From Cyanidioschyzon merolae (lineage: Eukaryota): 64,000 nucleotides of DNA. The DNA lies in NCBI GenBank assembly GCA_000091205.1, contig AP006501.2; one strand, 5' to 3'. Position numbers and translations under genes: made by a program. Numbering within the stretch: the first letter of the stretch is position 1; each line of letters begins with the position of its first letter. Below, in pieces: positions 1 through 64,000 of this stretch. A model generated the notes under the pieces. The model saw nothing but the letters and a program-made list of their open reading frames with translations, had not been told where the DNA came from and did not search any database.

Positions 1-19
1 GCCTTTCAGGTCAGACGCG

Positions 20-982
20 TTGCCGTCTTGGAGCCCTGGCACGCACGCGGCGTTTGTTTCAGGTGCTGGCTTGCCGAACGCTGTCCGCAGTTGGGTGCGT
101 CACGGGAGCGCTCGCTGCTCTTCGTCTACGTGCCTTCTGGCGCGAGGCCTGCAGCTGTGCTTCATAACCAGGGTACCTGAAGTGCCGCTGACGGGCGTGT
201 ACTCGAGGCGGAGTCGGCGAGCTGCGGGAGTTGCGCTGCCGCGCCTCGCGCTACGGGCTGCTGCGAATGAACTGCCGTCCCAAGCGAGGACACGGGGTGC
301 AGAACTCGCAGAGGCGGTGCGCCGCGAATACCCTCAAATGTTTAACCCGAGTTACACGCCAGACTGGGCTCTCTACGACGAGCGTATTGTCTTCGAAGAC
401 CCGATCACCCGGCTGGAAGGTATCGGGGCGTACCGGCGGAACATTGAGTTCCTTCGCCAGTCGCCAGTGTTCGGAGACGGGCGTCTCCTGTTGCATGATC
501 TGAGCATGCCGCAGCCGTGCACGCTCTGCACACGCTGGACGCTCTCTCTGCGCGCGAAGTTTTTTCCTTTCCAGCCGCTCGTGACTTTCACCGGCACATC
601 CACGTACGAATGGGGTGCCGATCACGGACGCATCGTATCGCATATTGATCGCTGGGATAGTATACAGCGGCAGGCGTACTTTTCTCCAGAGGGATTGCGG
701 GATCTGCTGATGCAGCTGTTCCGGCAACCGTTCCGCAATCTTGAAGGTACAATTCTGTACCGTTTTCGCGACATCATGATTGTACAGCAGCGGGATGGCG
801 CGGTCATCGCCCGAGGGGTGTATCGCGCGCTTTCGCTAGCGGAGCTAGAGGCACAGCTAGAGAAAACATTCCCGGTGCATGGGTATCGCGCGGTTTCTGA
901 GGAAAACGATGCCGAGCGGAGCAATGCAACCGGTCGCGTTCGAGTTCAGGTGCGCAAGGCGGATCCATCACGAAAGCCTTGA
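20..982 (+). CDS. hypothetical conserved protein, DUF2358-like (plant/cyanobacterial-type domain), possibly organelle-targeted; may begin upstream of the window
   Basis: 320-aa ORF with coding-like composition. The region WALYDERIVFEDPITRLEGIGAYRRNIEFLR... resembles the DUF2358 family from memory. S/R/A-rich N-terminus. Confidence 0.45.
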   Translation: MPSWSPGTHAAFVSGAGLPNAVRSWVRHGSARCSSSTCLLARGLQLCFITRVPEVPLTGVYSRRSRRAAGVALPRLALRAAANELPSQARTRGAELAEAVRREYPQMFNPSYTPDWALYDERIVFEDPITRLEGIGAYRRNIEFLRQSPVFGDGRLLLHDLSMPQPCTLCTRWTLSLRAKFFPFQPLVTFTGTSTYEWGADHGRIVSHIDRWDSIQRQAYFSPEGLRDLLMQLFRQPFRNLEGTILYRFRDIMIVQQRDGAVIARGVYRALSLAELEAQLEKTFPVHGYRAVSEENDAERSNATGRVRVQVRKADPSRKP

Positions 983-2060
983 GTGCTTTACGTGCCGCTT
1001 CTTTTGAGTAGAATGAACGAAACTGGAAAAGCTGGGTGAAATCCAGTGTGGCCTGGACGCCAAATCTCGCGCTCACCACAAGACGTAGCGTATTCTGATT
1101 CAGACTTCTCGACAGGTGCATACGCTGGCCGTAGCATCGCCAGGCCTAGATTGGCGCATTCCCATTGGAGCAGGGAGCAAGGACATGAATTCACGAGATC
1201 TGCTAGTTTAAAACTGCTAGCCAATGGACTGGCGCTCGTACTAGTGCGCATACTGGATCGCATCGATCAACGATGTCTAGACTCGGAGAGCGAGCTTGGT
1301 GCTTAGCAGCATCTCCCAGGACTGCTGAGGCAGGTTTTCTATGTGCAATAGGAAAGTATACCGGGAGTGTACCGCGATACAAGGCACATACCTGGACTAG
1401 GAAGCGCACACCCTTCGACGTGCCGCTATGAAATTCAAGGCATAAGTTGCGTTCATATCAAGCGTGTAGGTTTCAGTACAGACGAGGCCTGTGAACTGGC
1501 AGCGAGCTTGCTGGTTCTCATGCGCTCGTTTCTCTGCTGTTTTGCATACTTGTCTCAGCAGCGTAAACGGAACACGCCCTGGGGCGCTCAAGTCGTCGTG
1601 CAGCGCAGCCGCTGTGTATGCGGACCGCTCGCCGAACGGCTGCTTGCCGCGATGGATGGATCACAAACGGCCAGGTGCGGTTTGGATCAGACCGTTCAGT
1701 CATCGATCCGGAAACTCCATCTCCCGACGGATTTAATCTGGGTCAGACCCTCGAGCGCCGCTGACGCTTCCGCTATCCAGTACCCGGGGCGCATGACACT
1801 GCGCGCACCACCTACAGGCTTTGCGCCGGTTCCGTACATTCACCTCTTCATTCCAGGACTGGTCCAGTCGAGCCGTGCTCTCCCAGGGCAAATCCGACGA
1901 CCACCTCGCACGCAGATGCAGATAACCAAACGATCGGCTTGCATAGCACCTTTATGTATCAGCAGGCAACTTGTTCTACTTGATGCAAAGAGCGCGCGCC
2001 TCCGACTGAAACAGATAAATTCGAAGAGATGCACAGGAGTGCGCGTAGTATATCGTAGTG

Positions 2061-2300
2061 AGAGACCCTGTCCGTAAACATATACATCCAAAAAACTGTA
2101 AATAGGGGAACGCGTATTCCATCAGAACGAGCCTACGTCCGTAAACATAACCATCCAAGAATGTATGAATAGGAGCAAACGTATTCCGTCAGAACGAGCC
2201 TATGTCCGTAAACATAACCATCCAAAAAACTGTAAATAGGGGAACGCGTATCCCGTCAGTCAGAGACCCTGTCCATAAGCACAACCATCCAGGAACGGAT
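2061..2300. repeat. tandem minisatellite, ~67-bp unit x ~3.5 (gtccgtaaacata.acatccaa.aa.tgta.ataggg.aacg.gtattcc.tcagaacgagccta.), ~320 bp upstream of the accC start codon
   Basis: Direct reading: units begin near 2071, 2138 and 2205, with a partial fourth unit ending near 2295. The first and last units share the flanking motif agagaccctgtcc. Confidence 0.85.
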
Positions 2301-2619
2301 GGATCGATGCACGAGCGCGTCGACGCGATCGAACGGCGCGCAGCCTTCGTCGAGCACCGCGGCTCGCACGCAGCGGCGACGATGCGTGCGCATGCGCGGC
2401 AATGCCGCGAGACGCTTCCTCGAAAAACGCGAGAGAGACAGAGAGCCAAAGCGCTGGCTGGAGAGGAACCTCGTGCACCAGGTGTGTCCGCAACGGTTCT
2501 TGGGTAGAGACTTGGCTCAAGACGAACTTGAAGCCGATACAAAAAACGTGAATCTTGGTTTCTCGGACGAGAGTTAAGACCTCCCGGAGCAAACTCGTTG
2601 CACATTCTTATCGCCAGGC

Positions 2620-4272
2620 ATGGAACAGTCGAGCGCATTCATTGCAACACTTGGGGCCGGACGCTCACGAGGAAGCTATGCGCTTTCGCGTCACGCTTGC
2701 GCTACAGCCGGGAACAAAAACCTGTGGCAACGAAAAAAGTCGCTTTCGATACTGGGTTTGAAAGTCGGACGGGGACGTCTCTGTCTCAGGGCGCAAACGA
2801 GTACTGGCGCCGTCTCCAACGCAACTGAAGCAACAGCTGAACGGCCTTTCAAAGTTCTCATTGCGAACCGTGGGGAAATCGCTATTCGAGCGATTCGTAC
2901 CTGTCAAGAGCTGGGCATCCGAACGGTGCAGGTGCACTCCACAGCCGATACTGACTCGCTTGCGGTGCGCATGGCCGACGAGCGAATCTGCATTGGACCA
3001 CCAGCGCCTCGGGAGTCGTACTTGAATATTCCGGCGATCATTTCCGCATGTGAAGTTACGGGCGCGGACGCAGTCTATCCCGGATTCGGGTTTCTGAGCG
3101 AAAACGCACGCTTCGCAGACCTTCTCGAACAGCACGAGATCACGTTCATCGGACCGAGCGCTCGGGCGATCGCGCTCATGGGCGATAAGAGCACCGCCAA
3201 AGCGACCATGCGCCAGGCCGGGGTGCCTATAGTGCCCGGGTCCGACGGTCTACTCCGTGACGTTTCCGAAGCCCGACGAGTCGCACGAGAGATTGGCTAC
3301 CCGGTGATGCTCAAGGCGACCGCCGGTGGTGGCGGTCGCGGGATCCGGCTTGTTCGCTCGGAGTCTGAGCTGGAGAATGCCTACGTTACGTGTGAGCAGG
3401 AGGCGAAGGGTGCGTTTGGCAACGGTGCTCTGTATATGGAGAAGTTCATTGAATCACCTCGCCATGTTGAAATCCAGGTCATTGGAGATAGCCATGGAAA
3501 TGTTATTTACCTTGGAGAACGCGATTGCTCTGTGCAACGGCGAAACCAGAAGTTGCTTGAGGAGGCACCGTCACCTGCTGTGACCCCGGAGATTCGTCAG
3601 CAAATGGGTGAGGCGGCCTGCAAAGCAGCCAAAGCCATCGGCTACTGCGGCGCGGGCACCGTGGAATACATCATGTCGAGCACCGGTGAGTTTTACTTTA
3701 TGGAAATGAATACTCGAATTCAGGTTGAGCATCCTGTCACGGAAATGATTACTGGTCTGGATATTGTGGCATTGCAGATTGCGGTGGCCCGCGGCGAGCC
3801 GCTCCCGCTCCGCCAGGAGCAGGTTGGCCTCAATGGCTGGGCGATGGAAGCGCGAATCAACTGCGAGGATGCGCTCCAGGCTTTTCGGCCAATGCCTGGC
3901 GTCGTGACGAACTTTCTAGCTCCTGGTGGAAATGGTGTCCGTTGGGACGGTTGCATCTATCCGGGGTATAATATTCCGCCGTATTATGATTCTATGCTGG
4001 GCAAGCTTATCTGCTGGGCACCGACACGCGAGGCGGTGATTCGGAAGCTTCGGCGAGCGCTCGGTGAGATGCAAATTGAGGGCATCCCCAGCACCGTACC
4101 CTTCCATCTGGCGCTTCTGGACAATCCTGCTTTTCAAGAAGGAAAAACAGTATATACGAATTTCATCGAACGGGAGGGTATCCTGGACCAGCTCAAGGCT
4201 CGGGTACAAAGTGCAAGCCAGCCTTCAGGGCGAGATGCAGTGGCCGCTGTACCTGCTGCTGCTTCCAAGTGA
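2620..4272 (+). CDS. accC: biotin carboxylase subunit of heteromeric (plastid-type) acetyl-CoA carboxylase, with ~75-aa N-terminal transit-peptide-like extension
   Basis: 550-aa ORF with the full ATP-grasp biotin carboxylase architecture (KVLIANRGEIAIR..., GYPVMLKATAGGGGRG, EMNTRIQVEHPVTE). Unconserved S/R-rich N-terminus before the conserved core. Confidence 0.92.
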   Translation: MEQSSAFIATLGAGRSRGSYALSRHACATAGNKNLWQRKKSLSILGLKVGRGRLCLRAQTSTGAVSNATEATAERPFKVLIANRGEIAIRAIRTCQELGIRTVQVHSTADTDSLAVRMADERICIGPPAPRESYLNIPAIISACEVTGADAVYPGFGFLSENARFADLLEQHEITFIGPSARAIALMGDKSTAKATMRQAGVPIVPGSDGLLRDVSEARRVAREIGYPVMLKATAGGGGRGIRLVRSESELENAYVTCEQEAKGAFGNGALYMEKFIESPRHVEIQVIGDSHGNVIYLGERDCSVQRRNQKLLEEAPSPAVTPEIRQQMGEAACKAAKAIGYCGAGTVEYIMSSTGEFYFMEMNTRIQVEHPVTEMITGLDIVALQIAVARGEPLPLRQEQVGLNGWAMEARINCEDALQAFRPMPGVVTNFLAPGGNGVRWDGCIYPGYNIPPYYDSMLGKLICWAPTREAVIRKLRRALGEMQIEGIPSTVPFHLALLDNPAFQEGKTVYTNFIEREGILDQLKARVQSASQPSGRDAVAAVPAAASK

Positions 4273-7168
4273 AGCTTTGGAATAGCCCGCCGGATCGCCG
4301 ACAGTACAGAATGCCACGTCGTCACCAGCGACGCAACAGCAATCACGTCACGAACACGCATCGACAGGTCAAGCGACTCGCGGAAGCGGCTCGTCGCTAT
4401 CGACGTTGTGGTTAACTGGCGCTCTGTACGTGCAATTTGCTGCTGCAGCTGCTGTACGGGTGGCTTCGTATTCCCGGATACGTGCGTATCCGCTGCAGAT
4501 GGTAGCGCGCGGATGCGGAGCAGGAATCACTGTCGGAGGTGCTGCAGTTTTAGAGGTAGGGACCATGAATCTAAACACAGTTCACCAAGTATGTTATTGG
4601 TGTCGGCATCCAAGAAAGCGGACACTCCTCTGCTCCAGGAAGATACTGCGTGGAATGCGAGCATCGGGAGATGCGCTCTAGTCCGGTTCGCAGTCATAAC
4701 AAAAACGGGCCGCTGTTCGAAAATGGTGCTGGTACGCGTGCTGCCGCCGTCGTGCTCATGGACTGCTGAAGCGGGCGGAAGGCCCGATTTCAACGAGTCA
4801 AGCACTTTGTCGCGCATATCTTCAAGCGAACCTTTTTGGCGTATACATGTGGGTTGCGGGTACTCGGTCTCAGACGCAGCATTGCGCAACTGCATGGGCA
4901 ACGACTTCGAGCTGCGGCTGGCGTTGGTACCTGGCTGCCTCCGAGGTACGCGTTCGCTCGCCAGGTGACTCAGGCGCCGCGTTCATCCCTATGAGCAGCG
5001 TCGAGAATCTCCATCTCAATAGGCTCGGTGTTGTGCACGTACGATCGAGGTGTCATCAAAATGGCCAAGCAGCTGGTAGAAAGGTCTCAAAGAAGCATTG
5101 CGAGTCATCGTGTCACCAGGTACGCCATGCGAAAGGCGCACGCTGTGCGGGACGTGTCCCCCGCAGCGTTGTTCAGAAGCGCCCTGCGGGAGCGTTCGCC
5201 TGCTCTGAGGTGCACACACCCCAGTGTGCAGTACCTCGACGATCTCGATCGAGAGTTTCCATTTAGATTGATCATACACCATCCAGTTGCACCGTATGCG
5301 CATACACGGATATCAGCTAGCGAATAGAATTCGTCACTGCGGCGCGAGACTTTGGCTACTAGCTAGTCTGGGGTGCAGACGCACTGCCCGCATCGAACGC
5401 AGCTCAGGTGGCGTCTAATCCGTGTCAAACTAGAACTGAACAGACCGTCCGACACGGGCGTATGTCGTAAAAACTAGGTCTTTCCTCAGTATCATCAACA
5501 AGAGCCTTTGCGGAACGTTCTATGACTGCTTTCTCTCCCTCCGTCTCATCTCCGACTTTAAATACACAAGTCTCTCCTTGCACCCCGGATTTGTTCGCAG
5601 CAGTCGATGGATGTTGATGACAGCGTTAAAGTCGCGATTTCAATGCTTCCAGCTAGTGTCGACGAATGCGATGCATTAGCGGGGGCTGCAATCGACGCAT
5701 CGCTTGCTATGTCCATCTGATTTTTATGCAGCCTCGTTGTGCCTGTCGCAGCGCTGGCCTTTGAATCCAGCCAGATGTTCCCAAATGTCCAGCATTTCTT
5801 CTCCTCCATGCACCGTTCCGCGGAATGTGAACACCTGCTTCATCGTTCGGTACAAGCCATAAATGGGTACAGAAGTATCCCTTCGATGCCGTGCTCCATT
5901 TCCACATCCGTAGCTACGCCCCATGACCATGGGCTTCCTCTCTGTGCGCTGATCCGCGCGTTCTCTGTCATCGGCATTCGCAAGCGCATGGCGCTCCGCT
6001 CGATACGAGCTTTGTAGAACGCGATGTTGTCCATGGTGAATCAAGTACCGGAAGGAAACCCTAGGCTGGAGAACGAGTCGAGAACTGTCGAACTGTCTAC
6101 GCTTCACACGAAGCGATCGCTGCGATGACTCAAGTCGGTGTCGAAGACCCGTATCCAAGCGAACCGAAGAGACCGGACCTACCCATGGAAGCATATCCCG
6201 CCGAAGGCACCATGCTGCTATCGAGCTCCTTTTCGGTCCGATAACCATAAAAAGAGGAAAATTTTTGCTTCGAACGGGATCGACTAGGTGACGTGAAGCG
6301 CCCAGTGCGCGTTCGGCATGTGCTTGGGAACACGACGCCAAGAGACATTCTCGAGTGTATTTCCAGGTGCGTCCAGCGACGCGAACTTCTTCGTCCATGA
6401 GTTGCCATGAAACAGAAAGATCGAAAAATTCAAGAATTCCTTATTTGATCATCTTATATGTAATGCGAGGCGATGCCTGGAACCTTGTGCGTTTGCGTTC
6501 GCTGGTGATATCGGTGATTTCACAAACCTTTGTTCAGTGGCGTCGCGAACCACGTACGTTCCGTTGAGGTAACGAGTCCCGGCGGCAACGCGTCGAAGCA
6601 GCCACTCCGCTAACACGCCAATGAACCCCAAGACAAAACATGAATCCGTAAGCCCTTATTGATGCTCTTCGAGTCGCGAGACAGTACACATATAGACTTG
6701 CAGAAAAATGAACGAAGAGCAGGAACAGAGCGAGACGTTCAGTGTCCTATTTTGTATCTGATACGGATAAACACGCGGGCTCGGCGCGCGCACTGCCTAC
6801 CGTTCGTCGCGGGGCCGCGAGTCGTTGAAACGAACCAGCGATCCACAAAAGCGAGATAGGTTGTGGGTTTTTCTCCCAGGGTCTCGACTCGTTGATACGA
6901 ACCCGGGATCCTCGACAGCGCGACGGTTTGCGTGCTGTTGCGTCTGCGCGTCCAGCGGTTGCGCGAAGCGCGAGCTGCACATATCCGCTCGCGGCGCATC
7001 CATTGCCAGAATCCATATCTTATCGAAAAGGACGCATTTTTACTGTTCATTTCGGATAAGCTGCATTCGTCAACATCGGTTCATCCGTCACTATCCCGTT
7101 CGTCGATCATGCTTCCAACCCAGTGATCGCCACCTTTCGAAACACCGCTCCGTCCATGATAGCACAAT

Positions 7169-8485
7169 CTACAACATCGAATCGTTGGGGCCCTCCTCGC
7201 TCTCCGGTCGCTGCTGAGGTTGCTGTGAGTCTTTCGAGTCGTTTGATGGCAGGTCAGAGATGTTCTTCGGGTCACGAGTTCCACCGAGGGATGACAAATC
7301 CAGATCTGGTTTCCACTCGGAGGTAGCTGGGAGGTTCGGATCATTCTCCAGTTTCCAAGTGATGATTTGATCACGGATGCGCGCTGCATCATCAAATCGC
7401 TGCTCCTCGATCGCCTTGCGAATGGCGTCGCGCATCGCGTCCAACGGGAACAGTCGCCGGAGCTCGTCTCGGATGCGTGCCGCTTCCATGTAGTCCTCCC
7501 GCGCGATGCACTCCTTGAGCTCGCGCTCCAGCTTGTGCACGGCATCGGTCTTGAACGGCGAGTTGTTCCGGAAGAGAGCAAGGATTGTTTTGCTCGACAT
7601 GCTTGTCTGAGGAGGGTTCAGGATCGGATCGTCGGGGCCGATGACCGGTCGAGGGTCAAACAGGCTGCGCGACTTGCGTGCGCTGGTACCCAGACTTCGG
7701 CCGCCTTCCGGATTGGCTGGGCGCACCACGTAATACTTTTCGATGGGACAGCCCGAAGAAAACAAAACCTGTCTCCGAACCCAGATAGGTACCTTGAAGC
7801 GTAACGCAAGCGCGATGGCATCCGAGGGCCGGCTGTCGATGTTCACTTCTTTGACTGCTCCCTCGGCACGCAGCCAGATCCGCGCAACGAAAGAGCCGCC
7901 CAGAACATGCGTCACGGCAACGCGAACTACGCGGATATTGCACGCTTCCAGAGCGTTCTTGGCAAGATCATGCGTACCCGGCCGCGCTGTCTTCTGACCA
8001 CTGCGAACGTTTTTGATCGCTTGCGCCTCTGTGTCGCCGATGAACATGGGCAGTATGTAGGAGGGTGTGAGAAAAGGCTGAAGGACAAGCAGCCAGCAAG
8101 CGCCGTTTTCGATTAAAGTGAGCACACGCGCCTCCAGAAAGTCCTGGTCGTATTCGGGTAGCCACTTGGGGTCGTCGAAGTTGGGCGGGCGACTAGCCTC
8201 CTCGTGCGGTGCTGCCATGTACAGGACTCCCGTCCGCGCGTGTTGCCCCCTGTGTAACCTTTGGGTTCCACGCGCCCAGCCTAGGCGCGAACGAGTTGGT
8301 GTCACGAAACGGTGCAGGCAGCTGCCGCACATTGGCAGCGACCACAGGGGAGCCTGCCACCCTCGTAGGTGCGCATCTACGCGTGTTGCCGACAAACGCT
8401 CCCGAGATCCTCCGGAAAGACCACCAGTCGCGCTAACAGAGCGTAGGAGTGTCACGCTTGTGAATGTAAGTTGAGAGGCGAACAT
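7169..8485 (-). CDS. bifunctional nuclease (DUF151/BFN, DNase-RNase domain) protein with two C-terminal UVR-like motifs; probable organelle targeting peptide
   Basis: 438-aa ORF. The core ARIWLRAEGAVKEVNIDSRPSDAIALALRFKVPIWV matches the bifunctional-nuclease fold family. Two UvrB/C-like motifs follow (EDYMEAARIRDELRRL and QRFDDAARIRDQI). S/T/R-rich N-terminus. Confidence 0.72.
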   Translation of the reverse strand: MFASQLTFTSVTLLRSVSATGGLSGGSRERLSATRVDAHLRGWQAPLWSLPMCGSCLHRFVTPTRSRLGWARGTQRLHRGQHARTGVLYMAAPHEEASRPPNFDDPKWLPEYDQDFLEARVLTLIENGACWLLVLQPFLTPSYILPMFIGDTEAQAIKNVRSGQKTARPGTHDLAKNALEACNIRVVRVAVTHVLGGSFVARIWLRAEGAVKEVNIDSRPSDAIALALRFKVPIWVRRQVLFSSGCPIEKYYVVRPANPEGGRSLGTSARKSRSLFDPRPVIGPDDPILNPPQTSMSSKTILALFRNNSPFKTDAVHKLERELKECIAREDYMEAARIRDELRRLFPLDAMRDAIRKAIEEQRFDDAARIRDQIITWKLENDPNLPATSEWKPDLDLSSLGGTRDPKNISDLPSNDSKDSQQPQQRPESEEGPNDSML

Positions 8486-9790
8486 AGCTCCGCTCGTATG
8501 ATGTAGCGGTTGCAGCGCGGGCTACAGCACAGGCAGCCCCAACTGACGTGCGCAGCGCGCCTGGGCCCGCCTCCCGCGCCAGTTGAACGATCTCGGTAAA
8601 ATCTCCGCAGCGCATGCATGCGTGTTCGCGAATGCATGCGTGTGCGAGCGTCACGCGCGCAGCGCGGATGCGTTAGGGCATCGAGAGGATGCGATGTGCG
8701 CAACGCATCTGCGTTGGCGCCCCGCTGCGATTTTCGCGGGCAGGTTAGCATGGGATCGTCGGGGAGTAGTGGGGATCCTTCATGCGAGCGAGGAGGTGCT
8801 CGATCGCGAGATTATTCATTGCGTCCGTGATTCCGCAGCATCTGTTCAAGTTTCAGTGGCCAACGTCAAAATCACGACCTGTACTTTCCTTCGGAGGTCA
8901 CGCACAATTCGCGTGTGTCCCAGCTGCTACCGAGCCTGGAGTGCGTGTATGTGTGGGTGTTCGATATGGGCGGCACGGTGCTGGCCAAAGCGCTCGATCC
9001 ATGAATCCCACGTATTATCATGAAACATGGTTGCTGTCGGTACCAGATCGCTGGTATGACTGGGAAGCGATGTGTCGCGGTCGCGGTATCGGCTCGGAGT
9101 AGTCCAAGTCTGGCGGCAGTTGTGCGCTCAGTGCGGCGCCACGGGAGCGGGCACTGCGCGCCTGGAATCAGAATCCTGCTGCTCAGTCCGGGGCCCGTGC
9201 AGAGCAGATAGCTGCGGCGCATGCTTCTGGAGTATGCTTTTGATGGAAGACGACGGGCTGTCTCGTTCTCTTCGGCTCGCTGGGCAAGTGCATGTCGCAG
9301 GAGCATCAGGAGCACGCAGCGAGGCTGGTCACTATTCTCACGCCCGCGCACGATAGCTCTGGAGCATGATCGCCCTGAATGTGGTGACGCCAGCGACGAC
9401 ACAAACGCCCAATTCACGCCCCGTAGGTTGATGCAGAGGTCTGGTGCGCTCCTCCGGTGACCGCGGGTGTTGGACATTTGACGCGTTTAGGAAGCGTTCG
9501 ACCGCAGGCGCATCCAACAATTGATATATCCATATATGTTCATATAGTTACATCTTCGTCGCCAAGGCACAGAATCGTCGCGATACGCTGGGGCGCGACG
9601 CAAGCCGTGGCGCGTTCGCGCGCACTTCCGCTGACTTTCCTTCAGCGCTGCTCAACTGCGCCAAGCTCTCCATGACCAGCAGACGTAACTGGAAAGAGTA
9701 AAACAGTCGGCCAGATTAAAGCTTTCAATCATCTCTCCCTAACAAACCTTAGATTTTCAGCGCACACCAGCTGCAGCTCAATCAAAAACA

Positions 9791-12700
9791 ATGGGCATTG
9801 CCTCGTTTTTTCGGTGGGTTGTAGCACGCTACCCCAGGGCGCTGCAGGCGGCCGTTGAGGAGGCCCCCGTCACCGATCAGGCGGCGCTCGAGAACGGGAA
9901 CTACCTTGACGACAACGATTATCTTCACGTCGACGTCAGTCTACCTAATCCTAACGGAGAGGAGTTCTCGAACCTGTACTTTGATCTGAACGGCGTTGTC
10001 CATATGTGCACGCACCCCGAAGACCGCCCGCCTCCGGCAACGGAGGAGGACATGTTTCAGGACGTCTTTCGGTATATGGACCGCATTGTTGCGCTAGTTC
10101 GACCTCGTCGTCTCATCTACATCGCTATTGACGGCGTTGCGCCGCGGGCGAAAATCAACCAGCAGCGCACGCGGAGGTTTCGGGCCGCCAAGGAAGCCCG
10201 TGAGAAAACGGAGGAAGAGGAGAAGCTGCGCGCACTTTGGCGAGAGCAGGGCCTTCGCGTGCCGCCGAAGCCGAAGAAACCCTTCGATAGCAATGTCATC
10301 ACACCTGGAACGCTGTTCATGGAGCGACTCGCTGTTGCGCTCCGGCGCTACATCCGTGAACGGATTCGCTCTTGTCCCGCCTGGCGTTCACTGGTCGTTA
10401 TCTTAAGCGACGCCAGTGTTCCCGGCGAAGGCGAGCACAAGATAGCAGAGTTCATCCGAACGCAACGAGCGCAACCGGGTTACGACCCGGAAACGCGCCA
10501 CGTGCTCTACGGACTGGATGCGGACCTTATCATGCTTGCGTTGGCAACGCATGAGCCCCATTTCTTCATCCTGCGCGAGCGCATATACTTTGACTCGCGG
10601 GCCGACAAGGCTATACAGGCTGTAAAGGCAATGAACGCACAACAGACGCCAGCGGGCGATCGTATTGATCACAAGACCGGGACGTCGGCTGGGCCTGGTC
10701 TTCCATTGCCAGAGCGGCCCTTTGACTTTTTCCGTATCGATCGTTTACGAGAGTACCTGCAAGCCGAGTTTCGGGACGCACTGCAGCATGACGCTGTGCG
10801 GCAACCTCGTGAGCCGCTTGACGTCGAAATCGCTCTCGACGACTTCGTGTTTCTGTGCTTCTTCGTGGGCAACGATTTCCTACCGCATTTACCTTCGTTG
10901 GAGATTCGTGAGGGTGCAATCGACTTCCTCCTCGAGGTATACAAGTATAAGTTTCAGCGGATTGGTCATCTCACGGATGGACACGGTGGCATCCATTTCG
11001 ATCGAGTTCGCGAGTTGCTTCGGGATGTTGCGCATGTAGAGGACAGCGTCTTTCGGGAGCGGGCTCGCGCCGCTGGCGAGCCCCCGACGCCGGTGTCACA
11101 GCATGCTGCGGTCGTGTCGGGAGCTTCCACGGCAGCTGCGCGGACCCATACGGTTCCGGAAGTGAGCGCCAAGAAAGAAAGCGTTTCCGCGTCTACCCTG
11201 AGCATCAAGGCAGATGCAGAGACACCGCCGTCTCCTGGTGTGCACGTAGACGAACTCGACGCAGGTGTCTCTGCGCCGCATCGACAGAAGCGACATGCGT
11301 CAGAACAACATCAGAAACGAGCTGCAACAGAGGCCGATCCTGGCCTGGGACTTGTACCTCTGCCCCGCAAACACGTTAAAGAGAACAGGGCAACTAGTTT
11401 GCGCGACTGGAAGCAGCTCGAGCATCATCGATCGGAAGCGGCTGTCTCGAACGAAATCGACAAGATCGAAGCGGAGTCCTCGCGCATCACTGCTGCTGGC
11501 GGGGATGCCGAACAGGCACTACAAGCACATTGCGAGCAGGTGCTCGCGTCCGTTGCAGCACCCGTTGAACCATCTGCTCGAGACGATGACAACGATCACG
11601 ATGACGATGGTGTTGATGGGACTAGAACAGCAGCAGCTGCTGCAGCTGAAAGCACGGGAGACAGCAACAGAAAGCGCGCTGACGGTGTCCGAGGGAAACG
11701 ACGACGAATCGTCGAAGAGGACTCGGAGGATGCATCTCCGCTGGGGCACGGAACGCGCCAAACGAGCACCCTCTCGCCCTCTGCAAGCACTGACCAGTGC
11801 TTGGCGTGCCCAGATGACGCAAACGCCACAGACACGATTCGCACCGCACTCGGAGATCATAGCAAAACAAGCAAGAAGAGCGGCGAGGGTGTCGATGCGA
11901 GCCTCGCGACGGGTCGGTTAGCAGCGGCGGAGGCGAACACTGCAGCATCGCTGGAGACAGCGACACTGCCGGCTGCCGCCGAGAGGCATCAGTCGGTAAC
12001 CGAGGCGTCCACCGAGACGCTCAGCGTTCCCGAAACTTTTGGTGAAGCGCCCGAATCGGACGATACTGATGATGATGATAATGAGGATGATGTTCTCGAC
12101 GAGGTCCTCGATCATTACACCGACGCTGCAGGTCGACAATTTGAACACATCCTGCGCGAGCGTCTCAAACAGCGACAAACGCGACCACCAACGGAAGAGG
12201 ATCCTGTCCGATTCCACTTGCCTGGTTGGAGGGAGCGCTACTATCAGAGCAAATTTCCGCATTGGCCGCCGCTTGACACCGAGGCCGGAGCCCAGGCGCT
12301 GCAGCGTCTCTGTCGTGCTTATTACGAAGGACTCTTGTGGGTATATCGTTATTACTATGCGGGATGTCCCTCATGGGGCTGGTTCTACCCCTATCATTAT
12401 GCACCACTCGCGAGCGATCTCGCCCAATGCTGCGTAGACCAGAAGGATATCGTGTTTGAGCGCGGTGCGCCGTTCACGCCCCTGGAGCAGCTCATGGCAG
12501 TTTTGCCAGCATCAAGCGGCGCCCAGTGCCTTCCGCGGATTCTCTACGAACTCATGATCAATCCGCATTCTCCGATTATCGAGTATTACCCGACAGATTT
12601 TGCGATCGATTATAACGGTAAGAGATTCGCCTGGCAAGGGGTTGCGCTCCTGCCTTTTGTCGACGAGCAACGTCTCCGTCTGGCTATACAGAGCGTTCTC

Positions 12701-13882
12701 CAGGACGGTAGGGCGGCGGATCGTGAGCACGACCCCGACAAGCGGCGAATGCTCGAACGAGCCGACCCCACCAGAGCGTTCGGTACGGCGATACTGTTTG
12801 CGCATCGAGACTCGGAACTTGGTCTGCACCTTGCCCGGGTCTGGACGGATGCCACTTTGTCGCGTATCGGACTCAAACTGAACCGCAGCGTTGGCAATGG
12901 CGTCTTTGGACGGGTGCTACCTCTCAACGAGACACCAGTCGGGGATCAGCATCAGCACGAGGCACAGCGATGCGCCAGTGACTGTACACCAGACGCAAAC
13001 GATGAACACCAGGAGCGCTCCGTTCTCCAAGGCATTTGGACCAATGCGAAGCATCTACCTCACGTGCCACAGCTGTTGCCTGGTTCCAAACAACCGCCGT
13101 CGGTGCTAGGCGATGCTGACTTGCAAGCGCTTTTCGCGGGCCGTGCTGGTTGGAAATGTGCTCGTTTTGGGGTTCTGGGACATGCCGCCGAAACGTGGCG
13201 CCGCAAGCGCCTTGCGGAAAGCGCGCAAACGCCAAATGTTCCAAGCGTGGACACTGGTATGCGCGCGGCGCTATCTGGTACCTGGTCCAGCGCTTGGCCC
13301 CCAGTGCCGGAGAACGGCACGACGATGACGTGGCCTTGGTCGACAGGCGCGTTTCCGCAGGCATCGGCATCGAGCTCTTCAGGTGCGGAGACTGCGTCCA
13401 TGCAGTGGTGGCAGCAGCAGCAGCAGCAGCAGCAGCACGCCATGCCGGCGTTTGGCGCGGCTGCAAGCGCCTTGATGCCCCAGTATAATCCGTCGGGTTT
13501 CATGCCTTCGTACACGGCGGCGATGAACGGAACCATTGCATCTGGATCTGCAGGATATCCAGCAAGTCAGGATGCGATCCTGGCTGCCTACTACGGATAC
13601 GGAAATCCATGGATGCCTCTGGATACGAGGACAACAACTACAAGCAACCAGGCAATGTCATCCGGATCTGTTCTACCGCTGGGCTACGGAGCGACTGTTC
13701 CAACGTACAGCGGCTGGGGCGCACCCCATGCACTGGGCGGTATCCAGGGCTCGCTGCACCAGGCGCCATACGCCTCCGCTTGGCAACCAGCGGTGGAGAC
13801 GCAGACGGCTACGACGCGACGATCCCGTCCAAGACGTGGAAGGAGGCCCTCAACGAACAACGGAGGCCGGCAAGCTCCCTGA
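9791..13882 (+). CDS. XRN: 5'-3' exoribonuclease, XRN family (Xrn1/Rat1-like), with acidic internal insertion and long low-complexity Q/S/G-rich C-terminal tail
   Basis: 1363-aa uninterrupted ORF. N-terminal MGIASFFRWVVARYP... has the canonical XRN_N catalytic acidic residues. Second conserved block around RFHLPGWRERYYQSKF...YYAGCPSWGWFYPYHYAPLASDL. PolyQ tract at 13404-13441. Confidence 0.93.
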   Translation: MGIASFFRWVVARYPRALQAAVEEAPVTDQAALENGNYLDDNDYLHVDVSLPNPNGEEFSNLYFDLNGVVHMCTHPEDRPPPATEEDMFQDVFRYMDRIVALVRPRRLIYIAIDGVAPRAKINQQRTRRFRAAKEAREKTEEEEKLRALWREQGLRVPPKPKKPFDSNVITPGTLFMERLAVALRRYIRERIRSCPAWRSLVVILSDASVPGEGEHKIAEFIRTQRAQPGYDPETRHVLYGLDADLIMLALATHEPHFFILRERIYFDSRADKAIQAVKAMNAQQTPAGDRIDHKTGTSAGPGLPLPERPFDFFRIDRLREYLQAEFRDALQHDAVRQPREPLDVEIALDDFVFLCFFVGNDFLPHLPSLEIREGAIDFLLEVYKYKFQRIGHLTDGHGGIHFDRVRELLRDVAHVEDSVFRERARAAGEPPTPVSQHAAVVSGASTAAARTHTVPEVSAKKESVSASTLSIKADAETPPSPGVHVDELDAGVSAPHRQKRHASEQHQKRAATEADPGLGLVPLPRKHVKENRATSLRDWKQLEHHRSEAAVSNEIDKIEAESSRITAAGGDAEQALQAHCEQVLASVAAPVEPSARDDDNDHDDDGVDGTRTAAAAAAESTGDSNRKRADGVRGKRRRIVEEDSEDASPLGHGTRQTSTLSPSASTDQCLACPDDANATDTIRTALGDHSKTSKKSGEGVDASLATGRLAAAEANTAASLETATLPAAAERHQSVTEASTETLSVPETFGEAPESDDTDDDDNEDDVLDEVLDHYTDAAGRQFEHILRERLKQRQTRPPTEEDPVRFHLPGWRERYYQSKFPHWPPLDTEAGAQALQRLCRAYYEGLLWVYRYYYAGCPSWGWFYPYHYAPLASDLAQCCVDQKDIVFERGAPFTPLEQLMAVLPASSGAQCLPRILYELMINPHSPIIEYYPTDFAIDYNGKRFAWQGVALLPFVDEQRLRLAIQSVLQDGRAADREHDPDKRRMLERADPTRAFGTAILFAHRDSELGLHLARVWTDATLSRIGLKLNRSVGNGVFGRVLPLNETPVGDQHQHEAQRCASDCTPDANDEHQERSVLQGIWTNAKHLPHVPQLLPGSKQPPSVLGDADLQALFAGRAGWKCARFGVLGHAAETWRRKRLAESAQTPNVPSVDTGMRAALSGTWSSAWPPVPENGTTMTWPWSTGAFPQASASSSSGAETASMQWWQQQQQQQQHAMPAFGAAASALMPQYNPSGFMPSYTAAMNGTIASGSAGYPASQDAILAAYYGYGNPWMPLDTRTTTTSNQAMSSGSVLPLGYGATVPTYSGWGAPHALGGIQGSLHQAPYASAWQPAVETQTATTRRSRPRRGRRPSTNNGGRQAP

Positions 13883-15262
13883 ACCTGCACGTCTGCTTGT
13901 CGGGCATCGTGTCAGGCGTACCGTCAAGTGCGCACGCTACGAGCCCCTAGTCCAAGTGGATACTCGAGTTGATGCTGTAGATGCCTACATCGCATGCAGA
14001 AGGAGCCCTTCGAATATAACTGTAAACCCTGTACAGCGCCGCTCGTTTCCATGAATGATACAGAACATATGCTGGATACCACCTAGACAGGAGCTGAAGC
14101 CCGTGTGCTGCAAAGTGTTGCACTCGGTACGACCATGGTCTTTTGGTGCAACGCAGGAGCATCCGGTTGTTGTTTAGCGAGTGCTCGACACGCGTGCGGC
14201 TTTCGCACCAGTTCCCCGCTGACGTGCGGTGCTGCGCAACCCAGGGATGCGAGCACCGGAGCACTCGACTTTGCCGGCAGCTCGATGAGTCGGTATTTCA
14301 ACGAAGCGCTAGCGATCCAGCGCTCTGCAGGTGCTCCTGCAGAGTCTGTGGTGGCCAAATGCGGACCAGGAACTGGTAAGGACGCTGAGCTGCAGTGTTG
14401 TGGACCTGATCTTGGTGCGGTGCGTCCGCCTCGCTTGACTCGTGTGGATGTACTCGCGAGAACGGGGCGCGTGCGTCCCCTGTGGTTAACCGTGTCACTT
14501 GCAACTCTGAGCACGTGGGAAAGCCTCAACACGTACCGGGAGTTGTGATTGTATCGCGTTTCTTCTCAGGTTTGGTTTTGCGGAACGCACCGGTGCACTC
14601 ATACCGGCAGGACAACGATCGTGAAAGCGTTCCCCGGGGTGTTTTACGAAAGCTCCAGAGTTTTCCGAGTCTTGCGAAAGAGCCAGCAGCTTCCACAGCT
14701 ACCAGGGTTTATCGTTTTACGTGCTGGGCTCGAGTCGTTCAGAAGCAGCCCGGGGGCTCTTTCTGCTCCCACAGCCAATCGCACTCACCGTATCGAGTGC
14801 TGAACTCTAGTCACCCAGAGACAGATTGGGAAGTTTTGCCTCACCAGGGAAGAGAGAAGAGTGTAGCAAAGGCTCCAGTATGAACGTCATGGTAAACATG
14901 AACCCAAACAGACACACCTAGTCATGTGGCCCTGCAACGTTCAGTACAATACAATCAGTCAAGGCGAGCGAGTATCTGGCAGATACGAACCAGCAAAACC
15001 TGGACTCTTGAACGACGTATCGTTGTACCCTGGTGGGACCCTGGCGTCGACGCGTTTACCCTCGAACCCGAAGCCGTCTCTGTGCTGACAACTCGCAAGT
15101 CGTCTGTCGTCGATCGACTACGCAAACAATCTTTCTTTTTACGAACAGTCTGCGGAGGACTGGGGCGTTCCCCTTCGTTCACGGAGACGACGCAGTGCTT
15201 CACGGTGGTGCAGCGGGTCGCTGGGCTGCGGCGCTGCCACGCACCGGGCACCAGCAGGTGCC

Positions 15263-17188
15263 ATGTTCACGAACGTTGCGACTGGAGCGAGCGAGAGGTT
15301 CACACAGCGAGCGAGCTCTGTGAAAGCTCACTCTGAGAAACCAAGAACGCCTCTGGTCGGCAGACGTCCGAGGGTTGCTCGCTCGCGGCGACCCGGAGCT
15401 GCTGCTGCTGCTGCTGCTGCCTCTTGTTTGCAGGTCCAGCACGGCAAAAGGATACTGAGGCTGGTACTGGTCGGCGGAGGGCATGCTCATTGTCACGTTG
15501 TTCGCGCGCTTCGTCCACAGCAGATAGGCTTCATCGGTGTACTGATTTCCGTAGAGGAGCATGCGCTCTATTCCGGGATGTTACCGGGGAGAATCGCGGG
15601 ACAGTACGAGAAGACAGCCGTGCGCATCGACTTGCTCCAGCTCACGCATACTACGAGTTGGTTATTCCTTCGTGGGCAGGTCGTTGGTATTTGTCATCGG
15701 GAAAAGTGTCTCGAGGTGGAGCTTGTGGCGTCTGGTCCCTATCCAGAGCGTATTCAGTTGTACTACGATGTGCTGTCGATCGATGTAGGGAGCAGCACCC
15801 GCGTTCCAGCAGGTCTAGAAGAAGTACCTTCTCAATTCGTACAATACACGCGACCTATTCTAGATTTGGAGGCTTTTTTCGAAACATCTTGGGGAACAGA
15901 TGTGCCCAGCAGGCAAGTGACAGGGTCCGCGAGCGCATCGCAGCGCGTCCTTGTCATGGGCGGCGGCGCAGCCGGTGCGGAGCTATGTTTCGCGCTGCAC
16001 CGGCGTTGTCAAGTCGTTGGAAAAAGTGCATTTCGCATATATTGGCTGGTGACGGAACCGCAGCCTTTTCCGGCCAAAGTTCAGCAGCTGGTCAGGAAGC
16101 TCGCGCGAGAACGCGGGATCCGTTTGGTTCAGGTCCCGGCTGACGCGCGCTTTCGTTTGGAGCCGAACTCCCCGTGTAAGGTGCAACCAGTCCATGATCT
16201 GAGCGCTACAGACGCGCTTGTCACAGAAGCTCGAGACTCCCGCTTTGTTCTGTCGTGGTCTGCAGATGGGTCGGCGCTCGAGCGTCTAGCCTGCGATGTT
16301 TTGATTCTGGCAACGGGTGCCGCTGCTCCAAAGTGGTTAGCAGAGCAGACGGATTTGGCGGTTTCTCCAGACGGTTTTGTACTCGTCCAACCGACACTAC
16401 AAACTCTGAGCTCTGCTGATGTATTCGCCGCTGGTGACTGCATTGCGTGGAGCGAACACCCCGAGATGCATTTACCCAAAGCCGGTGTGTACGCCGTTCG
16501 CCAGGCACCGATTCTGACGGAGAATTTGCGCTGCCGCTTGGTGCAGCTCATCCAACAACACTTGAAAGAGGAAAGCTCCCGAGAGACACGCAACTGCAGA
16601 TTGCGTGTTTACCGACCTCAGAAACGATATCTTAGCATTTTGAATACTGCTGATGGACATGGGATCGCTTTTCGCGGTCAATGGATGGCATATGGTCGGT
16701 GGGTATGGCTCTGGAAGAATATGCTGGATCTACTCTGGATGGCGAAGTACCCGAAACCTGCGTCCGCCGAGATCTTCAAGGCCGACCAGCACCCAACTTT
16801 GGATGCATCGCATGGCGCTTTGCAGGCTGCAGTTGAAAAGTCGCATGTCGAGCCCGGTAGCTCCCGGCAACGATCACTCCGAGCGCAGGTCGAGTTGGCC
16901 TTGATCCTGTACTTTTGTGCGACTGCAGACGCGTTCCCGCCGAGAAACATCGGTGACGAAGCGCTAGAGGAACAAATTGGGGATCAAGCGACACGCGCCC
17001 TCTTCGAGTCGCTGTGGCAACGAAACGAGCCTGCTGAAGCGTGGCACCGGGAGCTTTCCGTGCTGACTCAACGTCTTCGTCTGCGGGTTCAGTACCCGAT
17101 CGGCGGCAGCGGATTGCAAATAACGCACCAGCAGTTGACCAGACGCAACGAAGAACCTCCGTTGAATGACTCTGGATGCAATCGCTAA
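15263..17188 (+). CDS. FAD/NAD(P)-binding pyridine nucleotide-disulfide oxidoreductase family protein (NDH-2/SelD-N-domain-like), probable organelle-targeted, with ~200-aa non-conserved C-terminal extension
   Basis: 641-aa ORF. Dinucleotide-binding motifs LVLVGGGHAH and RVLVMGGGAAGAEL. YSGMLPG motif and DVLILATGAAAP...FAAGDCIAW. R/A-rich N-terminus with poly-Ala (GCT repeat 15398-15420). Confidence 0.72.
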   Translation: MFTNVATGASERFTQRASSVKAHSEKPRTPLVGRRPRVARSRRPGAAAAAAAASCLQVQHGKRILRLVLVGGGHAHCHVVRALRPQQIGFIGVLISVEEHALYSGMLPGRIAGQYEKTAVRIDLLQLTHTTSWLFLRGQVVGICHREKCLEVELVASGPYPERIQLYYDVLSIDVGSSTRVPAGLEEVPSQFVQYTRPILDLEAFFETSWGTDVPSRQVTGSASASQRVLVMGGGAAGAELCFALHRRCQVVGKSAFRIYWLVTEPQPFPAKVQQLVRKLARERGIRLVQVPADARFRLEPNSPCKVQPVHDLSATDALVTEARDSRFVLSWSADGSALERLACDVLILATGAAAPKWLAEQTDLAVSPDGFVLVQPTLQTLSSADVFAAGDCIAWSEHPEMHLPKAGVYAVRQAPILTENLRCRLVQLIQQHLKEESSRETRNCRLRVYRPQKRYLSILNTADGHGIAFRGQWMAYGRWVWLWKNMLDLLWMAKYPKPASAEIFKADQHPTLDASHGALQAAVEKSHVEPGSSRQRSLRAQVELALILYFCATADAFPPRNIGDEALEEQIGDQATRALFESLWQRNEPAEAWHRELSVLTQRLRLRVQYPIGGSGLQITHQQLTRRNEEPPLNDSGCNR

Positions 17189-17519
17189 TGATAAAGTGGC
17201 GTTTAGGGCGATCAAGCAGGACATCGACCAAGAAACAGCACGTACGTGTACATGCGCATGTTGTGAATCGTTCTGTCGCATGCGCGATGCAGACATGGAT
17301 CACTGGAATTCTGGATAATCCCTATTTCTGAAAGAGTGAACAAACCCTTTCCCAGGCTGTTATCTCGTGCAGATGATTTCGGCGCAGTACCCATGTGCAG
17401 CGGCACCGATGCACACATTCTCCCGAGCTACAAGATGCCGCGGTGCGCAGTGCCGTTCATTGCGCATGCACGAACGTCGCTGATGAGGCGTTATGAAAGC
17501 ATCCGCCAAGGACGAAGCT

Positions 17520-18191
17520 TCAGAGGCGCTTGAGACTCCGACGCTTCTCGCGCATGCTTGCGCTCATGGCGCCTTGGTTTCCGAGGCCAAAACCACTGGG
17601 ACTCGAGTGGTGCTTCGAACCGGGTGTTGTTCCGGGAGTCTTGCGTTCGCTGGCAGGCCAGGATTTGGGTGCCATGTCCTCGCGTGTTGCAGCGGCACCG
17701 CCGCCACCAGTCCGCGGGGAGGCATGGACTTCCGTCCAGATTCGAGCTCGCGCTGCGAATGCTGCATAGTCCTCGAGTAAGAGTCGACCGGCTTCCTCAT
17801 TCAAGGCGCTCTCTGGATTCGGATCAATGAGCAGACATCGTATTACCGTGAGGACGTGCCGAATCCCATAGCTGCTCTGCCAATCGCGTTTCAGAGTATT
17901 GACGCAGATATCCCCCTGTTCGCTAACGTTGGGATGAAAGATTTTCGTCAAAAAGTAACCCCGAGGCGGCTGGTATGGGTACTCTCCAGAGAGTACGAGC
18001 TTGACTCGAAAGGAACCTGCTTCATATGGAGTATCCTCCGGACCGGTTATGACAGCATGGAGCTCGGTCAAAACGTCTTGACCGCTGTCGTTCAACAGCT
18101 CGACGCCGTGCACCGGTTCATCCCTCAAGCTCTGTACTTCCCGAAAGAGTCTCGTGATGACGCCTGGGGGTAGGTTCTCGCACAACGACAT
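17520..18191 (-). CDS. ubiquitin-conjugating enzyme E2 (UBC domain) with C-terminal low-complexity extension
   Basis: 223-aa ORF containing the UBC fold: FHPNV...GDICVNTLKRDW active-site Cys region and YPYQPP motif. Confidence 0.85.
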   Translation of the reverse strand: MSLCENLPPGVITRLFREVQSLRDEPVHGVELLNDSGQDVLTELHAVITGPEDTPYEAGSFRVKLVLSGEYPYQPPRGYFLTKIFHPNVSEQGDICVNTLKRDWQSSYGIRHVLTVIRCLLIDPNPESALNEEAGRLLLEDYAAFAARARIWTEVHASPRTGGGGAAATREDMAPKSWPASERKTPGTTPGSKHHSSPSGFGLGNQGAMSASMREKRRSLKRL

Positions 18192-18705
18192 GTTGATTTT
18201 TCAAGTACAGTGAAATCGATACGCGTTCCGAGCGTTGCAGCACCAGACGTTTCCCAGACGGAACGACACAATTCACGACCTGGTCGCACAGGCAGCAGAC
18301 TCGAACACACACACACGCACAGCAGGTACACGACGTCTCGCTGAGAGCCGCTATTGAATGCAAGCCCAGGTACCAAGCAGACCTGGTACACGGTGCCGTG
18401 CGCTTGCGGTCGTTGACTGCAAACCGCAACAGCCGTGCCCAAGACCGTTGGCGAACACCCAAGTCCTTGCGTAAACGAACGTGCTCTGCTTGCCGCACGT
18501 CAGTTGCGTAAGACCCTGTTGTAGACGACTGCCGACGGGATCGAGCACCCTGCGATCGTTGATGCGATTTTCGTAACCGCCGTTGCGAATCGAGCGTGTG
18601 GACGGGGCTTGCACTTGTGGGAAGTACGCTTGCCGTTTACAAGTAGAGGAATAGGATCGGAGGTTTGGATCTTGAATTTTAGGAAACAGACGGCAATTTT
18701 GTGTC

Positions 18706-20073
18706 CTCTACCCGTGTTCGTACAAAATGGAACGGGTGCGCGAACACAGGGGTGCACGCTAGAGCCTTGGTCTCTAGCTAGTGGTATCGACACCAGCGTC
18801 TGTGGCAACGCTGTGTGCGTGCTTCCTTTTCTGTTCACTTTCATGCGGTTGTATATTCTCCAGTGTACCCTTTTTTTGCAGATCCGTTCATAGCAGTCGA
18901 GAGACACTGCTAGTACTCTGAAAGTCCCAATATCGCTGGTCTCGGATGCCGTTCTCGCACCCTAGGCATAGAATGTCGTTGCGATCTAGACGCTGCATGC
19001 GAGAGTCATCGCCTTCGCATACAGACAGAGTGTACCACGCTCAGCGGTGACACGTCGCGGTACTCAGGGATTCCCGTATACCCACAATGCATCCCGTTCC
19101 GAAGCGCCGCCCTGTGCCGCGTGAGCACTTCCTTCGCCGTTCCGTGCATGTTGTTGACTGGTAAAGAAGGCTTCTGTCGATGCCTTCCTCCATTCCTGTG
19201 CCCGGTGACATGCACGATGATCACGGGCTCCATCTGGACGATTCCCGCGGCGAGTACGCTACCCGCTGGGCACGCAAGCGCACGCTGCTCCATGCGGTAG
19301 CGCAGCCATGGAATGCAGTATTGCCCGTGATGAAACAAGCACCTGAATGGAACTCCAGAATCGGGATCCAGGCGAGAAATCCAGGACGGTCCACGCTGCC
19401 TTCGTATGCGGCCGTGACGCGCTCATTAGTGGAACCGGTTGCGGCGATGACTGCAGCCCTCGTCCAGGACGCTATTCCATGCAAGCGGAATGCACAGAAG
19501 CTTCTGGGACCATACTTCGTGATGGGCAATGCTTGTGTCGGATCTCGGTTCGACGATAGCCACGGAGAGCGGCGGCTTTGTTTTTTCCAAATGGAACAGG
19601 CTTCCTGACGTAAGCGGTTCCATGAACTCGCCGCATGAGCCTGTGAATACGTCGCCAGCGGACATCGTCGCGTATTTTGTTTCCTCGTCAATCCAGAGAT
19701 CCGCATTGCTGCGTCCACGAGTTGCCTGAAACAGACACATCGAACACCTTGAAGAATGCGTGATTGACGCAGAGGCCAGGCAAGCAATCGAGAGGAATCG
19801 AGGCGACTGCACATGCGTGGATGATGGTATTGTTTTAATGATGCGAAACCCGTGATCGACGGCGCTGGAACTCATCATGATTCCGGTGGTGAAATCGAAT
19901 TGCAGCGTCAGGGAATCGAAGGAGCCTCCACGAAAACACGACCGAAAATATAAAATTCCGCATGCATCCCCAAGCTCTTGTTGCTCTACCTTGAACGTTG
20001 ATGCAGCCCAAGTAAAAAAGATCGAAAAATATCGAAAGATAGACGCAAAGCGTCTAATCCAATCGTCGATTTT
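18706..20073 (-). repeat. copy A1 of ~1.37-kb unclassified interspersed repeat (family A), inverted relative to A2
   Basis: Near-identical to 22581-23960 in reverse complement and to ~55425-56630 in the same orientation. Boundaries found by reading where the flanks diverge. The same sets of spurious ORFs recur in each copy. Confidence 0.85.
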
Positions 20074-21954
20074 ACACCAACATAGCTTCTAGCGAGCGCG
20101 TTCCTCATACCAACTGAGCACACACATAATCGCCCGCAAGGACGACGACACCGGTATGATCAGTAAAGCGATAAGCATTCTAGGACCATAGAGTCTATAT
20201 ATACAATCACTTACAGACGGCTCCTGGGCTTTTTCTGACCGGCCGAGTACTATCGGGTTCAGTTTCTCCCTGTACGCTTCGATCCTGAGAGTCTGACCCA
20301 TAAAGTTGGATCGCCTCAGCTCCTCGTGTCTCGTCTCCAGCGCCGCACATCGTCTGATACTGGTGGCCGCGTTGAACTCTCGGTTTTGCGAACGCTTTGC
20401 ATTTATTGACGCTACTTGAATGTACGTTTGGAACGATTGCCCGCACTCGTGCCCTCTGTGTCACCACAGTCTCGTCATTGTTCCGTCGGCCAAACACCTT
20501 TTCTCGTCTATCTTCCTATTCTGCTTCTGCTTCACATCCCCTTCTTCGCTAGCTGGTCGACGAGATGATGATATTTTCGATTTTTTGTCGAACCCGGCGA
20601 CACAGGACCTCAAGGATCCTCGACTTTCATATCCATACGGATCCCTTAGATTTTTTATTTCTTCAAAATGAGTACATTTATTGGTGCCTTTAGGCGAGTA
20701 TATTCCAGGAATATAAAGCACTTGCATAAGAAACACGTAATGTACCCCAGTGTCACCATGTGCTGGACGCTTCAGCGATTCGCTCAAGGGAGCTATCATT
20801 ACGTTTCACCATACAAAACACCCCTTCTATGAGGTCTAAACACGCAGAGCGCGGAAGAATGAAACGCAGCAGTATACCGCTAGAATCCGAAGAAAGCTAG
20901 AACGCAAGGACAATGGTGAAATACTACATTGTCCAATAGGAGGGCGTCGCCAGACCTCAGGAGAAGGTCTTCAATGATTCGACAAAGTGGTTGGTGCTGT
21001 TGGATGAGCCTTCTCGACGAGCGAAACTGAGGCCGCCAAATGAGTCTACCACGCCTAGCACGGATGATGTCGTCGTTTTCTTCAATTTTACGATCTTACA
21101 TACAACGAGCTCCCTCTCCCTGAATACCCAAACGCTCTACGACCGTTTCACCCGAAGCAAGTCTCATCGACTGAAAACACAAACCTACGTCCCTGTGCTT
21201 CATACCGATCGCAACGTTCCAAGAACGCTGTCACTGCTATTTAGGTGGAATATAATCGTAGGTGAAATTGGATTTTTGGGATTGTATCCTAGTGCTTGTC
21301 GAACTACACGAACAAGCTGTTCAGAGACAGAGACGCCCTTAGTGGCTACCATCGTGACTTTCGCTTTCTGTACGGTGGTCAACAGGTCGTTCTCTACCAC
21401 TGGCCGCTAGCAGTCTTTGAGAATAACCGTTTTTGGCACGGAGCACTGATACTTCTCTCTTTCAATGTCCCTCAACCATAAGAGTACTTTGGTATGACTG
21501 ACCTTATGAAAGAATGCAATTCTCCTTGCACTTTTCAGTAAATCACGTATCCTACATTGAATTCGTCCACGATTTAAACGGTACACTGCATCGTGCTTTC
21601 AATTTCCTGCTCGATGCACTGGAAAAAAAGCATTCGATGACAGGCAGCAGTTGTGGAGCACATCTGAGCTGAATGTGAAGTTAAGATACGAAGCATGCAC
21701 CGCGCGTGCGAACATTTGAAGATGGCGCTCGTGGCTACCCGCCTCGAGTACAGGTCAGGTCATCGCTCAGGCCGTTGCACACTGGCTACGCGCTTGACGT
21801 GCGGGCAAAGAACTGGAAACCGAGGTTCACTGGTGAGTGCACAACTTTCGTCGTTCGATTAAAAGGAACTTGAGAAGCGCGCACGTGACGACCGGTTTGG
21901 CGTCGCCTTCGGAGACGCTTCACCAGGGCGATATCTGCTCCTAGATGGTTATCG

Positions 21955-22557
21955 GTGATGACTCTTTCGGGAGCGTCGTCGTCTAAGGAAGCCCGCTTGC
22001 GGAGCCTTCTGCTCAGCTATGAAGACGCTGAACGCAAGCGAGGAAACCCGGTTCCCTGGCTGAAAACGGAGGAGTTGCGGTCACTCCTGGAGACTGCCGG
22101 CGGGGAGCGGCGCGTCATTCTTATTGACGTTCGTGAAGAGCCGGAGCGTCGGGTCTCTGTCCTTAGAGGCGCGCTCTCGCCTGCACAGATAGAAGGGCTC
22201 TTGAATACCCCAACGACGAGTGAGAACAGTGCCGCGCGGAACAACCTCTCCACGGATACGATGCTTCTGGTTCCGTACTGCACTGCCGGCGTCCGCAGCG
22301 CAGCATACGCCAAATCCCTAATGGCGCAGTACCCTCAATGGGCCGCATGCGTTCGGAACGGAGAGGGTATTATCCGTGCAACTTACGTGATTCCCGAATA
22401 TATTGTGGATCCTGTATCTGGGAAACCCACGAGCAGCGTGCACGCTTATGGGGCAAAATGGGATCTCGCGGCGCCATCGTTCGAAACCGTCCTCTTTTCG
22501 CAGTGGGAGCGACTAGCGCGCACCCTGCGCCCGCCGAGTGGTCGTCTGCATCTGTGA
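21955..22557 (+). CDS. single-domain rhodanese-like (sulfurtransferase-type) protein
   Basis: 200-aa ORF. RVILIDVREEPE...CTAGVRS shows a CX4R rhodanese catalytic loop (6-residue loop, sulfurtransferase type). Confidence 0.68.
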   Translation: MMTLSGASSSKEARLRSLLLSYEDAERKRGNPVPWLKTEELRSLLETAGGERRVILIDVREEPERRVSVLRGALSPAQIEGLLNTPTTSENSAARNNLSTDTMLLVPYCTAGVRSAAYAKSLMAQYPQWAACVRNGEGIIRATYVIPEYIVDPVSGKPTSSVHAYGAKWDLAAPSFETVLFSQWERLARTLRPPSGRLHL

Positions 22558-22580
22558 CGGCACCAGTACCTTAGGGCCCG

Positions 22581-23960
22581 TTATCAGGTGAAAATCGACG
22601 ATTGGATTAGACGCTTTGCGTCTATCTTTCGATATTTTTCGATCTTTTTTACTTGGGCTGCATCAACGTTCAAGGTAGAGCAACAAGAGCTTGGGGATGC
22701 ATGCGGAATTTTATATTTTCGGTCGTGTTTTCGTGGAGGCTCCTTCGATTCCCTGACGCTGCAATTCGATTTCACCACCGGAATCATGATGAGTTCCAGC
22801 GCCGTCGATCACGGGTTTCGCATCATTAAAACAATACCATCATCCACGCATGTGCAGTCGCCTCGATTCCTCTCGATTGCTTGCCTGGCCTCTGCGTCAA
22901 TCACGCATTCTTCAAGGTGTTCGATGTGTCTGTTTCAGGCAACTCGTGGACGCAGCAATGCGGATCTCTGGATTGACGAGGAAACAAAATACGCGACGAT
23001 GTCCGCTGGCGACGTATTCACAGGCTCATGCGGCGAGTTCATGGAACCGCTTACGTCAGGAAGCCTGTTCCATTTGGAAAAAACAAAGCCGCCGCTCTCC
23101 GTGGCTATCGTCGAACCGAGATCCGACACAAGCATTGCCCATCACGAAGTATGGTCCCAGAAGCTTCTGTGCATTCCGCTTGCATGGAATAGCGTCCTGG
23201 ACGAGGGCTGCAGTCATCGCCGCAACCGGTTCCACTAATGAGCGCGTCACGGCCGCATACGAAGGCAGCGTGGACCGTCCTGGATTTCTCGCCTGGATCC
23301 CGATTCTGGAGTTCCATTCAGGTGCTTGTTTCATCACGGGCAATACTGCATTCCATGGCTGCGCTACCGCATGGAGCAGCGTGCGCTTGCGTGCCCAGCA
23401 GATAGCGTACTCGCCGCGGGAATCGTCCAGAAGGAGCCCGTGATCATCGTGCATGTCACCGGGCACAGGAACGGAGGAAGGCATCGACAGAAGCCTTCTT
23501 TACCAGTCAACAACATGCACGGAACGGCGAAGGAAGTGCTCACGCGGCACAGGGCGGCGCTTCGGAACGGGATGCATTGTGGGTATACGGGAATCCCTGA
23601 GTACCGCGACGTGTCACCGCTGAGCGTGGTACACTCTGTCTGTATGCGAAGGCGATGACTCTCGCATGCAGCGTCTAGATCGCAACGACATTCTATGCCT
23701 AGGGTGCGAGAACGGCATCCGAAACCAGCGATATTGGGACTTTCAGAGTACTAGCAGTGTCTCTCGACTGCTATGAACGGATCTGCAAAAAAAAGGTACA
23801 CTGGAGAATATACAACCGCATGAAAGTGAACAGAAAAGGAAGCACGCACACAGCGTTGCCACAGACGCTGGTGTCGATACCACTAGCTAGAGACCAAGGC
23901 TCTAGCGTGCACCCCTGTGTTCGCGCACCCGTTCCATTTGGTACGAACACGGGTAGAGGC
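22581..23960 (+). repeat. copy A2 of family-A repeat; begins 24 bp after the rhodanese stop codon
   Basis: Reverse-complement match to A1 along its whole length. ORF-track proteins in A1 and A2 differ by only a few residues. Confidence 0.85.
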
Positions 23961-24307
23961 TCAAGTGTACGAAAAATTCGCACAGCTCCTGTGCCGAAGA
24001 TTATATATATACCTAAAAATACATTTTAATTCCAATTTATACAGGTTCTGCAAGTCGACCTCGTCGACCACACGGCACCATCGGCGCGCGCACTGACGAA
24101 CACGTGGCTCAACTGCAGCGTCCGCATGTCGGCCGCATCTGCACAACGCCGCTGCATTTCAAAACGAGCCAGCAGCGCTCCTGGCATGGGACGTCTGCAT
24201 CGCCGCTTCGTTGCGACGTGGCAACGCCTGCGCGAACCCGAGAACGGGACGCGAGGTGCTCACGCGTGCGCCGCGAGCGCTCCTCTGTGAACAGCTTACC
24301 TCGTTGA

Positions 24308-24913
24308 GTGATCTTTTGCGTCTTCTTGACTTGTACAATGGATACCTCGCTCGTTTTCAGTAGCTCAGCTGACGTTTTCGGTGTGGACGTTAGGTACACG
24401 TACAAAGTTGATGACAAAACGAACTTTGTACTGCGTGGACTAGCGAACAAAGAAAAGCCTAAACCTTTCGATCACCACTCGGGAGAGTATATCCGGGGTT
24501 GCCTGGTGCATCACTTCCGCACCGTTCCCGACTGGCCAGTGGATGTGAAGCTAATTGCCTGGGCTGCGCAGGGTAAGAACCAAGACCGCTGGGGCGTTAA
24601 AGCCGTCGCTATGAAAACGCTCGCCGTTGATGAAGATACAAAAGCAGAAGCGCGTTTGGTGTTTTCAAATCGCCCCCTAGCGGAGAACCGCAATAGTCTG
24701 CTCTATGGAACGCTGAAACGTACCTTCCGTATTGCCGACGATGAATGGGTGGGCGGCCTCCAGTGTCGCACGGACGGACGTTGCGTTCTCGGGGTTCGGA
24801 ACGGAATGCTGAGCGTCCAAAAAGTGCTTTCCCAGGGTGGACCGACTGGTGAGCCTGGCGAGTGGCGGGCCAAGTACTCTCTCAGTGGTAATGCACCTAG
24901 GCTCTTCTTCTAA
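24308..24913 (+). CDS. hypothetical protein (no recognised domain)
   Basis: 201-aa ORF with coding-like, non-repetitive composition in a gene-sized gap. Probable start at an internal Met (MDTSLVF...). No family recognised. Confidence 0.4.
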   Translation: MIFCVFLTCTMDTSLVFSSSADVFGVDVRYTYKVDDKTNFVLRGLANKEKPKPFDHHSGEYIRGCLVHHFRTVPDWPVDVKLIAWAAQGKNQDRWGVKAVAMKTLAVDEDTKAEARLVFSNRPLAENRNSLLYGTLKRTFRIADDEWVGGLQCRTDGRCVLGVRNGMLSVQKVLSQGGPTGEPGEWRAKYSLSGNAPRLFF

Positions 24914-26278
24914 ATAGCGGTGGGAACAAACCTGGGTAAAGCGCACACCCAGATGCGGATGAATTTTCGGGGGCCAGTCTCCAAAGCGATGACCGAGCCG
25001 CTGGCTATGTTTACGAAAGAATGCATTTCACTGGACGCATAGGTCTGGGGGCAACGCCCTGTTTTGTCGAGGAAACGGCGATTATGAGTCGTAAAAAACG
25101 AAAATAAGTCTTATGTTTATGATTGGTGCAATGTTTGCCTGGACGCTTGCCAGAAGACCGTTTTTAAATGAAAATCTGCTCTTCGGGAAAGCATTGGGTA
25201 GCGGTCCTCGACCGAAATCGTGTCGCTCTTGGCAACCCGGGAGTGTCCAGCGGTTGCCGTTGCGGCCTGGTGATCATGCTAGGTAGATGCCATTGACGCA
25301 TCGTATTGGCAACCACATATGCAGCCTCGCATAGCGCTTGTTCGGTACGACATCGGACGCAGGTTGGAACGTTCATAGACTGGGCATCCCGTCGACTAGC
25401 TATACCCATTTGTAAAGGTGCCTAGCTCGCTCAGGTCTGTGGGAGTTTCAGCATTGGTTTGGTCGCAGCGTGCTGTTTTGCACGCCGCTGTGGTTTTACG
25501 CGTGAGTCACTCATCTTGGGCGAGTCTGGTGAATTGTGCTCGCGCTTCCACTGGGCAGTATCCACGCTATGAAAGTACTACCCGCGTGTTCAATAGCATG
25601 CCAAATCAAAACGTAGGATCAACGAGTTTTTTCGGTTGGCAAAAAGCTCTTCCTGGGCCCTTCTTTGGATCCAAAGTACGTCGTCGAGCAGCATACCTGA
25701 TCACTCTTTCGTCAAGGAATTGAACCATACTTGAGATACCTAGGGCATCCTGATACTCGATAGACCGCTTGGACGACGATCACAGCGCCGCCCTCTTCGT
25801 CTGTCTGGGGCCGAGAACCCTGGTCGCAGCGCGCACCTCGCTGGGGGTCATATGCGGAAACTGCAGCCTTCTAGTGCACAATCGGCGCGTGCTCCATCCA
25901 GGCAAATGAGACCCGAACGAACGCCTCTTACAGCGTTATCGGCGTCGATGACGATACCGGCTGTCGCCTGGAGGACATCGGACTCGGCGAAGGAGAGCCC
26001 TGGTAAGACTCATCGATGCTGCTCCATACTGTCAACTGATGCTCAATACGGTTTATCCTTGGTAAGATGCATCGGTGCTGGCCCATGCAACCAAATGGGG
26101 CTCATGACGCTCGTCCGGACGTCATCGACTGCATGTTTCTGCAGCATGATGGACGTTTCCCTCGGACGTGAGCTAAAAATTGCATCACCAGAGGCTGCCG
26201 AGCTCACCTCAAGGATCTGTCGATCGAGAAGCGATCCGCCGTAAGGCGCATCGGCATCGATGGTAGATCCCGGTTGCA

Positions 26279-27628
26279 GTGGCGAGTGAATGCGGCTGTT
26301 GGAAAAAAGGTCATTCAGGAAAGCGTACTTGCAAAATGAGCGACAGGGAACTTGGTCTCCCGGCGCTGATGAAAGCACACAGTAGCTTGGGCTACTTGAG
26401 TGGAGGCGTCTGTTTGCTCGCAGGTACGCTCGTTGCGCGCTACGCTCGTTTCTGGCGGCACTGGTATGTGGCACACGTCGTTCTACAAGTCACAGGTTTC
26501 CTGCTAACGCTACTTGGCTTTTGTTTGACGGAGATATGGCACCAGGGTTTTTTGGTTATGCAGGATTTGCATGCTTGGAACGGATTCGCTTTTCTCTGTC
26601 TATACTTTGGTCAACTGTGGCTGGGGATGCTCCGTCCACACGCGGCGAGTCGTTGGCGTCCTCTGTGGCGTCGAGCGCACGCAGCTGTCGGGGTGTTGCT
26701 TGTGGCTGACTACATCGTTCAGCTCTACAGTGGTATCCATCGACTCTTTCGCATGTTCAACTTACCAAACGCAAGATACTTTATTGTGTGGAGCGTAGCG
26801 CTGGGCGTTTTTGCGGTGTCCATCGTTCTGTTGGAACCGACACGGTGGCCACCCAGCCGTTCAGTGGTGAAGCACTGGCGCCTTGACGCACAGCGATACG
26901 CGTACCGTACTCGTGTGTTATTGATTACAATCACTGCACTGTGTGCTGCTTTCCTGGTATTTCTGGTGCTTCTGTTGACCAACCAGAGCTTCGCTCCATG
27001 GAGCAACGATGGCGGCATGAGCGGTATGCCGGCCATGCCGATGCATACGACCTTTTTCTGGTATGATGAACGCGGCTTCAATCTATGGTTCTCTTCGCTG
27101 GTTGTGATCGGTGTTGGTCGTCTTATTGCCGCTGGGATTCTGGTGGCAACGCTTGCGTACACTGCGAGCTTTGCCCTGCACGTCGTGATGCGAAGCGGTT
27201 CACCAAGAGGACCGCAACCGGCGCAAACGAATGCACCGAAAATGTCTTGGGTTGCACGTGCGCTCGTTCACGTGTGTTTGGTTGCATTGCACTATCTGCT
27301 GATGTTAGCTGTCATGACATACAGCGTTCCGCTCCTTTTGTCTATTCTAATAGGCCACGGCCTGGGTGCGTTGGGGTCGAACTTTTGGCGTTCGAGCGGC
27401 GACACAGCGGCGTTCAACAGCGACACGGAAGAGAAGCTCCTGGAGCCAAGCGCAGAGCGTTATGCATCGCCAAAGATCCCAGATGGGAAACAGGATCTGC
27501 GGGTCTTGCTCAATGCAGACTGCTGTGCTTCTTCGACGTGTTGCGGTTCAAAGTGTACCTGTGAACCTGGTCGCTGTTTCTGTGGAATCGAGGTGTGCAG
27601 CGATAAGCGCTCCAGCTGTTGCACCTGA
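26279..27628 (+). CDS. cytochrome b561 / ferric-reductase-like transmembrane domain protein with C-terminal metallothionein-like Cys-rich tail
   Basis: 449-aa ORF with multiple hydrophobic helices and paired His typical of b561-type di-haem proteins (HWYVAHVV..., HAWNGFAF..., HAAVGVLL...). The last 35 aa contain 12 Cys (CCASSTCCGSKCTCEPGRCFCGIEVCSDKRSSCC). Confidence 0.65.
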   Translation: MASECGCWKKGHSGKRTCKMSDRELGLPALMKAHSSLGYLSGGVCLLAGTLVARYARFWRHWYVAHVVLQVTGFLLTLLGFCLTEIWHQGFLVMQDLHAWNGFAFLCLYFGQLWLGMLRPHAASRWRPLWRRAHAAVGVLLVADYIVQLYSGIHRLFRMFNLPNARYFIVWSVALGVFAVSIVLLEPTRWPPSRSVVKHWRLDAQRYAYRTRVLLITITALCAAFLVFLVLLLTNQSFAPWSNDGGMSGMPAMPMHTTFFWYDERGFNLWFSSLVVIGVGRLIAAGILVATLAYTASFALHVVMRSGSPRGPQPAQTNAPKMSWVARALVHVCLVALHYLLMLAVMTYSVPLLLSILIGHGLGALGSNFWRSSGDTAAFNSDTEEKLLEPSAERYASPKIPDGKQDLRVLLNADCCASSTCCGSKCTCEPGRCFCGIEVCSDKRSSCCT

Positions 27629-27796
27629 TCCAGTACGTCAGGCATCGAGGTCTCACGAGGGAGCCCTTGTCGGCTTGAAAATGCATTGCATCGAGCCGAT
27701 GCTCGAGCAGGCATCGCGAAATTGGTGTTTCTTTCTAGGACGCGGACGGCAGGACGCACGATGCCGTAACAGTATCCGGGGATAGGCTTGGATCTT

Positions 27797-27835
27797 GCAG
27801 GGTCGGTCGGTCGATCGGTCGGTGGGTCGACTGAC
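27797..27835. repeat. (GGTC)n-like microsatellite
   Basis: gggtcggtcggtcgatcggtcggtgggtcgactgac read directly. Confidence 0.8.
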
Positions 27836-29694
27836 CCCTGATGCAATTGGAGAATACCGCCATTGGCCAAGAGCATGGACGCGTCCGCAAAAGAGGTGAG
27901 GTCGACGCCGCGTTCACCATCGGCTCTCGGGGACTCTTGTGCTTCTGGTTCGCACACTTGATCCTGCGGCATCCGAACTTGGCTCGAGTGAACAACGCCT
28001 CGAGCCGACGCCCTCTGTGCTATAGAAAAGCCGTTCTGTCTCCATGCAGCGACCGCACCCGCACTATAGGAGCCATTGCGGTCGCTTTCGGCAGGCTCGG
28101 CACACGATAGAACGTATGAAACGACCAGAATATCCGAGAAAAAGTACAGGTAATGTAACGTGGAGGTAGAATATTTGATGGATACTTCACCGCGCAATGA
28201 AAAAACACAAAAAGAAAGGAGAACGCGCACAATCGGAGAACGCTGGCCTAAGTAAACGTTTAGTCAAATTTACATCCGACCTTGGCTGCTCTTGCTTTGG
28301 GAGAGCTCTCAACTCGCACAGGTGATATGGAGCACGCAAGGAAGAGAATCACTGGCATCCCTGGTCGTGTCGGAACTTGCATCCTTTCGAGATGCAGGCA
28401 CACAGATACCGCATTCCAAAGTCGTTGCCAACGGCAAGTGATGCACAGATTTCTTTGTGACATCTCGAGTATTCGACGGATCCTGAACCTGTAACGGGAA
28501 GTTTGCAGCTCTGGGATCGCTTCGAGGCCAGGTTGCGCCCCCCTCCCGGCACCGTTTCTCATGAAGGCATGCGCAGGCGCTGCCTCGCACTGACGAACAT
28601 CATGGGCACTTTGAGCCGTGCTCTCTCTGTACGGCCGCTGGTGCGGCCGGCATCATAGTCAGGTTCGGCATCCTCAGGATCTGGGTTGTTGGACCGATGG
28701 AACCCCGTGTTCCTGACCGAGAGGCTGGACTTGAGCGTATGGAACTTAGTCATGCCAGGAGGAGAAGGATGGCTTATTCCCTGCTCGCCGGTGTATACTG
28801 CATGTCCAGGGTTCCCGGCTAGGTGTATCGACCATGAAAAATGCTTTGACCCTCGTTAGGTCTCAGCTCGTAACCCAACCAGCGTCGCTACAAGAGCGTC
28901 GCGCTCTCCATGATAGGAATAGGGGAACAACTGCCCATGAGCATCAGAAACAGGATTCAGGGATCCTGCGTAACATTCGTTGATCCCGTACCATGAAATA
29001 AATCCGCCCTTGAGCCGTACAAGCGGCAGATGAGGCGTTGCGAATGCCCGCAAGCCGGAAGAACAAGGACCTTTGAGATATTTTATGTGGGCACGCGGGC
29101 TAGGGTACGAGACGCTGTGCATTCGCCCAGAGCGGAGGGGTTCCGCGAACCTGCCTTGCGCGTTGAGTACACTGCTACATAACCCCCGGATGCAAGTTTC
29201 GCTTTGTATTGGAAGCGACGAATCCAGCGAATTCGGTACAACAGAGCGAGGCGGTATTGCCAGGCGTCTTGCGGGAGCTGCTTCCGGCAAGACGCACGCC
29301 TACGCTGCTCGCGCATCCACATAAAAAGTCCCGCGTCTTTTTCTCCAGCTCAGTACTCTTTCCTGATCTTTACATTCAACCCTAAAGTCATCTGCGAGAA
29401 GCAACAAAGTTCCTCATAGCCGCACAGCGACACGAAAATTACTCTTTGACTCGCGAAAATCTCCCCCGTAACTTAATTGGGCATACAAATACGCACCAAG
29501 GAGCGAGACGACGAGATTCAGTACCTTGAACGCGCCGAGTAGGATCACGAGCGAGGACGCTCTCTAGGCTGCTCGCTGTGTTCGACGGCAGTGACTGCAT
29601 CTGCGCTGCGGAAACAGCCTTCGCTGTAGCTCCGTACCGCGACGCTGCGCGCAAATGAGACGTAGCGTGCTGGTCCCAGACACGGCACGCGTGT

Positions 29695-30837
29695 TTACTT
29701 TCGACGTGCCGCTTTGGACTCAGACGGCGCATGCGTCGGTACGATGACGCTTTTCGCATAATCGCGCACCACGCCGTTTTTGCGCTCCTCTTCGATCTGC
29801 TCTTTGATCCAAAGGTACGTTCTTCGGAGCCCCTCTGCGAGTGGGATTTGTGGCTCCCACCCGAGCACTTTGCGACAGAGGTCGTTATTCGAGTTGCGCC
29901 CACGAACGCCTTCTGGCCCAGGAATATGCTTGATCTTCAGCTTCTTGTTCTCAAATGTCATGATAAGCTCCGCCATATCGTTCATGGATATCATCTCCTC
30001 GGAGCCGATGTTCAACGGCTCCGCGAAATCGGAATCCGTTAGACGAATGACGGCCTCCACCGCATCGTCGATGTAGAGGAAGGAACGCGTCTGCTTGCCG
30101 TCGCCCCACATTTCGAACTCACCGTCCGAAGCGATCACCTTTCGGCAAAAGGCAGCTGGTGCTTTTTCGCGACCACCTTGCCAGGTTCCCTGCGGCCCGT
30201 ACACATTGTGAAAACGCCCAATACGCGTCTCAATGCCGAAATCTTTCCGATAATGCATGCACAACTGCTCGGACATGAGTTTCTCGAGTCCGTATGCGTC
30301 CTGGGGTTGCGCCGGCCACGCATCCGACTCTTTGAGGCCCTGCTGCATATCCTCTTTCATCTGAGCGTACTCGGGATATACGCAAGCGCTTGAAGCATAG
30401 TAAAACCGTTTCACACCATTGACACGGGACGCTTCAAGCATGTGCAGACTGATCAAACTGTTGTTGTACAAGATAACACTATGGTTGCTCTGGATGAAGC
30501 CCATACCGCCCATATCTGCCGCAAGGTTGTAGACCGTATGACAGTTACTCGAAATCTGCTTACAGTTTTCGTACTCACGCAGGTCCACCAGGTGAAACTC
30601 ATCGCAAAAGTCCTCCTTGCGCATGTACTCGTTTTCCTTCCAGTCCGCTGCGACGACGTAGTAACCCAGTTGCTTCAGTCGCTTCGCCAGGTGCGACGCA
30701 ATAAAACCGCCTGCGCCAGTGACACAGACCCGTATCTTCCCATCGACTTTCATAGAGTCAGGCACTTGGCTAGGATGCGGCGCAGGCATACTTGTGCGTG
30801 TTTGTGAACGTACGTCACCGACGAGCAACCCTAGCAC
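29695..30837 (-). CDS. GME: GDP-mannose 3,5-epimerase (NAD-dependent epimerase/dehydratase); likely true start at internal Met (~30789)
   Basis: 380-aa ORF matching plant GME almost block for block (VTGAGGFIASH, DWKENEYM, FHLVDLR, NLAADMGGMGFIQSNHSVI, YASSACVYPE). Confidence 0.92.
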   Translation of the reverse strand: MLGLLVGDVRSQTRTSMPAPHPSQVPDSMKVDGKIRVCVTGAGGFIASHLAKRLKQLGYYVVAADWKENEYMRKEDFCDEFHLVDLREYENCKQISSNCHTVYNLAADMGGMGFIQSNHSVILYNNSLISLHMLEASRVNGVKRFYYASSACVYPEYAQMKEDMQQGLKESDAWPAQPQDAYGLEKLMSEQLCMHYRKDFGIETRIGRFHNVYGPQGTWQGGREKAPAAFCRKVIASDGEFEMWGDGKQTRSFLYIDDAVEAVIRLTDSDFAEPLNIGSEEMISMNDMAELIMTFENKKLKIKHIPGPEGVRGRNSNNDLCRKVLGWEPQIPLAEGLRRTYLWIKEQIEEERKNGVVRDYAKSVIVPTHAPSESKAARRK

Positions 30838-31114
30838 GCTACCAGTGGATATCGATGGGATGCCTGGACGGCGGACGCGCTTGCGGTGATCGATGCATCG
30901 ATTTTCCGCCTAGCGCAGACAGCCACTTCCGCCTCTGCCAACGGGGTGGCGCATCGACAGAGCGACGACCTCACCGCCGCCGCGGCCGCCCAGCGAACGT
31001 CCACAAGGTGAATCCAGCATGCGTTGCTAGGTGATGCGCTGGAGGCGTTTTCGCCAATCGCATGCAGCATCGCGTGTTTGGCGCAGCCCGATGCCGCAAA
31101 TCCCTTGAAGCAAT

Positions 31115-31152
31115 GGCGGTGGCGGTGGCGGTGGCGGTGGCGGTGGCGGCGT
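31115..31152. repeat. (GGCGGT)6 hexanucleotide microsatellite
   Basis: ggcggtggcggtggcggtggcggtggcggtggcggcg read directly. Flanked by cgcgacgcgaggcgacgcgatg. Confidence 0.9.
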
Positions 31153-31305
31153 TGCCGCGACGCGACGCGAGGCGACGCGATGCAATGGATGATGGGCGAT
31201 GCCTGCGTGCAGTGCTTCGTGCCAAAATCGTCAAAGCGCTGGCATTCAGGGATTTGTAAAGGCGAGCGTCGTTGTAGACGAGTATACTGACGGACAGAGC
31301 GTCAC

Positions 31306-31749
31306 TTGAGACCTAGAATGTTCGAGAATAGTAATCTAGTTCTTCCACCGTACTACGGGTATGTGCTACTTGACCTTGTTGGCGTTTTCATGGAGCAGAT
31401 GTACTTTTCGGTACAGGTGATGCGAGCCCGGCGTCGGTATAACGTGCCGTACCCGAACCAGTTCGAGCAGAAAACAGAAGGTGTTTCCCGTTTCAACTGC
31501 ATCCAGCGGGCACACATGCAGTTTATGGAAACCTGTATCTTCTTTGTTCCAGCGCTGCTGTTTGCTGGACTTGAGCATCCTCGAGAGGCAGCTGCGTTCG
31601 GCTTGATCTTCTTGATCGGACGTCTCGTGTTTTTCCACGGATATGCGAGCGGCGATCCTCAAAAGCGTCTGCGCGGTGCATTTTACGTCATAGGCGTGCT
31701 TGGAAACCTGGCTTTGTGTGTGCGGAGCGCGCTCAAGCACCTTGCGTAG
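31306..31749 (+). CDS. MAPEG-family membrane protein (microsomal glutathione S-transferase 3 / LTC4-synthase-like)
   Basis: 147-aa ORF with hydrophobic helices and the MAPEG signature FNCIQRAHMQFMET (NCxQRxH). Start possibly at Met5 (MFENSN). Confidence 0.72.
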   Translation: MRPRMFENSNLVLPPYYGYVLLDLVGVFMEQMYFSVQVMRARRRYNVPYPNQFEQKTEGVSRFNCIQRAHMQFMETCIFFVPALLFAGLEHPREAAAFGLIFLIGRLVFFHGYASGDPQKRLRGAFYVIGVLGNLALCVRSALKHLA

Positions 31750-32814
31750 GAGGGCGCGTTCCGTGGCAGGCTGTTGCGCACAGATAGGTTGCTGTCGCGC
31801 GCCTGGCTCTGTCCCAGGTCTCGGACGATGGAGTGGAGCGTTTCGGTTGACCCAGTGCTATCGCAATGTCTCCAGGAAATGTAAAGCAATAGAAAACTTT
31901 TGAGCAGGTACCTTCAGGAATCCGTAGAGCCCTTGCTGCTGTTTCGTGATCCCACGTCTCCCAGATGACAGGTCAGGGGGCGGTTGCATCGGGAATGCGG
32001 TGGCTGAACAGGATGCCGGTCGTCGATCCGGTGGATACGCTTGCCCGCTAGCCGAGTCCAGATCCGAGTGAACGATTTCGTTTGCAACTGGAGACCGCCT
32101 TGCACTGCATTCATGCTGTGACAGTGAAGATTCCGGGATTCCGTAACTGCGCTCGATCGCAGTGATGTTGCAGCTCGCGGCAAAAGACGTCTAGCGACAC
32201 CACCACGGACGCACGCTCACGAATATCGATGCTGAAAGAGCAGCTGTGGTTCCATGTCGGTTTTTCGGAAGAGTTCAAATATGGCAGGCGACGAGCGTTG
32301 CCAGCGTTGGATACCCTAGAGAGAACGACAACAGGGAAGCATACGAGTCTAGCGTACCGCGAACGAATATCAAGTCCGTCCCTGGCCTATCCACTATTGC
32401 GCAGATGGACGTGGGCACCAGATCGTTACACCCGTGAGCAAATACTTCTCCATGTCGTTGTCTGTAAAGCCTGCGCCTTATAATTCTATCAAGAACCATG
32501 AAAAGACATACGCGAAGAAATCAAGCCTTACAAAGGGCCGCAAAACATCAACGCCATCTGTGTCGTCGCAAAGCACCTACGCAGAAACCCGTCATGGCCA
32601 TAGCACGATCCTGTGGCACCGAGACTTGGCATCCATTGTTATGTGAAGGCAGATATTCCATGAATTCTACCAGACCCATGTCAGAGGAACATGGAACGTG
32701 TCTACTCTGCTGACTCGGGCGTACAATCGAAAGTTTGGGACTCTTTTTAATGCCATCAGCACCAATATTCGCCGAATTTTGCGTGACTGCTTCTTTTTGT
32801 GTTTCATGTCCCGA

Positions 32815-34050
32815 TTTAGATACGCAGGTGTCTCTCGTGTACCGCCAGATCCATTGCCAACAGTCGAAAGATGATGTACGCTTTCAAGTCCTGATTCCGC
32901 TGCTTCCGGCTGCCGTTCATGGAGTACGAGGACCAGGGAAGACAACGATTTTCGCATTGCTTTTCATCTTTCATCTCGCTTGTATTCACCCTCGGTGCGC
33001 CGCTCACAACCGTGACACATGACTGAGGTCAGCAGTTCCTCTGCTGCACAACACGCTCTCCTCCGAATGCCGCCCTGGAGCGCGTGAACGCCTCGTTCAT
33101 CGCTCGCGAGATGCCCATGGCGAGCACAGAAGGCCACCCGCGTTGCCGTCCTCTGTTTCAGCACCCAGTACGGTACCCTGTGATCACGGGCTTCTTCGGG
33201 ATGATCCCCAGTGTACCTGGTGTGTTTGCGGTACGCGCAAGCACATGCTGTCGCCGTCAATAGATGGTGTGCGGAACCCGCTCATGCCCCCGAGGGATCA
33301 CGTGCCGGAAGGCGAATCGGGCCCGGAGACCCGATCGAGCGGGTGTCGCAACGTCGACGCTCCCTTCGTGCAAGGCGGTGACGTGTGATCGGTTGGATGC
33401 ATCCGGTACAACGAATCAAGTCCGAACTCCAGACTCTTTTCCGTACAAGTAGATTAGCGGGAAGCCTCTGAGAGCCGATGCCCTGAGAGCTATCACGCTT
33501 CTGTCGAGATCCGTTTTGTCGCTGAGTTCACAGAGACTAGGACTTGCGTTTCGAACGGAATCGTTGATTAGATGTGATTTGTTCAGGAAACGCTCGGAAT
33601 GCACTTGTGCACACATCGTCAGGGCACGACGTCGCGCTCGTTCCCCAGTGCATCCAGCGCCGCGCATTGCCGCGCCCACGAGTTGATTCAGAACTGAGAG
33701 AAGATCGAAAACGTGCACGAACGCGTGAGCCTCTCATGCAGCATGTGAGGAATGGAGAAGAACAGAGGCTTTCGCGTACGAGCTGGATGACGACACTGGT
33801 TATTTTACGAATCGCTATTCGATGAAGTTGCGAAATATCTTGAGTTCCAGTGACTCGACGAATTCCAGTAGCAATGGTTCGAGGTCATTTTGCGGAAAAA
33901 CGGCGACTGGGAACGCTAAACTTACGCATGAGTCCGTAAGCCCTGCTTGCTCTACGTCGAATATCGATGCTGTTCATCTAGAACAAGTTCGGAAAACAAT
34001 CCCCAGGCAGAAAGAGGTCACCCATTCAAGTGTTCTTTCCGAATGGAACA
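32815..34050 (+). repeat. copy B1 of ~1.24-kb repeat (family B, distantly related to family A); ends ~200 bp upstream of the PrxQ start
   Basis: Near-identical to 38011-39250 (offset ~5196 bp), starting at tttagatacgcaggtgtctctcg. Identity decays gradually after ~34030/39230. Confidence 0.85.
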
Positions 34051-34257
34051 CGATTGTATGCTCTGCGCAGCGTTGCTGCAGCCGTTTGCTGTACGCGCCA
34101 GTCGTACCTGCATATAGCCGCATGGCATTGCGCTGGATGCGCCGCTTCAGCGCACAGCGTCTGTTGCGCAGATCGCCAGCTGCGGCGACACAGCGAGATG
34201 CGGGGCGCGCACTCAGGCCGATACCTGCGTCGCTGTGGTACCCGTTGAACGAGGAGC

Positions 34258-34562
34258 ATGTTTATCAGTTCGACGCCCTGTGTACGAGGCTCTGTGAGGA
34301 GTTTGAGTGTGCATTCACTTTCGAGACAGCTAGGTACCCGGTATTTCGTGCAAAGCAAGCACCAATCCCGTGTACGGCTTCGCACTTGCGTTATCCCCAC
34401 TGGTCCCGGCTCACTCCAGCGGACGGTGTGGTGTATGGAGCTCCAGGTGGGAGACGCGGCACCTGATTTTCAGATGCCGACTGACCAGGGCGGTCAAGTT
34501 TCACTGAAAGACTTTCGGGGGCGTCCAGTGGTACTCTACTTTTATCCGAAAGCCAATACACC
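34258..34562 (+). CDS. PRXQ: peroxiredoxin Q / BCP-type thiol peroxidase, exon 1 (possible targeting peptide; alternative start at 34435 MELQVGDAAPDF)
   Basis: AAPDF...FRGRPVVLYFYPKANTP is followed directly by a GTAAGT donor. Joining it to exon 2 restores the conserved FYPKxxTPGCTTQAC active site. Confidence 0.82.
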
Positions 34563-34678
34563 GTAAGTTGACGTGCAAACTGCTTGACGACGCTTGGCAC
34601 CAGAACCAGAGACTAACCGCAAGGGAGCACTTGGCTAGGGCTGCTTTTGCAGCACCGGGCTGGTACGCGAAATCGCAG
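34563..34678 (+). other. spliceosomal intron (116 nt) in PrxQ: GTAAGT donor, ACTAAC branch-like motif, AG acceptor
   Basis: Only this acceptor (…gaaatcgcag|t ggt tgt acg aca cag…) restores the frame and the PGCTTQACDLRD peroxidatic-Cys motif. The alternative acceptor at 34652 gives the wrong frame. Confidence 0.8.
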
Positions 34679-35027
34679 TGGTTGTACGACACAGGCTTGT
34701 GACTTGCGTGACAATATCGAGGACCTCAATAAAGTGGATGCCGTGGTTATCGGAGTTTCGCGTGACCCTGTCGCTGACTTAGCCAAGTTTCGGAAAGATC
34801 ATGGCCTCAACTTCTACCTCGCGTCCGATGCAGACGGATCCGTCACGGAAGCTTACGGAGTGTGGAAGTTGCGTAAGATGATGGGTCGCGAGTTCATGGG
34901 TATTGAACGCAGTACATTCATCATTCAGGACGGCGTGATTCGCAAACTGTGGCGCGGCGTGAAGGCCCCAGAGCATATCGCGTGGGTAAAGCGCTCGTTA
35001 GAAGAAATGAAAGCAGGTGCGAAGTAG
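34679..35027 (+). CDS. PRXQ: peroxiredoxin Q / BCP, exon 2
   Basis: GCTTQACDLRD...VVIGVSRD...LASDADGSVTEAYGVW...ERSTFIIQDGVIRKLW matches the BCP/PrxQ family. Stop at 35025-35027. Confidence 0.85.
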
Positions 35028-35723
35028 ATCGTCTTATGTGGAACGGTTGGGTTGCAAATAGCTTCCGAACGGCTTTGTGACATGCGTACGTTGTTCACGG
35101 TGCGCGGGAACATGTCATCGCGATGGTCGACGATTTCGATGCCGACGGCGGAAGGTGCGGTCCCTGCTCCACTTTACCGGTGACCGCCATGGCCGGGGCT
35201 ATGCGGAAACGCGTGTGAGCGCACTGCAGTGGTCTGTTGGAGCATTTTACGGACGTGTTGCTGCATTGCAAGCGACAAAAGTAAAAAGGAATGCGAATTT
35301 CTCCGAGGAACTTACCTTTCTTCATGCAATGGGTCCCGTTCTGCTGTGAGACTCGTTTCCTCGTGCTAGAGGCAGATGCTTGGAAACAGGAGTTTTGTTG
35401 GATCAGCGCACAGCGCCTATTCATAGGATATGCTTCGTCTGGACACCCCTTGCGTTTCCGGAATCAATGAGAACGACTGTCCACATGATACAGCTGCTCA
35501 TCATCGGCGCCAGGTTCTTGTAAGCCCCAGGAAAATCACCGTCCCAGCTCACGGGCTTGCCCCGGCATGCCAAGTCGTCGTGTGAACCGCAGCGCAGCGC
35601 TCCGATCGGCAATCGAAAGCGCAGCAGTGCTGGTGCTTACCGTGGCGCGGCGCGCGCGTTGTGCCGCAGCAGCGGATAGCGCTCAGTCTCTAATGTGGTA
35701 CATATCAGAACAAAGAGGAACGG

Positions 35724-37256
35724 GTGACTTCAAACTGCTCGTTGCTCGCGACATCCGGAAACAGCTTTGGCGTCGCCAGCGCTACAGCTGCAGCTGTTTC
35801 TGTGAGCTCGACGCAGCCGCCAGTCTCGCTCATAAGTGCTTCGTCGTCAATGTGCGAGCGACGAAGCTCATGTGTGCGGGTGCTGCCCCGAAGGCTTCTC
35901 GTTTTGCTCTGGTGCTTCGTGTACCTATGTGACGCACTGCAGCCCGCAGAGAGTGAAAAAGTTGATTCCAAGGCACTTTTCGACCAGGTTGGAACGACAC
36001 TTGTGTCTATAGAGCGGGTTCAACGCAATCACTTACGCACAGAGTACGGCTCTGTGCTGCAGCACTGCAAGGTGACCCTAAAGACGCTGGATAACTTTTG
36101 CAGGCGATCGTATGTAGCTTGTAACCAGACGCGCACGTGTGCGGAGCAATTAGAACCTTGGAAGGCCCGCGTTCATGATTTAAGCGTGAACCTAGAACGG
36201 CTGACAAGCGAGAGAATTCGCGAGCGCGAAGCTCACGCGGTTCGCGTGCGCGAGCTCGAGGCGAAACTTTCCGCAGCGCGCCAGACAACCGTCAATAGTA
36301 TCGATGAACAGCGCTTGATGCGAACAAGCGGCACCGCTGCTCTGTTCGGCAACAAATGGATGCCCACGGTCGGCAATAGGCTCCATTTGCCAGCCGTGCT
36401 GCTCCTCGTCAGCTTCGGCTACCTGCTATGCGTATTTGTAGGAAGGGCATCGTCGTGGCTTCGTTACCAGAGATCCTGTGCTGTTGTTGGTCATTTCCGA
36501 GCACGAAACAGTACCCGCTTCGACGCTGCGTTTCGCTGGGTTCGAGCCGTGGATTTGTTGTGTGCGGGCCTTTTTTTGATGGCCGTGTTCTTCCCAGGAC
36601 CGATCGCGCGAACGATGATGGAGTCTGAACGATCCTTGCCGCTGTGGAGCTCCCTGTGCTACTGGGCACAATGCATCGCATGCGTATCCGGAACGTCTTT
36701 GAATGCATTCGTCTTATTTTCCGTGTTTTGGAGGGCACGATCTGTTGGGGCACTTTCAGCCTTCATTTCTCTCTGTCTCGTTCGGAGCATTCACCTTGTT
36801 GCATCTGTCAGTGTCTTATACCATTCCAGCTTCCACTGGCGCATGCCAGCGACGACCGGTCTCTTCAATACCACCGTTGAAGCAGCACATTCGTATGACA
36901 TGATGACGCATCGCTTGCGGATCTACTTTCTCACGTATGGTTTCATTTTCATGTTGATGGCGTGGGACACGCACCAGCAACTCACCGATCATGCACCGCT
37001 CAGAGCAGCAGTGCTCACTGTCGAACGTGTACGTCGACTTTCGAAGAGCCGTCGGCCACGAGCCGCCCCCGAGAAAGCGTTATGCTATCGATCCCTTGTA
37101 TCTAGTCCCAGAAGAGGCATGCAGCCATCCCTGGAGTCAGGGTCGTCCAGATCATTTTCAACTCTTGAGTCTGGCGACTGGAAGACGCCGCCCTTGCGCC
37201 GCGTCGTTGCTGAAAAGCGAACTTGCGCGCGAACGGTTGTAAGTACACCAGACTGA
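35724..37256 (+). CDS. hypothetical multi-pass membrane protein with N-terminal coiled-coil region (probable start at internal Met ~35850)
   Basis: 510-aa ORF. Signal/anchor-like MCERRSSCVRVLPRRLLVLLWCFVYLC, then a coiled-coil segment (ERIREREAHAVRVRELEAKL), then at least 5 hydrophobic helices. No family recognised. Confidence 0.5.
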   Translation: MTSNCSLLATSGNSFGVASATAAAVSVSSTQPPVSLISASSSMCERRSSCVRVLPRRLLVLLWCFVYLCDALQPAESEKVDSKALFDQVGTTLVSIERVQRNHLRTEYGSVLQHCKVTLKTLDNFCRRSYVACNQTRTCAEQLEPWKARVHDLSVNLERLTSERIREREAHAVRVRELEAKLSAARQTTVNSIDEQRLMRTSGTAALFGNKWMPTVGNRLHLPAVLLLVSFGYLLCVFVGRASSWLRYQRSCAVVGHFRARNSTRFDAAFRWVRAVDLLCAGLFLMAVFFPGPIARTMMESERSLPLWSSLCYWAQCIACVSGTSLNAFVLFSVFWRARSVGALSAFISLCLVRSIHLVASVSVLYHSSFHWRMPATTGLFNTTVEAAHSYDMMTHRLRIYFLTYGFIFMLMAWDTHQQLTDHAPLRAAVLTVERVRRLSKSRRPRAAPEKALCYRSLVSSPRRGMQPSLESGSSRSFSTLESGDWKTPPLRRVVAEKRTCARTVVSTPD

Positions 37257-38010
37257 ACCCGCCATAACATTGGACATTGTCAGTCATGTACAACGCTGAA
37301 ATGAGGCGCCAGATGTGCATGGAGTCCGCAAACAACATCTGATAGCGCTCGGGACGCTTAACAAGAGTCAGCGACCAGGAAATCATCCTAGTTCTTGATC
37401 ATTTCAAAACATTTGTCAACGAAACCGGGTCCTGCACGCTGGTTATTTTTCGCGCGAGGCTGTACTCGCTCCATGTACTGTTCCGTTGCAGCGTCACGAA
37501 TGCGGAATTTTCACGAGCGAATCTGAACAGTCTCTGTGCGATACACGGCTTTCAGTTAACCAGCGAGCTCTGTCCGTGCACTGCGCTTGCTCTACGCTTC
37601 ACGGACTGCGCAGTCGGCCAACTGCCGCCGGTGTGCGTTCAAACTTTGGGTGAACAGCGCAAGCGACCAGCGTATCAGGCATAGTGCTGAAGTCAAACTG
37701 AACGACGCAACGCTCTGTAACTGAGAATCAGCTCCGCCGATTCAGGGAGATGCACCCAAAGAAACGGTGAAAACAACGTAAAGAATCGAAGGGCTCTCAG
37801 ACCGACGTGGCGTTGGTACGCACTGGCTTGATGAAGCGCTCGTAACAGTAATCGAATGCAGTTACACGAGTGCCAGACTACAAGGAAAACAGTTCCGCTT
37901 AGCTAACTCGGGTGTACGAGCGAAAGCTTGCGCTGTTTCCAACTGTCATCAGCGTCAGCCTTGCGAGCTTTCTCTGCGACCGCTTCCTTTGCCTCTCTTG
38001 TATCTGCGGC

Positions 38011-39250
38011 TTTAGATACGCAGGTGTCTCTCGTGTACCGCCAGATCCATTGCCAACAGTCGAAAGATGATGTACGCTTTCAAGTCCTGATTCCGCTGCT
38101 TCCGGCTGCCGTTCATGGAGTACGAGGACCAGGGAAGACAACGATTTTCGCATTGCTTTTCATCTTTCATCTCGCTTGTATTCACCCTCGGTGCGCCGCT
38201 CACAACCGTGACACATGACTGAGGTCAGCAGTTCCTCTGCTGCACAACACGCTCTCCTCCGAATGCCGCCCTGGAGCGCGTGAACGCCTCGTTCATCGCT
38301 CGCGAGATGCCCATGGCGAGCACAGAAGGCCACCCGCGTTGCCGTCCTCTGTTTCAGCACCCAGTACGGTGCCCTGTGATCACGGGCTTCTTCGGGATGA
38401 TCCCCAGTGTACCTGGTGTTTTTGCGGTACGCGCAAGCACATGCTGTCGCCGTCAATAGATGGTGTGCGGAACCCGCTCATGCCCCCGAGGGATCACGTG
38501 CCGGAAGGCGAATCGCGCCCGGAGACCCGATCGAGCGGGTGTCGCAACGTCGACGCTCCCTTCGTGCAAGGCGGTGACGTGTGATCGGTTGGATGCATCC
38601 GGTACAACGAATCAAGTCCGAACTCCAGACTCTTTTCCGTACAAGTAGATTAGCGGGAAGCCTCTGAGAGCCGATGCCCTGAGAGCCATCACGCTTCTGT
38701 CGAGATCCGTTTTGTCGCTGAGTTCACAGAGACTAGGACTTGCGTTTCGAACGGAATCGTTGATTAGATGTGATTTGTTCAGGAAACGCTCGGAATGCAC
38801 TTGTGCACACATCGCTAGGGCACGACGTCGCGCTCGTTCCCCAGTGCATCCAGCGCCGCGCATTGCCGCGCCCACGAGTTGATTCAGAACTGAGAGAAGA
38901 TCGAAAACGTGCACGAACGCGTGAGCCTCTCATGCAGCATGTGAGGAATGGAGAAGAACAGAGGCTTTCGCGTACGAGCTGGATGACGACACTGGTTATT
39001 TTACGAATCGCTATTCGATGAAGTTGCGAAATATCTTGATTTCCAGTGACTCGACGAATTCCAGTAGCAATGGTTCGAGGTCATTTTGCGGAAAAACGGC
39101 GACTAGGAACGCTAAACTTACGTATGAGTCCGTAAGCCCTGCTCGCTCTACGTCGAATATCGATGCTGTTCATCTAGAACAAGTTCGGAAAACAATCCCC
39201 AGGCAGAAAGAGGTCACCCATTCATGTGCTCTTTCGGAATGGAATCCAAT
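38011..39250 (+). repeat. copy B2 of family-B repeat; ends ~50 bp upstream of the ETF-beta start codon
   Basis: See B1. Embedded ORF-track proteins differ from B1 by single residues. Confidence 0.85.
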
Positions 39251-39300
39251 CGGATGGGTGGCACGGCCGCGCTGCTGCTTTTCCAAAGAACAGACAACAT

Positions 39301-39778
39301 ATGCCTCCCCCCTGCTTCAGGGTTCTAGTTGGCGTGAAAAGAGTTGTTGATTATGCAGTCAAAGTTAGGATCACACCAGATCACAGTGGAGTGGATACCG
39401 CGAACCTTAAAACCTCCATGAACCCGTTCTGTGAACTCGCTGTTGAGGCTGCAGTGCAGCTGCGCGAACGCCTCGGTCCGGAGCGCGTGCCCGAAATCGT
39501 CGCTGCCAGTGTGGGCCCCACAGCGTGCCAGGAGACCCTGCGGACAGCGCTTGCCATGGGAGTCGATCGTGCCGTACTCGTGAACACCGACGCAGCACCA
39601 GTGTCCGACTCCAAAGCGGGTAGCGCGCTGCAGCCGGAGCCGTTAGATGTTGCGCGGACGCTGGCGGCGCTTCAGTCGCGACTCCAGTCGAACTTGATTC
39701 TGCTTGGGAAGCAAGCTATTGATGACGATTCGAACCAGACAGGCCAACTGCTGGCTGGAATTTTGAACTGGTCACAAG
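39301..39778 (+). CDS. ETFB: electron transfer flavoprotein beta subunit, exon 1
   Basis: MPPPCFRVLVGVKRVVDYAVKVRITPD...MNPFCELAVEAAVQL...GKQAIDDDSNQTGQLLAGILNWSQ, immediately followed by a GTAAGT donor. Confidence 0.85.
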
Positions 39779-40022
39779 TAAGTGAAGCTCGATGAGCACC
39801 AGGTTGACGCCTCTGCGCCTCAGATGATGAACGCATCAGCCGCTTTTCACGACGGTCTACTGAGTTGAGAACGATGCGGATAAAGGCTTGCATCGTAGAG
39901 ATGCTCTGATGAGGCGCACAGATAATCGATCTACGACGGGGCAACTGTCGCGGCGATGAGACGCTTGGCAGCGATGAGAACCTAGATAACTAACCACGGC
40001 ATGCAACGACGCTGATACCCAG
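39779..40022 (+). other. spliceosomal intron (244 nt) in ETFB: GTAAGT donor, TAACTAAC branch-like motif ~35 nt upstream of the CAG acceptor
   Basis: Joining 39778|40023 gives ...NWSQ|GTFLSKIEAEKEQDLLQVDREVDEGIERLRL..., matching the ETF-beta consensus (WPQGTFASKVE...REIDGGLETLRL). Confidence 0.82.
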
Positions 40023-40367
40023 GGAACTTTTCTCTCCAAGATCGAGGCCGAAAAAGAGCAAGATTTGCTGCAAGTCGACCGTGAAGTTGATGAAGGAATT
40101 GAACGGCTCCGGCTTCGACTGCCGAGTGTACTGACTTGCGACTTGCGCCTGAACAAACCACGATACATAACGTTGCCGAACCTGATGCGAGCGAAAACGA
40201 AACCGATTGAAACGCTCAGTACGAGCGACCTCGGCGTTGCGTTGCGAACGTACTGGCAAATTGTTCGCGTCGACGAACCACCCGCTCGCCGTCAAGTCAC
40301 GATGCTCAAAACTGTCGATGAGCTGGTGGCGAAACTCCAGCAACTAGGCGTTTTGGACCGCGCTTGA
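40023..40367 (+). CDS. ETFB: electron transfer flavoprotein beta subunit, exon 2
   Basis: C-terminal ETF-beta block LRLNKPRYITLPNLMRAKTKPIE...VDELVAKLQQLGVL. Confidence 0.85.
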   Translation, partial: GTFLSKIEAEKEQDLLQVDREVDEGIERLRLRLPSVLTCDLRLNKPRYITLPNLMRAKTKPIETLSTSDLGVALRTYWQIVRVDEPPARRQVTMLKTVDELVAKLQQLGVLDRA

Positions 40368-42074
40368 TGTACTATCACAGATGTATCCGGTCATGTTGAT
40401 GCTGAGGACGTCACCGAAAAACGTGCATACGTGCGTGCGTTCGTGTGTGAAACCGAGCGAGACATTGCATGCATAGCGGCTGCAGAGTCGTTCGTGATGC
40501 ACATGGAGGCTGGTATCTGATACACTTCATTCCAGCCGACAATGATGTCGGGATATCATATCCGCAACGCGGCGAATCGATATCCGGAGGCTTGTGCGGT
40601 TGCTGATGCAGAGCGCGCTCTTGTGTGCATGAGGTGCACTTCAGGATCCAGTGTTTTTCATGCTGGTATGCTGTACCAACGATGGGGACCATTGGAGTTC
40701 ATGAAAATGATAGACCTCTACCAACGGCTTCGTTGCCGCACTGCTCCGTATTCCAGGACATTTCGGGCGGTTTTGGCAGTGTCGAAAGAGGATACATTAT
40801 CTGGCGCTGTCTTGTGGGCTTGTTTACGGGGCAGAGCAGCATCGGACAGCGACTGCTTGGAAACATATTTGCCTCACATGGCATGCTGCATCGATGAGCA
40901 TGCGTTTCGGCTCTCGCTCAATCTAGCTCAGAGCGCTTGCCGCCCTCGCTAGGAGCGTGCGGTACCGTACGCGAGGTTGACCCGTCTCGCCGCGCAATCA
41001 GCTAGCGAGACACGGCTTCCGCATGGCACCGGGGAAATCCCTACAGCTACCATTGTTACAGCTGCCTCTTCAGTTCATTTACGACGAACGCAATTTCCGC
41101 TGGAACGGTGCAAACATTCGCACATGCAGGCTTACTGGACACGTGCTTTGGAATGTGTCCACACGCCCCGGGGCGAGCATTCCGTCGACACAGACGCATC
41201 GCTTCTCGCTACCCGGCGAGCTGTGCTGCTCGCGTTAATCTCCAAAGATTCTGAAGCGTGTCCAATCGAAAGCAGGCCATGTTTGTCACCCGCCAATGAC
41301 GCCGTGCAGCGAAAGCGCCGTAGATTCAGCACCCAACCTCGAGATGCAGCGCACGTCCCGAACGACCCCAACTCCTTGTCGCAGAAGACTCCGAGGATGC
41401 ACCTGTTTCCCAACTTATTCTAACTTACACCAAACTCTGAGCCTAAATACCGACTTTCGGGGAGTCTCCGACACCACTCTGGCGCAGCGAAGACGCGCTC
41501 ACCTGGATTGATCTCCGGGAAACCTGCGTTCCACAAATCAACATCTCTACGCAGTCAGTTCTTCTCTATCCCGTTCCAAGTCTCCGAGATCCTAGCGCGT
41601 CCCTGAGTCCGCCAGACTATAGATATGAGAAAAATGCTGCGTTTTGGAAGCGATTTCTCAGAACTTAGGACCCCAAGTCCTGAATATGAGCACGCGTCGT
41701 CGCAAGAAGCAAAGTTGAGACAAAGCGTCCACGAACTGTACGCAAGCGTTTCGTGCCACCCGCTGCAGCAGCTACCCAACTTTATCCCGCCAGCTGCTAA
41801 AAAACACTTGCCTCATTCACCCTACAAGCGTCCTGTTTCGAACACGGCTCGAAGACAAGGCTCCTCGGATAGAACTATCAGCTCCATACCGTGGGCGTGT
41901 TCGCGGTGGGGCAGACGGCGCCCGGTGCACCGAACCTGCGTCCGCGAACATTCGCGCTCGGCATCCGGTACCCGAATCCGAAACCGCTTTCCTCCTCGCT
42001 GTCGTTCTACAACGCGTTCAGAGCGATTGACGCGAACGTCTTCGATATTTTTGGGACTATTCAGGTACCAGCGT

Positions 42075-43034
42075 ATGTCTAAACACTTGAATCGAGGCCT
42101 GCGTCAGGCGAGCCTTGTCGCTTACCTGGTACCACTGACGCAGCAGCTGTGGCGAGGGAGAAGCGCGCGCTGTTTATCGTGCTCGACCCGTTTTGCCTAT
42201 TCGGACTTGACTCCAAACCGGTATTCAAAAAGTCTCTACGGACTTGATGGGCGTCAGCAGTTTCGTCGCAAGTTATCGGCGGCGCAGCGAGACAGGGAAC
42301 TGCGCAACGAGTCTGCCCGTATGACTGCAGACGGCGCCCAGCAACAGGAACGAGTCCCAGCGGCGTCACGTCAAGCCGTAACCTTCATCCGAGCTCGACA
42401 TATCCTGCTTGAATCGCAGCAGATGGCAAACACCATACTAGAGAGGGTTCAGCTTGCCGAGCCGGGCCCTGCGCGAACGCAGTTGTTCGCGTCCCTAGCG
42501 CAAACGCTGTCGACGTGCGAGACGCGGACCCGTGGCGGCGACCTTGGCTGGTTCCGACGAGGTCAAATGGTGCCCGCTTTCGAAGAAGCTTGTCTGGCAG
42601 CCGAAGCGAACGTCCCGTTCAAAGTTCGAACGGAGTTTGGCTGGCATGTTGTGGAAGTTCTGGAGTTTGGCCACCAGCGTGGAGTCATATCGGTGAAGGA
42701 GTTTGCGGAGCTATATCAAAATTCGGAGCGACGGAAGCTCTATCAGCTGATTGATGTTCGCGAACCCGGTGAACTGGAGATCGTTCAGCTTGAGGGTTTC
42801 ATGAACTTGCCGCTCAACGAGTACTCGCGATGGCGTCACCTCGTGGAGGGCTCCGAAACCCAGCCTCCCGTCCTCGATCGCAATCGACCCATCGTGGTGA
42901 TGTGTCATCACGGGATTCGGAGTGCAACCATGTGCGCTTATCTGTGCCAGCAGGGGTTTTCTAATGTGCTGAACTTGCTTGGAGGAATCGACGCGTATGC
43001 AGCAGAGATTGACCAAGGCCTGCGACGATACTGA
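42075..43034 (+). CDS. parvulin-type peptidyl-prolyl isomerase (PpiC domain) fused to a C-terminal rhodanese domain. The longest ORF begins at 41625 but its first ~150 codons are low-complexity; likely start at 42075 with a targeting peptide.
   Basis: PpiC block IRARHILLESQQMANTIL...TRGGDLGWFRRGQMVPAFEEA...GWHVVEVLEF. Rhodanese block LIDVREPGELEIVQLEGFMNLPL...IVVMCHHGIRSATMCAYL. Architecture as in plant rhodanese-like/PpiC domain proteins. Confidence 0.78.
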   Translation: MSKHLNRGLRQASLVAYLVPLTQQLWRGRSARCLSCSTRFAYSDLTPNRYSKSLYGLDGRQQFRRKLSAAQRDRELRNESARMTADGAQQQERVPAASRQAVTFIRARHILLESQQMANTILERVQLAEPGPARTQLFASLAQTLSTCETRTRGGDLGWFRRGQMVPAFEEACLAAEANVPFKVRTEFGWHVVEVLEFGHQRGVISVKEFAELYQNSERRKLYQLIDVREPGELEIVQLEGFMNLPLNEYSRWRHLVEGSETQPPVLDRNRPIVVMCHHGIRSATMCAYLCQQGFSNVLNLLGGIDAYAAEIDQGLRRY

Positions 43035-43463
43035 GCGCGGCGGCAGGGTACCGCCTCGTCGTCAGCGGACTGGTGCTCCGTCCGTCGCCGGTCAATTGTG
43101 CCGCGTCAGCGATCTGATTTACTGGCGTACCCGTGAACGAGTGCATCAGCGAAAGACACAAGCATGCCCGAGGACGTCTGCGAATACGTTCGATTCGCGG
43201 GCAGACACCACAGACGTCATCGCGGATGCACAGACCACGGGTACGTTACGTTCGTCGCTGACCCGTCAACGCTGATGTATTCGCGGCATTGGTGACGGGG
43301 TTATTCCACGCAGGGGCAAAGCAGAATCGGGTCTAGAGGGGTGATGTTCGAGGGTTCACATGCGATCGTTGCAGCACATCTGGGATCATATCTGCTTTGA
43401 AAGAAGCTGTTGATGTGTTGCTCATGCGCAGAGGAAGTGTAAAAAGACGGGAGCGCTATGGCC

Positions 43464-45956
43464 TTATCGTTCCGACCCCGACGCACGTGCGTGCCGCGAA
43501 CGGTAGCGGCATGGGCGCACATGTCGCGCTTTGGATGCGAGGCCGTCAGTGGACGCGTGTGCTTCACAGGGCGCGCTCGCTGACATGCTACGGAGGATGT
43601 GCAGCTCTCTAGGCGGGATTCTCGACGGTTTTGCGTCGGAGACACATGACGGGGCGAGACGACCCAGCCAGTGCCAAAGGCTTTGCTGGTGAAGACGTTT
43701 CACTCGATACAACTGTGCTTTGTGTTCGTGTAGCTGGGCATGGAGCTGCGCGTTTTTGTACTCGGCTGCCTTGGCTTCCCAGGAGAGGCGCTCTAATCGT
43801 TCAACAAGCCCAGTCCTTTGTCGTGAAAGAGCAACGATACATTTGGTGGCCTTTGTACGCTGCTGTGCCTCGCGCACGAGGCACTGCTGCAGCCGTAACC
43901 ATAGGCTGTAATAGTGGTTTGCGTAAAAAGCCCAGGATATGTAGAACAGGAGCCACATAGGCGGAAGAACGCGTACGTGCTGTTCGTGATCCTGTTTGCC
44001 CAGCAGCGGCAACTGATGCCGGCTTTCCACAGATGGCAATAGCTCGGGACGATTATGCCCACGGCGTATGCTCCGATGTGTGCAAACCGCGGGCCAATCT
44101 CGTGAATTAGACTGGCTGAGGTCTGGGGCGTCTGCGCTCTCAGAACGCGAGCTCGACTGATCCGTAACGAAAGAGTTCGAGCCGTCCGGATCAACAGGCA
44201 CCGCCTTTCCGACCCGCTGCCTCGTCGTCCATAGCGCCTTCTCGAGCTCTGCAATGCGTTCGTCGCGCTCCAGGAAGCGAGCTTGCATACAGAGTAGGTG
44301 CGTTGAAAGTTCCTCATTGGCAGCGCGAAGGGTGTCTACCTGTTGAGCCCGCATTTCCGCCTCCACATAGGACGATTGCAGCATCCGTATTATTTTCTGT
44401 TGCTGTTCACAATGAGCTTCCATCGAACTCAAAAGACGGCTCATCGCTGATTCGCGCTCGTTGAGGCTCTCCCGAGACGCACGGTACTCTCCAAGTACCT
44501 GAGCGATTTCACGGACCTCTTTCATCTTATCGACGAGTTGCTCTCGCAGTTCAACGTATTGCCGTCTCGACGTTATTAGAGCTTCTTGCAAATTGTGAAT
44601 CTGCTTATAGAGCGCTTGAGTTTGTGCCTCTGTAGCATCTATGGAAGAGGTTTCCTCCTGGACAGAGACCGGAGGCCACGCAGCAAGCGCTCCGGCGGAC
44701 GCATGAGCGAGCGCCGCTTTGTGCGGCTGCCCGAGGGATTCGTCCGTATCAGCGCGTGGCGTTGACATTGCCTGCAGGCACCCGATCGAGGCATGCTGCA
44801 GACTTGTGGTGGGTATCTGAGTTGCGTCTTTCGTGCCCTTGGCTGCATCGAGCGTGTGCGCTTCCGGGATACCGCCGGATGACGGCTGGCTACGAGCCGA
44901 GTCTCCAACTTGATCGCATATCTCAGCATCCGCGTGAAACGAGTTCGTCCAATGAGATGCGTCCTGCCCGTTCTCTTTTTCGCAGTTTGACAATGGATGC
45001 ACATCATCTAAGTCTTTCATGATCGCCGTGATGAACTCCTGATCCGTGCTCCCATCCAGGGCGCTAGGATCTGGTTTCGCATCCCTGGAGACGGCCGGAG
45101 GTCGTAAAAGCTGCTTGATCCGAAAGCCGTCCACGCGTGTCGAGCAGTTGGACCCCTCTGAAGTGCTCTGGTCTTTTTCTGGAACTTTCGGAGCCCCTGT
45201 GTGCAAAGCAAGCGCCGCTGTCGTCATCCTTTCTAGATCAGCGCTGTCTGTGATGGATTCTGAACCTGAGCAAAGCTGCTCTCGAAATACACGCTCGACG
45301 CTTGCTTCGGTACACTCGTGCTCGAGCTCAGTGATTCGACGATCCTGCGCTTCAGCTCGTTCCAGGAGAGCCGCAGCTATCCCCAGAGCCTGCTTTAGGC
45401 CGGCCTCAAGTAACAGAGCAGCCACAAGTGCTATCTGAGAGGCAACCACTGGACGATGCTCACGTTGAACAGCGGTCCGATAGTGCTGCAGACGCCCTGC
45501 TGAATCAAGCAGATATGGTACATAATGCATGGTCACGAGTTGTCGTCTAATGCTGTCCAGTGTCGGGAAACCAGTCAGGTCCCTTCGTTGCGGGAAAAGC
45601 TCCCGCTGAAACCCAAGTCCTGCGCAAGTCAAGGGTTGCATACAAATTCCTAATCTAGAAGGGTTTCCTATCTGTTCGGGCCCATGTTCTGCGAGCAGCA
45701 CCAGAAAAATTTCTTGATCATGGAGTGATTCTGGTATGCTGCTCTCTAGGCCACGAGCCAGCTGAGCGAGCGCTTCCGAGCGCTCCTGCAGCGGTGGTGC
45801 AAGCAACAAATTCAGCGGCTCACCGCGGTTCTGTTTCTGTGTGTTTCCCGAAAAACCAACTCCGGGACTTGCGCCAGGTTCATTTTCTTTCTCGTTAGTG
45901 CGGTAGGCTTCCAGGGTCTGAACGACACCATCGAAATCCGGTCCCATGAAAGACAT
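43464..45956 (-). CDS. hypothetical large coiled-coil protein with a hydrophobic segment near the C-terminus
   Basis: 830-aa uninterrupted ORF with a long heptad-like region (…LREQLVDKMKEVREIAQVLGEYRASRESLNERESAMSRLLSSMEAHCEQQQKIIRMLQ…) and a TM-like stretch MWLLFYISWAFYANHYYSLWL. No specific family recognised. Confidence 0.5.
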   Translation of the reverse strand: MSFMGPDFDGVVQTLEAYRTNEKENEPGASPGVGFSGNTQKQNRGEPLNLLLAPPLQERSEALAQLARGLESSIPESLHDQEIFLVLLAEHGPEQIGNPSRLGICMQPLTCAGLGFQRELFPQRRDLTGFPTLDSIRRQLVTMHYVPYLLDSAGRLQHYRTAVQREHRPVVASQIALVAALLLEAGLKQALGIAAALLERAEAQDRRITELEHECTEASVERVFREQLCSGSESITDSADLERMTTAALALHTGAPKVPEKDQSTSEGSNCSTRVDGFRIKQLLRPPAVSRDAKPDPSALDGSTDQEFITAIMKDLDDVHPLSNCEKENGQDASHWTNSFHADAEICDQVGDSARSQPSSGGIPEAHTLDAAKGTKDATQIPTTSLQHASIGCLQAMSTPRADTDESLGQPHKAALAHASAGALAAWPPVSVQEETSSIDATEAQTQALYKQIHNLQEALITSRRQYVELREQLVDKMKEVREIAQVLGEYRASRESLNERESAMSRLLSSMEAHCEQQQKIIRMLQSSYVEAEMRAQQVDTLRAANEELSTHLLCMQARFLERDERIAELEKALWTTRQRVGKAVPVDPDGSNSFVTDQSSSRSESADAPDLSQSNSRDWPAVCTHRSIRRGHNRPELLPSVESRHQLPLLGKQDHEQHVRVLPPMWLLFYISWAFYANHYYSLWLRLQQCLVREAQQRTKATKCIVALSRQRTGLVERLERLSWEAKAAEYKNAQLHAQLHEHKAQLYRVKRLHQQSLWHWLGRLAPSCVSDAKPSRIPPRELHILRSMSASAPCEAHASTDGLASKARHVRPCRYRSRHARASGSER

Positions 45957-46012
45957 GAACAGACCAACGCCCGAGCGGAGAAGGATTCGAAGTGCTCCTC
46001 AAAGGGCCCAAC

Positions 46013-46036
46013 GAGACACACACACACACACACACA
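46013..46036. repeat. (CA)11 dinucleotide microsatellite
   Basis: cacacacacacacacacacacc read directly, ~60 bp upstream of the coiled-coil gene start. Confidence 0.9.
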
Positions 46037-48890
46037 CCAAAACGTGCAACTCCTGTCCTGTAGAAGTTAGCAACGCTTTCGTTTATCCTTTGCGGAAGGC
46101 GCGTGCGCGTCGCTTCACGGGAGCACGACAGGCGACCCGCGTATCGACGCCGGCATCGCGTGTTGCGCTGTGGCGATTTGAAATCAGCGCGCGCTGCCGT
46201 GCCTCGCAATGGACGTGCCCTGCTAGACGCAGTTGACAACTCGATCTATCTGTATTTTTCTCGAGTTCCTTGAGGAACGGAAAATTCAGGAAGCAGACGG
46301 GACGTCCTGGTTTGGATTCGCATCCTAAGGTGTAGCATTCATGAGTCGCAGTAGAGGGTGGTATACCGCGCATGTCGACGTTAGACGGTAAAACGATCTT
46401 CGTTGCCCTCTGAATGCTTCTGCGAAGTGCGAGCCGCGGCGCAAATATAGGTCCAGGAGCCGAAGCAAACGAAAGAACTATCGAGTCTTAAAAAGCGAAT
46501 TTCGATGAAAATGGGGCAGTGAACTGCTCGTTCTCTTCGTGGCTATCGATATTTTTAGACATCGGTTTTCAAGAACATCCTCGATATTCTATGTGCAGCG
46601 AATAAGGATTGTCGGATTCAGATGCAGTTTTTTTCTTCGGATTCAAAGTCGAGTTTTTGGAGTGGCTCTTTCGATGCTTTGTCGCTAAAATTTGAGATGC
46701 TGCCAGCTTCAAGGCGATTCGCGACGCCCACGAACAAGCGATCGTAAGATGACCGATGCTCGTTTCCAAGTCAAATGTCCTTGGCTCTGCTCTTTTCCGT
46801 TCCTGACGTGTCCCATGCTCAAAGAACGCATTCTTCTAGGTTTCAATCGTTATATTTTCAACGAAACTCGTGGACGTTGCCATATCCGCTCATGGATTTC
46901 CGAAGGAAACTATGCAACGTCGTCTCGCGACGCGCTTTTGATAAGCTCACACCCAAAGTTCATGGAGCGCGCACACGTCAAATAAACGATTCCGTTCGGA
47001 AGACATATCCTCCTGTGTCGGTGGCAATTGCCGAAACTGCACGCGACAGCAGCATTATCTCTCTCACCGCTTACGTTAGATTAGGCTCCCGGCTCTTCTG
47101 TTTGCACGGGAAATGGCCGTGGACTCGAACTTGCGGCCTAGCAGCGATTGCTTCCAATGGAGCATGTGTCAGCGATTGCAGGAAATTAGCGTAGACGGAT
47201 CGGAATTTCTGGATTTGGTCTCCATCCAGGTTTTTCCTCCCAGTACTTGTTTCATCCTAGACAGCATCGCGTGCCACAAATCCTCTGTCGAATGGAACCT
47301 CGTTCGCTCGCAGCAGACAGCGTGCTCGCCAACGGAAGCGCCCTGAATACACCTCTGATCATACGATATAGCGCAGGGAATGGAAGCGAAAAGCCTTGAG
47401 TAGCGCCCTCTGTACACTGCAAGGGCATGTATCGCGTGACGAAAGCGAGCCTGCCCAGGCCATGGGTGGTCCTCGGAGCAGGAGCACGTGCGGTGGACCA
47501 ATTGGAACACCTCACAACTGCCAAGTGTCACCGTTGCAAAGTGCGCAACGAGGCTGTACGCAAAGAATATGAAAATCGCCAGCGGAACATAGACTGGAAC
47601 TTCCGCCCGTGCAGTGTATGCGTCGACAGCCGCCAGATGCTGCGAAATTCGGATGATAACGCTGCCACCAATATCCGTCGACTGCTGACACGCGAGCCGG
47701 ACTCAAACAAGCGGGTGGTTATTGAAAGCCGGATCTTTGAGATAAGAAACCGAAGCTGGCGTGGAAATCCGCCTCAAAGGCTGGTGTTGACGGCAATTGC
47801 AAGACATCCAAACGTTGTTATGCACGCTCACATTGGGGGGGGGGACCTATTCCTTGCTACTCAGATGCATTTTTGTTGTGGACGCCCAAGTCAGCAAAGG
47901 GGACTCTTTCCATTTTATTCTGACGTGGAAATAGGTTTGGGTGAGCGAATAACGCGCCGAAAGTCGATATTAATCGCGTACCCAGGTCAGTCTGGCTCGG
48001 TGCATCGTTTCTAAACCGCAAAACCAGGACCACACACCTGTGGTATCCGGGGGAAGCTGCTAGTGCCGCAAATCATTTACACCGCATAGAATTCGCCGGG
48101 CAGTCTGATACGTATGTTTCAGGGCCAGAGCAGGGGCTCTTCTGTGCCGAAGGCTTCACGGACATTACCTAACGAGACGCGAGCATACCACCCAGACACG
48201 TCCATGAAACCCATTCGACACGTAATGCGTGGATACCTGTCCCAGTTTGATTCACCCCCGCATGCACAGCATGCAATACGGAGCTGGTATCCGCAAACCG
48301 CATCCTCGAAAGCTTCTTCTTCTTCGTTGTCCTATTCACTTGTGAAAGTTATACAAAAGCGACCCGAATACTCCAACGCCTTGTTCTTCAAACGAAGGTG
48401 CAGCTCTCTTGTCCCGTGCTACGATCCGGTAAAGACGGATATCGCTCGAATCCGATGCAGCGACTGCAGGCGCCCGCGTTAGGAGTGCGCTCTCTCCATG
48501 GGACCAGCGTAAACGCAGCATCATCTTGAGGAGCATCGCACACTGGGTGCGTAAAGCGCGGGATACTGCAGATTGCCGCTGGTGCGAATCCAAGCCAATC
48601 TGGGCAATGATACGTGGTCTACGAATTCAAGTCAGGATGGAGCATGCTTCATGTGTGCTGCTCCCGAAAAGTCGCTTTTCTAACGCGGTCACTCGGTGCA
48701 CCTCGTCCTGCAAATCGGTGAAGCGACCCAGCGGCATCATTCCTCACAACCCTCTGGTCCTAACTTGATTCATTTGGAATCAGCGATACCATCGCCAGTG
48801 ACGCGCAACAAGCGCTTACACGTTCTACCGGCAATACGAGCAGCGAGCAGCTCTTCCGCGCTGCTACGTTTCACGTGCTAATTACCGCTC

Positions 48891-50486
48891 TCAGGGTGTT
48901 CGCCGGCGCCACCGAACGAGGCACGGAGGTTTGGGCCCCACCACCATCGCGGAATAGTCGGGAAGCGGCAGCGGACCTACGGGTTCCAGATCATAGTCCC
49001 GCAAGATGACACTCCAGATGGTCTTGATCTGGAGATAAGCGAACTGTTCTCCCATGCAAGCGTGACGGCCACCGCCGAATCCAATATGACTGAAAGGCAC
49101 GCGCTTATCCTCCTCGCGAGGCGGCGCGTACCGATCGGGATCATAACGATCGGGATCAGCGAAAACCTCCGGCAAACTCATCGCCAACGGAGGTGAAACC
49201 ACCACGATGTCACCTTTCGGAATGACGTAGTCACGGTAGGTTCGCGGAATGACGACCTCACGCATCAGGAAAATCAACGGTGGATACATGCGCAGTGCCT
49301 CTTTGATACACCGGTGCATCACATCCAATCGTAGCAGTGCATCGTAATCGATTTTGAAACAGCCGTCATCGTCGTACAATACCTGCTCCTGTTCGGCGCG
49401 CACGCGGGTAACGAGCTCCGGTTTCCGAAGCATCAATAATCCTGTCCAAGTGCCTGTGATGGTGCTCGTGTGCTGGCCCGCGAAAAGCACGGCAATAAGC
49501 AGGCCAGTGATTTGGTCGTCTGTGAGCCGCGAGCCGTCTCGATACTGCGAGTCCATAAAAACTTGTAAGACGTCGACTTCTTTCGCGGCCTCCAGCGCCT
49601 GTTGCGGGTCCTGCCCCACGCTCTCTGCCTGTGCTGCGATTTCCTGGTACCTCTTTCGTCGATTCGCGATGATGGACGCGAATAACCGACGCATCTCACG
49701 ACGGGCTCGATCGCGTTGCCAGTGCGCTTTACAGGGGAAATGCGGAGCGAAAACCGAAAGCGGCTGCATCCCTTGATCTAGCTGATGATAGAGGGTGCTC
49801 ACCTCTTCGAACAGTTGCTCGCGCACTTCCCGGCCCATTAGACAACGGGATGCAGTGAGAATGATCAACTCAGATAAGCTTTTCAAAAGATCAGCTGTAC
49901 CGTCAGTTCCATGCCAATGCCGCTTGAAGTATGTCTCTGCTTCCGCGACCATGAGCGGCACGTACTCCCGCAAACGCGCAGCCCGCAGAGCGGTTGATAC
50001 AAAGCGGAATTGCTCAAGGCGGATGGCGAGCGGCGCATCGTAGACGACTCCGCGGCCAAAGACCGGAACGGAGAACCCGTAAACTGGACCCTGATCCAGC
50101 TCGTCGTCATTGGCTCGGAAGAAAACCTCGTGCGCTCGGGGTCCCACCAGGAAAGTGAACCGCTTGGGCCCAACACGGAGCGTGAACACGTCCCCGAGTT
50201 GCGCATAGGCGCGCTTCGCCAGTTGGAGCGGGTTACGCGCAAACGCCGCGACGTTGCCGACAACCGGAAACCCTTCTGTGTACAGTGGCGGATAAGCAAG
50301 TTCCAAACCTTCGGCAGGTTTCGCTGGAGACAGCAACGTCGCCAAGGCCTGTGCTGCGCGAGTCATCAGCCAAACAAGAGCCGCTACACCCAACGCCAGC
50401 CAGCCGATAGCGTCGGTGTCGCCGTCACGGGCCCGAGCGAGTAACGCCTGAAACTGATTCGCAAGTGCTGCGAGGATGGTACCCAT
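48891..50486 (-). CDS. CYP51: sterol 14-alpha-demethylase (cytochrome P450 family 51)
   Basis: 531-aa ORF. N-terminal membrane anchor, CYP51 substrate-recognition blocks, and the haem-binding loop FGGGRHACMGEQFAYLQIKTIWSVIL. Confidence 0.92.
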   Translation of the reverse strand: MGTILAALANQFQALLARARDGDTDAIGWLALGVAALVWLMTRAAQALATLLSPAKPAEGLELAYPPLYTEGFPVVGNVAAFARNPLQLAKRAYAQLGDVFTLRVGPKRFTFLVGPRAHEVFFRANDDELDQGPVYGFSVPVFGRGVVYDAPLAIRLEQFRFVSTALRAARLREYVPLMVAEAETYFKRHWHGTDGTADLLKSLSELIILTASRCLMGREVREQLFEEVSTLYHQLDQGMQPLSVFAPHFPCKAHWQRDRARREMRRLFASIIANRRKRYQEIAAQAESVGQDPQQALEAAKEVDVLQVFMDSQYRDGSRLTDDQITGLLIAVLFAGQHTSTITGTWTGLLMLRKPELVTRVRAEQEQVLYDDDGCFKIDYDALLRLDVMHRCIKEALRMYPPLIFLMREVVIPRTYRDYVIPKGDIVVVSPPLAMSLPEVFADPDRYDPDRYAPPREEDKRVPFSHIGFGGGRHACMGEQFAYLQIKTIWSVILRDYDLEPVGPLPLPDYSAMVVGPKPPCLVRWRRRTP

Positions 50487-52984
50487 GATCTATCTTGGCA
50501 CTCAGTACAAGCCGTGTTCGACTATTCTGTCGTTCTGTGCGTCGATTACTCGCTATTTTTGCAGCGACGTCAATCAGACTAAGAATACCTAGTTGCGTAG
50601 GCAGGTACAAAGAGCGATACAGAACTGTCAAGGCCAGGGCCTCGCCTAGTGCCGATAACCAGTCGATACGAATGGTGCGGTGCGCGCTGTCGAGCACTGC
50701 TGTGCTGCGCTGCGCTGTGCTGCCGCGGCGGCGATGTCCACAGATGTGCGAAAAATTCCAGAGCGCCGCATCGAAAGCACAGCGGGCGCGCGTCTCTCAC
50801 GAATACCGTACGGGATCGCTGCATCTTCGGTGCGGAAGGCTCGAGTGCGCGCGATGGCGATCGGTTTTCAGGGCAGTCATCACTACTGCGATCCAGAACT
50901 TCAAAGTTCCACGATCCGCAAACAGGGCCTCATTTAGGACAAAGAGGCTTTAAGGGTTGCGCATTCGATATAGTATCCACTGTGGAGGAATTCTGCATCG
51001 GTGGGCAACCAAAGCACCTCTATCGCAATGTTCGTGTTCGTACGCGGGTTGCTGGGAGCATAAGCACCCTCGCAGTGAGCATACTGCGATTCCTGGACCC
51101 TCCAACGTAAATATTGGATCTATATGGAATTGTCTACCTTGACAAACTATCCTTCTGGAACGGCTTCCGCGGGACTCCGCGCGTCACCCACTACGCTGAG
51201 AAGCAGCGGCCTCGAATGAACTTGCGCTTGCACGAAGCGCCCTGAAAACAAACATCCAGCCGCGGCTTGGAGTCAGCCGAGCAGGCATAGAAGCGCATCA
51301 AAACTCGATCCGTCTAGGCCGCGAGCGCGTGTATGCATGATTTTCTTGGGCAGAGTGGCAACGTCCTTCACTTTGGTGGAAATGTTACGATTTATAGTGC
51401 AGACGAACGGAGAAAGCTGTTCTCCAGTGTAAGTCCTGTGTTAGATAGTGCCAGTAGGCTTTTTGGCGCGAAAGAGTCGAATGGCGCGCTCGAATGGCGA
51501 GACGAGGATCGAATCTGCGATCACAACACACCAGACGAGCGCTTTGGAGCATTTGGGAGCATCGGCATCCTCGCGGGTGCTTCTGTATCCGCAGAACGCG
51601 TACTGTGGAGCAGCTCAGCACGCAGGATGCCGCTGAATACCACCTCTGTTCTTCGAAAGAGAGTTTTGCTGAGGTTCATGGAAGCATGCAGCGTCTGTTA
51701 AGGAGAGATTCCAAGTTTTCCCTGGTTGCCTGCAGTATTCGCGCACAGGGAAAAAGGATTTGACTGATGGATCATTCACCGTAAAAAACTGCCTGTGCAG
51801 CACGCGGACGTTGCTGGGGAGCGTCCAGTTCCATTCGAAAAAGCAGCTCGCTAACAGATTCCGGAACCGGAGGACGCATACGGCAATATGTAGCGAAGGA
51901 ATCCGAGATCCTGTATTGTTTCTGCCATCGCATTGATGCGTCTGTGTTCGTGTCGATGACCGAGTCGTAGACACGGTATTCAAGTATGAAGTATACGCAG
52001 TAATAGAGAATCATGGGGTACCGTTGTCGTTCACCGAGTGCCCAGGACATATCCCCCAATGGAAACAATCGTCGCTCCGACCCCGGTTGGATTGCTGAAG
52101 CGCACCTAACCGGTACTTCACTGTGGCGAGAATCGGATTCCTTCGCTCCTGGATACTAATATTTAGCACCGAACGCCGGCAGTCGCTCAGCATGATGCCC
52201 ACGCTGCTCGCTAAACCATTCCCTGAAAAGCTCACTCGACAGGACGACGATGCGGAGCGCCCCTGCGAAGACTGGATATCGCTGCATGGGTGCACGTGCA
52301 CAAAAATGCCCAACGCTGTGTATGTATGGTACCACACCCTGTGGATCGCGCAGCACCAACAGGCACTTGTGCGCTTTTCTGCTTTGGTTTGCAAGATGAA
52401 ACCGTTTATATAGACGAATGCTGCGCGCGGCCCTTTGCACAACCAAATACAATGCTCTTCATGCCGTGTGAGAGACGCTTCGCTGTGTGTATTGCCATGA
52501 AATGAAAGCAATCGACTCTATGATGGTGAAGCTCGTTATGCTGATCGTCGCGGCTGCGCGGAATATTCCCGACAGCCTTGGAAACCGTGGCAGCGATGCG
52601 GTCTCAGAACTTCACGGTTCGCGAAATGCCCAGGTGACCATGAAGCAGCATGGTGTGACGAATGTGCTGTCGAATATGTTCGTCGCTGTTCGTGCTGGGC
52701 ATCATCGTGACGCGATTCCGGTCAAGGATCCCACTCGGGGGGAACAGCACTTCCTGTACAATGCCACAGGCGCCCGCGGATGACGCCCACAAGGTGTCTG
52801 CCTTTCGTGTCTGCCCGGATACGGATTTCTCCGGGCACCCAGATCCACCGAGGTCATACTTGGGGTAGCGAGCATGTATACTCCGTTTCGTATCTTCATC
52901 AAATAATCGGCATCGCACAGGAGTCCGCACGTTTGACGCTACGCGGGAGCGTCGGTATCACCGTTGTGGAGAAGCAACGACATC

Positions 52985-54736
52985 CTACCCTGTGCTATTC
53001 AGGTAGAGCTCACGGAGATACGTCAAAAGCCCGTGGTGGGCATCGGGAACATCCTTGAACGACGGGAAATAATTCAAATCCACAACATACAACGCACCGT
53101 CAACAACACTTCGAAGAACATCGAGCCCAAAAAGTGTCACATGCAAATTCTGCATGACGAGTCGTACGAGGCAGGCAGCGTCAGCCGGCGTCGGTGGCTC
53201 GGGATACCCACCGTCAGTGGCGATGCGGTCCGTGGCTCGAATTTGCGGCTCGGAGACAGCACACTTTCCAAAGTCGTATGTGTTCAGGATTCTATAACCT
53301 CGATCGGTGCCTCGTGGAATTGGCAACGTGCTTCGCGCATGAATAGACACCTGTTTGTCACTGCCAAGCACGTAAATCTTAAAGACAGCCTCACCGTGCG
53401 GGACGTACTCCTGGAGGTACACCTCATCACCAGCAAAGAGCCTGCTCGCATTCGAGTCTCGATGGTGTCGGGAAGCAGGCTCTGAGGTGAGAAGCCTCTC
53501 GAGACCATCCTCATCATAGACCAAAGCAATGTCATGGGAGGAACGCGGTCCACATGCAGTTCGCCGTTTCACTACAAGTGGAAAATGCATCTTCGCTAGT
53601 CGGCAGGCCTGTAGCCAGGGTATCGCACGCTGGAATTCGATGGTTCCCCATTTCGTTTCGTAGAACGAACCCTCTATATCAAGATCCGCATCACGTCTCG
53701 ACGCTGTCTCAGGACAAGGATTTGTTGCGGGATCAGTCAGGCCGCCCGATACAGGGCCCTGCTCACAGCCAGCAGGCCCCGCGGCTCCGCCGTTGCCAAA
53801 CCTAGCATTCAGCGTCGTACGCTGTTGTCGGGTGAACGCTTCACTAGCTGCTCTGGAAAACGTCCGTGCACCACGGTCCGCGGAACCCGCACACCATTTT
53901 GTTAGGCGAATCACAGAGCTGTGACCGTCTAGAATACCGCTGGCACCAGCAAGCGTCCCATGCTCATCAGCGGCCTGCTCTGATGCGAGCAAATGGTCCA
54001 AAACACTGCTAAATAGCGTGCGATCCGTCAACGTCCAAACAGCGTCCACAGGGTCGACAATAACTGGTCTTCGACCACGAATGCGCTTCTGTACTGCGAA
54101 CGCTTTGAAGCTACGTTCGAGCGCTGCCAGCCTCCGCTGTGCGTTCTTGTCGCCTCGTTGCGCCATTACCATATCATCGGTACGTTTGTGGATCACCATA
54201 TCCCAACATTCTGGACAATAAGCAAGGGGTTCTCGCTGTTTCTTTTGATTGTTTTCGAGGGCATACGGACCTTCTTCGAGATCCATCTCCACCAGGAGAA
54301 TAGGTCTCAGAAAAGCTCTTTGATACTCAGTATTCGCGTTTGCCTCCGCTGATGTTTGAAAGCGTTCTTCCTCACATAATGCAAGCTGTTGAAGAACGTC
54401 GAAAAAAGGCTTCTGCTTCTTTGTGTTGCAAGTATACGCAACAACGATGGGAGCCTGGACCCCTTCAGTGCGCACCAAACAGGTACGCATATGCCCTTCC
54501 GTTTTAGAAGCCTGGCTTGGGAGCAGCGTCGCAGGTTTTATCGCTTCGGCGCCAGGTACAGCTGCCTGTGGTGAGGTATCCGCGTTTTCACTCTTACCGT
54601 CCTCGTCTGGCGTTCGCTTGACCAGGTCGGGGCGCTCGCGGCCTGTTCGACAGCGCTCTAGCGAGGTACGCGCTCGACGCGCCTCTGCAGACGCGCCTTC
54701 TCGACGCCGCGACAGACCCGTGGTGGCCGGCATCAA
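52985..54736 (-). CDS. ITPK1: inositol-tetrakisphosphate 1-kinase / inositol 1,3,4-trisphosphate 5/6-kinase (ITPK1, ATP-grasp) with N-terminal extension
   Basis: 583-aa ORF. ATP-grasp kinase blocks LQEYVPHGEAVFKIYVLG and LFGLDVL...ALYVVDLNYFPSFKDV, plus the ITPK1 N-domain PVIVDPVDAVWTLTDR. Confidence 0.82.
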   Translation of the reverse strand: MMPATTGLSRRREGASAEARRARTSLERCRTGRERPDLVKRTPDEDGKSENADTSPQAAVPGAEAIKPATLLPSQASKTEGHMRTCLVRTEGVQAPIVVAYTCNTKKQKPFFDVLQQLALCEEERFQTSAEANANTEYQRAFLRPILLVEMDLEEGPYALENNQKKQREPLAYCPECWDMVIHKRTDDMVMAQRGDKNAQRRLAALERSFKAFAVQKRIRGRRPVIVDPVDAVWTLTDRTLFSSVLDHLLASEQAADEHGTLAGASGILDGHSSVIRLTKWCAGSADRGARTFSRAASEAFTRQQRTTLNARFGNGGAAGPAGCEQGPVSGGLTDPATNPCPETASRRDADLDIEGSFYETKWGTIEFQRAIPWLQACRLAKMHFPLVVKRRTACGPRSSHDIALVYDEDGLERLLTSEPASRHHRDSNASRLFAGDEVYLQEYVPHGEAVFKIYVLGSDKQVSIHARSTLPIPRGTDRGYRILNTYDFGKCAVSEPQIRATDRIATDGGYPEPPTPADAACLVRLVMQNLHVTLFGLDVLRSVVDGALYVVDLNYFPSFKDVPDAHHGLLTYLRELYLNSTG

Positions 54737-55424
54737 TGAGCTCCGCTTCCGATGTAAACGTTATCCATAAAAACTTACAGAGTAAAGCCTCAAGTGTGCT
54801 GAAAGGTTGAATACGACCTCACTTTCACTTAAAGTAGGATCAAACCCGCAGCACCGGTGCGCAACTTGTCAAAAATTGTCGAGCTCCGGGAACTCACCAC
54901 GGCTCTGTTACAGTGAGCAAGATGCGTCCGTGCGTCCAACAAGAGACTCGTGGTCAAGTTGTTTATCCGATCGAGTAACGAAGACACGCTCGGGCGAAAG
55001 AAAGCGCTTCAAGAAGAGGCTGTGTATTCGGGATATTACAATTGGTGTACACCGTTTTGAAGGGGCATGCGCGATACCGATACCCATACAGCGCGATACA
55101 GCGATGACGAGAACCTGGTGCGTCGCTGAAGCTAAAGTTTGGGCCTCTTCAGAGCTGTTCACTAGTGCTGCTTGCTTGCACTATGGGGCATGCGTCAGCG
55201 AGACATGAGCAACTGCTAGGCGGGAGCGCGCTGAACGACGACCGCCATAGACGCTTTACGGTTCGTGCACTTCCCAGCTTGTCTTACGCTCATGCGAGAC
55301 TATGAAGGGATGGGTCCAGCAACTCGGATACACACTCTAAAGTTGGTATCTCTTGCTATTATCGTCAAGACAAGGCTTCTCGGGGTTTTCTGAGACAACA
55401 TCTTTTTCATCTTCCTTACCTTTC

Positions 55425-56630
55425 GGTGTATATTCTCCAGTGTACCTTTTTTTTTGCAGATCCGTTCATAGCAGTCGAGAGACACTGCTAGTACTCTGAA
55501 AGTCCCAATATCGCTGGTTTCGGATGCCGTTCTCGCACCCTAGGCATAGAATGTCGTTGCGATCTACACGCTGCATGCGAGAGTCATCGCCTTCGCATAC
55601 AGACAGAGTGTACCACGCTCAGCGGTGACACGTCGCGGTACTCAGGGATTCCCGTATACCCACAATGCATCCCGTTCCGAAGCGGCGCCCTGTGCCGCGT
55701 GAGCACTTCCTTCGCCGTTCCGTGCATGTTGTTGACTGGTAAAGAAGGCTTCTGTCGATGCCTTCCTCCATTCCTGTGCCCGGTGACATGCACGATGATC
55801 ACGGGCCCCTTCTGGACGATTCCCGCGGCGAGTACGCTACCCGCTGGGCACGCAAGCGCACGCTGCTCCATGCGGTAGCGCAGCCATGGAATGCAGTATT
55901 GCCCGTGATGAAACAAGCACCTGAATGGAACTCCAGAATCGGGATCCAGGCGAGAAATCCAGGACGATCCACGCTGCCTTCGTATGCGGCCGTGACGCGC
56001 TCATTAGTGGAACCGGTTGCGGCGATGACTGCAGCCCTCGTCCAGGACGCTATTCCATGCAAGCGGAATGCACAGAAGCTTCTGGGACCATACTTCGTGA
56101 TGGGCAATGCTTGTGTCGGATCTCGGTTCGACGATAGCCACGGAGAGCGGCGGCTTTGTTTTTTCCAAATGGAACAGGCTTCCTGACGTAAGCGGTTCCA
56201 TGAACTCGCCGCATGAGCCTGTGAATACGTCGCCAGCGGACATCGTCGCGTATTTTGTTTCCTCGTCAATCCAGAGATCCGCATTGCTGCGTCCACGAGT
56301 TGCCTGAAACAGACACATCGAACACCTTGAAGAATGCGTGATTGACGCAGAGGCCAGGCAAGCAATCGAGAGGAATCGAGGCGACTGCACATGCGTGGAT
56401 GGTGGTATTGTTTTAATGCTGCGAAACCCGTGATCGACGGCGCTGGAACTCATCATGATTCCGGTGGTGAAATCGAATTGCAGCGTCAGGGAATCGAAGG
56501 AGCCTCCACGGAAACACGACCGAAAATATAAAATTCCGCATGCATCCCCAAGCTCTTGTTGCTCTACCTTGAACGTTGATGCAGCCCAAGCAAAAAAGAT
56601 CGAAAAATATCGAAAGATAGGCGCAAAGCG
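55425..56630 (-). repeat. copy A3 of family-A repeat (slightly truncated or diverged at both ends), between ITPK1 and the UBE2J-like gene
   Basis: Same-orientation match to A1 from gtatattctccagtgtacc to cgaaagatag.cgcaaagcg. Contains the same spurious ORF set as A1 and A2. Confidence 0.82.
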
Positions 56631-56679
56631 AGTCATTCCATGTTCCATTATAATCTGACATGAGTGTAGGCAGGCACTG

Positions 56680-57699
56680 GTGTTCAGGTACGCTCCTCCG
56701 AATTTTATTCTGAACGCTCCGGCTCTGGCTACCTATACGGATCACGTTTTCGATGAGATGAAGCGCTCAGACAACGGAAAGCGACCAGCGGTTTCCGCTT
56801 CTGCCAAGAGAATCATGCAGGAACTAGCAGAACTAGCTCGCGAGCCTTCAACGTTGTTTGAGGTGCGTGCCCTTGACGATGACCTTTTTGAAGTGCACTT
56901 TACCATCCGTGGCCCCGCGGACTCACCCTTTGAGGAAGGACTCTACCACGGAAGAATACTGCTTCCTCCCGAGTACCCGTATAAGCCGCCGGAAATCATG
57001 CTCCTGACACCGAACGGTCGCTTCGAAACGGGGAAACGCATCTGCCTCAGCGTGACCCAGCACCACGTGGAGACCTGGCAGCCAAGTTGGGGAATACGTA
57101 CTATCCTGACGGCGCTGATTGGATTTATGCCTACTCGCGGAGATGGTGCTGTCGGGGCCCTCGACTTTACTGAGGAAGAACGTCGTCAGCTGGCGTGCGC
57201 CTCGCGACGCTGGTCTTGTGCCCGGTGTGGTATGGACCATAGCAGTTGGAAGAGTTCAGCGTCCACTTCGGCTGAAGCCCACCGGGTCTCATCTGAAGAG
57301 ACAAGCAACGAGGGATATGTGGGAAACCTCCCGGGCACTGATGGGCACGAGAGCCGGTGCATTTCGCACGAGCCAGCTGCCTCACCGGGAACCGAGCCAA
57401 TAGCGTCTGCGATGCCCACGACGCCTGCAGCTCCAGAGGAGCTTCCAGAGGCGTCGACCTCATGGCATCATGAGAAAGAAGCGCAGGCGTCTGGGAGCCA
57501 GCTGATGCTGCCAGCGATGCAAGTGCCCGAAACGGCAAGGCATTCGAGCGCATCAGACTGCAGCTCGACAGAAAAGAGCATGCCCCACGATTCGCGGACG
57601 ACAGCTACGACGGAAACCATGCTGGAGAGCGTCGATCGACTGCTAACCTACGTCATTATTGCACTGGTCTGCGCATTGACCACAGTTTGGTTTCTTTAA
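56680..57699 (+). CDS. ubiquitin-conjugating enzyme E2 J-type (Ubc6-like, C-terminal tail anchor); probable true start at Met27 (56758)
   Basis: UBC fold with LPPEYPYKPPEIMLLTPNGRFE..RICLSV...HHVETWQPSWGIRTIL. Long S/T/P/E-rich linker, then a C-terminal hydrophobic anchor LLTYVIIALVCALTTVWFL. Confidence 0.82.
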   Translation: MFRYAPPNFILNAPALATYTDHVFDEMKRSDNGKRPAVSASAKRIMQELAELAREPSTLFEVRALDDDLFEVHFTIRGPADSPFEEGLYHGRILLPPEYPYKPPEIMLLTPNGRFETGKRICLSVTQHHVETWQPSWGIRTILTALIGFMPTRGDGAVGALDFTEEERRQLACASRRWSCARCGMDHSSWKSSASTSAEAHRVSSEETSNEGYVGNLPGTDGHESRCISHEPAASPGTEPIASAMPTTPAAPEELPEASTSWHHEKEAQASGSQLMLPAMQVPETARHSSASDCSSTEKSMPHDSRTTATTETMLESVDRLLTYVIIALVCALTTVWFL

Positions 57700-58989
57700 T
57701 GGACGTGCCAGGCTCCGTGTGATTGTTGCCTTGAGCCAGACGCATTCTCCCGAGGCACCGTTGCGGTGCAGTTCCAGTGATCAAGTTTCAGCACCGGTGC
57801 AAAGGCGGCAATGGACGTATGTGCGCCGCAGACTCCGCTCACAAGTTCCTAGCATTTCGGCAAGACATGCCATGTGATGCGGCTTGGGGACAAGTGCTTC
57901 CTCGCGCGTGCAGCCCACAGGTCCCGGTGCGAAGAGCCCTGTTATCGAATGATCGATTTCCTCTATTCATGTACGCAAACGGTGCTCGCATGGACGCGCA
58001 TCCATAGCGCTGCACGTATCCTTCGACACTTCGTGGACGACCGGCCTAGACAGCTGCGTTGCCGGCCGTGTTTGTGTCCAGCGGAATTTTCTCGCCGCTG
58101 ATCACGCGTCCCGCTCTCCGCCTTGGCTGCATTCATTCTTGTTGAGGCATATCGTCGCCACAGGTGGCGTCACGATATAGTTGTAGAATGCTCCCGCGGG
58201 AAATGCAGCTGCAGCAGCTGAGCAACTCTGCTTGTGCGTTGTTTCTTTTCCAGTGTTTTCTTCCGAAAACAGGAACGATGCAGCCAATGCATTTTCACAT
58301 TGCCCGCCTCATTCCAGAGAAACGGGAGCAGTCCACAACCTTAACAGATTGTGCAGGGAAATCCGGAGCTAACATGAGCATCGAACGTTGTGCGACATGG
58401 TGCCTGACGCATTTTTCACGGAAGGTCTTCCATGCACACCGAGTCAGACTGGACCCGTATCCATAAAGCGAGACAGAGCGTCCGCGTCCCCCAAATCTGC
58501 TAGACTGGTCGTGAGCACTCGCAAGGCTGTAGTTTTGGTGTAGAGTGCCTTGGCGGTCGCTCTCGTCACGGAGCATGCCACTTAAACTCAGGCTGGGCTG
58601 TGGGCGGTGTTCTTTGAAAGGAACTCGAATAGCGCTGCCCAACTCGCGTTCGCTCATGAGCTCCAGATGGAACCACTTTCGCAGGTTTTGCAGCACCGCG
58701 GGTATAACGTGCGTCCAGCTCCAAGCACAGCGACCGTGGGTTGCTCGTTCCCTACTACCCAGCGTCAGGTCGCTGTTTTCCAGACCCGTTCGCGTTCGCC
58801 GAGTGCACCTGTCGTGCGTGTTCAGAAGGAAGCTTCAGGCTCTCGCCTTGAGCACATCGCTGGACTTTCTGAAACTCGGAATTCAAGCGCATGTCTACGC
58901 TCAGCAAGACAAGAGAAACTGGGTATCTATCGGTTTCAACGAGCGGACAACGTACCCGACGTTCTTAAACTTGCTCCTCAACGGAAGCG

Positions 58990-59000
58990 GGGCACTGTCA

Positions 59001-59033
<33 letters not shown>

Positions 59034-59037
59034 GGCG
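58990..59037. repeat. (GGCAAC)5(GGCGAC)2 hexanucleotide microsatellite, ~160 bp upstream of the DET1-like start
   Basis: ggcaacggcaacggcaacggcaacggcaacggcggcgacggcggcgac read directly. Confidence 0.9.
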
Positions 59038-59195
59038 ACGGCGGCGACAGACGTTCATGGACACAGCTGCGGCGTGAGGATCCGGCTACGTTCACGTGTA
59101 ATAGTTCGCAAAGCTTGCTCGGTTCCAATGAACCAAAGTGCTTCCATTCTTCATGAAAAGTGAGTGGTAAACGAGAGCCACAGCTAAGAGCTTGA

Positions 59196-61948
59196 ATGAA
59201 TACTACAAAAGAGTCTGCAGCAGGGCGCCGGCAGAGCTGGAACTTGCACCACTCACGGCGAAAAAGGTCCAGCACTGCAAGTCTCCTTGAGAGCCGCGAG
59301 TACACCGACACGAACCACTTTTCGAAGCAAACCGCTTGGACAGCCGAACAACTTCACCGGAAAGGTTTTCGTCGCCACAGTTATGATGTACCGACACCGC
59401 CGTGCATTTTCCGGCGGTTCACCCCGAACGGACGATTTCTCCTTGCTCTTGACCGAAACGGAACGGATCTGCTTGTCTTCCCTTACGTACACTGGTCCAG
59501 TTCTGTGCCGTTTTCTACGCAATTGAAGGGCGCTGACTGTTGCAGTGCGGAAGACCCGGCCAACAAGGTAAACCTGTCCGAGTCAGGCGGTTCGGCCTCG
59601 TTTTCCGACTTTTTTCGTGAGCCTCTACGGATAAGTGTAGTGAATGCCTATACGACTGGCTTCCTTGCGTATAATAGGGCACGCGCTTTTGGTATGGATA
59701 CACCACTGGAGGCAGAATGGGACCCTACTGGTGTCTACCTTCGGGACTTGCTTCTGTGTACACCCTGTGGTCGATTTGTTCTCCTGGGAGCGTGGCGAGC
59801 TCCGTCAACACCCGCACTGACGCACCGAGGCGAGAGCCTTCGTACTGGATCACAAATAACTGCCGCTGTATCGGAAAATTCCCACTCGAATCGTGAGCGG
59901 TCATCTACAGACAGCCATATGGAAAGCGCAACAACCGGAAGCGGGCAAAGAGGCAGCTTTCGGCGACTCGCAGCGCGCCACGTTGCCGATTCGAGTTCGC
60001 CTGCTTCTTTAGCAGGATGCCCTGTAGTACCCTCTGTCTACCTTTTTCTGGTCGACATGGAATTACAGCGAGTTGTAGATGTCTTCATGTTGCGTAATGA
60101 CCTTGTATTACTCGACGGAAACTCCGGTGTCCAGCTATTTGATGCGGACCTCGTGGCAGTGACCTCCATGGCGCATCAGGCAGTGCATCTGTTACGTATC
60201 CGGCAAGGAATCGGTGGTCTGAATCAACAGTGTGGATGCTTCCAGTACTTGACGAGCTTCGGACCGCACTGTTTCTCCGATGACGCGTTACTCATTGCCA
60301 AACAATATCGCCGGGAGCGCGATTTTCGCCGACAAGGTCGACGCGTCTTTGCACTGCAGTTACGTGATCTTTTACAGACGGAGAACTCCAGTGCAGAAAG
60401 CGAGCCGCTAGATGACGTTCCAGTTCAGCCGTCCGAGGCCAACAATGACGCCTCAGCAGCCGGGGCATGCATTTTGCCGTCGCACCCGCAGGAAACATCG
60501 GTGTTGCCTGTCGGCATGCAGAAGGAGCCTGTCGGCGGCATCGTGGAGTCTGGGATACCCCAGAGACGGTGCCGTCGACAGCGCCCCCAGAGCGATGACA
60601 ATTCGGAACGCGAGGCTTCCCCCTTTGTGATGCCATGTACGAGTGCGGCCGCTGTAGCTGGTACTGCTATGGCTGCAGCGGCGTGTCGTATGGCGTATCG
60701 CCCGCAAGAAAAGGAATGTTTCATCACGGGTTTGAAGCAGCGTCTGCTAACCTTTCTGTATCGGAGCTACACACAGGGAAAGCCATGCTCATATTATGAG
60801 CGGTTTGCGGCATCGTTCGAGAGCCTGCAGTCCTTCGTTATTCAGCGCGCTGCGCTGATCAGCAAAAAGCATTTCCTGGTACGCATGGTTCCCGCGCGAC
60901 TCGCCCTGAAACACTTTCTCGGCCGGACGGCTTGCTCTCTCTTTCATCAGCCATGGTACGTTTCGGGCGTTGCGGTTACGGGACTGGTCGATTCTGACTT
61001 GGCGCTACTGCACGCAGCAGAAGCGCACAGCACTGCAGATTCTGAGCAGATACCGGCGAGCGCGGAACCAGGATCGTACAGGCAGCAACTTCAGCATCTA
61101 TTACACGCCCCCTGTCCTGTACTCGCCGACAACATTGTTGCCTCAAAACGCCGACAGGATGCTTTGAGTGCTCTGGTGGCTCAATTGCGCACCACGTTTT
61201 ACGTGATCTACGACTATTTGAGCACACAAATTGAGGCAGTGTTCTCGCCCGGCTCGGTGGAATTCCTCGCACTCGCACGTCACCATCCGGAATGGTTCGG
61301 GTTGCGCTCCGGCGTGCCGCTGTATCGCATAGAGAGCGCCGTGGAACGACTCGAGGAATTGAAACTAGTCTGTGGAGCGGTCTACTGTCCAGTGTGCCAC
61401 CGGGAGCACCGCTGCGGTAGCGTTGCTGCGCGGAACACGCCACGCAACATGGCTCATGGAACAGACGAACGTGCTGCTCTTGTCAAGGCAGAAATTGCCC
61501 TATTATCGGCGGGCGCTCCGCTTGATACATCACAGAGGCACGAGCGCTGGTCGATGGCTGTGAAACCGGAGGCAGGTGCTGGTGAAACTTCTTCGACGGG
61601 TAAGCGTGCCGACACTAGAGCGGTTACCGGGAACTGCACAACTTTAGGACAAGATTTAACGGAGCGCGGACCTGTCATGGATGTCGCTCACCTGTACAGG
61701 GAGCCTTTGCTAACGATGTTCTTGCTGCTGCCGTTGCCGTGCCAACCGGCTATCTTTTCGCCCTGGTTGAACCGACGGTTCTTCTCCTACGATGAATCAA
61801 AGTTGTGGAGTAGAGACCTATTCCATCCAGCCGTATGCGACGAGTATCCCATGGTGCGTGTTTTTCATCGCGTACGCGGAACACTCTCTTGGCGTATCTA
61901 TCCGGCAGCGAAGAATGAGAGAGAGAGATTATCTGCTCGCCCGTTCGT

Positions 61949-61981
<33 letters not shown>

Positions 61982-62243
61982 CTTGGAAGCTTCACGAACA
62001 CATACGCCCGTGGAAGGCGCGCGTACGTCGACGACGCACGCTGGTGCACCAGACCACAGCCAAAGAACCGTCACTGACACCATGTTGCAAGCAACGGTAT
62101 CGTACTTGCCGGATGCGGAAGCAGAGCCGCGTTCCAGAGTTCGCCAATACGCATCCTATATCTTTCACCCACAAGATGCTTTTTGTCTGAGTATTTTATG
62201 GTCATCAGAACGAGCACCAGTTGTGAATCTGCACTACGCTTGA
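59196..62243 (+). CDS. DET1: DET1 (de-etiolated 1)-like protein, expanded by low-complexity insertions (polyQ at 61953-61982)
   Basis: 1015-aa ORF. N-terminal PPCIFRRFTPNGRFLLALDRNGTDLLVF parallels the DET1 signature PPCFLRKFSPDGRYFIAF. The C-terminal FHPQDAFCLSI...VVNLHY parallels the DET1 C-terminus FHPFEPFAISV...VVNFHM. Recalled from memory, not searched. Confidence 0.6.
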
Positions 62244-62639
62244 GGTTTGTACAGGTCGCATTGGCCCACGAGGCAGCCCGCGGGAACGCCGCTTGTCATG
62301 CTCTACACATACATTCCGGTGACGAGGCAAGTCGGCAGCCGCGGCTAGCGTTGATGACCATCGCAGCGTGTTGTGCGGCGCTTTCGTGCGTCGAATGTTT
62401 TTCTTACCGCGGATTTTGAAAGCAAGAGAAGCGACGCGGGTGAGCAGCAAATATTTTGGGTGTCTCGCAGTTCCATCCAGATTCCAGGTTGATGCAAGGG
62501 CCCTGATTCACGGAATCAGCGATTCAAACAACAATTGCCTTGCAATCCGGTGTATCGTTTCTGATGGTGCTTGGCATGATGCATCGCTGAGACAATCCGC
62601 TGCTCGTCATCATAAGCATCAGCTTCTGCGGTTGATATT

Positions 62640-62670
62640 GATGTTACTGCTGCTGCTGCTGCTGCTGCTG
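62640..62670. repeat. (GCT)n trinucleotide microsatellite in the DET1/TRAPPC1 intergenic region
   Basis: ctgctgctgctgctgctgctgctg read directly. Confidence 0.85.
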
Positions 62671-62800
62671 TTCAAGGTACGCCATGAGCAAGCATGAACA
62701 CTGCGACAGCGCTCCCAAATCTAAAATAGTTGATCCGCTTTACCATTTCCGGGCATGCAATAGAACAGCATGCCATCCATGCACCCTAGATACGATGCGT

Positions 62801-63331
62801 CTATGATTTCGTAGCAGGGCTTCCATTACCGCGTAGCGCCTTCTCGCTTGCTGGTCGAAAGACGGTCGACTCCACTGCGAGCGTGCGAATCACCGAGTCG
62901 AGTCGCTTTCGAAAGCTCTCACTCACGATCGATGTGCCGAGTGTGTAGAGCGGATTGCGTATTGCACATTCGACATACGCTTCGCGATAGACGCGCTGCA
63001 GAATCCGGGTTAGGTCGCTTGCCGTTGGCGACGTTGTCAGTACGAAGCGCAGGCCGGTGCTGCTCTCAAAGCAGTGCAACTGGTATTTCTCCGTCGAGTA
63101 ACTGCAAAAGTTAGATGGTCCTCTCGGCATGTACCGAGTTGCTGTGTCGATAGGAAGAGAGTCATCATTCGCGGGAGCAAGGCTTCGGCAGAGCTGTTTC
63201 ACGGCGAAGAGAAGACCAATGAGGTTCTGTTGTTCTTGTTGTGTGTCCGAACCGGGGCGTGTTCGTTGCCATTCCCGATAGTAGAGACATGTGCCATGTC
63301 TACTAAACAGGTAAAAGTTGTATACCTGCAT
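62801..63331 (-). CDS. BET5: TRAPP complex subunit Bet5/TRAPPC1 (longin-like sedlin/Bet5 fold). The longest ORF extends to 63475; the conserved protein begins at MQVYNFYLF.
   Basis: MQVYNFYLFSRHGTCLYYREW... and ...YVECAIRNPLYTLGTSIVSESFRKRLDSVIRTL align with Bet5/TRAPPC1 (MTVHNLYLFDRNGVCLHYSEW..., NPLCPLGQTVQSELFRSRLDSYVRSL). Confidence 0.78.
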   Translation of the reverse strand: MQVYNFYLFSRHGTCLYYREWQRTRPGSDTQQEQQNLIGLLFAVKQLCRSLAPANDDSLPIDTATRYMPRGPSNFCSYSTEKYQLHCFESSTGLRFVLTTSPTASDLTRILQRVYREAYVECAIRNPLYTLGTSIVSESFRKRLDSVIRTLAVESTVFRPASEKALRGNGSPATKS

Positions 63332-64000
63332 GAGGTCAAACAATGAATAGCGCGTCCCAGCACTGTGGCGGGCGTTGCTGTTGACAGTCTGTTTCCAACG
63401 GGAACTATCCTGGACGCAGGCGAACGCGTCAACTCCAAGTCTCCGACCAGGTATGGTGCTATCGCTGCTGCTCAAGTGCAGGATGGTGGTAAAGCTATCG
63501 CGAATCTACGACGATGACACTCACAGCGTCGTTCGCAGCGGAGAAAAACCGTCGATACTGTGTCGAACGCGAGCGTTCAACGAGAAAAACTCACTGAAAC
63601 GCGAACAGTCGTGATGAACAGGTGCTCAGCGGGGTTTCCCGCACGGCACGCCGCGAGGCGCCTCACCCGAGTGAAGTGCCCGAGGAGCTTTTCGGTCACC
63701 TAGCTGCCTCCTAAACGCCACCTTTCAGCTAGCTTCGTAGTCAGTGCGAACTCCTTTCCGTCAGCGTTGCCGGAGCCCTGTACTGAAGCGCGCTTTCTAG
63801 CTTGACCACGAATGGTCGCCGCTTTTGGAAAGCACGGCTGCAGAAAGGAAGATCACGACCGCAGCCTGCCTTTGTGCAATCTGCGTCGTGCTCGGTAACA
63901 ACCTGTATGAGCTTGGGTTAGAAATCCGCTTTAGCAAGTGAGACTCGAGTCTCCGCGGTACCGGGGATCACGAACCGGTTAGCGAGCTTGGTGTGCTGAA

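Follow-up and report, generated by a model that had tools for sequence, protein, structure and literature searches.

A probable Tc1/mariner-type transposon with a Fanzor remnant forms a repeat family in Cyanidioschyzon merolae

The window analysed here, a 64,000-nt part of C. merolae 10D chromosome 19 as established by exact protein matches, contains a repeat family (family A) that is very probably an old, abundant and non-autonomous DNA transposon of the Tc1/mariner/IS630 superfamily, chimeric with a Fanzor remnant and homogenised at a later stage. The assignment builds on features observed directly, namely family membership, terminal inverted repeats (TIRs), TA duplications, two domain remnants, a star phylogeny and tract boundaries; we further infer that the element arose by internal deletion, was mobilised in trans and was homogenised by conversion. 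The original prediction had left the repeat unclassified and had named a match to a known kind of transposable element as its refutation; at the superfamily level, the repeat is of a known kind. One of the options it listed, a multicopy non-autonomous mobile element, is supported.

The three near-identical copies A1, A2 and A3 are real (98-99.4% identity over 1.2-1.37 kb, chance being excluded), and the coordinates and strands first assigned to them are correct to a few bases according to a repeat finder and BLASTN. The repeat finder paired 18705-20073 with 22591-23959 (A1/A2, inverted arms of 1369 nt, 99% complementary) and 22584-23794 with 55448-56658 (A2/A3, 1211 nt, 98%). In BLASTN, identities were 99.42% over 1374 nt (A1/A2), 98.05% over 1232 nt (A2/A3) and 98.9% over 1204 nt (A1/A3). 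A1 and A2 are inverted and 2.5 kb apart. For A3, the near-identical part had been delimited but the full element (55287-56666) overlooked, its first ~140 nt being 45-55% identical to A1. The labelled strands (A2 plus, A1 and A3 minus) are the sense strand of the decayed open reading frame (ORF). An assembly artefact, considered earlier as an alternative, is rejected: metagenome contigs are collinear with the window at 99.2-99.5% identity (L029, L021, L020, L024, L010), through the copies as well as their unique flanks, and L029 corresponds to 10017-22921, crossing A1 and the spacer into the first part of A2. The overlapping ORFs described on both strands are genuine, with stop codons depleted in all six frames (7-22 per frame versus ~20 expected from shuffled sequences).

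The family is not restricted to three copies in the window. A profile search (nhmmer) identified seven full-length members (A1-3, B1-2, C1, D1; Table 1), four of them further, diverged copies, and regions elsewhere in the genome, totalling about 103 kb, yielded seven additional copies. The window copies are held at a length of 1.35-1.39 kb; truncated or interrupted copies (J1, K1, M1) occur elsewhere. The 12 lineages share pairwise identities of 53-59% in a star phylogeny. Each is 69-74% (about 71%) identical to a 1,379-bp consensus, and the A copies are no closer to it (71%) than the other lineages. Conservation is even along the element (0.67-0.80 per 20 nt) and no codon periodicity was detected among family copies, which fits decay after insertion, without selection. 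The consensus was built from 12 lineages only, so that its exact termini and junction are approximate. Single copies are too decayed to display the TIRs, TA duplications and coding remnants that the original prediction missed; the 12-lineage consensus reveals them.

Table 1 Features of family A and of a neighbouring CMe-1A relic in the window
Feature	Position	Strand	Evidence and remarks
Copy A1, full element	18709..20088	-	99.4% to A2 over 18705-20078; TIR anchors, profile search
A1 transposase frame	19979-19290	-	tblastn, N-part consensus
A1 Fanzor frame	19305-19111	-	tblastn, P0123
Copy A2, full element	22576..23955	+	TIR anchors; full-length nhmmer match
A2 decayed start codon	~22653	+	approximate, from consensus map
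A2 IS630-like transposase frame	22685-23374	+	tblastn, N-part consensus, E 2e-38
A2 transposase/Fanzor junction	~23360-23372	+	approximate, from consensus map
A2 Fanzor-like frame, from ~23359	23359-23553	+	tblastn, P0123, E 2e-11
Copy A3, full element	55287..56666	-	TIR anchors, nhmmer; TA/TA intact
A3 TA duplication	55285-55286 and 56667-56668		intact both sides
A3 high-identity tract	55427-56658		about 98-99% to A1/A2
A3 diverged terminal module (sense 3' end)	55287..55426	-	45-55% to A1, still family-like
Copy B1	32673..34056	-	~55% to A; interior ~99% to B2 from ~32806; profile, TIR anchors, N-part match
Copy B2	37865..39252	-	same family as A; profile, TIR anchors, N-part match
Copy C1, full length	5417..6769	-	~55% to other lineages; nhmmer E 3.8e-139; tblastn P0123 E 1e-11; N-part match
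Copy D1, full length	46493..47873	+	~55% to other lineages; nhmmer E 2.6e-130; P0123 and N-part matches
CMe-1A relic, internally deleted ('WSV486-like repeat')	20214..20671	-	tblastn CMe-1 residues 656-722, E 2e-13; blastn CMe-1A 2913-3083 and 877-968

Neither terminal inverted repeats nor target-site duplications had been seen in the single copies; both are present. The ancestral TIRs are roughly 26-30 bp long, with the sequence 5'-CAC.CATGTCAGA(A/T)TAAAATGGAACA. The consensus ends, GACCCATGTCAGAATAAAATGGAACA and CAGCCATGTCAGATTAAAATGGAACA, agree at 23 of the first 26 positions and at 24 of the 36 compared. The TIR motif is seen at both ends of individual copies; the A lineage's own two ends are poor inverted repeats. 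A TA dinucleotide stands exactly 6 nt outside the TGTCAG anchor at 9/25 independent termini (background TA 0.0315, P = 4e-8), a count that leaves aside additional TA assignments needing indels of 1-3 nt. A3 is flanked by TA on both sides, as a perfect TA/TA pair.

The repeat had also been described as lacking DDE-transposase motifs and recognisable coding capacity, whereas the consensus carries decayed transposase and Fanzor frames. Its N-terminal part corresponds to a helix-turn-helix (HTH) region and a DDE_3 transposase of the IS630/Tc1-mariner type that retains the first two of its three catalytic motifs (DE and MDN). Among bacteria, Tc1/mariner has its counterpart in IS630. The consensus matches Pfam DDE_3 with 41 bits (cut-off 28.6, E 2.2e-10), HTH_33 and HTH_Tnp_Tc3_2 weakly, and the NCBIfam IS630 transposase with E 5e-17 (profile positions 20-238 of 299). 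A consensus-free profile, made from the decayed copies alone, matches intact DDE_3 transposases of ~320 aa (P0202, E 1.3e-12; P0237, P0238, P0261 and P0270). The DDE_3 match ends at profile position 113 of 146, and the third catalytic DDE residue is absent from the consensus. Five ORFs of A copies gave no Pfam match, and no intact transposase frame was found, stops and frameshifts being present in every copy. The 197-aa ORF noted earlier is the decayed transposase frame.

The C-terminal part of the consensus corresponds to the last third of a Fanzor1/TnpB nuclease, with the motifs VIIGYGTG, CxxC...CxxC (CHRC...CMKC zinc ribbon) and NRDFNAAINI; an earlier noted 110-aa ORF is this frame in its decayed form. 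The consensus matches Pfam Cas12f1-like_TNB (30.1 bits, cut-off 26.3, E 5.5e-7) and guided_TnpB (E 6e-4), and the Fanzor part is collinear with residues 539-686 of the CMe-1 Fanzor (BLASTP). In tblastn, P0123 matches the consensus with near 80% identity from residue 317 (E 9e-41) and every window copy with E 1e-6 to 1e-11. The N-terminal two thirds of Fanzor including RuvC-I are absent, the homology being present only from the RuvC-II-equivalent motif onward. This part is a remnant and no Fanzor gene. The frame shifts between the transposase and Fanzor parts at sense nt 782-797.

The element probably originated by an internal deletion in a mariner element with a Fanzor gene, which would have fused two thirds of the transposase to one third of Fanzor. 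The ancestor of ~1,379 bp would have inserted at TA in the manner of mariner elements, excised and inserted by a DDE transposase supplied in trans, as is expected for the superfamily. Lacking the third DDE residue and RuvC motif I, the chimera could encode neither enzyme, and it is non-autonomous because the transposase and Fanzor portions are joined out of frame. A single old amplification burst, which explains the star phylogeny, was presumably followed by neutral decay of all copies to about 71% of the consensus. An autonomous parent combining mariner and Fanzor was not found, and the contig of the nearest intact Fanzor, P0123, carries no IS630-type gene.

The identity of 98-99.4% would have arisen much later, once the copies had decayed, through ectopic conversion or recombination among members of the family on one chromosome arm. 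The near-identity is best explained by gene conversion or concerted evolution, already among the options first listed, as the tracts end inside elements; for A1-A3 and for B1-B2, later conversion between old neighbouring copies is the most likely cause. The sliding identity of A1 and A3 is 0.45-0.55 over A3 55287-55426 and at least 0.95 from 18850/55427 on. In A3 as in B1/B2, identity rises from 45-65% to 95% or more at a distance of ~130-145 nt from the same end, the boundary lying at the same family position in both. The A1/A2 tract covers nearly the whole element and about 4 nt of flank (CCTC before TA), and the last ~10 nt of one end differ. Conversion from a starting identity of ~55% is implausible, unless continuous exchange kept the copies similar. 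Only three near-identical sets were seen.

Recent transposition of a still-mobile lineage, with a transposase encoded elsewhere in the genome, is an improbable source of the A copies and B1/B2. It would account for such high identity between dispersed copies, for an A1/A2 tract almost coincident with the element and for the intact TA/TA of A3, and eight transposase-related loci have been listed (Nozaki et al. 2007, PMC1955436). However, the A lineage is as decayed as the others, its own ends are poor inverted repeats and A1 and A2 disagree at one extremity. Moreover, the A3 and B1/B2 tracts omit 130-145 nt at one end, where the sequence is family-like but of another lineage; a tract missing one end counts against transposition, whose copy would carry both ends.

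Somewhat less probable still are small segmental duplications unrelated to homology, inverted in the case of A1/A2, each of which happened to catch an old element. The A1/A2 tract, running ~4 nt past TA on one side, fits a small inverted duplication as well, and the two copies lie close together in inverted orientation. Against this, the unit matches the element and not its surroundings in three separate cases, and the sequence beyond the A3 and B1/B2 tracts is itself family-homologous, so that elements already stood at both sites. The diverged ends with their own TA flanks suggest independent old insertions per site.

A functional unit under selection, such as a lncRNA gene, a structured RNA or a promoter/insulator module, is very improbable, although all seven window copies are full length, their size range is narrow and the 5' end of the sense strand points towards that of the adjacent gene in 8/10 informative cases, often at 0-200 nt (one-sided binomial P ~0.055). 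Conservation is uniform and at the level of neutral decay, and truncated and interrupted copies exist. The lncRNA and structural-RNA options of the original prediction are not supported: no copy matched Rfam in gathering or E-value mode, and the element showed no conserved fold in any part. The consensus fold reached -75/-93 kcal/mol for 1.4 kb, where shuffled columns gave -43 to -70, and covariation contributed almost nothing; both strands were close to shuffled controls. RNAalifold gave -44.7 kcal/mol with a covariation term of -0.87.

Two further assignments were rejected. An LTR retrotransposon does not agree with the inverted ends, and there are no direct terminal repeats and no reverse transcriptase or integrase in the ORFs or the consensus. 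Membership in CMe-1A was likewise dismissed: blastn (word sizes 11 and 7) gave no significant match within family copies, the matches being located at 20214-20671 and 27988-28266. The first of these is a CMe-1A relic in the A1-A2 spacer, tail-to-tail beside A1; it does not belong to family A and reflects nesting of both families.

C. merolae owes its role as a model organism in part to the reputed extreme simplicity of its genome, with 0.7% transposons and one odd 'WSV486-like' repeat. By the present results, a considerable part of the intergenic DNA would belong to a second, older transposon family, and family A seems poorly described for a genome reputed nearly transposon-free. No single copy is preserved well enough to be recognised by itself, which is why the family went unclassified. 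The chimeric family may run to roughly a thousand copies and make up ~10% of the DNA, at about one copy per 12 kb, a density derived from the window and from loci picked for carrying CMe-1A that may be biased. Automated censuses may list it as 'LTR elements' or 'unclassified'; 'LTR elements' are the largest class of the published repeat census (1,930 fragments, 2.09 Mb). The Fanzor part may stem from a lineage that is intact on giant-virus-like contigs, which would suggest virus-alga exchange, and concerted evolution, with a tract boundary that recurs, may maintain the similarity of neighbouring copies. That all of this holds jointly, with a dominant C. merolae repeat hidden in censuses, a virus-linked Fanzor and concerted evolution, is a tentative proposition and rather unlikely as a whole; if true, it would contradict the textbook value of 0.7% transposons for the 'simplest' eukaryotic genome. 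For transposon biology in general, the element is of an expected, ordinary kind. Repeat masking, gene-targeting design, chromatin studies and the analysis of promoters and intergenic regions would all benefit from a usable consensus. In C. merolae, repeats are marked by H3K27me3. The family would also add a second Fanzor lineage to this species, tied to a mariner-type vehicle as in other eukaryotes.

Nozaki et al. 2007 reported 'eight class II elements' with transposase-like parts resembling bacterial transposases at E 0.071 to 6e-7 (PMC1955436), and such weak BLASTX matches would be expected of decayed family A copies. If these elements are family A, the count given there is too low by about two orders of magnitude. 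The nearest intact relatives of the Fanzor part are the Fanzor-like P0123 (551 aa) and P0121/P0120, located on metagenome contigs with giant-virus-like gene content. They share about 80% identity over QRALARAAD...WEH.TT.KCHRCE and NRDFNAAINI, but these genes are complete or truncated in another way, their zinc-ribbon region contains an insertion of ~50 aa, and neither an IS630-type part nor family TIRs were found in their vicinity.

CMe-1A, the 'WSV486-like interspersed repeat' (PMC1955436; Bao & Jurka 2013, PMC3627910), is likewise intergenic and Fanzor1-derived in the same genome, is of similar age (~80% to its own consensus) and nests with family A in the window, L037 and L039. In contrast to family A, it is reported to lack TIRs and has no transposase part. 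Family A shows no nucleotide similarity to its 3,169-bp consensus and 23% amino acid identity over the Fanzor C-terminus, NRDFNAAINI being identical.

Mariner/Tc1 transposons that carry a Fanzor1 gene are known, for instance PUl-1 with 3,620 bp, 24-bp TIRs and a TA duplication (PMC3627910). Family A shares with them the TA duplication, TIRs of ~25-30 bp, the IS630/mariner DDE_3 transposase and the Fanzor1 gene. However, it measures 1.38 kb, keeps the first ~2/3 of the transposase and the last ~1/3 of Fanzor joined out of frame, and is represented by copies ~29% diverged from the consensus, no full-length parent having been found. The P-MITE database reported no MITEs in C. merolae. Like Stowaway-type MITEs and other deletion derivatives of Tc1/mariner elements, family A is non-autonomous, with TIRs, a TA duplication and a high copy number attributable to a transposase acting in trans, but it is 2-5x longer than a MITE and retains recognisable remnants of two genes.

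The three family A repeats and their near-identity, both claimed in the original prediction, are borne out by a repeat finder, by BLASTN and by a three-way alignment in which the points where the copies depart from their own unique flanks are visible. The repeat finder returned inverted arms at 18705-20073 and 22591-23959 (1369 nt, 99%) and paired 22584-23794 with 55448-56658 (1211 nt, 98%). BLASTN identities are 99.42% over 1374 nt (A1/A2), 98.05% over 1232 nt (A2/A3) and 98.9% over 1204 nt (A1/A3). Exact protein matches to the window are BAM82890-BAM82907 from C. merolae 10D chromosome 19. Metagenome contigs with 99.2-99.5% identity to the window are collinear with it across copies and flanks, so that an assembly artefact is ruled out as the source of the arrangement. 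A metagenome pattern scan, which supports the assembly and not copy number, yielded chiefly orthologues of the window and one new copy. In JGI short-read metagenome contigs (L001-L009), a rhodanese-like gene is followed by the repeat and then by an E2 gene or an inositol-phosphate kinase gene, on paths that change among A2, A1 and A3 within the repeat and lead from one copy's flank to that of another. These joins could be chimeric assemblies or genuine inversion/recombination isomers between the inverted A1 and A2.

A weak self-match joins family A to a second pair of repeats (32709-34048 and 37902-39244). A DNA profile of both groups (A + B) finds seven full-length copies and zero fragments within the window, of which the copies make up ~15%. 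Other regions of the genome were sampled via contigs bearing homologues of the CMe-1 Fanzor, the protein of the C. merolae repeat CMe-1A. This ~103 kb of non-redundant sequence contains seven further copies, three of them truncated or interrupted, two by CMe-1A or TE-N2_CMe-like insertions. The total of 14 copies per ~167 kb corresponds to roughly one per 12 kb, a density that is possibly biased because the extra loci were picked for bearing another repeat.

Locations of family copies, intact Fanzor relatives, CMe-1A relics and other repeats
Feature	Location	Strand	Description
A1	window 18709-20088	-	family A
A2	window 22576-23955	+	family A
A3	window 55287-56666	-	family A
B1	window 32673-34056		full length, ~55% identical to family A
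B2	window 37865-39252		full length, ~55% identical to family A
C1	window 5417-6769		full length, ~55% identical to family A
D1	window 46493-47873		full length, ~55% identical to family A
P0123	L040 5569-7224		closest intact relative of the element's Fanzor part
P0121	L041/L042		closest intact relative of the element's Fanzor part
CMe-1A relic	window 20214-20671	-	internally deleted, adjoins A1 tail-to-tail
CMe-1A relic	window 27988-28266	-	piece of the 5' region that CMe-1A has in common with TE-N2_CMe
Tandem repeat	window 2061-2291		67-nt unit, ~3.4 copies, 77-81% matches; intergenic, upstream of biotin carboxylase gene
Microsatellites	window 61949-61980 and 13411-13437; 31114-31149; 59001-59033		short, perfect; (GCA)n within long ORFs; runs of the hexamers TGGCGG and GGCAAC

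The element was identified from its consensus, the 1,379-bp majority sequence of 12 family lineages, whose sense strand is that of A2. The consensus ends are the inverted repeats GACCCATGTCAGAATAAAATGGAACA and CAGCCATGTCAGATTAAAATGGAACA, which match at 23 of the 26 first positions; the two ends of the A lineage itself are poor inverted repeats. Of 25 independent termini, 9 have TA exactly 6 nt outward of the TGTCAG anchor (P = 4e-8, given a window-wide TA frequency of 0.0315), and TA flanks A3 at either end. Terminal inverted repeats and target-site duplications, of which the original prediction saw no obvious or clean examples, are thus present in the family. A frame starting at the ATG at sense nt 78 includes an HTH region as well as a DDE_3 domain, whose motifs read FVAIDETEF and FIMDNIAFHKS. 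It matches Pfam DDE_3 with 41 bits (E 2.2e-10; cut-off 28.6) and the NCBIfam IS630 transposase at profile positions 20-238 of 299 (E 5e-17), so that the consensus is positive where DDE-transposase motifs had appeared to be missing. The third catalytic residue is missing. A profile built from the decayed copies alone recovers intact ~320-aa DDE_3 transposases, among them P0202 (E 1.3e-12; own DDE_3 score 102 bits). Inverted repeats, TA duplication and the remnant of a DDE_3 transposase are hallmarks that place the element in the Tc1/mariner/IS630 superfamily. At this level it is no longer unclassified; the family itself is new, or else has been little described.

Between nt 782 and 797 the consensus changes frame. 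The downstream frame (QRALARAAD...VIIGYGTG...KCHRC...CMKC...NRDFNAAINI), which ends at nt 1322-1324, matches Pfam Cas12f1-like_TNB (30.1 bits, E 5.5e-7; cut-off 26.3) and guided_TnpB (E 6e-4), and is collinear with residues 539-686 of CMe-1 Fanzor. Only the final third of the Fanzor gene is present. From residue 317 of P0123, an intact 551-aa Fanzor-like protein, the frame is ~80% identical (tblastn E 9e-41), and all seven window copies match this protein singly (E 1e-6 to 1e-11), without reliance on the consensus. Neither half of the consensus had a meaningful match in sequence searches of the PDB. The metagenome contigs with P0123 and P0121 have a GC content of 51-56% and virus-like content, namely genes for an RNA ligase, 2H-SAK and Peptidase_S74 (L040) and a single-ORF RNA polymerase Rpb2 among many ORFans (L041). 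The contigs possibly belong to giant viruses of hot-spring algae; an IMG/VR scan found no relatives of P0123.

The claim that the repeat has no recognisable coding capacity holds for single copies and fails for the consensus. Five ORFs of the A copies had no Pfam match, because single copies are too decayed; the 197-aa and 110-aa ORFs seen previously are the decayed transposase and Fanzor frames, respectively. The copies contain no Rfam match at either threshold and no tRNA, the repeat ORFs are absent from the protein collection by exact look-up, and distant blastn found no match to the repeat in the plasmid collection. The sole matches of the longest A frame among 5.8 billion proteins are the same ORF in ~99% identical strains. 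Every copy, for example the one at window 22576-23955, is short of stop codons in each of the six frames (7-22 per frame; ~20 expected from mononucleotide shuffles). This depletion accounts for the stacked, overlapping ORFs noted earlier, which gene callers annotate as hypothetical proteins (e.g. P0073, P0119, P0122, P0124 and P0125).

Pairwise identity is 53-59% throughout among the twelve lineages, and 69-74% between any of them and the majority consensus. The element is evenly conserved over its whole length (0.67-0.80 per 20 nt), with conservation at background level beyond it. A protein-coding gene family was rejected: differences between lineages have no 3-nt codon periodicity, and the ORF translations are of low complexity and alignable only to the extent of the DNA. 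A structured RNA was also rejected. RNAalifold gave -44.7 kcal/mol (covariation term -0.87); the folds of the two strands reached -75 and -93, and shuffled columns -43 to -70, with no conserved RNA fold. Uniform pairwise identity and even conservation, together with the lack of codon periodicity and of an RNA fold, are the signature of a single old amplification burst followed by neutral decay. Among 1.84 billion cluster representatives, a profile matched 225 mutually diverged ORF fragments (E <= 0.001), which agrees with decayed copies in the hundreds.

The distance of the A lineage from the consensus (71% identity) matches that of all other lineages. In A and B alike, the limits of the high-identity tracts are not those of the elements. 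Some 140 nt in from one end of A3, its identity to A1 rises from 45-55% to 95% or more; B1/B2 change from 53-65% to ~99% at the same family position as A3, and A1/A2 are unlike in the final ~10 nt of the other end. Beyond the tracts the sequence is still family-like, which points to old independent insertions at each site that were homogenised later. In these three cases, the near-identity fits best with gene conversion, or ectopic recombination, among copies that are linked. Recent transposition or small duplications would also produce near-identical copies, but are less likely, since the tracts end inside the elements and are flanked by family-like sequence.

The repeat already known from C. 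merolae, 3.2 kb long and 'WSV486-like' (Nozaki et al. 2007, PMC1955436), was subsequently recognised as a Fanzor1 element, CMe-1A (Bao and Jurka 2013, PMC3627910). Although CMe-1A is also Fanzor1-derived, family A has no blastn or tblastn match to its published 3,169-bp consensus, and an origin as a fragment of CMe-1A or TE-N2_CMe was rejected. Family copies at loci L039 and L037 are interrupted by CMe-1A and TE-N2_CMe element types.

In eight of ten informative cases (window copies A3, B1, B2 and D1, and loci L033, L035 and L038), the sense strand of the element has its 5' end towards the 5' end of the adjacent gene, frequently 0-200 nt away. Examples are A3 beside the E2 gene at 56680 and B2 beside the ETF-beta gene at ~39226. 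The arrangement suggests that elements inserted close to promoters or were retained in such places, but it falls short of significance (P about 0.055).

The family may be far more abundant in C. merolae than the classic genome description implies. That description (Nozaki et al. 2007, PMC1955436) puts transposons at 0.7% and lists only eight transposase-related class II elements, weakly like bacterial transposases; perhaps these eight are the members of the present family that have been preserved best. The possibility of unreported, unknown repeat types was raised by Mikulski et al. (2017). With RepeatModeler, 25.9% of the genome was assigned to repeats, including 2,857 unclassified fragments and an 'LTR' class of 1,930 fragments totalling 2.09 Mb (Cho et al. 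2023). As its number and size are like the expected yield of this family, the 'LTR' class is possibly this family, misclassified.

The family is an ordinary kind of element: a mariner-type transposon, fossil and non-autonomous, in which a remnant of a Fanzor gene survives. The simplest origin would be a mariner-type ancestor with both transposase and Fanzor genes, in which an internal deletion would have created the 1.38-kb non-autonomous derivative, later amplified by transposase acting in trans. No full-length parent element was found, nor any IS630-type gene beside the intact Fanzor relatives. Mariner-type elements that hold both genes are documented in other eukaryotes (Bao and Jurka 2013, PMC3627910), whereas the C. 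merolae family has only remnants of each.

What the first reader, a model, noticed from the sequence alone, without database searches (positions are those of the whole stretch)
18706..23960. 1.37-kb inverted repeat (A1/A2) around a 2.5-kb spacer holding an AT-richer gene-free segment and a rhodanese gene
A1 and A2 are in opposite orientation 2507 bp apart, a configuration that can form a large stem-loop or cruciform and mediates inversion by homologous recombination. The spacer has ~1.7 kb of noticeably AT-richer, ORF-poor DNA (20100-21800), unusual for this GC-rich gene-dense sequence. It also has a 200-aa rhodanese gene whose stop codon lies only 24 bp from the A2 boundary. Relative to A3, both arms carry an extra shared ~40 bp (…tctaatccaatcgtcgatttt) on their spacer-proximal side, consistent with a secondary inverted duplication. 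An AT-rich core flanked by inverted repeats is also the layout of fission-yeast-type regional centromeres. That analogy is speculative; Cyanidioschyzon centromeres are reported as short AT-rich islands.
Basis: partly seen in the sequence, partly recalled or inferred. Interest (0 to 1): 0.6.

Follow-up and report, generated by a model that had tools for sequence, protein, structure and literature searches.

The report
Inverted repeat pair flanking rhodanese gene
[quoted passage not shown] The structure is real, but nothing found here shows it is a centromere.

Summary
Arms 18705-20078 and 22587-23959 are 99.4% complementary, about 2.5 kb apart, and the segment between them holds the lowest-GC 2 kb of the window (47.2% against 55.0%).

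The window is C. merolae 10D chromosome 19. All four repeat junctions recur in independent metagenome DNA assemblies, so this is not a misassembly.

The arms are two of seven members of a dispersed, non-coding ~1.2-kb repeat family in the window. Diverged relatives occur in other cyanidiophyte genomes. The family may be the published "WSV repeat".

Related species keep the same gene order (E2, rhodanese, 191-aa gene) but lack both arms and the AT-rich DNA. These are therefore lineage-specific insertions around an ancestral, correctly oriented gene.

The inner 809 nt of the 10D arms are identical, whereas wild strains differ there by about 2-3%. That indicates gene conversion between the arms.

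Contigs that seem to show a flipped spacer are probably RNA-derived with collapsed arms, so inversion is unproven.

The AT-rich part fits the published size and GC of C. merolae centromeres. I put the centromere reading at about 10%.

The parts
18705..20078 (+). Arm A1: full-length subfamily-A copy of the dispersed repeat. The core shared with the whole family is 18787-19982.
   Evidence: 99.4% to A2. (nhmmer family core). No Pfam hit, TIR, TSD or poly(A) tail.
22587..23959 (-). Arm A2: inverted copy of A1 (family core 22682-23877). It begins 29-33 nt after the rhodanese stop codon.
   Evidence: Its junction with the right flank is seen in 10 DNA contigs.
20079..21196 (.). S_L: single-copy, AT-rich (about 47% GC) segment with no internal repeats, abutting the inner end of A1. 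It is absent from the syntenic site in relatives. One contig carries a colinear version about 25% diverged (S_L*).
   Evidence: L012/L038 comparison. Identity to lineage-I strains is 98.7-99.6%.
21197..21957 (-). S_R: spacer part kept near-identical in all strains. It is the region upstream of rhodanese and carries a minus-strand polyadenylated transcript. That strand has one frame of about 171 codons with two stops, ending at 21200. Poly(A) sites lie at about 21057 and 21073, inside S_L.
   Evidence: No Pfam or PDB match.
21958..22557 (+). Single-domain rhodanese-like gene, 199 aa, with active-site loop CTAGVRS. It is conserved in related cyanidiophytes at the same syntenic place and orientation.
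   Evidence: Pfam PF00581 E=0.0056, below the gathering score. Orthologues at 51-57% identity with an invariant VPYCTAGVRSA loop. Synteny.
55378..56661 (+). A3: third subfamily-A copy, direct relative to A1 and inverted relative to A2. It lacks about 119 nt at the 5'/outer end.
5492..6660 (+). Family member D, 54-55% identical to A.
   Evidence: nhmmer E=1.3e-66. Identity matrix.
32709..34048 (+). Family member B1 (core 32755-33948). It forms a direct pair with B2 at 96% identity.
37902..39244 (+). Family member B2 (core 37950-39144).
46601..47790 (-). Family member C. It coincides with the second-lowest GC patch of the window.
17520..18191 (-). Left flanking gene: ubiquitin-conjugating enzyme E2 (BAM82894.1). 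It anchors the locus to C. merolae 10D chromosome 19.
24338..24913 (+). Right flanking gene: conserved 191-aa protein, followed by the Ctr/cytochrome b561 gene.

Best explanation
The structure is an inverted pair of one dispersed, non-coding, roughly 1.2-1.4-kb repeat element. The window holds seven copies of this family, and it may be the published 'WSV repeat' of C. merolae.

The two copies were inserted or duplicated on either side of an ancestral rhodanese gene in the C. merolae lineage. A unique 1.1-kb AT-rich segment (S_L) next to arm A1 arrived in the same lineage.

Gene order and rhodanese orientation in the reference genome are the ancestral ones. The two arms exchange sequence by gene conversion, which keeps them near-identical in strain 10D. 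The same homology could in principle invert the 2.5-kb spacer, but that is inferred, not shown.

The most likely status is a neutral structural by-product of repeat insertion or duplication, not a dedicated functional device.

Shown: the repeat, its family membership, its lineage-specific presence, its existence in wild populations, and arm homogenisation. Inferred: the order of insertion and duplication events, and the capacity for inversion.
For: - Repeat geometry and identity.
- Organism and chromosome.
- All four junctions are found in independent DNA assemblies. About ten spacer-only contigs of 2.6-3.07 kb are bounded by inverted arm stubs.
- Seven family copies: nhmmer E from 1e-62 to 0, with no hits from 20 shuffled queries or from control genomic segments.
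- Related copies sit in other genomic contexts in other cyanidiophytes (L043, L044-L047).
- The family looks non-coding. There is no 3-periodicity of conservation, tblastx scores are similar in all frames, and there is no Pfam hit.
- Relatives L030, L031 and L033 keep XRN+, Pyr_redox_2+, E2-, rhodanese+, 191-aa gene+, Ctr+ in the same order and orientation.
- In those relatives, E2-rhodanese is 1126-1406 bp against 3767 bp here, and rhodanese-191aa is 351-596 bp against 1781 bp here. The excess equals A2 on one side and A1 + S_L on the other.
- No family member and no AT-rich patch occurs at the syntenic sites in relatives.
- All seven 10D arm substitutions lie in 18724-19264 and the inner 809 nt are identical. 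Arms differ at 6 of 335 sites in L001 and 9 of 270 in L036.
Against: - No transposon hallmarks (TIR, TSD, poly(A) tail) were found at the arm ends, so the way the copies arrived is unknown.
- Family members are only 53-56% identical yet share the same boundaries within and between species. That hints at constraint, and hence a function I could not identify.
- Identity with the published WSV repeat is untested. The published mean size (3.2 kb) and density (253 copies genome-wide) do not match 1.2-1.4 kb and 7 copies in 64 kb.
- S_L has no identified origin.
- The CENH3 map was not available, so a centromere function of S_L is not excluded.
Confidence: 0.7

Rival explanations
1. The locus is the centromere of chromosome 19. 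The AT-rich, unique S_L (with part of A1) would be the CENH3-binding core, and the inverted repeat would play the structural role it has in Komagataella phaffii or fission-yeast centromeres.
For: - Secondary sources citing Kanesaki 2015 describe C. merolae centromeres as single 2-3-kb non-repetitive regions per chromosome, with mean GC 48.4% against 55%.
- The window's GC minimum (47.2% over 2 kb, z about -4) and the unique, repeat-free S_L fit that description.
- By gene index the window lies about two thirds along chromosome 19, not at an end.
- K. phaffii shows that a 1-kb core with 2-kb inverted repeats can be a complete centromere.
Against: - The prior is about 5%, because the window is 5% of the chromosome.
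- Four of the five lowest-GC 2-kb windows here overlap copies of the same repeat family, so low GC is not specific.
- A related genome shows a 44%-GC, 1-kb intergenic patch in only 20 kb.
- The spacer contains a conserved rhodanese gene and polyadenylated transcript ends at 21057/21073. K. phaffii cores are gene-free transcription coldspots.
- The syntenic site in relatives is not AT-rich.
- The literature stresses that C. merolae centromeres show no other pattern.
Confidence: 0.1
2. The spacer is an invertible segment. Both orientations, and a larger 31-kb inversion between A2 and A3, exist in natural populations through crossover between the repeat copies.
For: - At least nine contigs from different samples join the rhodanese 3' end through a full repeat copy to the E2 flank (L013-L019, L039-L042).
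- One contig joins it to the left flank of A3 (L012/L038).
- Gene conversion between the arms shows that they do interact.
- C. merolae has efficient homologous recombination (cited).
Against: - Those contigs look RNA-derived. They have non-templated poly(T) at their starts (L013/L039, L041) and Illumina adapter at defined ends (L018, L019). The 39th-longest contig of one assembly is only 17 kb.
- In an RNA assembly the identical arms collapse and only transcribed junctions are followed, which produces exactly these joins without any inversion.
- The same rhodanese-side junction is linked to two different outer flanks, as collapse predicts.
- The DNA contigs that traverse an arm (L001, L007) have the reference orientation, which is also the outgroup orientation.
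Confidence: 0.2
3. The inverted duplication is an assembly artefact of the reference genome.
Against: - All four junctions and the spacer bounded by inverted stubs are recovered in many independent metagenome assemblies of closely related strains.
- In strain L001 the two arms differ by 1.8%, so they are distinct loci.
Confidence: 0.02

Closest known systems
C. merolae interspersed repetitive element ('WSV repeat'; Nozaki et al. 2007, PMC1955436; Mikulski et al. 2017, PMC5405695)
   Same: Both are dispersed on the chromosome, have no intact ORF, are specific to this lineage and appear to be transcribed. The WSV repeat is the only abundant repeat class described for this genome.
   Different: The published elements average 3.2 kb, with 253 copies (about one per 65 kb). 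Here the units are 1.2-1.4 kb at seven per 64 kb, and subfamilies are only 53-56% identical. The defining weak similarity to WSSV protein WSV486 could not be tested.
Inverted-repeat centromeres of Komagataella phaffii (Coughlan et al., 10.1101/056382)
   Same: Both have a compact layout: a unique core of 1-2.5 kb between inverted repeats of 1.4-2 kb. In both the arms are homogenised by recombination. K. phaffii isolates differ in core orientation.
   Different: K. phaffii cores bind Cse4, are gene-free transcription coldspots, and have repeats unique to each centromere. Here the spacer carries a conserved gene and transcripts, the arms belong to a dispersed family, and CENH3 binding is unknown.
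CENH3-mapped centromeres of C. merolae (Kanesaki et al. 2015, as cited in 10.1101/096016 and PMC12636532)
   Same: S_L plus its neighbourhood matches the reported size (2-3 kb), the GC (about 48% against 55%) and the non-repetitive nature.
   Different: Those centromeres are reported to show no further pattern, with no inverted repeats mentioned.
Large inverted repeats that mediate inversion or gene conversion (for example plastid IRs, the yeast 2-micron plasmid, human palindromic segmental duplications)
   Same: Both are kilobase-scale inverted arms kept near-identical by intrachromosomal gene conversion, with potential for spacer inversion.
   Different: No site-specific recombinase is involved, flip-flop has not been demonstrated, and there is no evidence that orientation matters. 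The rhodanese upstream region lies inside the spacer and would move with the gene.

Membership tests
IR-type regional centromere (K. phaffii / S. pombe / C. tropicalis) | CENH3/Cse4 enrichment on the core between the repeats | not testable with these tools
   No ChIP data are accessible. Kanesaki 2015 is not held, and the supplements of PMC12874030 are not held.
IR-type regional centromere (K. phaffii / S. pombe / C. tropicalis) | Unique core flanked by kilobase inverted repeats | tested here: met
   1374-nt arms at 99.4% identity around a 2508-nt single-copy spacer.
IR-type regional centromere (K. phaffii / S. pombe / C. tropicalis) | Core free of genes and transcriptionally silent | tested here: not met
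   The spacer holds a conserved rhodanese gene. RNA-derived contigs show poly(A) ends at 21057/21073. Only about 1 kb of S_L is without evidence of transcription, and its S_L* variant lies in an apparently RNA-derived contig (L012).
IR-type regional centromere (K. phaffii / S. pombe / C. tropicalis) | Repeats specific to the centromere, not dispersed on the arms | tested here: not met
   A third near-identical copy lies 31.6 kb away, and there are four more diverged family members in the window.
C. merolae CENH3-mapped centromere (Kanesaki 2015) | 2-3 kb region with GC about 48% against 55% genome-wide | tested here: met
   19688-21687 is 47.2% GC and 20074-21957 is 48.6%.
C. merolae CENH3-mapped centromere (Kanesaki 2015) | Coincides with the single CENH3 peak of its chromosome | not testable with these tools
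   Neither the window's position on chromosome 19 nor the published peak coordinates could be obtained.
C. merolae interspersed 'WSV repeat' | Many dispersed copies on all chromosomes | tested here: inconclusive
   Seven copies in this 64-kb window, plus diverged copies in other cyanidiophyte contigs. The genome-wide count is not available.
C. merolae interspersed 'WSV repeat' | Truncated ORF weakly similar to WSSV protein WSV486 | not tested
   No WSV486 sequence was available. A full HMMER search with the 216-aa ORF gave no viral hit, but only one frame was searched.
C. merolae interspersed 'WSV repeat' | Mean size about 3.2 kb | tested here: not met
   Units here are 1.2-kb cores and 1.34-1.37 kb full length, with consistent boundaries.
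Class II (TIR) transposon or non-LTR retroposon | Terminal inverted repeats and target-site duplication, or a 3' poly(A) tail with a target-site duplication | tested here: not met
   There is no TIR between the first and last 80 nt, no duplicated flank at A1 or A2, and no poly(A) tail. The 5' shortening of A3 is the only retroposon-like trait.
Rhodanese-like domain protein (PF00581) | Pfam match above the gathering score | tested here: not met
   E=0.0056, 17.5 bits against a cut-off of 22.2.
Rhodanese-like domain protein (PF00581) | Active-site loop C-x-x-G-x-R-(S/T) conserved in orthologues | tested here: met
   VPYCTAGVRSA is invariant in three species. That this loop pattern defines the family rests on my own knowledge.
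Known structured RNA family (Rfam) | Covariance-model match | tested here: not met
   No match in the whole window at gathering thresholds, and only two chance-level matches at E up to 10 in 18400-22000. There are no tRNAs.

The most novel reading that the evidence does not exclude
The AT-rich unique segment between A1 and the rhodanese gene is the CENH3-bound centromere of C. merolae chromosome 19. It would then be a compact inverted-repeat centromere of the Komagataella/fission-yeast type in a red alga, built from copies of a dispersed repeat and kept symmetrical by gene conversion.
Probability: 0.1. Interest if true: 0.65.

Novelty: new member of a known kind. Interest (0 to 1): 0.3.

Why it matters
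As it stands, the locus is a clean example of how a dispersed repeat reshapes an otherwise extremely compact, syntenic red-algal genome. Two insertions or duplications and a 1.1-kb AT-rich insertion tripled two intergenic spacers. They also created a 1.4-kb inverted repeat that undergoes gene conversion.

This has practical consequences:
- Short-read DNA and RNA assemblies of this region collapse or mis-join.
- Homologous-recombination-based engineering near this locus could target the wrong arm.

The side finding may matter more. A ~1.2-kb non-coding family is present about every 9 kb in this window. Its members are only about 55% identical yet share boundaries within and between species. This suggests that C. 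merolae's repeat content, or a class of constrained non-coding elements, is under-annotated.

If the centromere reading were true, it would extend inverted-repeat centromeres beyond fungi.

Tried and rejected
- **RNA genes.** Rfam at gathering thresholds on the whole window, Rfam at E up to 10 on 18400-22000, and ARAGORN found no RNA gene.
- **Protein domains.** Pfam on all ORFs of at least 60 aa in the arms and spacer gave nothing above chance. A PDB sequence search of the minus-strand 171-codon frame gave nothing.
- **Homologues of arm ORFs.** Word-indexed protein searches with the 142-aa and 216-aa arm ORFs returned only their own clusters.
- **Coding test on the 150-aa arm ORF.** It has 7 of 9 variants at third codon positions but only 5 synonymous against 4 non-synonymous. 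The family shows no 3-periodicity, so I rejected it as a gene.
- **Conserved RNA structure of the family.** RNAalifold on four sequences gave a covariation term of -5 out of -106 kcal/mol with many broken pairs. This is inconclusive and I did not pursue it.
- **Transposon hallmarks.** The search for TIRs, TSDs and a poly(A) tail was negative.
- **Flank homology.** No homology was found between the flanks of A3 and those of A1, and no decayed family copy in S_L.
- **Internal repeats.** There are no tandem or internal repeats in the spacer.
- **Metagenome scan.** The scan for rhodanese loci returned only 4 loci and added little.
- **Chromosome coordinates.** The NCBI record was not in the DNA index.
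- **Centromere coordinates.** Kanesaki 2015 and Maruyama 2008 are not held. The papers that cite them give no coordinates, and no supplements are held.
- **'S_L is hypervariable'.** I rejected this as a general statement. Lineage-I strains are 98.7-99.6% identical there.
- **'Composite transposon carrying rhodanese'.** I rejected this because the gene sits at its ancestral syntenic position and orientation.


Full report
**1. Observation**

The repeat finder reports inverted arms at 18705-20073 and 22591-23959. They are 1369 nt long, 99% complementary and 2517 nt apart. A third copy lies at 55448-56658.

BLAST extends the arms to 18705-20078 / 23959-22587 at 99.4% over 1374 nt. This leaves a 2508-nt spacer.

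The window averages 55.1% GC. Segment 20074-21800 is 48.0% GC, and the lowest 2-kb window is 19688-21687 at 47.2%. The mean over all 2-kb windows is 55.0% with sd 1.9%, and the next minimum is 50.6%.

The spacer's ORFs upstream of 21958 are short and have no family matches.

The rhodanese-like CDS is 21958-22557.

They also share 119-145 extra nt on the distal side.

**2. Source and reality of the structure**

Two flanking proteins are exact matches to C. merolae 10D entries: E2 is BAM82894.1 and the 641-aa flavoprotein is BAM82893.1. Both lie on a 1,282,939-bp record, which is the length of chromosome 19.

From the running number of the protein in the proteome, the window lies roughly two thirds along the chromosome. 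This is an inference.

Metagenome DNA contigs from closely related strains (99.0-99.5% identical) reproduce every junction:
- Left flank into A1: L002-L010.
- A1 into the AT-rich spacer: L001, L007.
- Spacer into A2: L001.
- A2 into the right flank: L020-L029.

About ten assemblies yield a 2.6-3.07-kb contig that is just the spacer bounded by inverted arm stubs, for example L011 and L036. This is the expected graph signature of a real inverted repeat. Misassembly is excluded.

**3. What the arms are**

The arm ORFs have no Pfam hits. Outside their own clusters they have no relatives in a word-indexed search.

A full HMMER search with the 216-aa ORF found four short, junk-like ORFs at 35-39% identity. 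Two of them were traced to contigs of other cyanidiophytes. One sits next to UCH and Nop genes (L043) and the other next to a nucleoporin gene (L044-L047).

At the DNA level, about 1.2 kb of the arm aligns to these loci at 58-59% identity with sharp, shared boundaries.

The same sensitive search shows four more copies inside the window. With the three A copies, the seven members are:
- D at 5492-6660 (+)
- A1 at 18787-19982 (+)
- A2 at 22682-23877 (-)
- B1 at 32755-33948 (+)
- B2 at 37950-39144 (+)
- C at 46601-47790 (-)
- A3 at 55378-56560 (+)

nhmmer E-values are 1e-62 or better. Twenty shuffled queries and about twenty control genomic segments gave no hits.

Subfamilies are 53-56% identical to each other, both within 10D and between species.

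The family appears to be non-coding:
- Conservation shows no 3-base periodicity.
- tblastx scores are alike in all frames.
- There are no TIRs, TSDs or a poly(A) tail.
- There is no Rfam match.
- RNAalifold gives only a weak covariation term.

The only abundant repeat described for this genome is the 'WSV repeat'. It has 253 copies with a mean of 3.2 kb, makes up about 5% of the genome and is transcribed. Half of the annotated repetitive elements carry H3K27me3.

The present family may be that element. However, the size and density differ, and the WSV486 similarity could not be tested.

**4. Comparative anatomy**

The rhodanese-like protein has orthologues at 51-57% identity with an invariant VPYCTAGVRSA active-site loop.

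In those genomes (L030/L031 on contigs of 351-676 kb, and L033) the gene order and orientation match the window: XRN+, Pyr_redox_2+, E2-, rhodanese+, 191/204-aa gene+, Ctr+, epimerase-, MAPEG+. The intergenic distances differ:

| Interval | Relatives | C. merolae 10D |
|---|---|---|
| E2 to rhodanese | 1126-1406 bp | 3767 bp |
| Rhodanese to 191-aa gene | 351-596 bp | 1781 bp |

Only the three genes align. No family member and no AT-rich patch is present at the syntenic sites in relatives, where GC is 0.51-0.61.

Subtracting A2 leaves 412 bp on the right. Subtracting A1 leaves 2393 bp on the left, about 1 kb too long, which equals S_L (20079-21196, 1118 bp).

So A1, A2 and S_L are C. merolae-lineage additions around a gene that kept its ancestral place and orientation. 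This also rules out a composite transposon that brought the gene in.

**5. Arm dynamics**

In 10D all seven substitutions between the arms lie in 18724-19264, and the inner 809 nt are identical.

In wild strains the inner stubs differ at 6 of 335 sites (L001) and 9 of 270 sites (L036). That exceeds the 0.5-1% divergence between strains.

The inverted repeat is therefore older than the strain splits. In 10D it has been partly homogenised, which is evidence for gene conversion between the arms.

**6. Is the spacer inverted in some populations?**

At least nine contigs join the rhodanese 3' end through a whole repeat copy to the E2 flank. One contig joins it to the left flank of A3. Taken at face value, these are the flip isomer and a 31-kb inversion.

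These contigs, however, carry signs of an RNA origin:
- Non-templated poly(T) runs at their starts (L013/L039 at 21073, L041 at 21057).
- Illumina adapter at fixed ends (L018 at 18600, L019 at 18659).
- Hairpin-like terminal inversions in L014 and L016.
- Assemblies whose 39th-longest contig is only 17 kb.

I infer that they are RNA assemblies. In such assemblies identical arms collapse, and only the transcribed junctions are followed. That yields these joins from the reference arrangement.

The DNA contigs that truly cross an arm (L001, L007) have the reference orientation. In L001 the arms are distinguishable, which makes that contig credible. Inversion polymorphism is therefore unproven.

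**7. The AT-rich segment**

S_L is single-copy, has no internal repeats and has no family match. It is 98.7-99.6% identical among lineage-I strains, so it is not generally hypervariable.

One contig (L012/L038) carries a colinear version only about 73-75% identical. Identity jumps to about 99.7% exactly at 21197. This is a deeply diverged haplotype of unknown origin.

The part to the right of 21197 (S_R) is near-identical in all strains. Its minus strand has a frame of about 171 codons with only two stops, ending at 21200. The poly(A) sites lie 127-143 nt downstream. This suggests an unannotated transcript divergent from rhodanese, with no recognisable protein.

**8. Centromere hypothesis**

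Secondary sources describe C. merolae centromeres as one 2-3-kb, non-repetitive region per chromosome. Their mean GC is 48.4% against 55%, with no other pattern. S_L and its surroundings fit those numbers.

The evidence against is as follows:
- The prior is 5%, because the window is 5% of the chromosome.
- Four of the five lowest-GC 2-kb windows overlap copies of the repeat family.
- A related genome has a 44%-GC intergenic kilobase within 20 kb.
- The spacer holds a conserved gene and transcript ends.
- The syntenic site in relatives is not AT-rich.

I estimate about 10%.

The closest structural analogue is the K. phaffii centromere, with a 1-kb core, 2-kb inverted repeats and orientation polymorphism. 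Two of its defining features are not met here: a gene-free silent core, and repeats private to the centromere.

**9. Verdict**

This is a real, well-supported inverted pair of a dispersed non-coding repeat. It brackets an ancestral rhodanese gene and a lineage-specific AT-rich insertion, and the arms interact by gene conversion. Neither inversion nor centromere function is demonstrated.

Interest is modest. The under-described ~1.2-kb family is the most noteworthy by-product.

Noticed in passing
window 5492-6660, 18787-19982, 22682-23877, 32755-33948, 37950-39144, 46601-47790, 55378-56560: There are seven members of a ~1.2-kb non-coding repeat family (about 13% of the window). Subfamilies are only 53-56% identical but share boundaries. 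Similarly diverged copies occur in other cyanidiophyte contigs (L043, L044-L047). Four of the five lowest-GC 2-kb windows overlap these copies.
   Followed up: yes
window 21958-22557: The exact 199-aa rhodanese-like protein is absent from the NCBI/UniProt C. merolae 10D entries in the collection (JGI metagenomes only). It may therefore be unannotated, or annotated with another start, in the reference genome, although it is conserved in three species.
   Followed up: partly
window 21200-21715 (minus strand), poly(A) sites ~21057 and ~21073: One minus-strand frame of about 171 codons has only two in-frame stops and ends 3 nt from the point where strain identity jumps. RNA-derived contigs end with non-templated poly(T) just beyond it. 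This looks like an unannotated transcript divergent from rhodanese.
   Followed up: partly
L012/L038 1-830 versus window 20287-21196: A colinear but about 25% diverged version of the AT-rich segment (S_L*) is joined at window position 21197 to sequence about 99.7% identical to 10D. This is a deeply diverged haplotype or an introgressed tract.
   Followed up: partly
window 32709-34048 and 37902-39244: A direct repeat pair (96% identity, 5.2 kb apart) of another subfamily of the same element lies near the peroxiredoxin genes. Metagenome contigs also break there (L023-L028).
   Followed up: partly
cluster member P0026 (426 aa); window 21958-23238: The rhodanese ORF and the 216-aa ORF of arm A2 are in the same frame, 10 codons apart. 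Some metagenome strains carry a 426-aa read-through fusion.
   Followed up: no
L020 (JGI 3300050362) versus window 23994-30983: This contig shows a tandem duplication of about 4.5 kb covering the 191-aa gene to the Ctr gene. It may be a strain variant or an assembly artefact.
   Followed up: no
window 2062-2311: There is a tandem array of a 67-nt unit, about 3.7 copies at 79% identity.
   Followed up: no
L018 and L019 right ends (window 18600 and 18659): Illumina adapter follows fixed genomic positions 45-105 nt outside arm A1. This suggests transcript 5' ends that read into the repeat from the region shared with the divergent E2 gene.
   Followed up: partly
window 19426-19878 (minus strand; same ORF in A2 at 22588-23238): The 150-aa ORF in the arms has 7 of 9 variants among copies and strains at third codon positions, but no homologues, and the family shows no periodicity. 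It is probably chance.
   Followed up: yes

Follow-up and report, generated by a model that had tools for sequence, protein, structure and literature searches.

Two previously annotated introns of Cyanidioschyzon merolae at conserved positions, one of them with a candidate box C/D snoRNA

In a 64,000-nucleotide stretch of the Cyanidioschyzon merolae genome (contig AP006501.2 of assembly GCA_000091205.1; referred to as the window in the following), the genes for a bacterial-type PrxQ/BCP peroxiredoxin and for the β-subunit of the electron transfer flavoprotein (ETFB) are each interrupted by a genuine U2-type spliceosomal intron with yeast-like signals. Both introns are already known: since the spliced products equal the database entries BAM82899.1 and BAM82901.1, they are annotated at exactly these junctions in the reference genome for C. 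merolae 10D, and as such they add nothing to that annotation. What is added here is a candidate snoRNA carried by the ETFB intron and the conservation of both intron positions across genera. Overall, we consider it very likely that the window holds two already annotated, canonical introns of ancestral origin which are removed by U1-less splicing, that the ETFB intron hosts a snoRNA, and that the proximity of the two is a matter of chance.

The number of introns in C. merolae was originally given as 27 and stands at 39 today. According to its CMS locus tags, the window is part of chromosome S, and it holds two of the few dozen canonical introns of this genome. The pair can illustrate why a handful of introns persist in a genome from which almost all others have gone.

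Splice signals and spliced products

Both genes, together with all intron and snoRNA features given below, are located on the plus strand. The first exon of the PrxQ/BCP gene (34258–34562) codes for an N-terminal extension of 60 aa, which is presumably a targeting peptide, and for the beginning of the AhpC-TSA domain; its last two bases are the CC of the proline codon in the active-site motif PGCT. The intron (34563–34678; 116 nt, phase 2, GT-AG) features the 5′ splice site GTAAGT (34563–34568), the branch site ACTAACC (34612–34618, with the branch A at 34616) and the 3′ splice site CAG (34676–34678). The second exon (34679–35027, including the stop codon) supplies the third base of the proline codon and continues with GCTTQAC, which holds the peroxidatic and the resolving cysteine; upon removal of the intron, CC|T is read as proline and the junction as ...YFYPKANTP|GCTTQACDL.... 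The spliced product, starting with the ATG at 34258, has 217 residues and is identical to BAM82899.1/XP_005538935.1 in every one of them, an entry deposited as ‘similar to bacterioferritin comigratory protein’. The Pfam domain AhpC-TSA (PF00578) is matched across the junction (E=3e-39), and the best matches in the PDB are structures of BCP (bacterioferritin comigratory protein). Together with the AhpC-TSA fold, the peroxidatic motif PxxxTxxC, which has a resolving cysteine five residues further on, assigns the protein to the PrxQ/BCP subfamily; the respective segment reads PKANTPGCTTQAC.

The ETFB gene is composed in the same manner of a first exon at 39301–39777, a phase-0 GT-AG intron of 245 nt at 39778–40022, and a second exon at 40023–40367, including the stop codon. 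The 5′ splice site is again GTAAGT (39778–39783), the branch site ACTAACC (39989–39995, with the branch A at 39993) lies within TAACTAACC (39986–39995), and the 3′ splice site CAG (40020–40022) ends in the first AG past the branch. Translated from the ATG at 39301, the spliced product (273 aa) equals BAM82901.1/XP_005538937.1 residue for residue, which has been deposited as ‘similar to electron-transfer-flavoprotein, beta polypeptide’. It contains a full-length ETF domain homologous to that of mitochondrial ETFB: the Pfam domain ETF (PF01012) spans the junction (E=6e-32), and the alignment with human ETFB (1efv_B; E=1e-80, residues 6–268), which also supports the second exon, is free of gaps at the junction WSQ|GTF. 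In the protein cluster at 90% identity to which the annotated ETFB belongs, there is no second full-length spliced product.

A preliminary description of the window, made from the DNA and its open reading frames, had already placed the PrxQ intron at 34563–34678 with its GTAAGT donor and had recognized a yeast-like ACTAAC branch motif in both introns, and in these points it is borne out. Its ETFB intron is equally real, but the proposed start at 39779 and length of 244 nt are off by one, as GTAAGT begins at 39778. It had further held that each open reading frame ends exactly at its donor. This is the case for PrxQ, where an in-frame TAA (34564–34566, intron bases 2–4) overlaps GTAAGT, but not for ETFB, where the in-frame TGA (39793–39795, intron bases 16–18) follows five codons past the donor. 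Likewise, the notion that only one AG can serve as the acceptor in each intron does not hold for the reading frame, which is left open by three AGs in PrxQ and by five in ETFB, but it does hold for conserved sequence: PGCTTQAC is restored by the AG ending at 34678 alone, and a gap-free alignment with human ETFB is obtained from the one ending at 40022 alone. Unspliced RNA of either gene would meet an early in-frame stop, and functional protein would require splicing; judging from the literature, both introns would be spliced out by the spliceosome of C. merolae, which is reduced and has no U1.

In the PrxQ intron, the branch A and the 3′ splice site are 62 nt apart, and on the way four AGs (at 34622, 34626, 34637 and 34651) are passed over, including one at 34626–34627 that would leave the frame open. 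In the orthologous intron of Cyanidiococcus, the branch site is similarly far from the 3′ AG, with several AGs skipped; in that of Cyanidium, it is much nearer. An occluding hairpin as the cause of the four skipped AGs in C. merolae is unsupported (z = −1.2 and −0.5 compared with shuffled sequences).

At the level of motifs, ACTAACC occurs exactly twice on the two strands of the window, once in each intron and each time downstream of GTAAGT, and a scan of the window for GTAAGT...ACTAAC...AG returned the PrxQ and ETFB sites and no others. Since simulated sequence is expected to yield 0.35 occurrences of this loose signature, we place weight on the restoration of reading frame and homology rather than on motif counts. 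In both introns, these coincide: GUAAGU stands at the exon boundary, ACUAACC upstream of the 3′ AG, and removal of the intervening sequence restores an open reading frame along with its homology. No other candidate for an ACTAAC-type intron was found in the window; the lone ACTAAC on the minus strand, at 45899, was discarded, as it lies within the coding sequence of CMS317C and has no upstream donor.

Conservation of the intron positions

In the syntenic loci of Cyanidiococcus-like organisms (L001, L002 and, from strain 8.1.23 F7, L011), the interruptions of the two genes fall at the same codons. In L001, the PrxQ intron (9894–10011) measures 118 nt and agrees in codon and phase with that of C. 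merolae; the ETFB intron measures about 263 nt in L001 and 245 nt in L011 (6472–6716). In Cyanidium caldarium, the PrxQ intron (L006, 10309–10415; 107 nt) again interrupts the same codon in the same phase, here with a GCAAGT donor and hence GC-AG boundaries, and an ETFB intron of 231 nt (L010) is found at the same site. For ETFB, the position is even shared with Rhodosorus marinus (L012), whose gene has an 86-nt phase-0 intron at WPQ|GTF, together with a second intron that is absent from the Cyanidiophyceae; the ETFB locus of the plant Phalaenopsis (L013) covers residues 1–122 only. Because the positions are common to Cyanidioschyzon, Cyanidiococcus and Cyanidium, and in the case of ETFB also to Rhodosorus, the comparison indicates that both are retained ancestral introns and not gains. 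The preliminary description had proposed such a comparison of orthologous loci, and its outcome speaks for retention.

The same comparison bears on a different explanation, namely that the interruptions reflect frameshifted or decaying pseudogenes or assembly errors and that the splice-like motifs are coincidental; frameshifted pseudogenes had been put forward in the preliminary description itself as a possible refutation. At face value, it accounts for the fact that both first-exon reading frames end in a stop codon and that a prokaryote-style gene caller splits each gene in two. Against it stand breaks at the same codon and in the same phase in three genera, where the intron sequences differ while GTAAGT, ACTAACC and AG remain constant, as well as the full-length proteins obtained upon intron removal, with their active-site and family-wide alignments intact. 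Moreover, environmental contigs exist that lack exactly the 116 nt of the PrxQ intron, and both introns are part of the reference annotation. We regard this alternative as effectively refuted and give it practically no chance of being correct.

Several observations on the orthologous loci deserve mention in their own right. PrxQ of Cyanidium caldarium reads PGCTTQAR and is thus without the resolving cysteine present in C. merolae and Cyanidiococcus. Its identity to the C. merolae protein (61%) is about level with that of the closest relatives outside the Cyanidiophyceae, which are bacterial BCPs (53–61% identity), those with a species name being mostly alphaproteobacterial. The Cyanidiococcus-like organism represented by L001 and L002 (JGI samples 3300051397 and 3300039285) is markedly unlike strain 8.1.23 F7 (L011), with ETFB introns of about 263 and 245 nt, respectively, and different terminal stems of the snoRNA described below; it may constitute a separate species.

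A box C/D snoRNA candidate in the ETFB intron

Judged by its boxes, guide and terminal stem, by an Rfam alignment and by its conservation in four lineages, the ETFB intron carries a box C/D snoRNA candidate at 39815–39917, a cargo that had been overlooked in the preliminary description, even though the interruption had been correctly recognized as a spliceosomal intron. A terminal stem of 8–9 bp, formed by GCGCCTCA (39815–39822) and TGAGGCGC (39910–39917), closes box C (ATGATGA, 39824–39830) and box D (CTGA, 39906–39909). Between them lie box D′ (CTGA, 39860–39863), directly preceded by the guide TTTTCACGACGGTCTA (39844–39859), and a degenerate box C′ (ATGCGGA, 39874–39880), which in Cyanidium has the form ATGTAGA. 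The candidate therefore combines boxes C and D closed by a terminal stem with an rRNA-complementary guide of at least 10 nt next to box D′, as is characteristic of box C/D RNAs.

When the ETFB introns are aligned, the snoRNA stands out as a conserved core within otherwise divergent sequence; between C. merolae and Cyanidiococcus, it is 81% identical, compared with 56–70% for the remainder of the intron. A 13-nt guide, TTCACGACGGTCT(A/G), is invariant in C. merolae, Cyanidiococcus and Cyanidium, and the guide next to box D is unconserved. The terminal stems differ in sequence in all four lineages and nevertheless keep their complementarity, with helices of 9, 9, 7 and 4 bp within species compared with 0–6 bp for pairings across species. 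Searches against Rfam gave no match at the gathering level anywhere in the window. Below that level, family RF00328 (snoZ161_228) aligns over its full length to 39817–39915 (25.1 bits, E=0.015) and with the same guide, and Plasmodium snoR20 aligns there as well. From this shared guide, the candidate would be expected to work like a member of RF00328, but it is not filed as one here, because its 25.1 bits do not reach the family's gathering score (45 bits).

The LSU rRNA of Eukarya as well as of Archaea contains the complement of the guide, TAGACCGTCGTGAG(ACAG), which falls close to position 2960 in the eukaryotic model of Rfam. Placed in the stretch from the 5′ splice site to the branch point, the snoRNA of about 100 nt would pair through its D′ guide with the conserved LSU rRNA sequence UAGACCGUCGUGAG. 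By the box D′ + 5 rule, the predicted target of 2′-O-methylation would be the first C of ACC, which is the C marked by an asterisk in UAGAC*CGUCGUGAG of the 25S rRNA. This position would correspond to yeast Cm2959, the site of snR73, and to the site of human SNORD35.

Such a cargo would offer a plausible selective reason for keeping the ETFB intron, which would then be the source of a predicted, conserved rRNA-methylation guide. The PrxQ intron has no conserved core across its orthologues and appears to be a plain intron without RNA cargo, since the 49 nt from its 5′ splice site to its branch site are too short for an RNA of the box C/D type; yet it has remained at the same codon in three genera.

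Environmental contigs without the PrxQ intron

Two JGI contigs from samples 3300050369 and 3300057245 (L004 and L005) agree with the window at about 99.3% identity and are missing precisely 34563–34678; the PrxQ intron is retained in contigs L007, L008 and L009. L004 and the intron-containing L009 agree in four SNPs, and the extra SNP of L005 recurs in L008. Given these SNPs shared with intron-containing contigs, L004 and L005 look like spliced PrxQ RNA from the same population as the unspliced transcripts. There is a Yellowstone project whose metatranscriptomes are dominated by C. merolae, and the source project of the contigs plausibly includes such metatranscriptomes, of the poly-A and RiboMinus kinds; about half of the C. 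merolae transcripts are reported to stay unspliced; spliced and unspliced forms of PrxQ are therefore both to be expected. The two intron-less contigs start at 34243 (L004) and 34224 (L005), just upstream of the ATG, as transcripts would, and the intron-containing L008 and L009 are fused to unrelated sequence (their positions 1–229 and 1–596) at 34239 and 34249 of the window. These fusions are probably chimeric transcript assemblies that mark a transcription start near 34224–34249. In L009, the foreign head consists of an Rpn13 gene that is AT-rich and comes from a different organism.

As an alternative, L004 and L005 could represent the genome of a wild C. merolae strain from which the PrxQ intron was precisely lost by a cDNA-mediated event, which would make it a presence/absence polymorphism. 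The extent of L004 (4.1 kb, with two genes and intergenic DNA) would fit genomic DNA. However, its haplotype is that of L009 and the extra SNP of L005 is that of L008, the starts of the two contigs lie within 20 nt of each other at the very place where intron-containing contigs join foreign sequence, and a source project that plausibly includes metatranscriptomes would yield both forms if about half of the transcripts are unspliced. We therefore think it improbable that an intron-less allele has been captured, and prefer to read the two contigs as spliced RNA. For ETFB, a search of the metagenome contigs with the spliced junction gave no match, but neither did the positive control, for which the spliced PrxQ junction of L004 and L005 was used, and the negative thus carries no information on ETFB splicing.

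Local intron density and shared sequence elements

The preliminary description had considered two introns in one window to be an anomalous density that might be informative about species assignment. With 27–39 introns in 16.6 Mb, a 64-kb window is indeed expected to hold only 0.10–0.15 introns. Genome-wide, however, 1.3–2.7 windows of this size are expected to contain at least two, and the probability that some pair of introns falls within 5.5 kb of each other is 0.21–0.39. Two introns about 5 kb apart are thus a chance cluster and unremarkable. Nor does their density have a bearing on the species, as three open reading frames of the window exactly match the C. merolae 10D entries BAM82902.1, the 830-aa CYME_CMS317C and CYME_CMS323C, which identifies the window as C. 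merolae 10D itself.

For the density to be truly anomalous, the window would have to come from another, more intron-rich species or strain, or the introns would have to be recent local gains. Besides the low expectation for a single window, two features could be taken as favouring this: the introns share a C. merolae-specific block upstream of their branch sites, and a copy of one 1.34-kb repeat is found a short distance upstream of each gene. Yet the proteins of the window are identical to C. merolae 10D entries, clusters of this kind are expected by the figures above, both positions predate the split of Cyanidioschyzon, Cyanidiococcus and Cyanidium, with the one in ETFB shared by Rhodosorus as well, and the Cyanidiococcus loci have both introns without the 1.34-kb repeat. 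We hold an anomalous density to be very improbable and maintain that the two introns are close to each other by chance.

The shared block itself (34585–34611 and 39957–39988; about 30 nt) has the form TGA(C)GACGCTTGGCA...AGAACC(T)AGA and includes the exact 11-mer GACGCTTGGCA at 34589–34599 and 39960–39970, which occurs nowhere else in the window. With the splice signals removed, its local alignment has P=0.0065, for a similarity that was noticed post hoc. No such block was seen between the corresponding PrxQ and ETFB introns of Cyanidiococcus or Cyanidium. A view of the two introns as a pure chance cluster leaves this block unexplained. It could stem from ectopic gene conversion between the two introns, or it could act in cis as an element peculiar to C. 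merolae, such as the binding site of a splicing factor in a U1-less system, while a weaker variant would have the intron of the BCP gene gained after the transfer of the gene; we judge these readings to be unlikely, if less so than the alternatives discussed so far. If the weaker one were true, a BCP of bacterial origin would have acquired its intron following its transfer, and this in a lineage that is known, apart from this, for losing introns. In this regard, no HGT candidate of C. merolae 10D was found to carry an intron (Rossoni et al., 2019). Recurrence of GACGCUUGGCA and of the pre-branch block in other C. merolae introns would point to a cis element, whereas restriction to this pair would point to gene conversion or chance.

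Of the two copies of the 1.34-kb direct repeat (32709–34048 and 37902–39244; 96% identity, 3 gaps), the first ends 210 nt upstream of the start codon of PrxQ and the second 57 nt upstream of that of ETFB. As the syntenic Cyanidiococcus loci are shorter by about 1.3 kb at both places, the repeats look like insertions specific to C. merolae. A second repeat family has three copies of about 1.2–1.37 kb with 98–99% identity (18705–20078, 22587–23959 in inverted orientation, and 55427–56658), two of which adjoin genes for ubiquitin-conjugating enzymes (17520–18191 on the minus strand and 56680–57699 on the plus strand). A Pfam search with the open reading frames of both repeat families gave no matches, and an exact look-up of one repeat reading frame gave none either. 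The window also contains a short tandem repeat (2069–2304) with a period of about 67 nt, whose copies are roughly 80% identical.

Comparison with known systems

The introns of hemiascomycetes such as Saccharomyces cerevisiae resemble those of C. merolae in their near-invariant 5′ splice site, their branch site of the UACUAAC type and their low number per genome, a likeness that a preprint abstract also points out. The consensus of the yeast 5′ splice site is GUAUGU. C. merolae differs in using GUAAGU and in having a spliceosome without a U1 snRNP.

The candidate snoRNA has its closest known counterparts in plant Z161/Z228 (RF00328, clan CL00056) and Plasmodium snoR20 (RF01596), with which it has the guide UCACGACGGUC in common. 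This is, we presume, also the guide of the yeast snR73/human SNORD35 group, which methylates C2959 of the 25S rRNA. In the alignment with RF00328, boxes C and D and the terminal stem all correspond, as does the guide that immediately precedes D′; the differences lie in the score, which at 25.1 bits remains short of the gathering score of 45, and in the second guide, that of box D, which is unconserved.

Within the Cyanidiophyceae, the recent survey of the ‘intronome’ by Slat, Stark and Rader 2026 (10.64898/2026.05.17.725761) lists 39 introns for C. merolae, in which GUAAGU, ACUAACC and AG are near-invariant. Phase 2 is the commonest, and 85% of the introns have an early in-frame stop (Slat, Stark and Rader, 2026). 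Both introns of the window match this consensus exactly and have early stops, and that of PrxQ is in phase 2. PrxQ departs from it in its 62-nt distance between branch A and AG, with four AGs skipped, and in the GC-AG donor of its Cyanidium orthologue.

A further point of reference is provided by Geertz et al. 2025 (10.1101/2025.12.01.691491), who reported stable RNAs from 23 of the 39 C. merolae introns, comprising 11 box C/D snoRNAs, the RNase MRP RNA and 11 ‘sieRNAs’. The introns that bear snoRNAs are given in aggregate, Q117 being the only one named (Geertz et al., 2025), and neither this preprint nor that of Slat et al. names a snoRNA in the ETFB intron. The PrxQ intron is unlike the introns with stable RNAs in being too short to hold one. 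The ETFB candidate, by contrast, resembles these RNAs in its length of about 100 nt, inside their range of 82–1298 nt, and in having been kept in other thermophilic red algae. It probably belongs to the 11 intronic box C/D snoRNAs of Geertz et al. (2025), in which case its coordinates, boxes, guide and predicted target would be directly testable.
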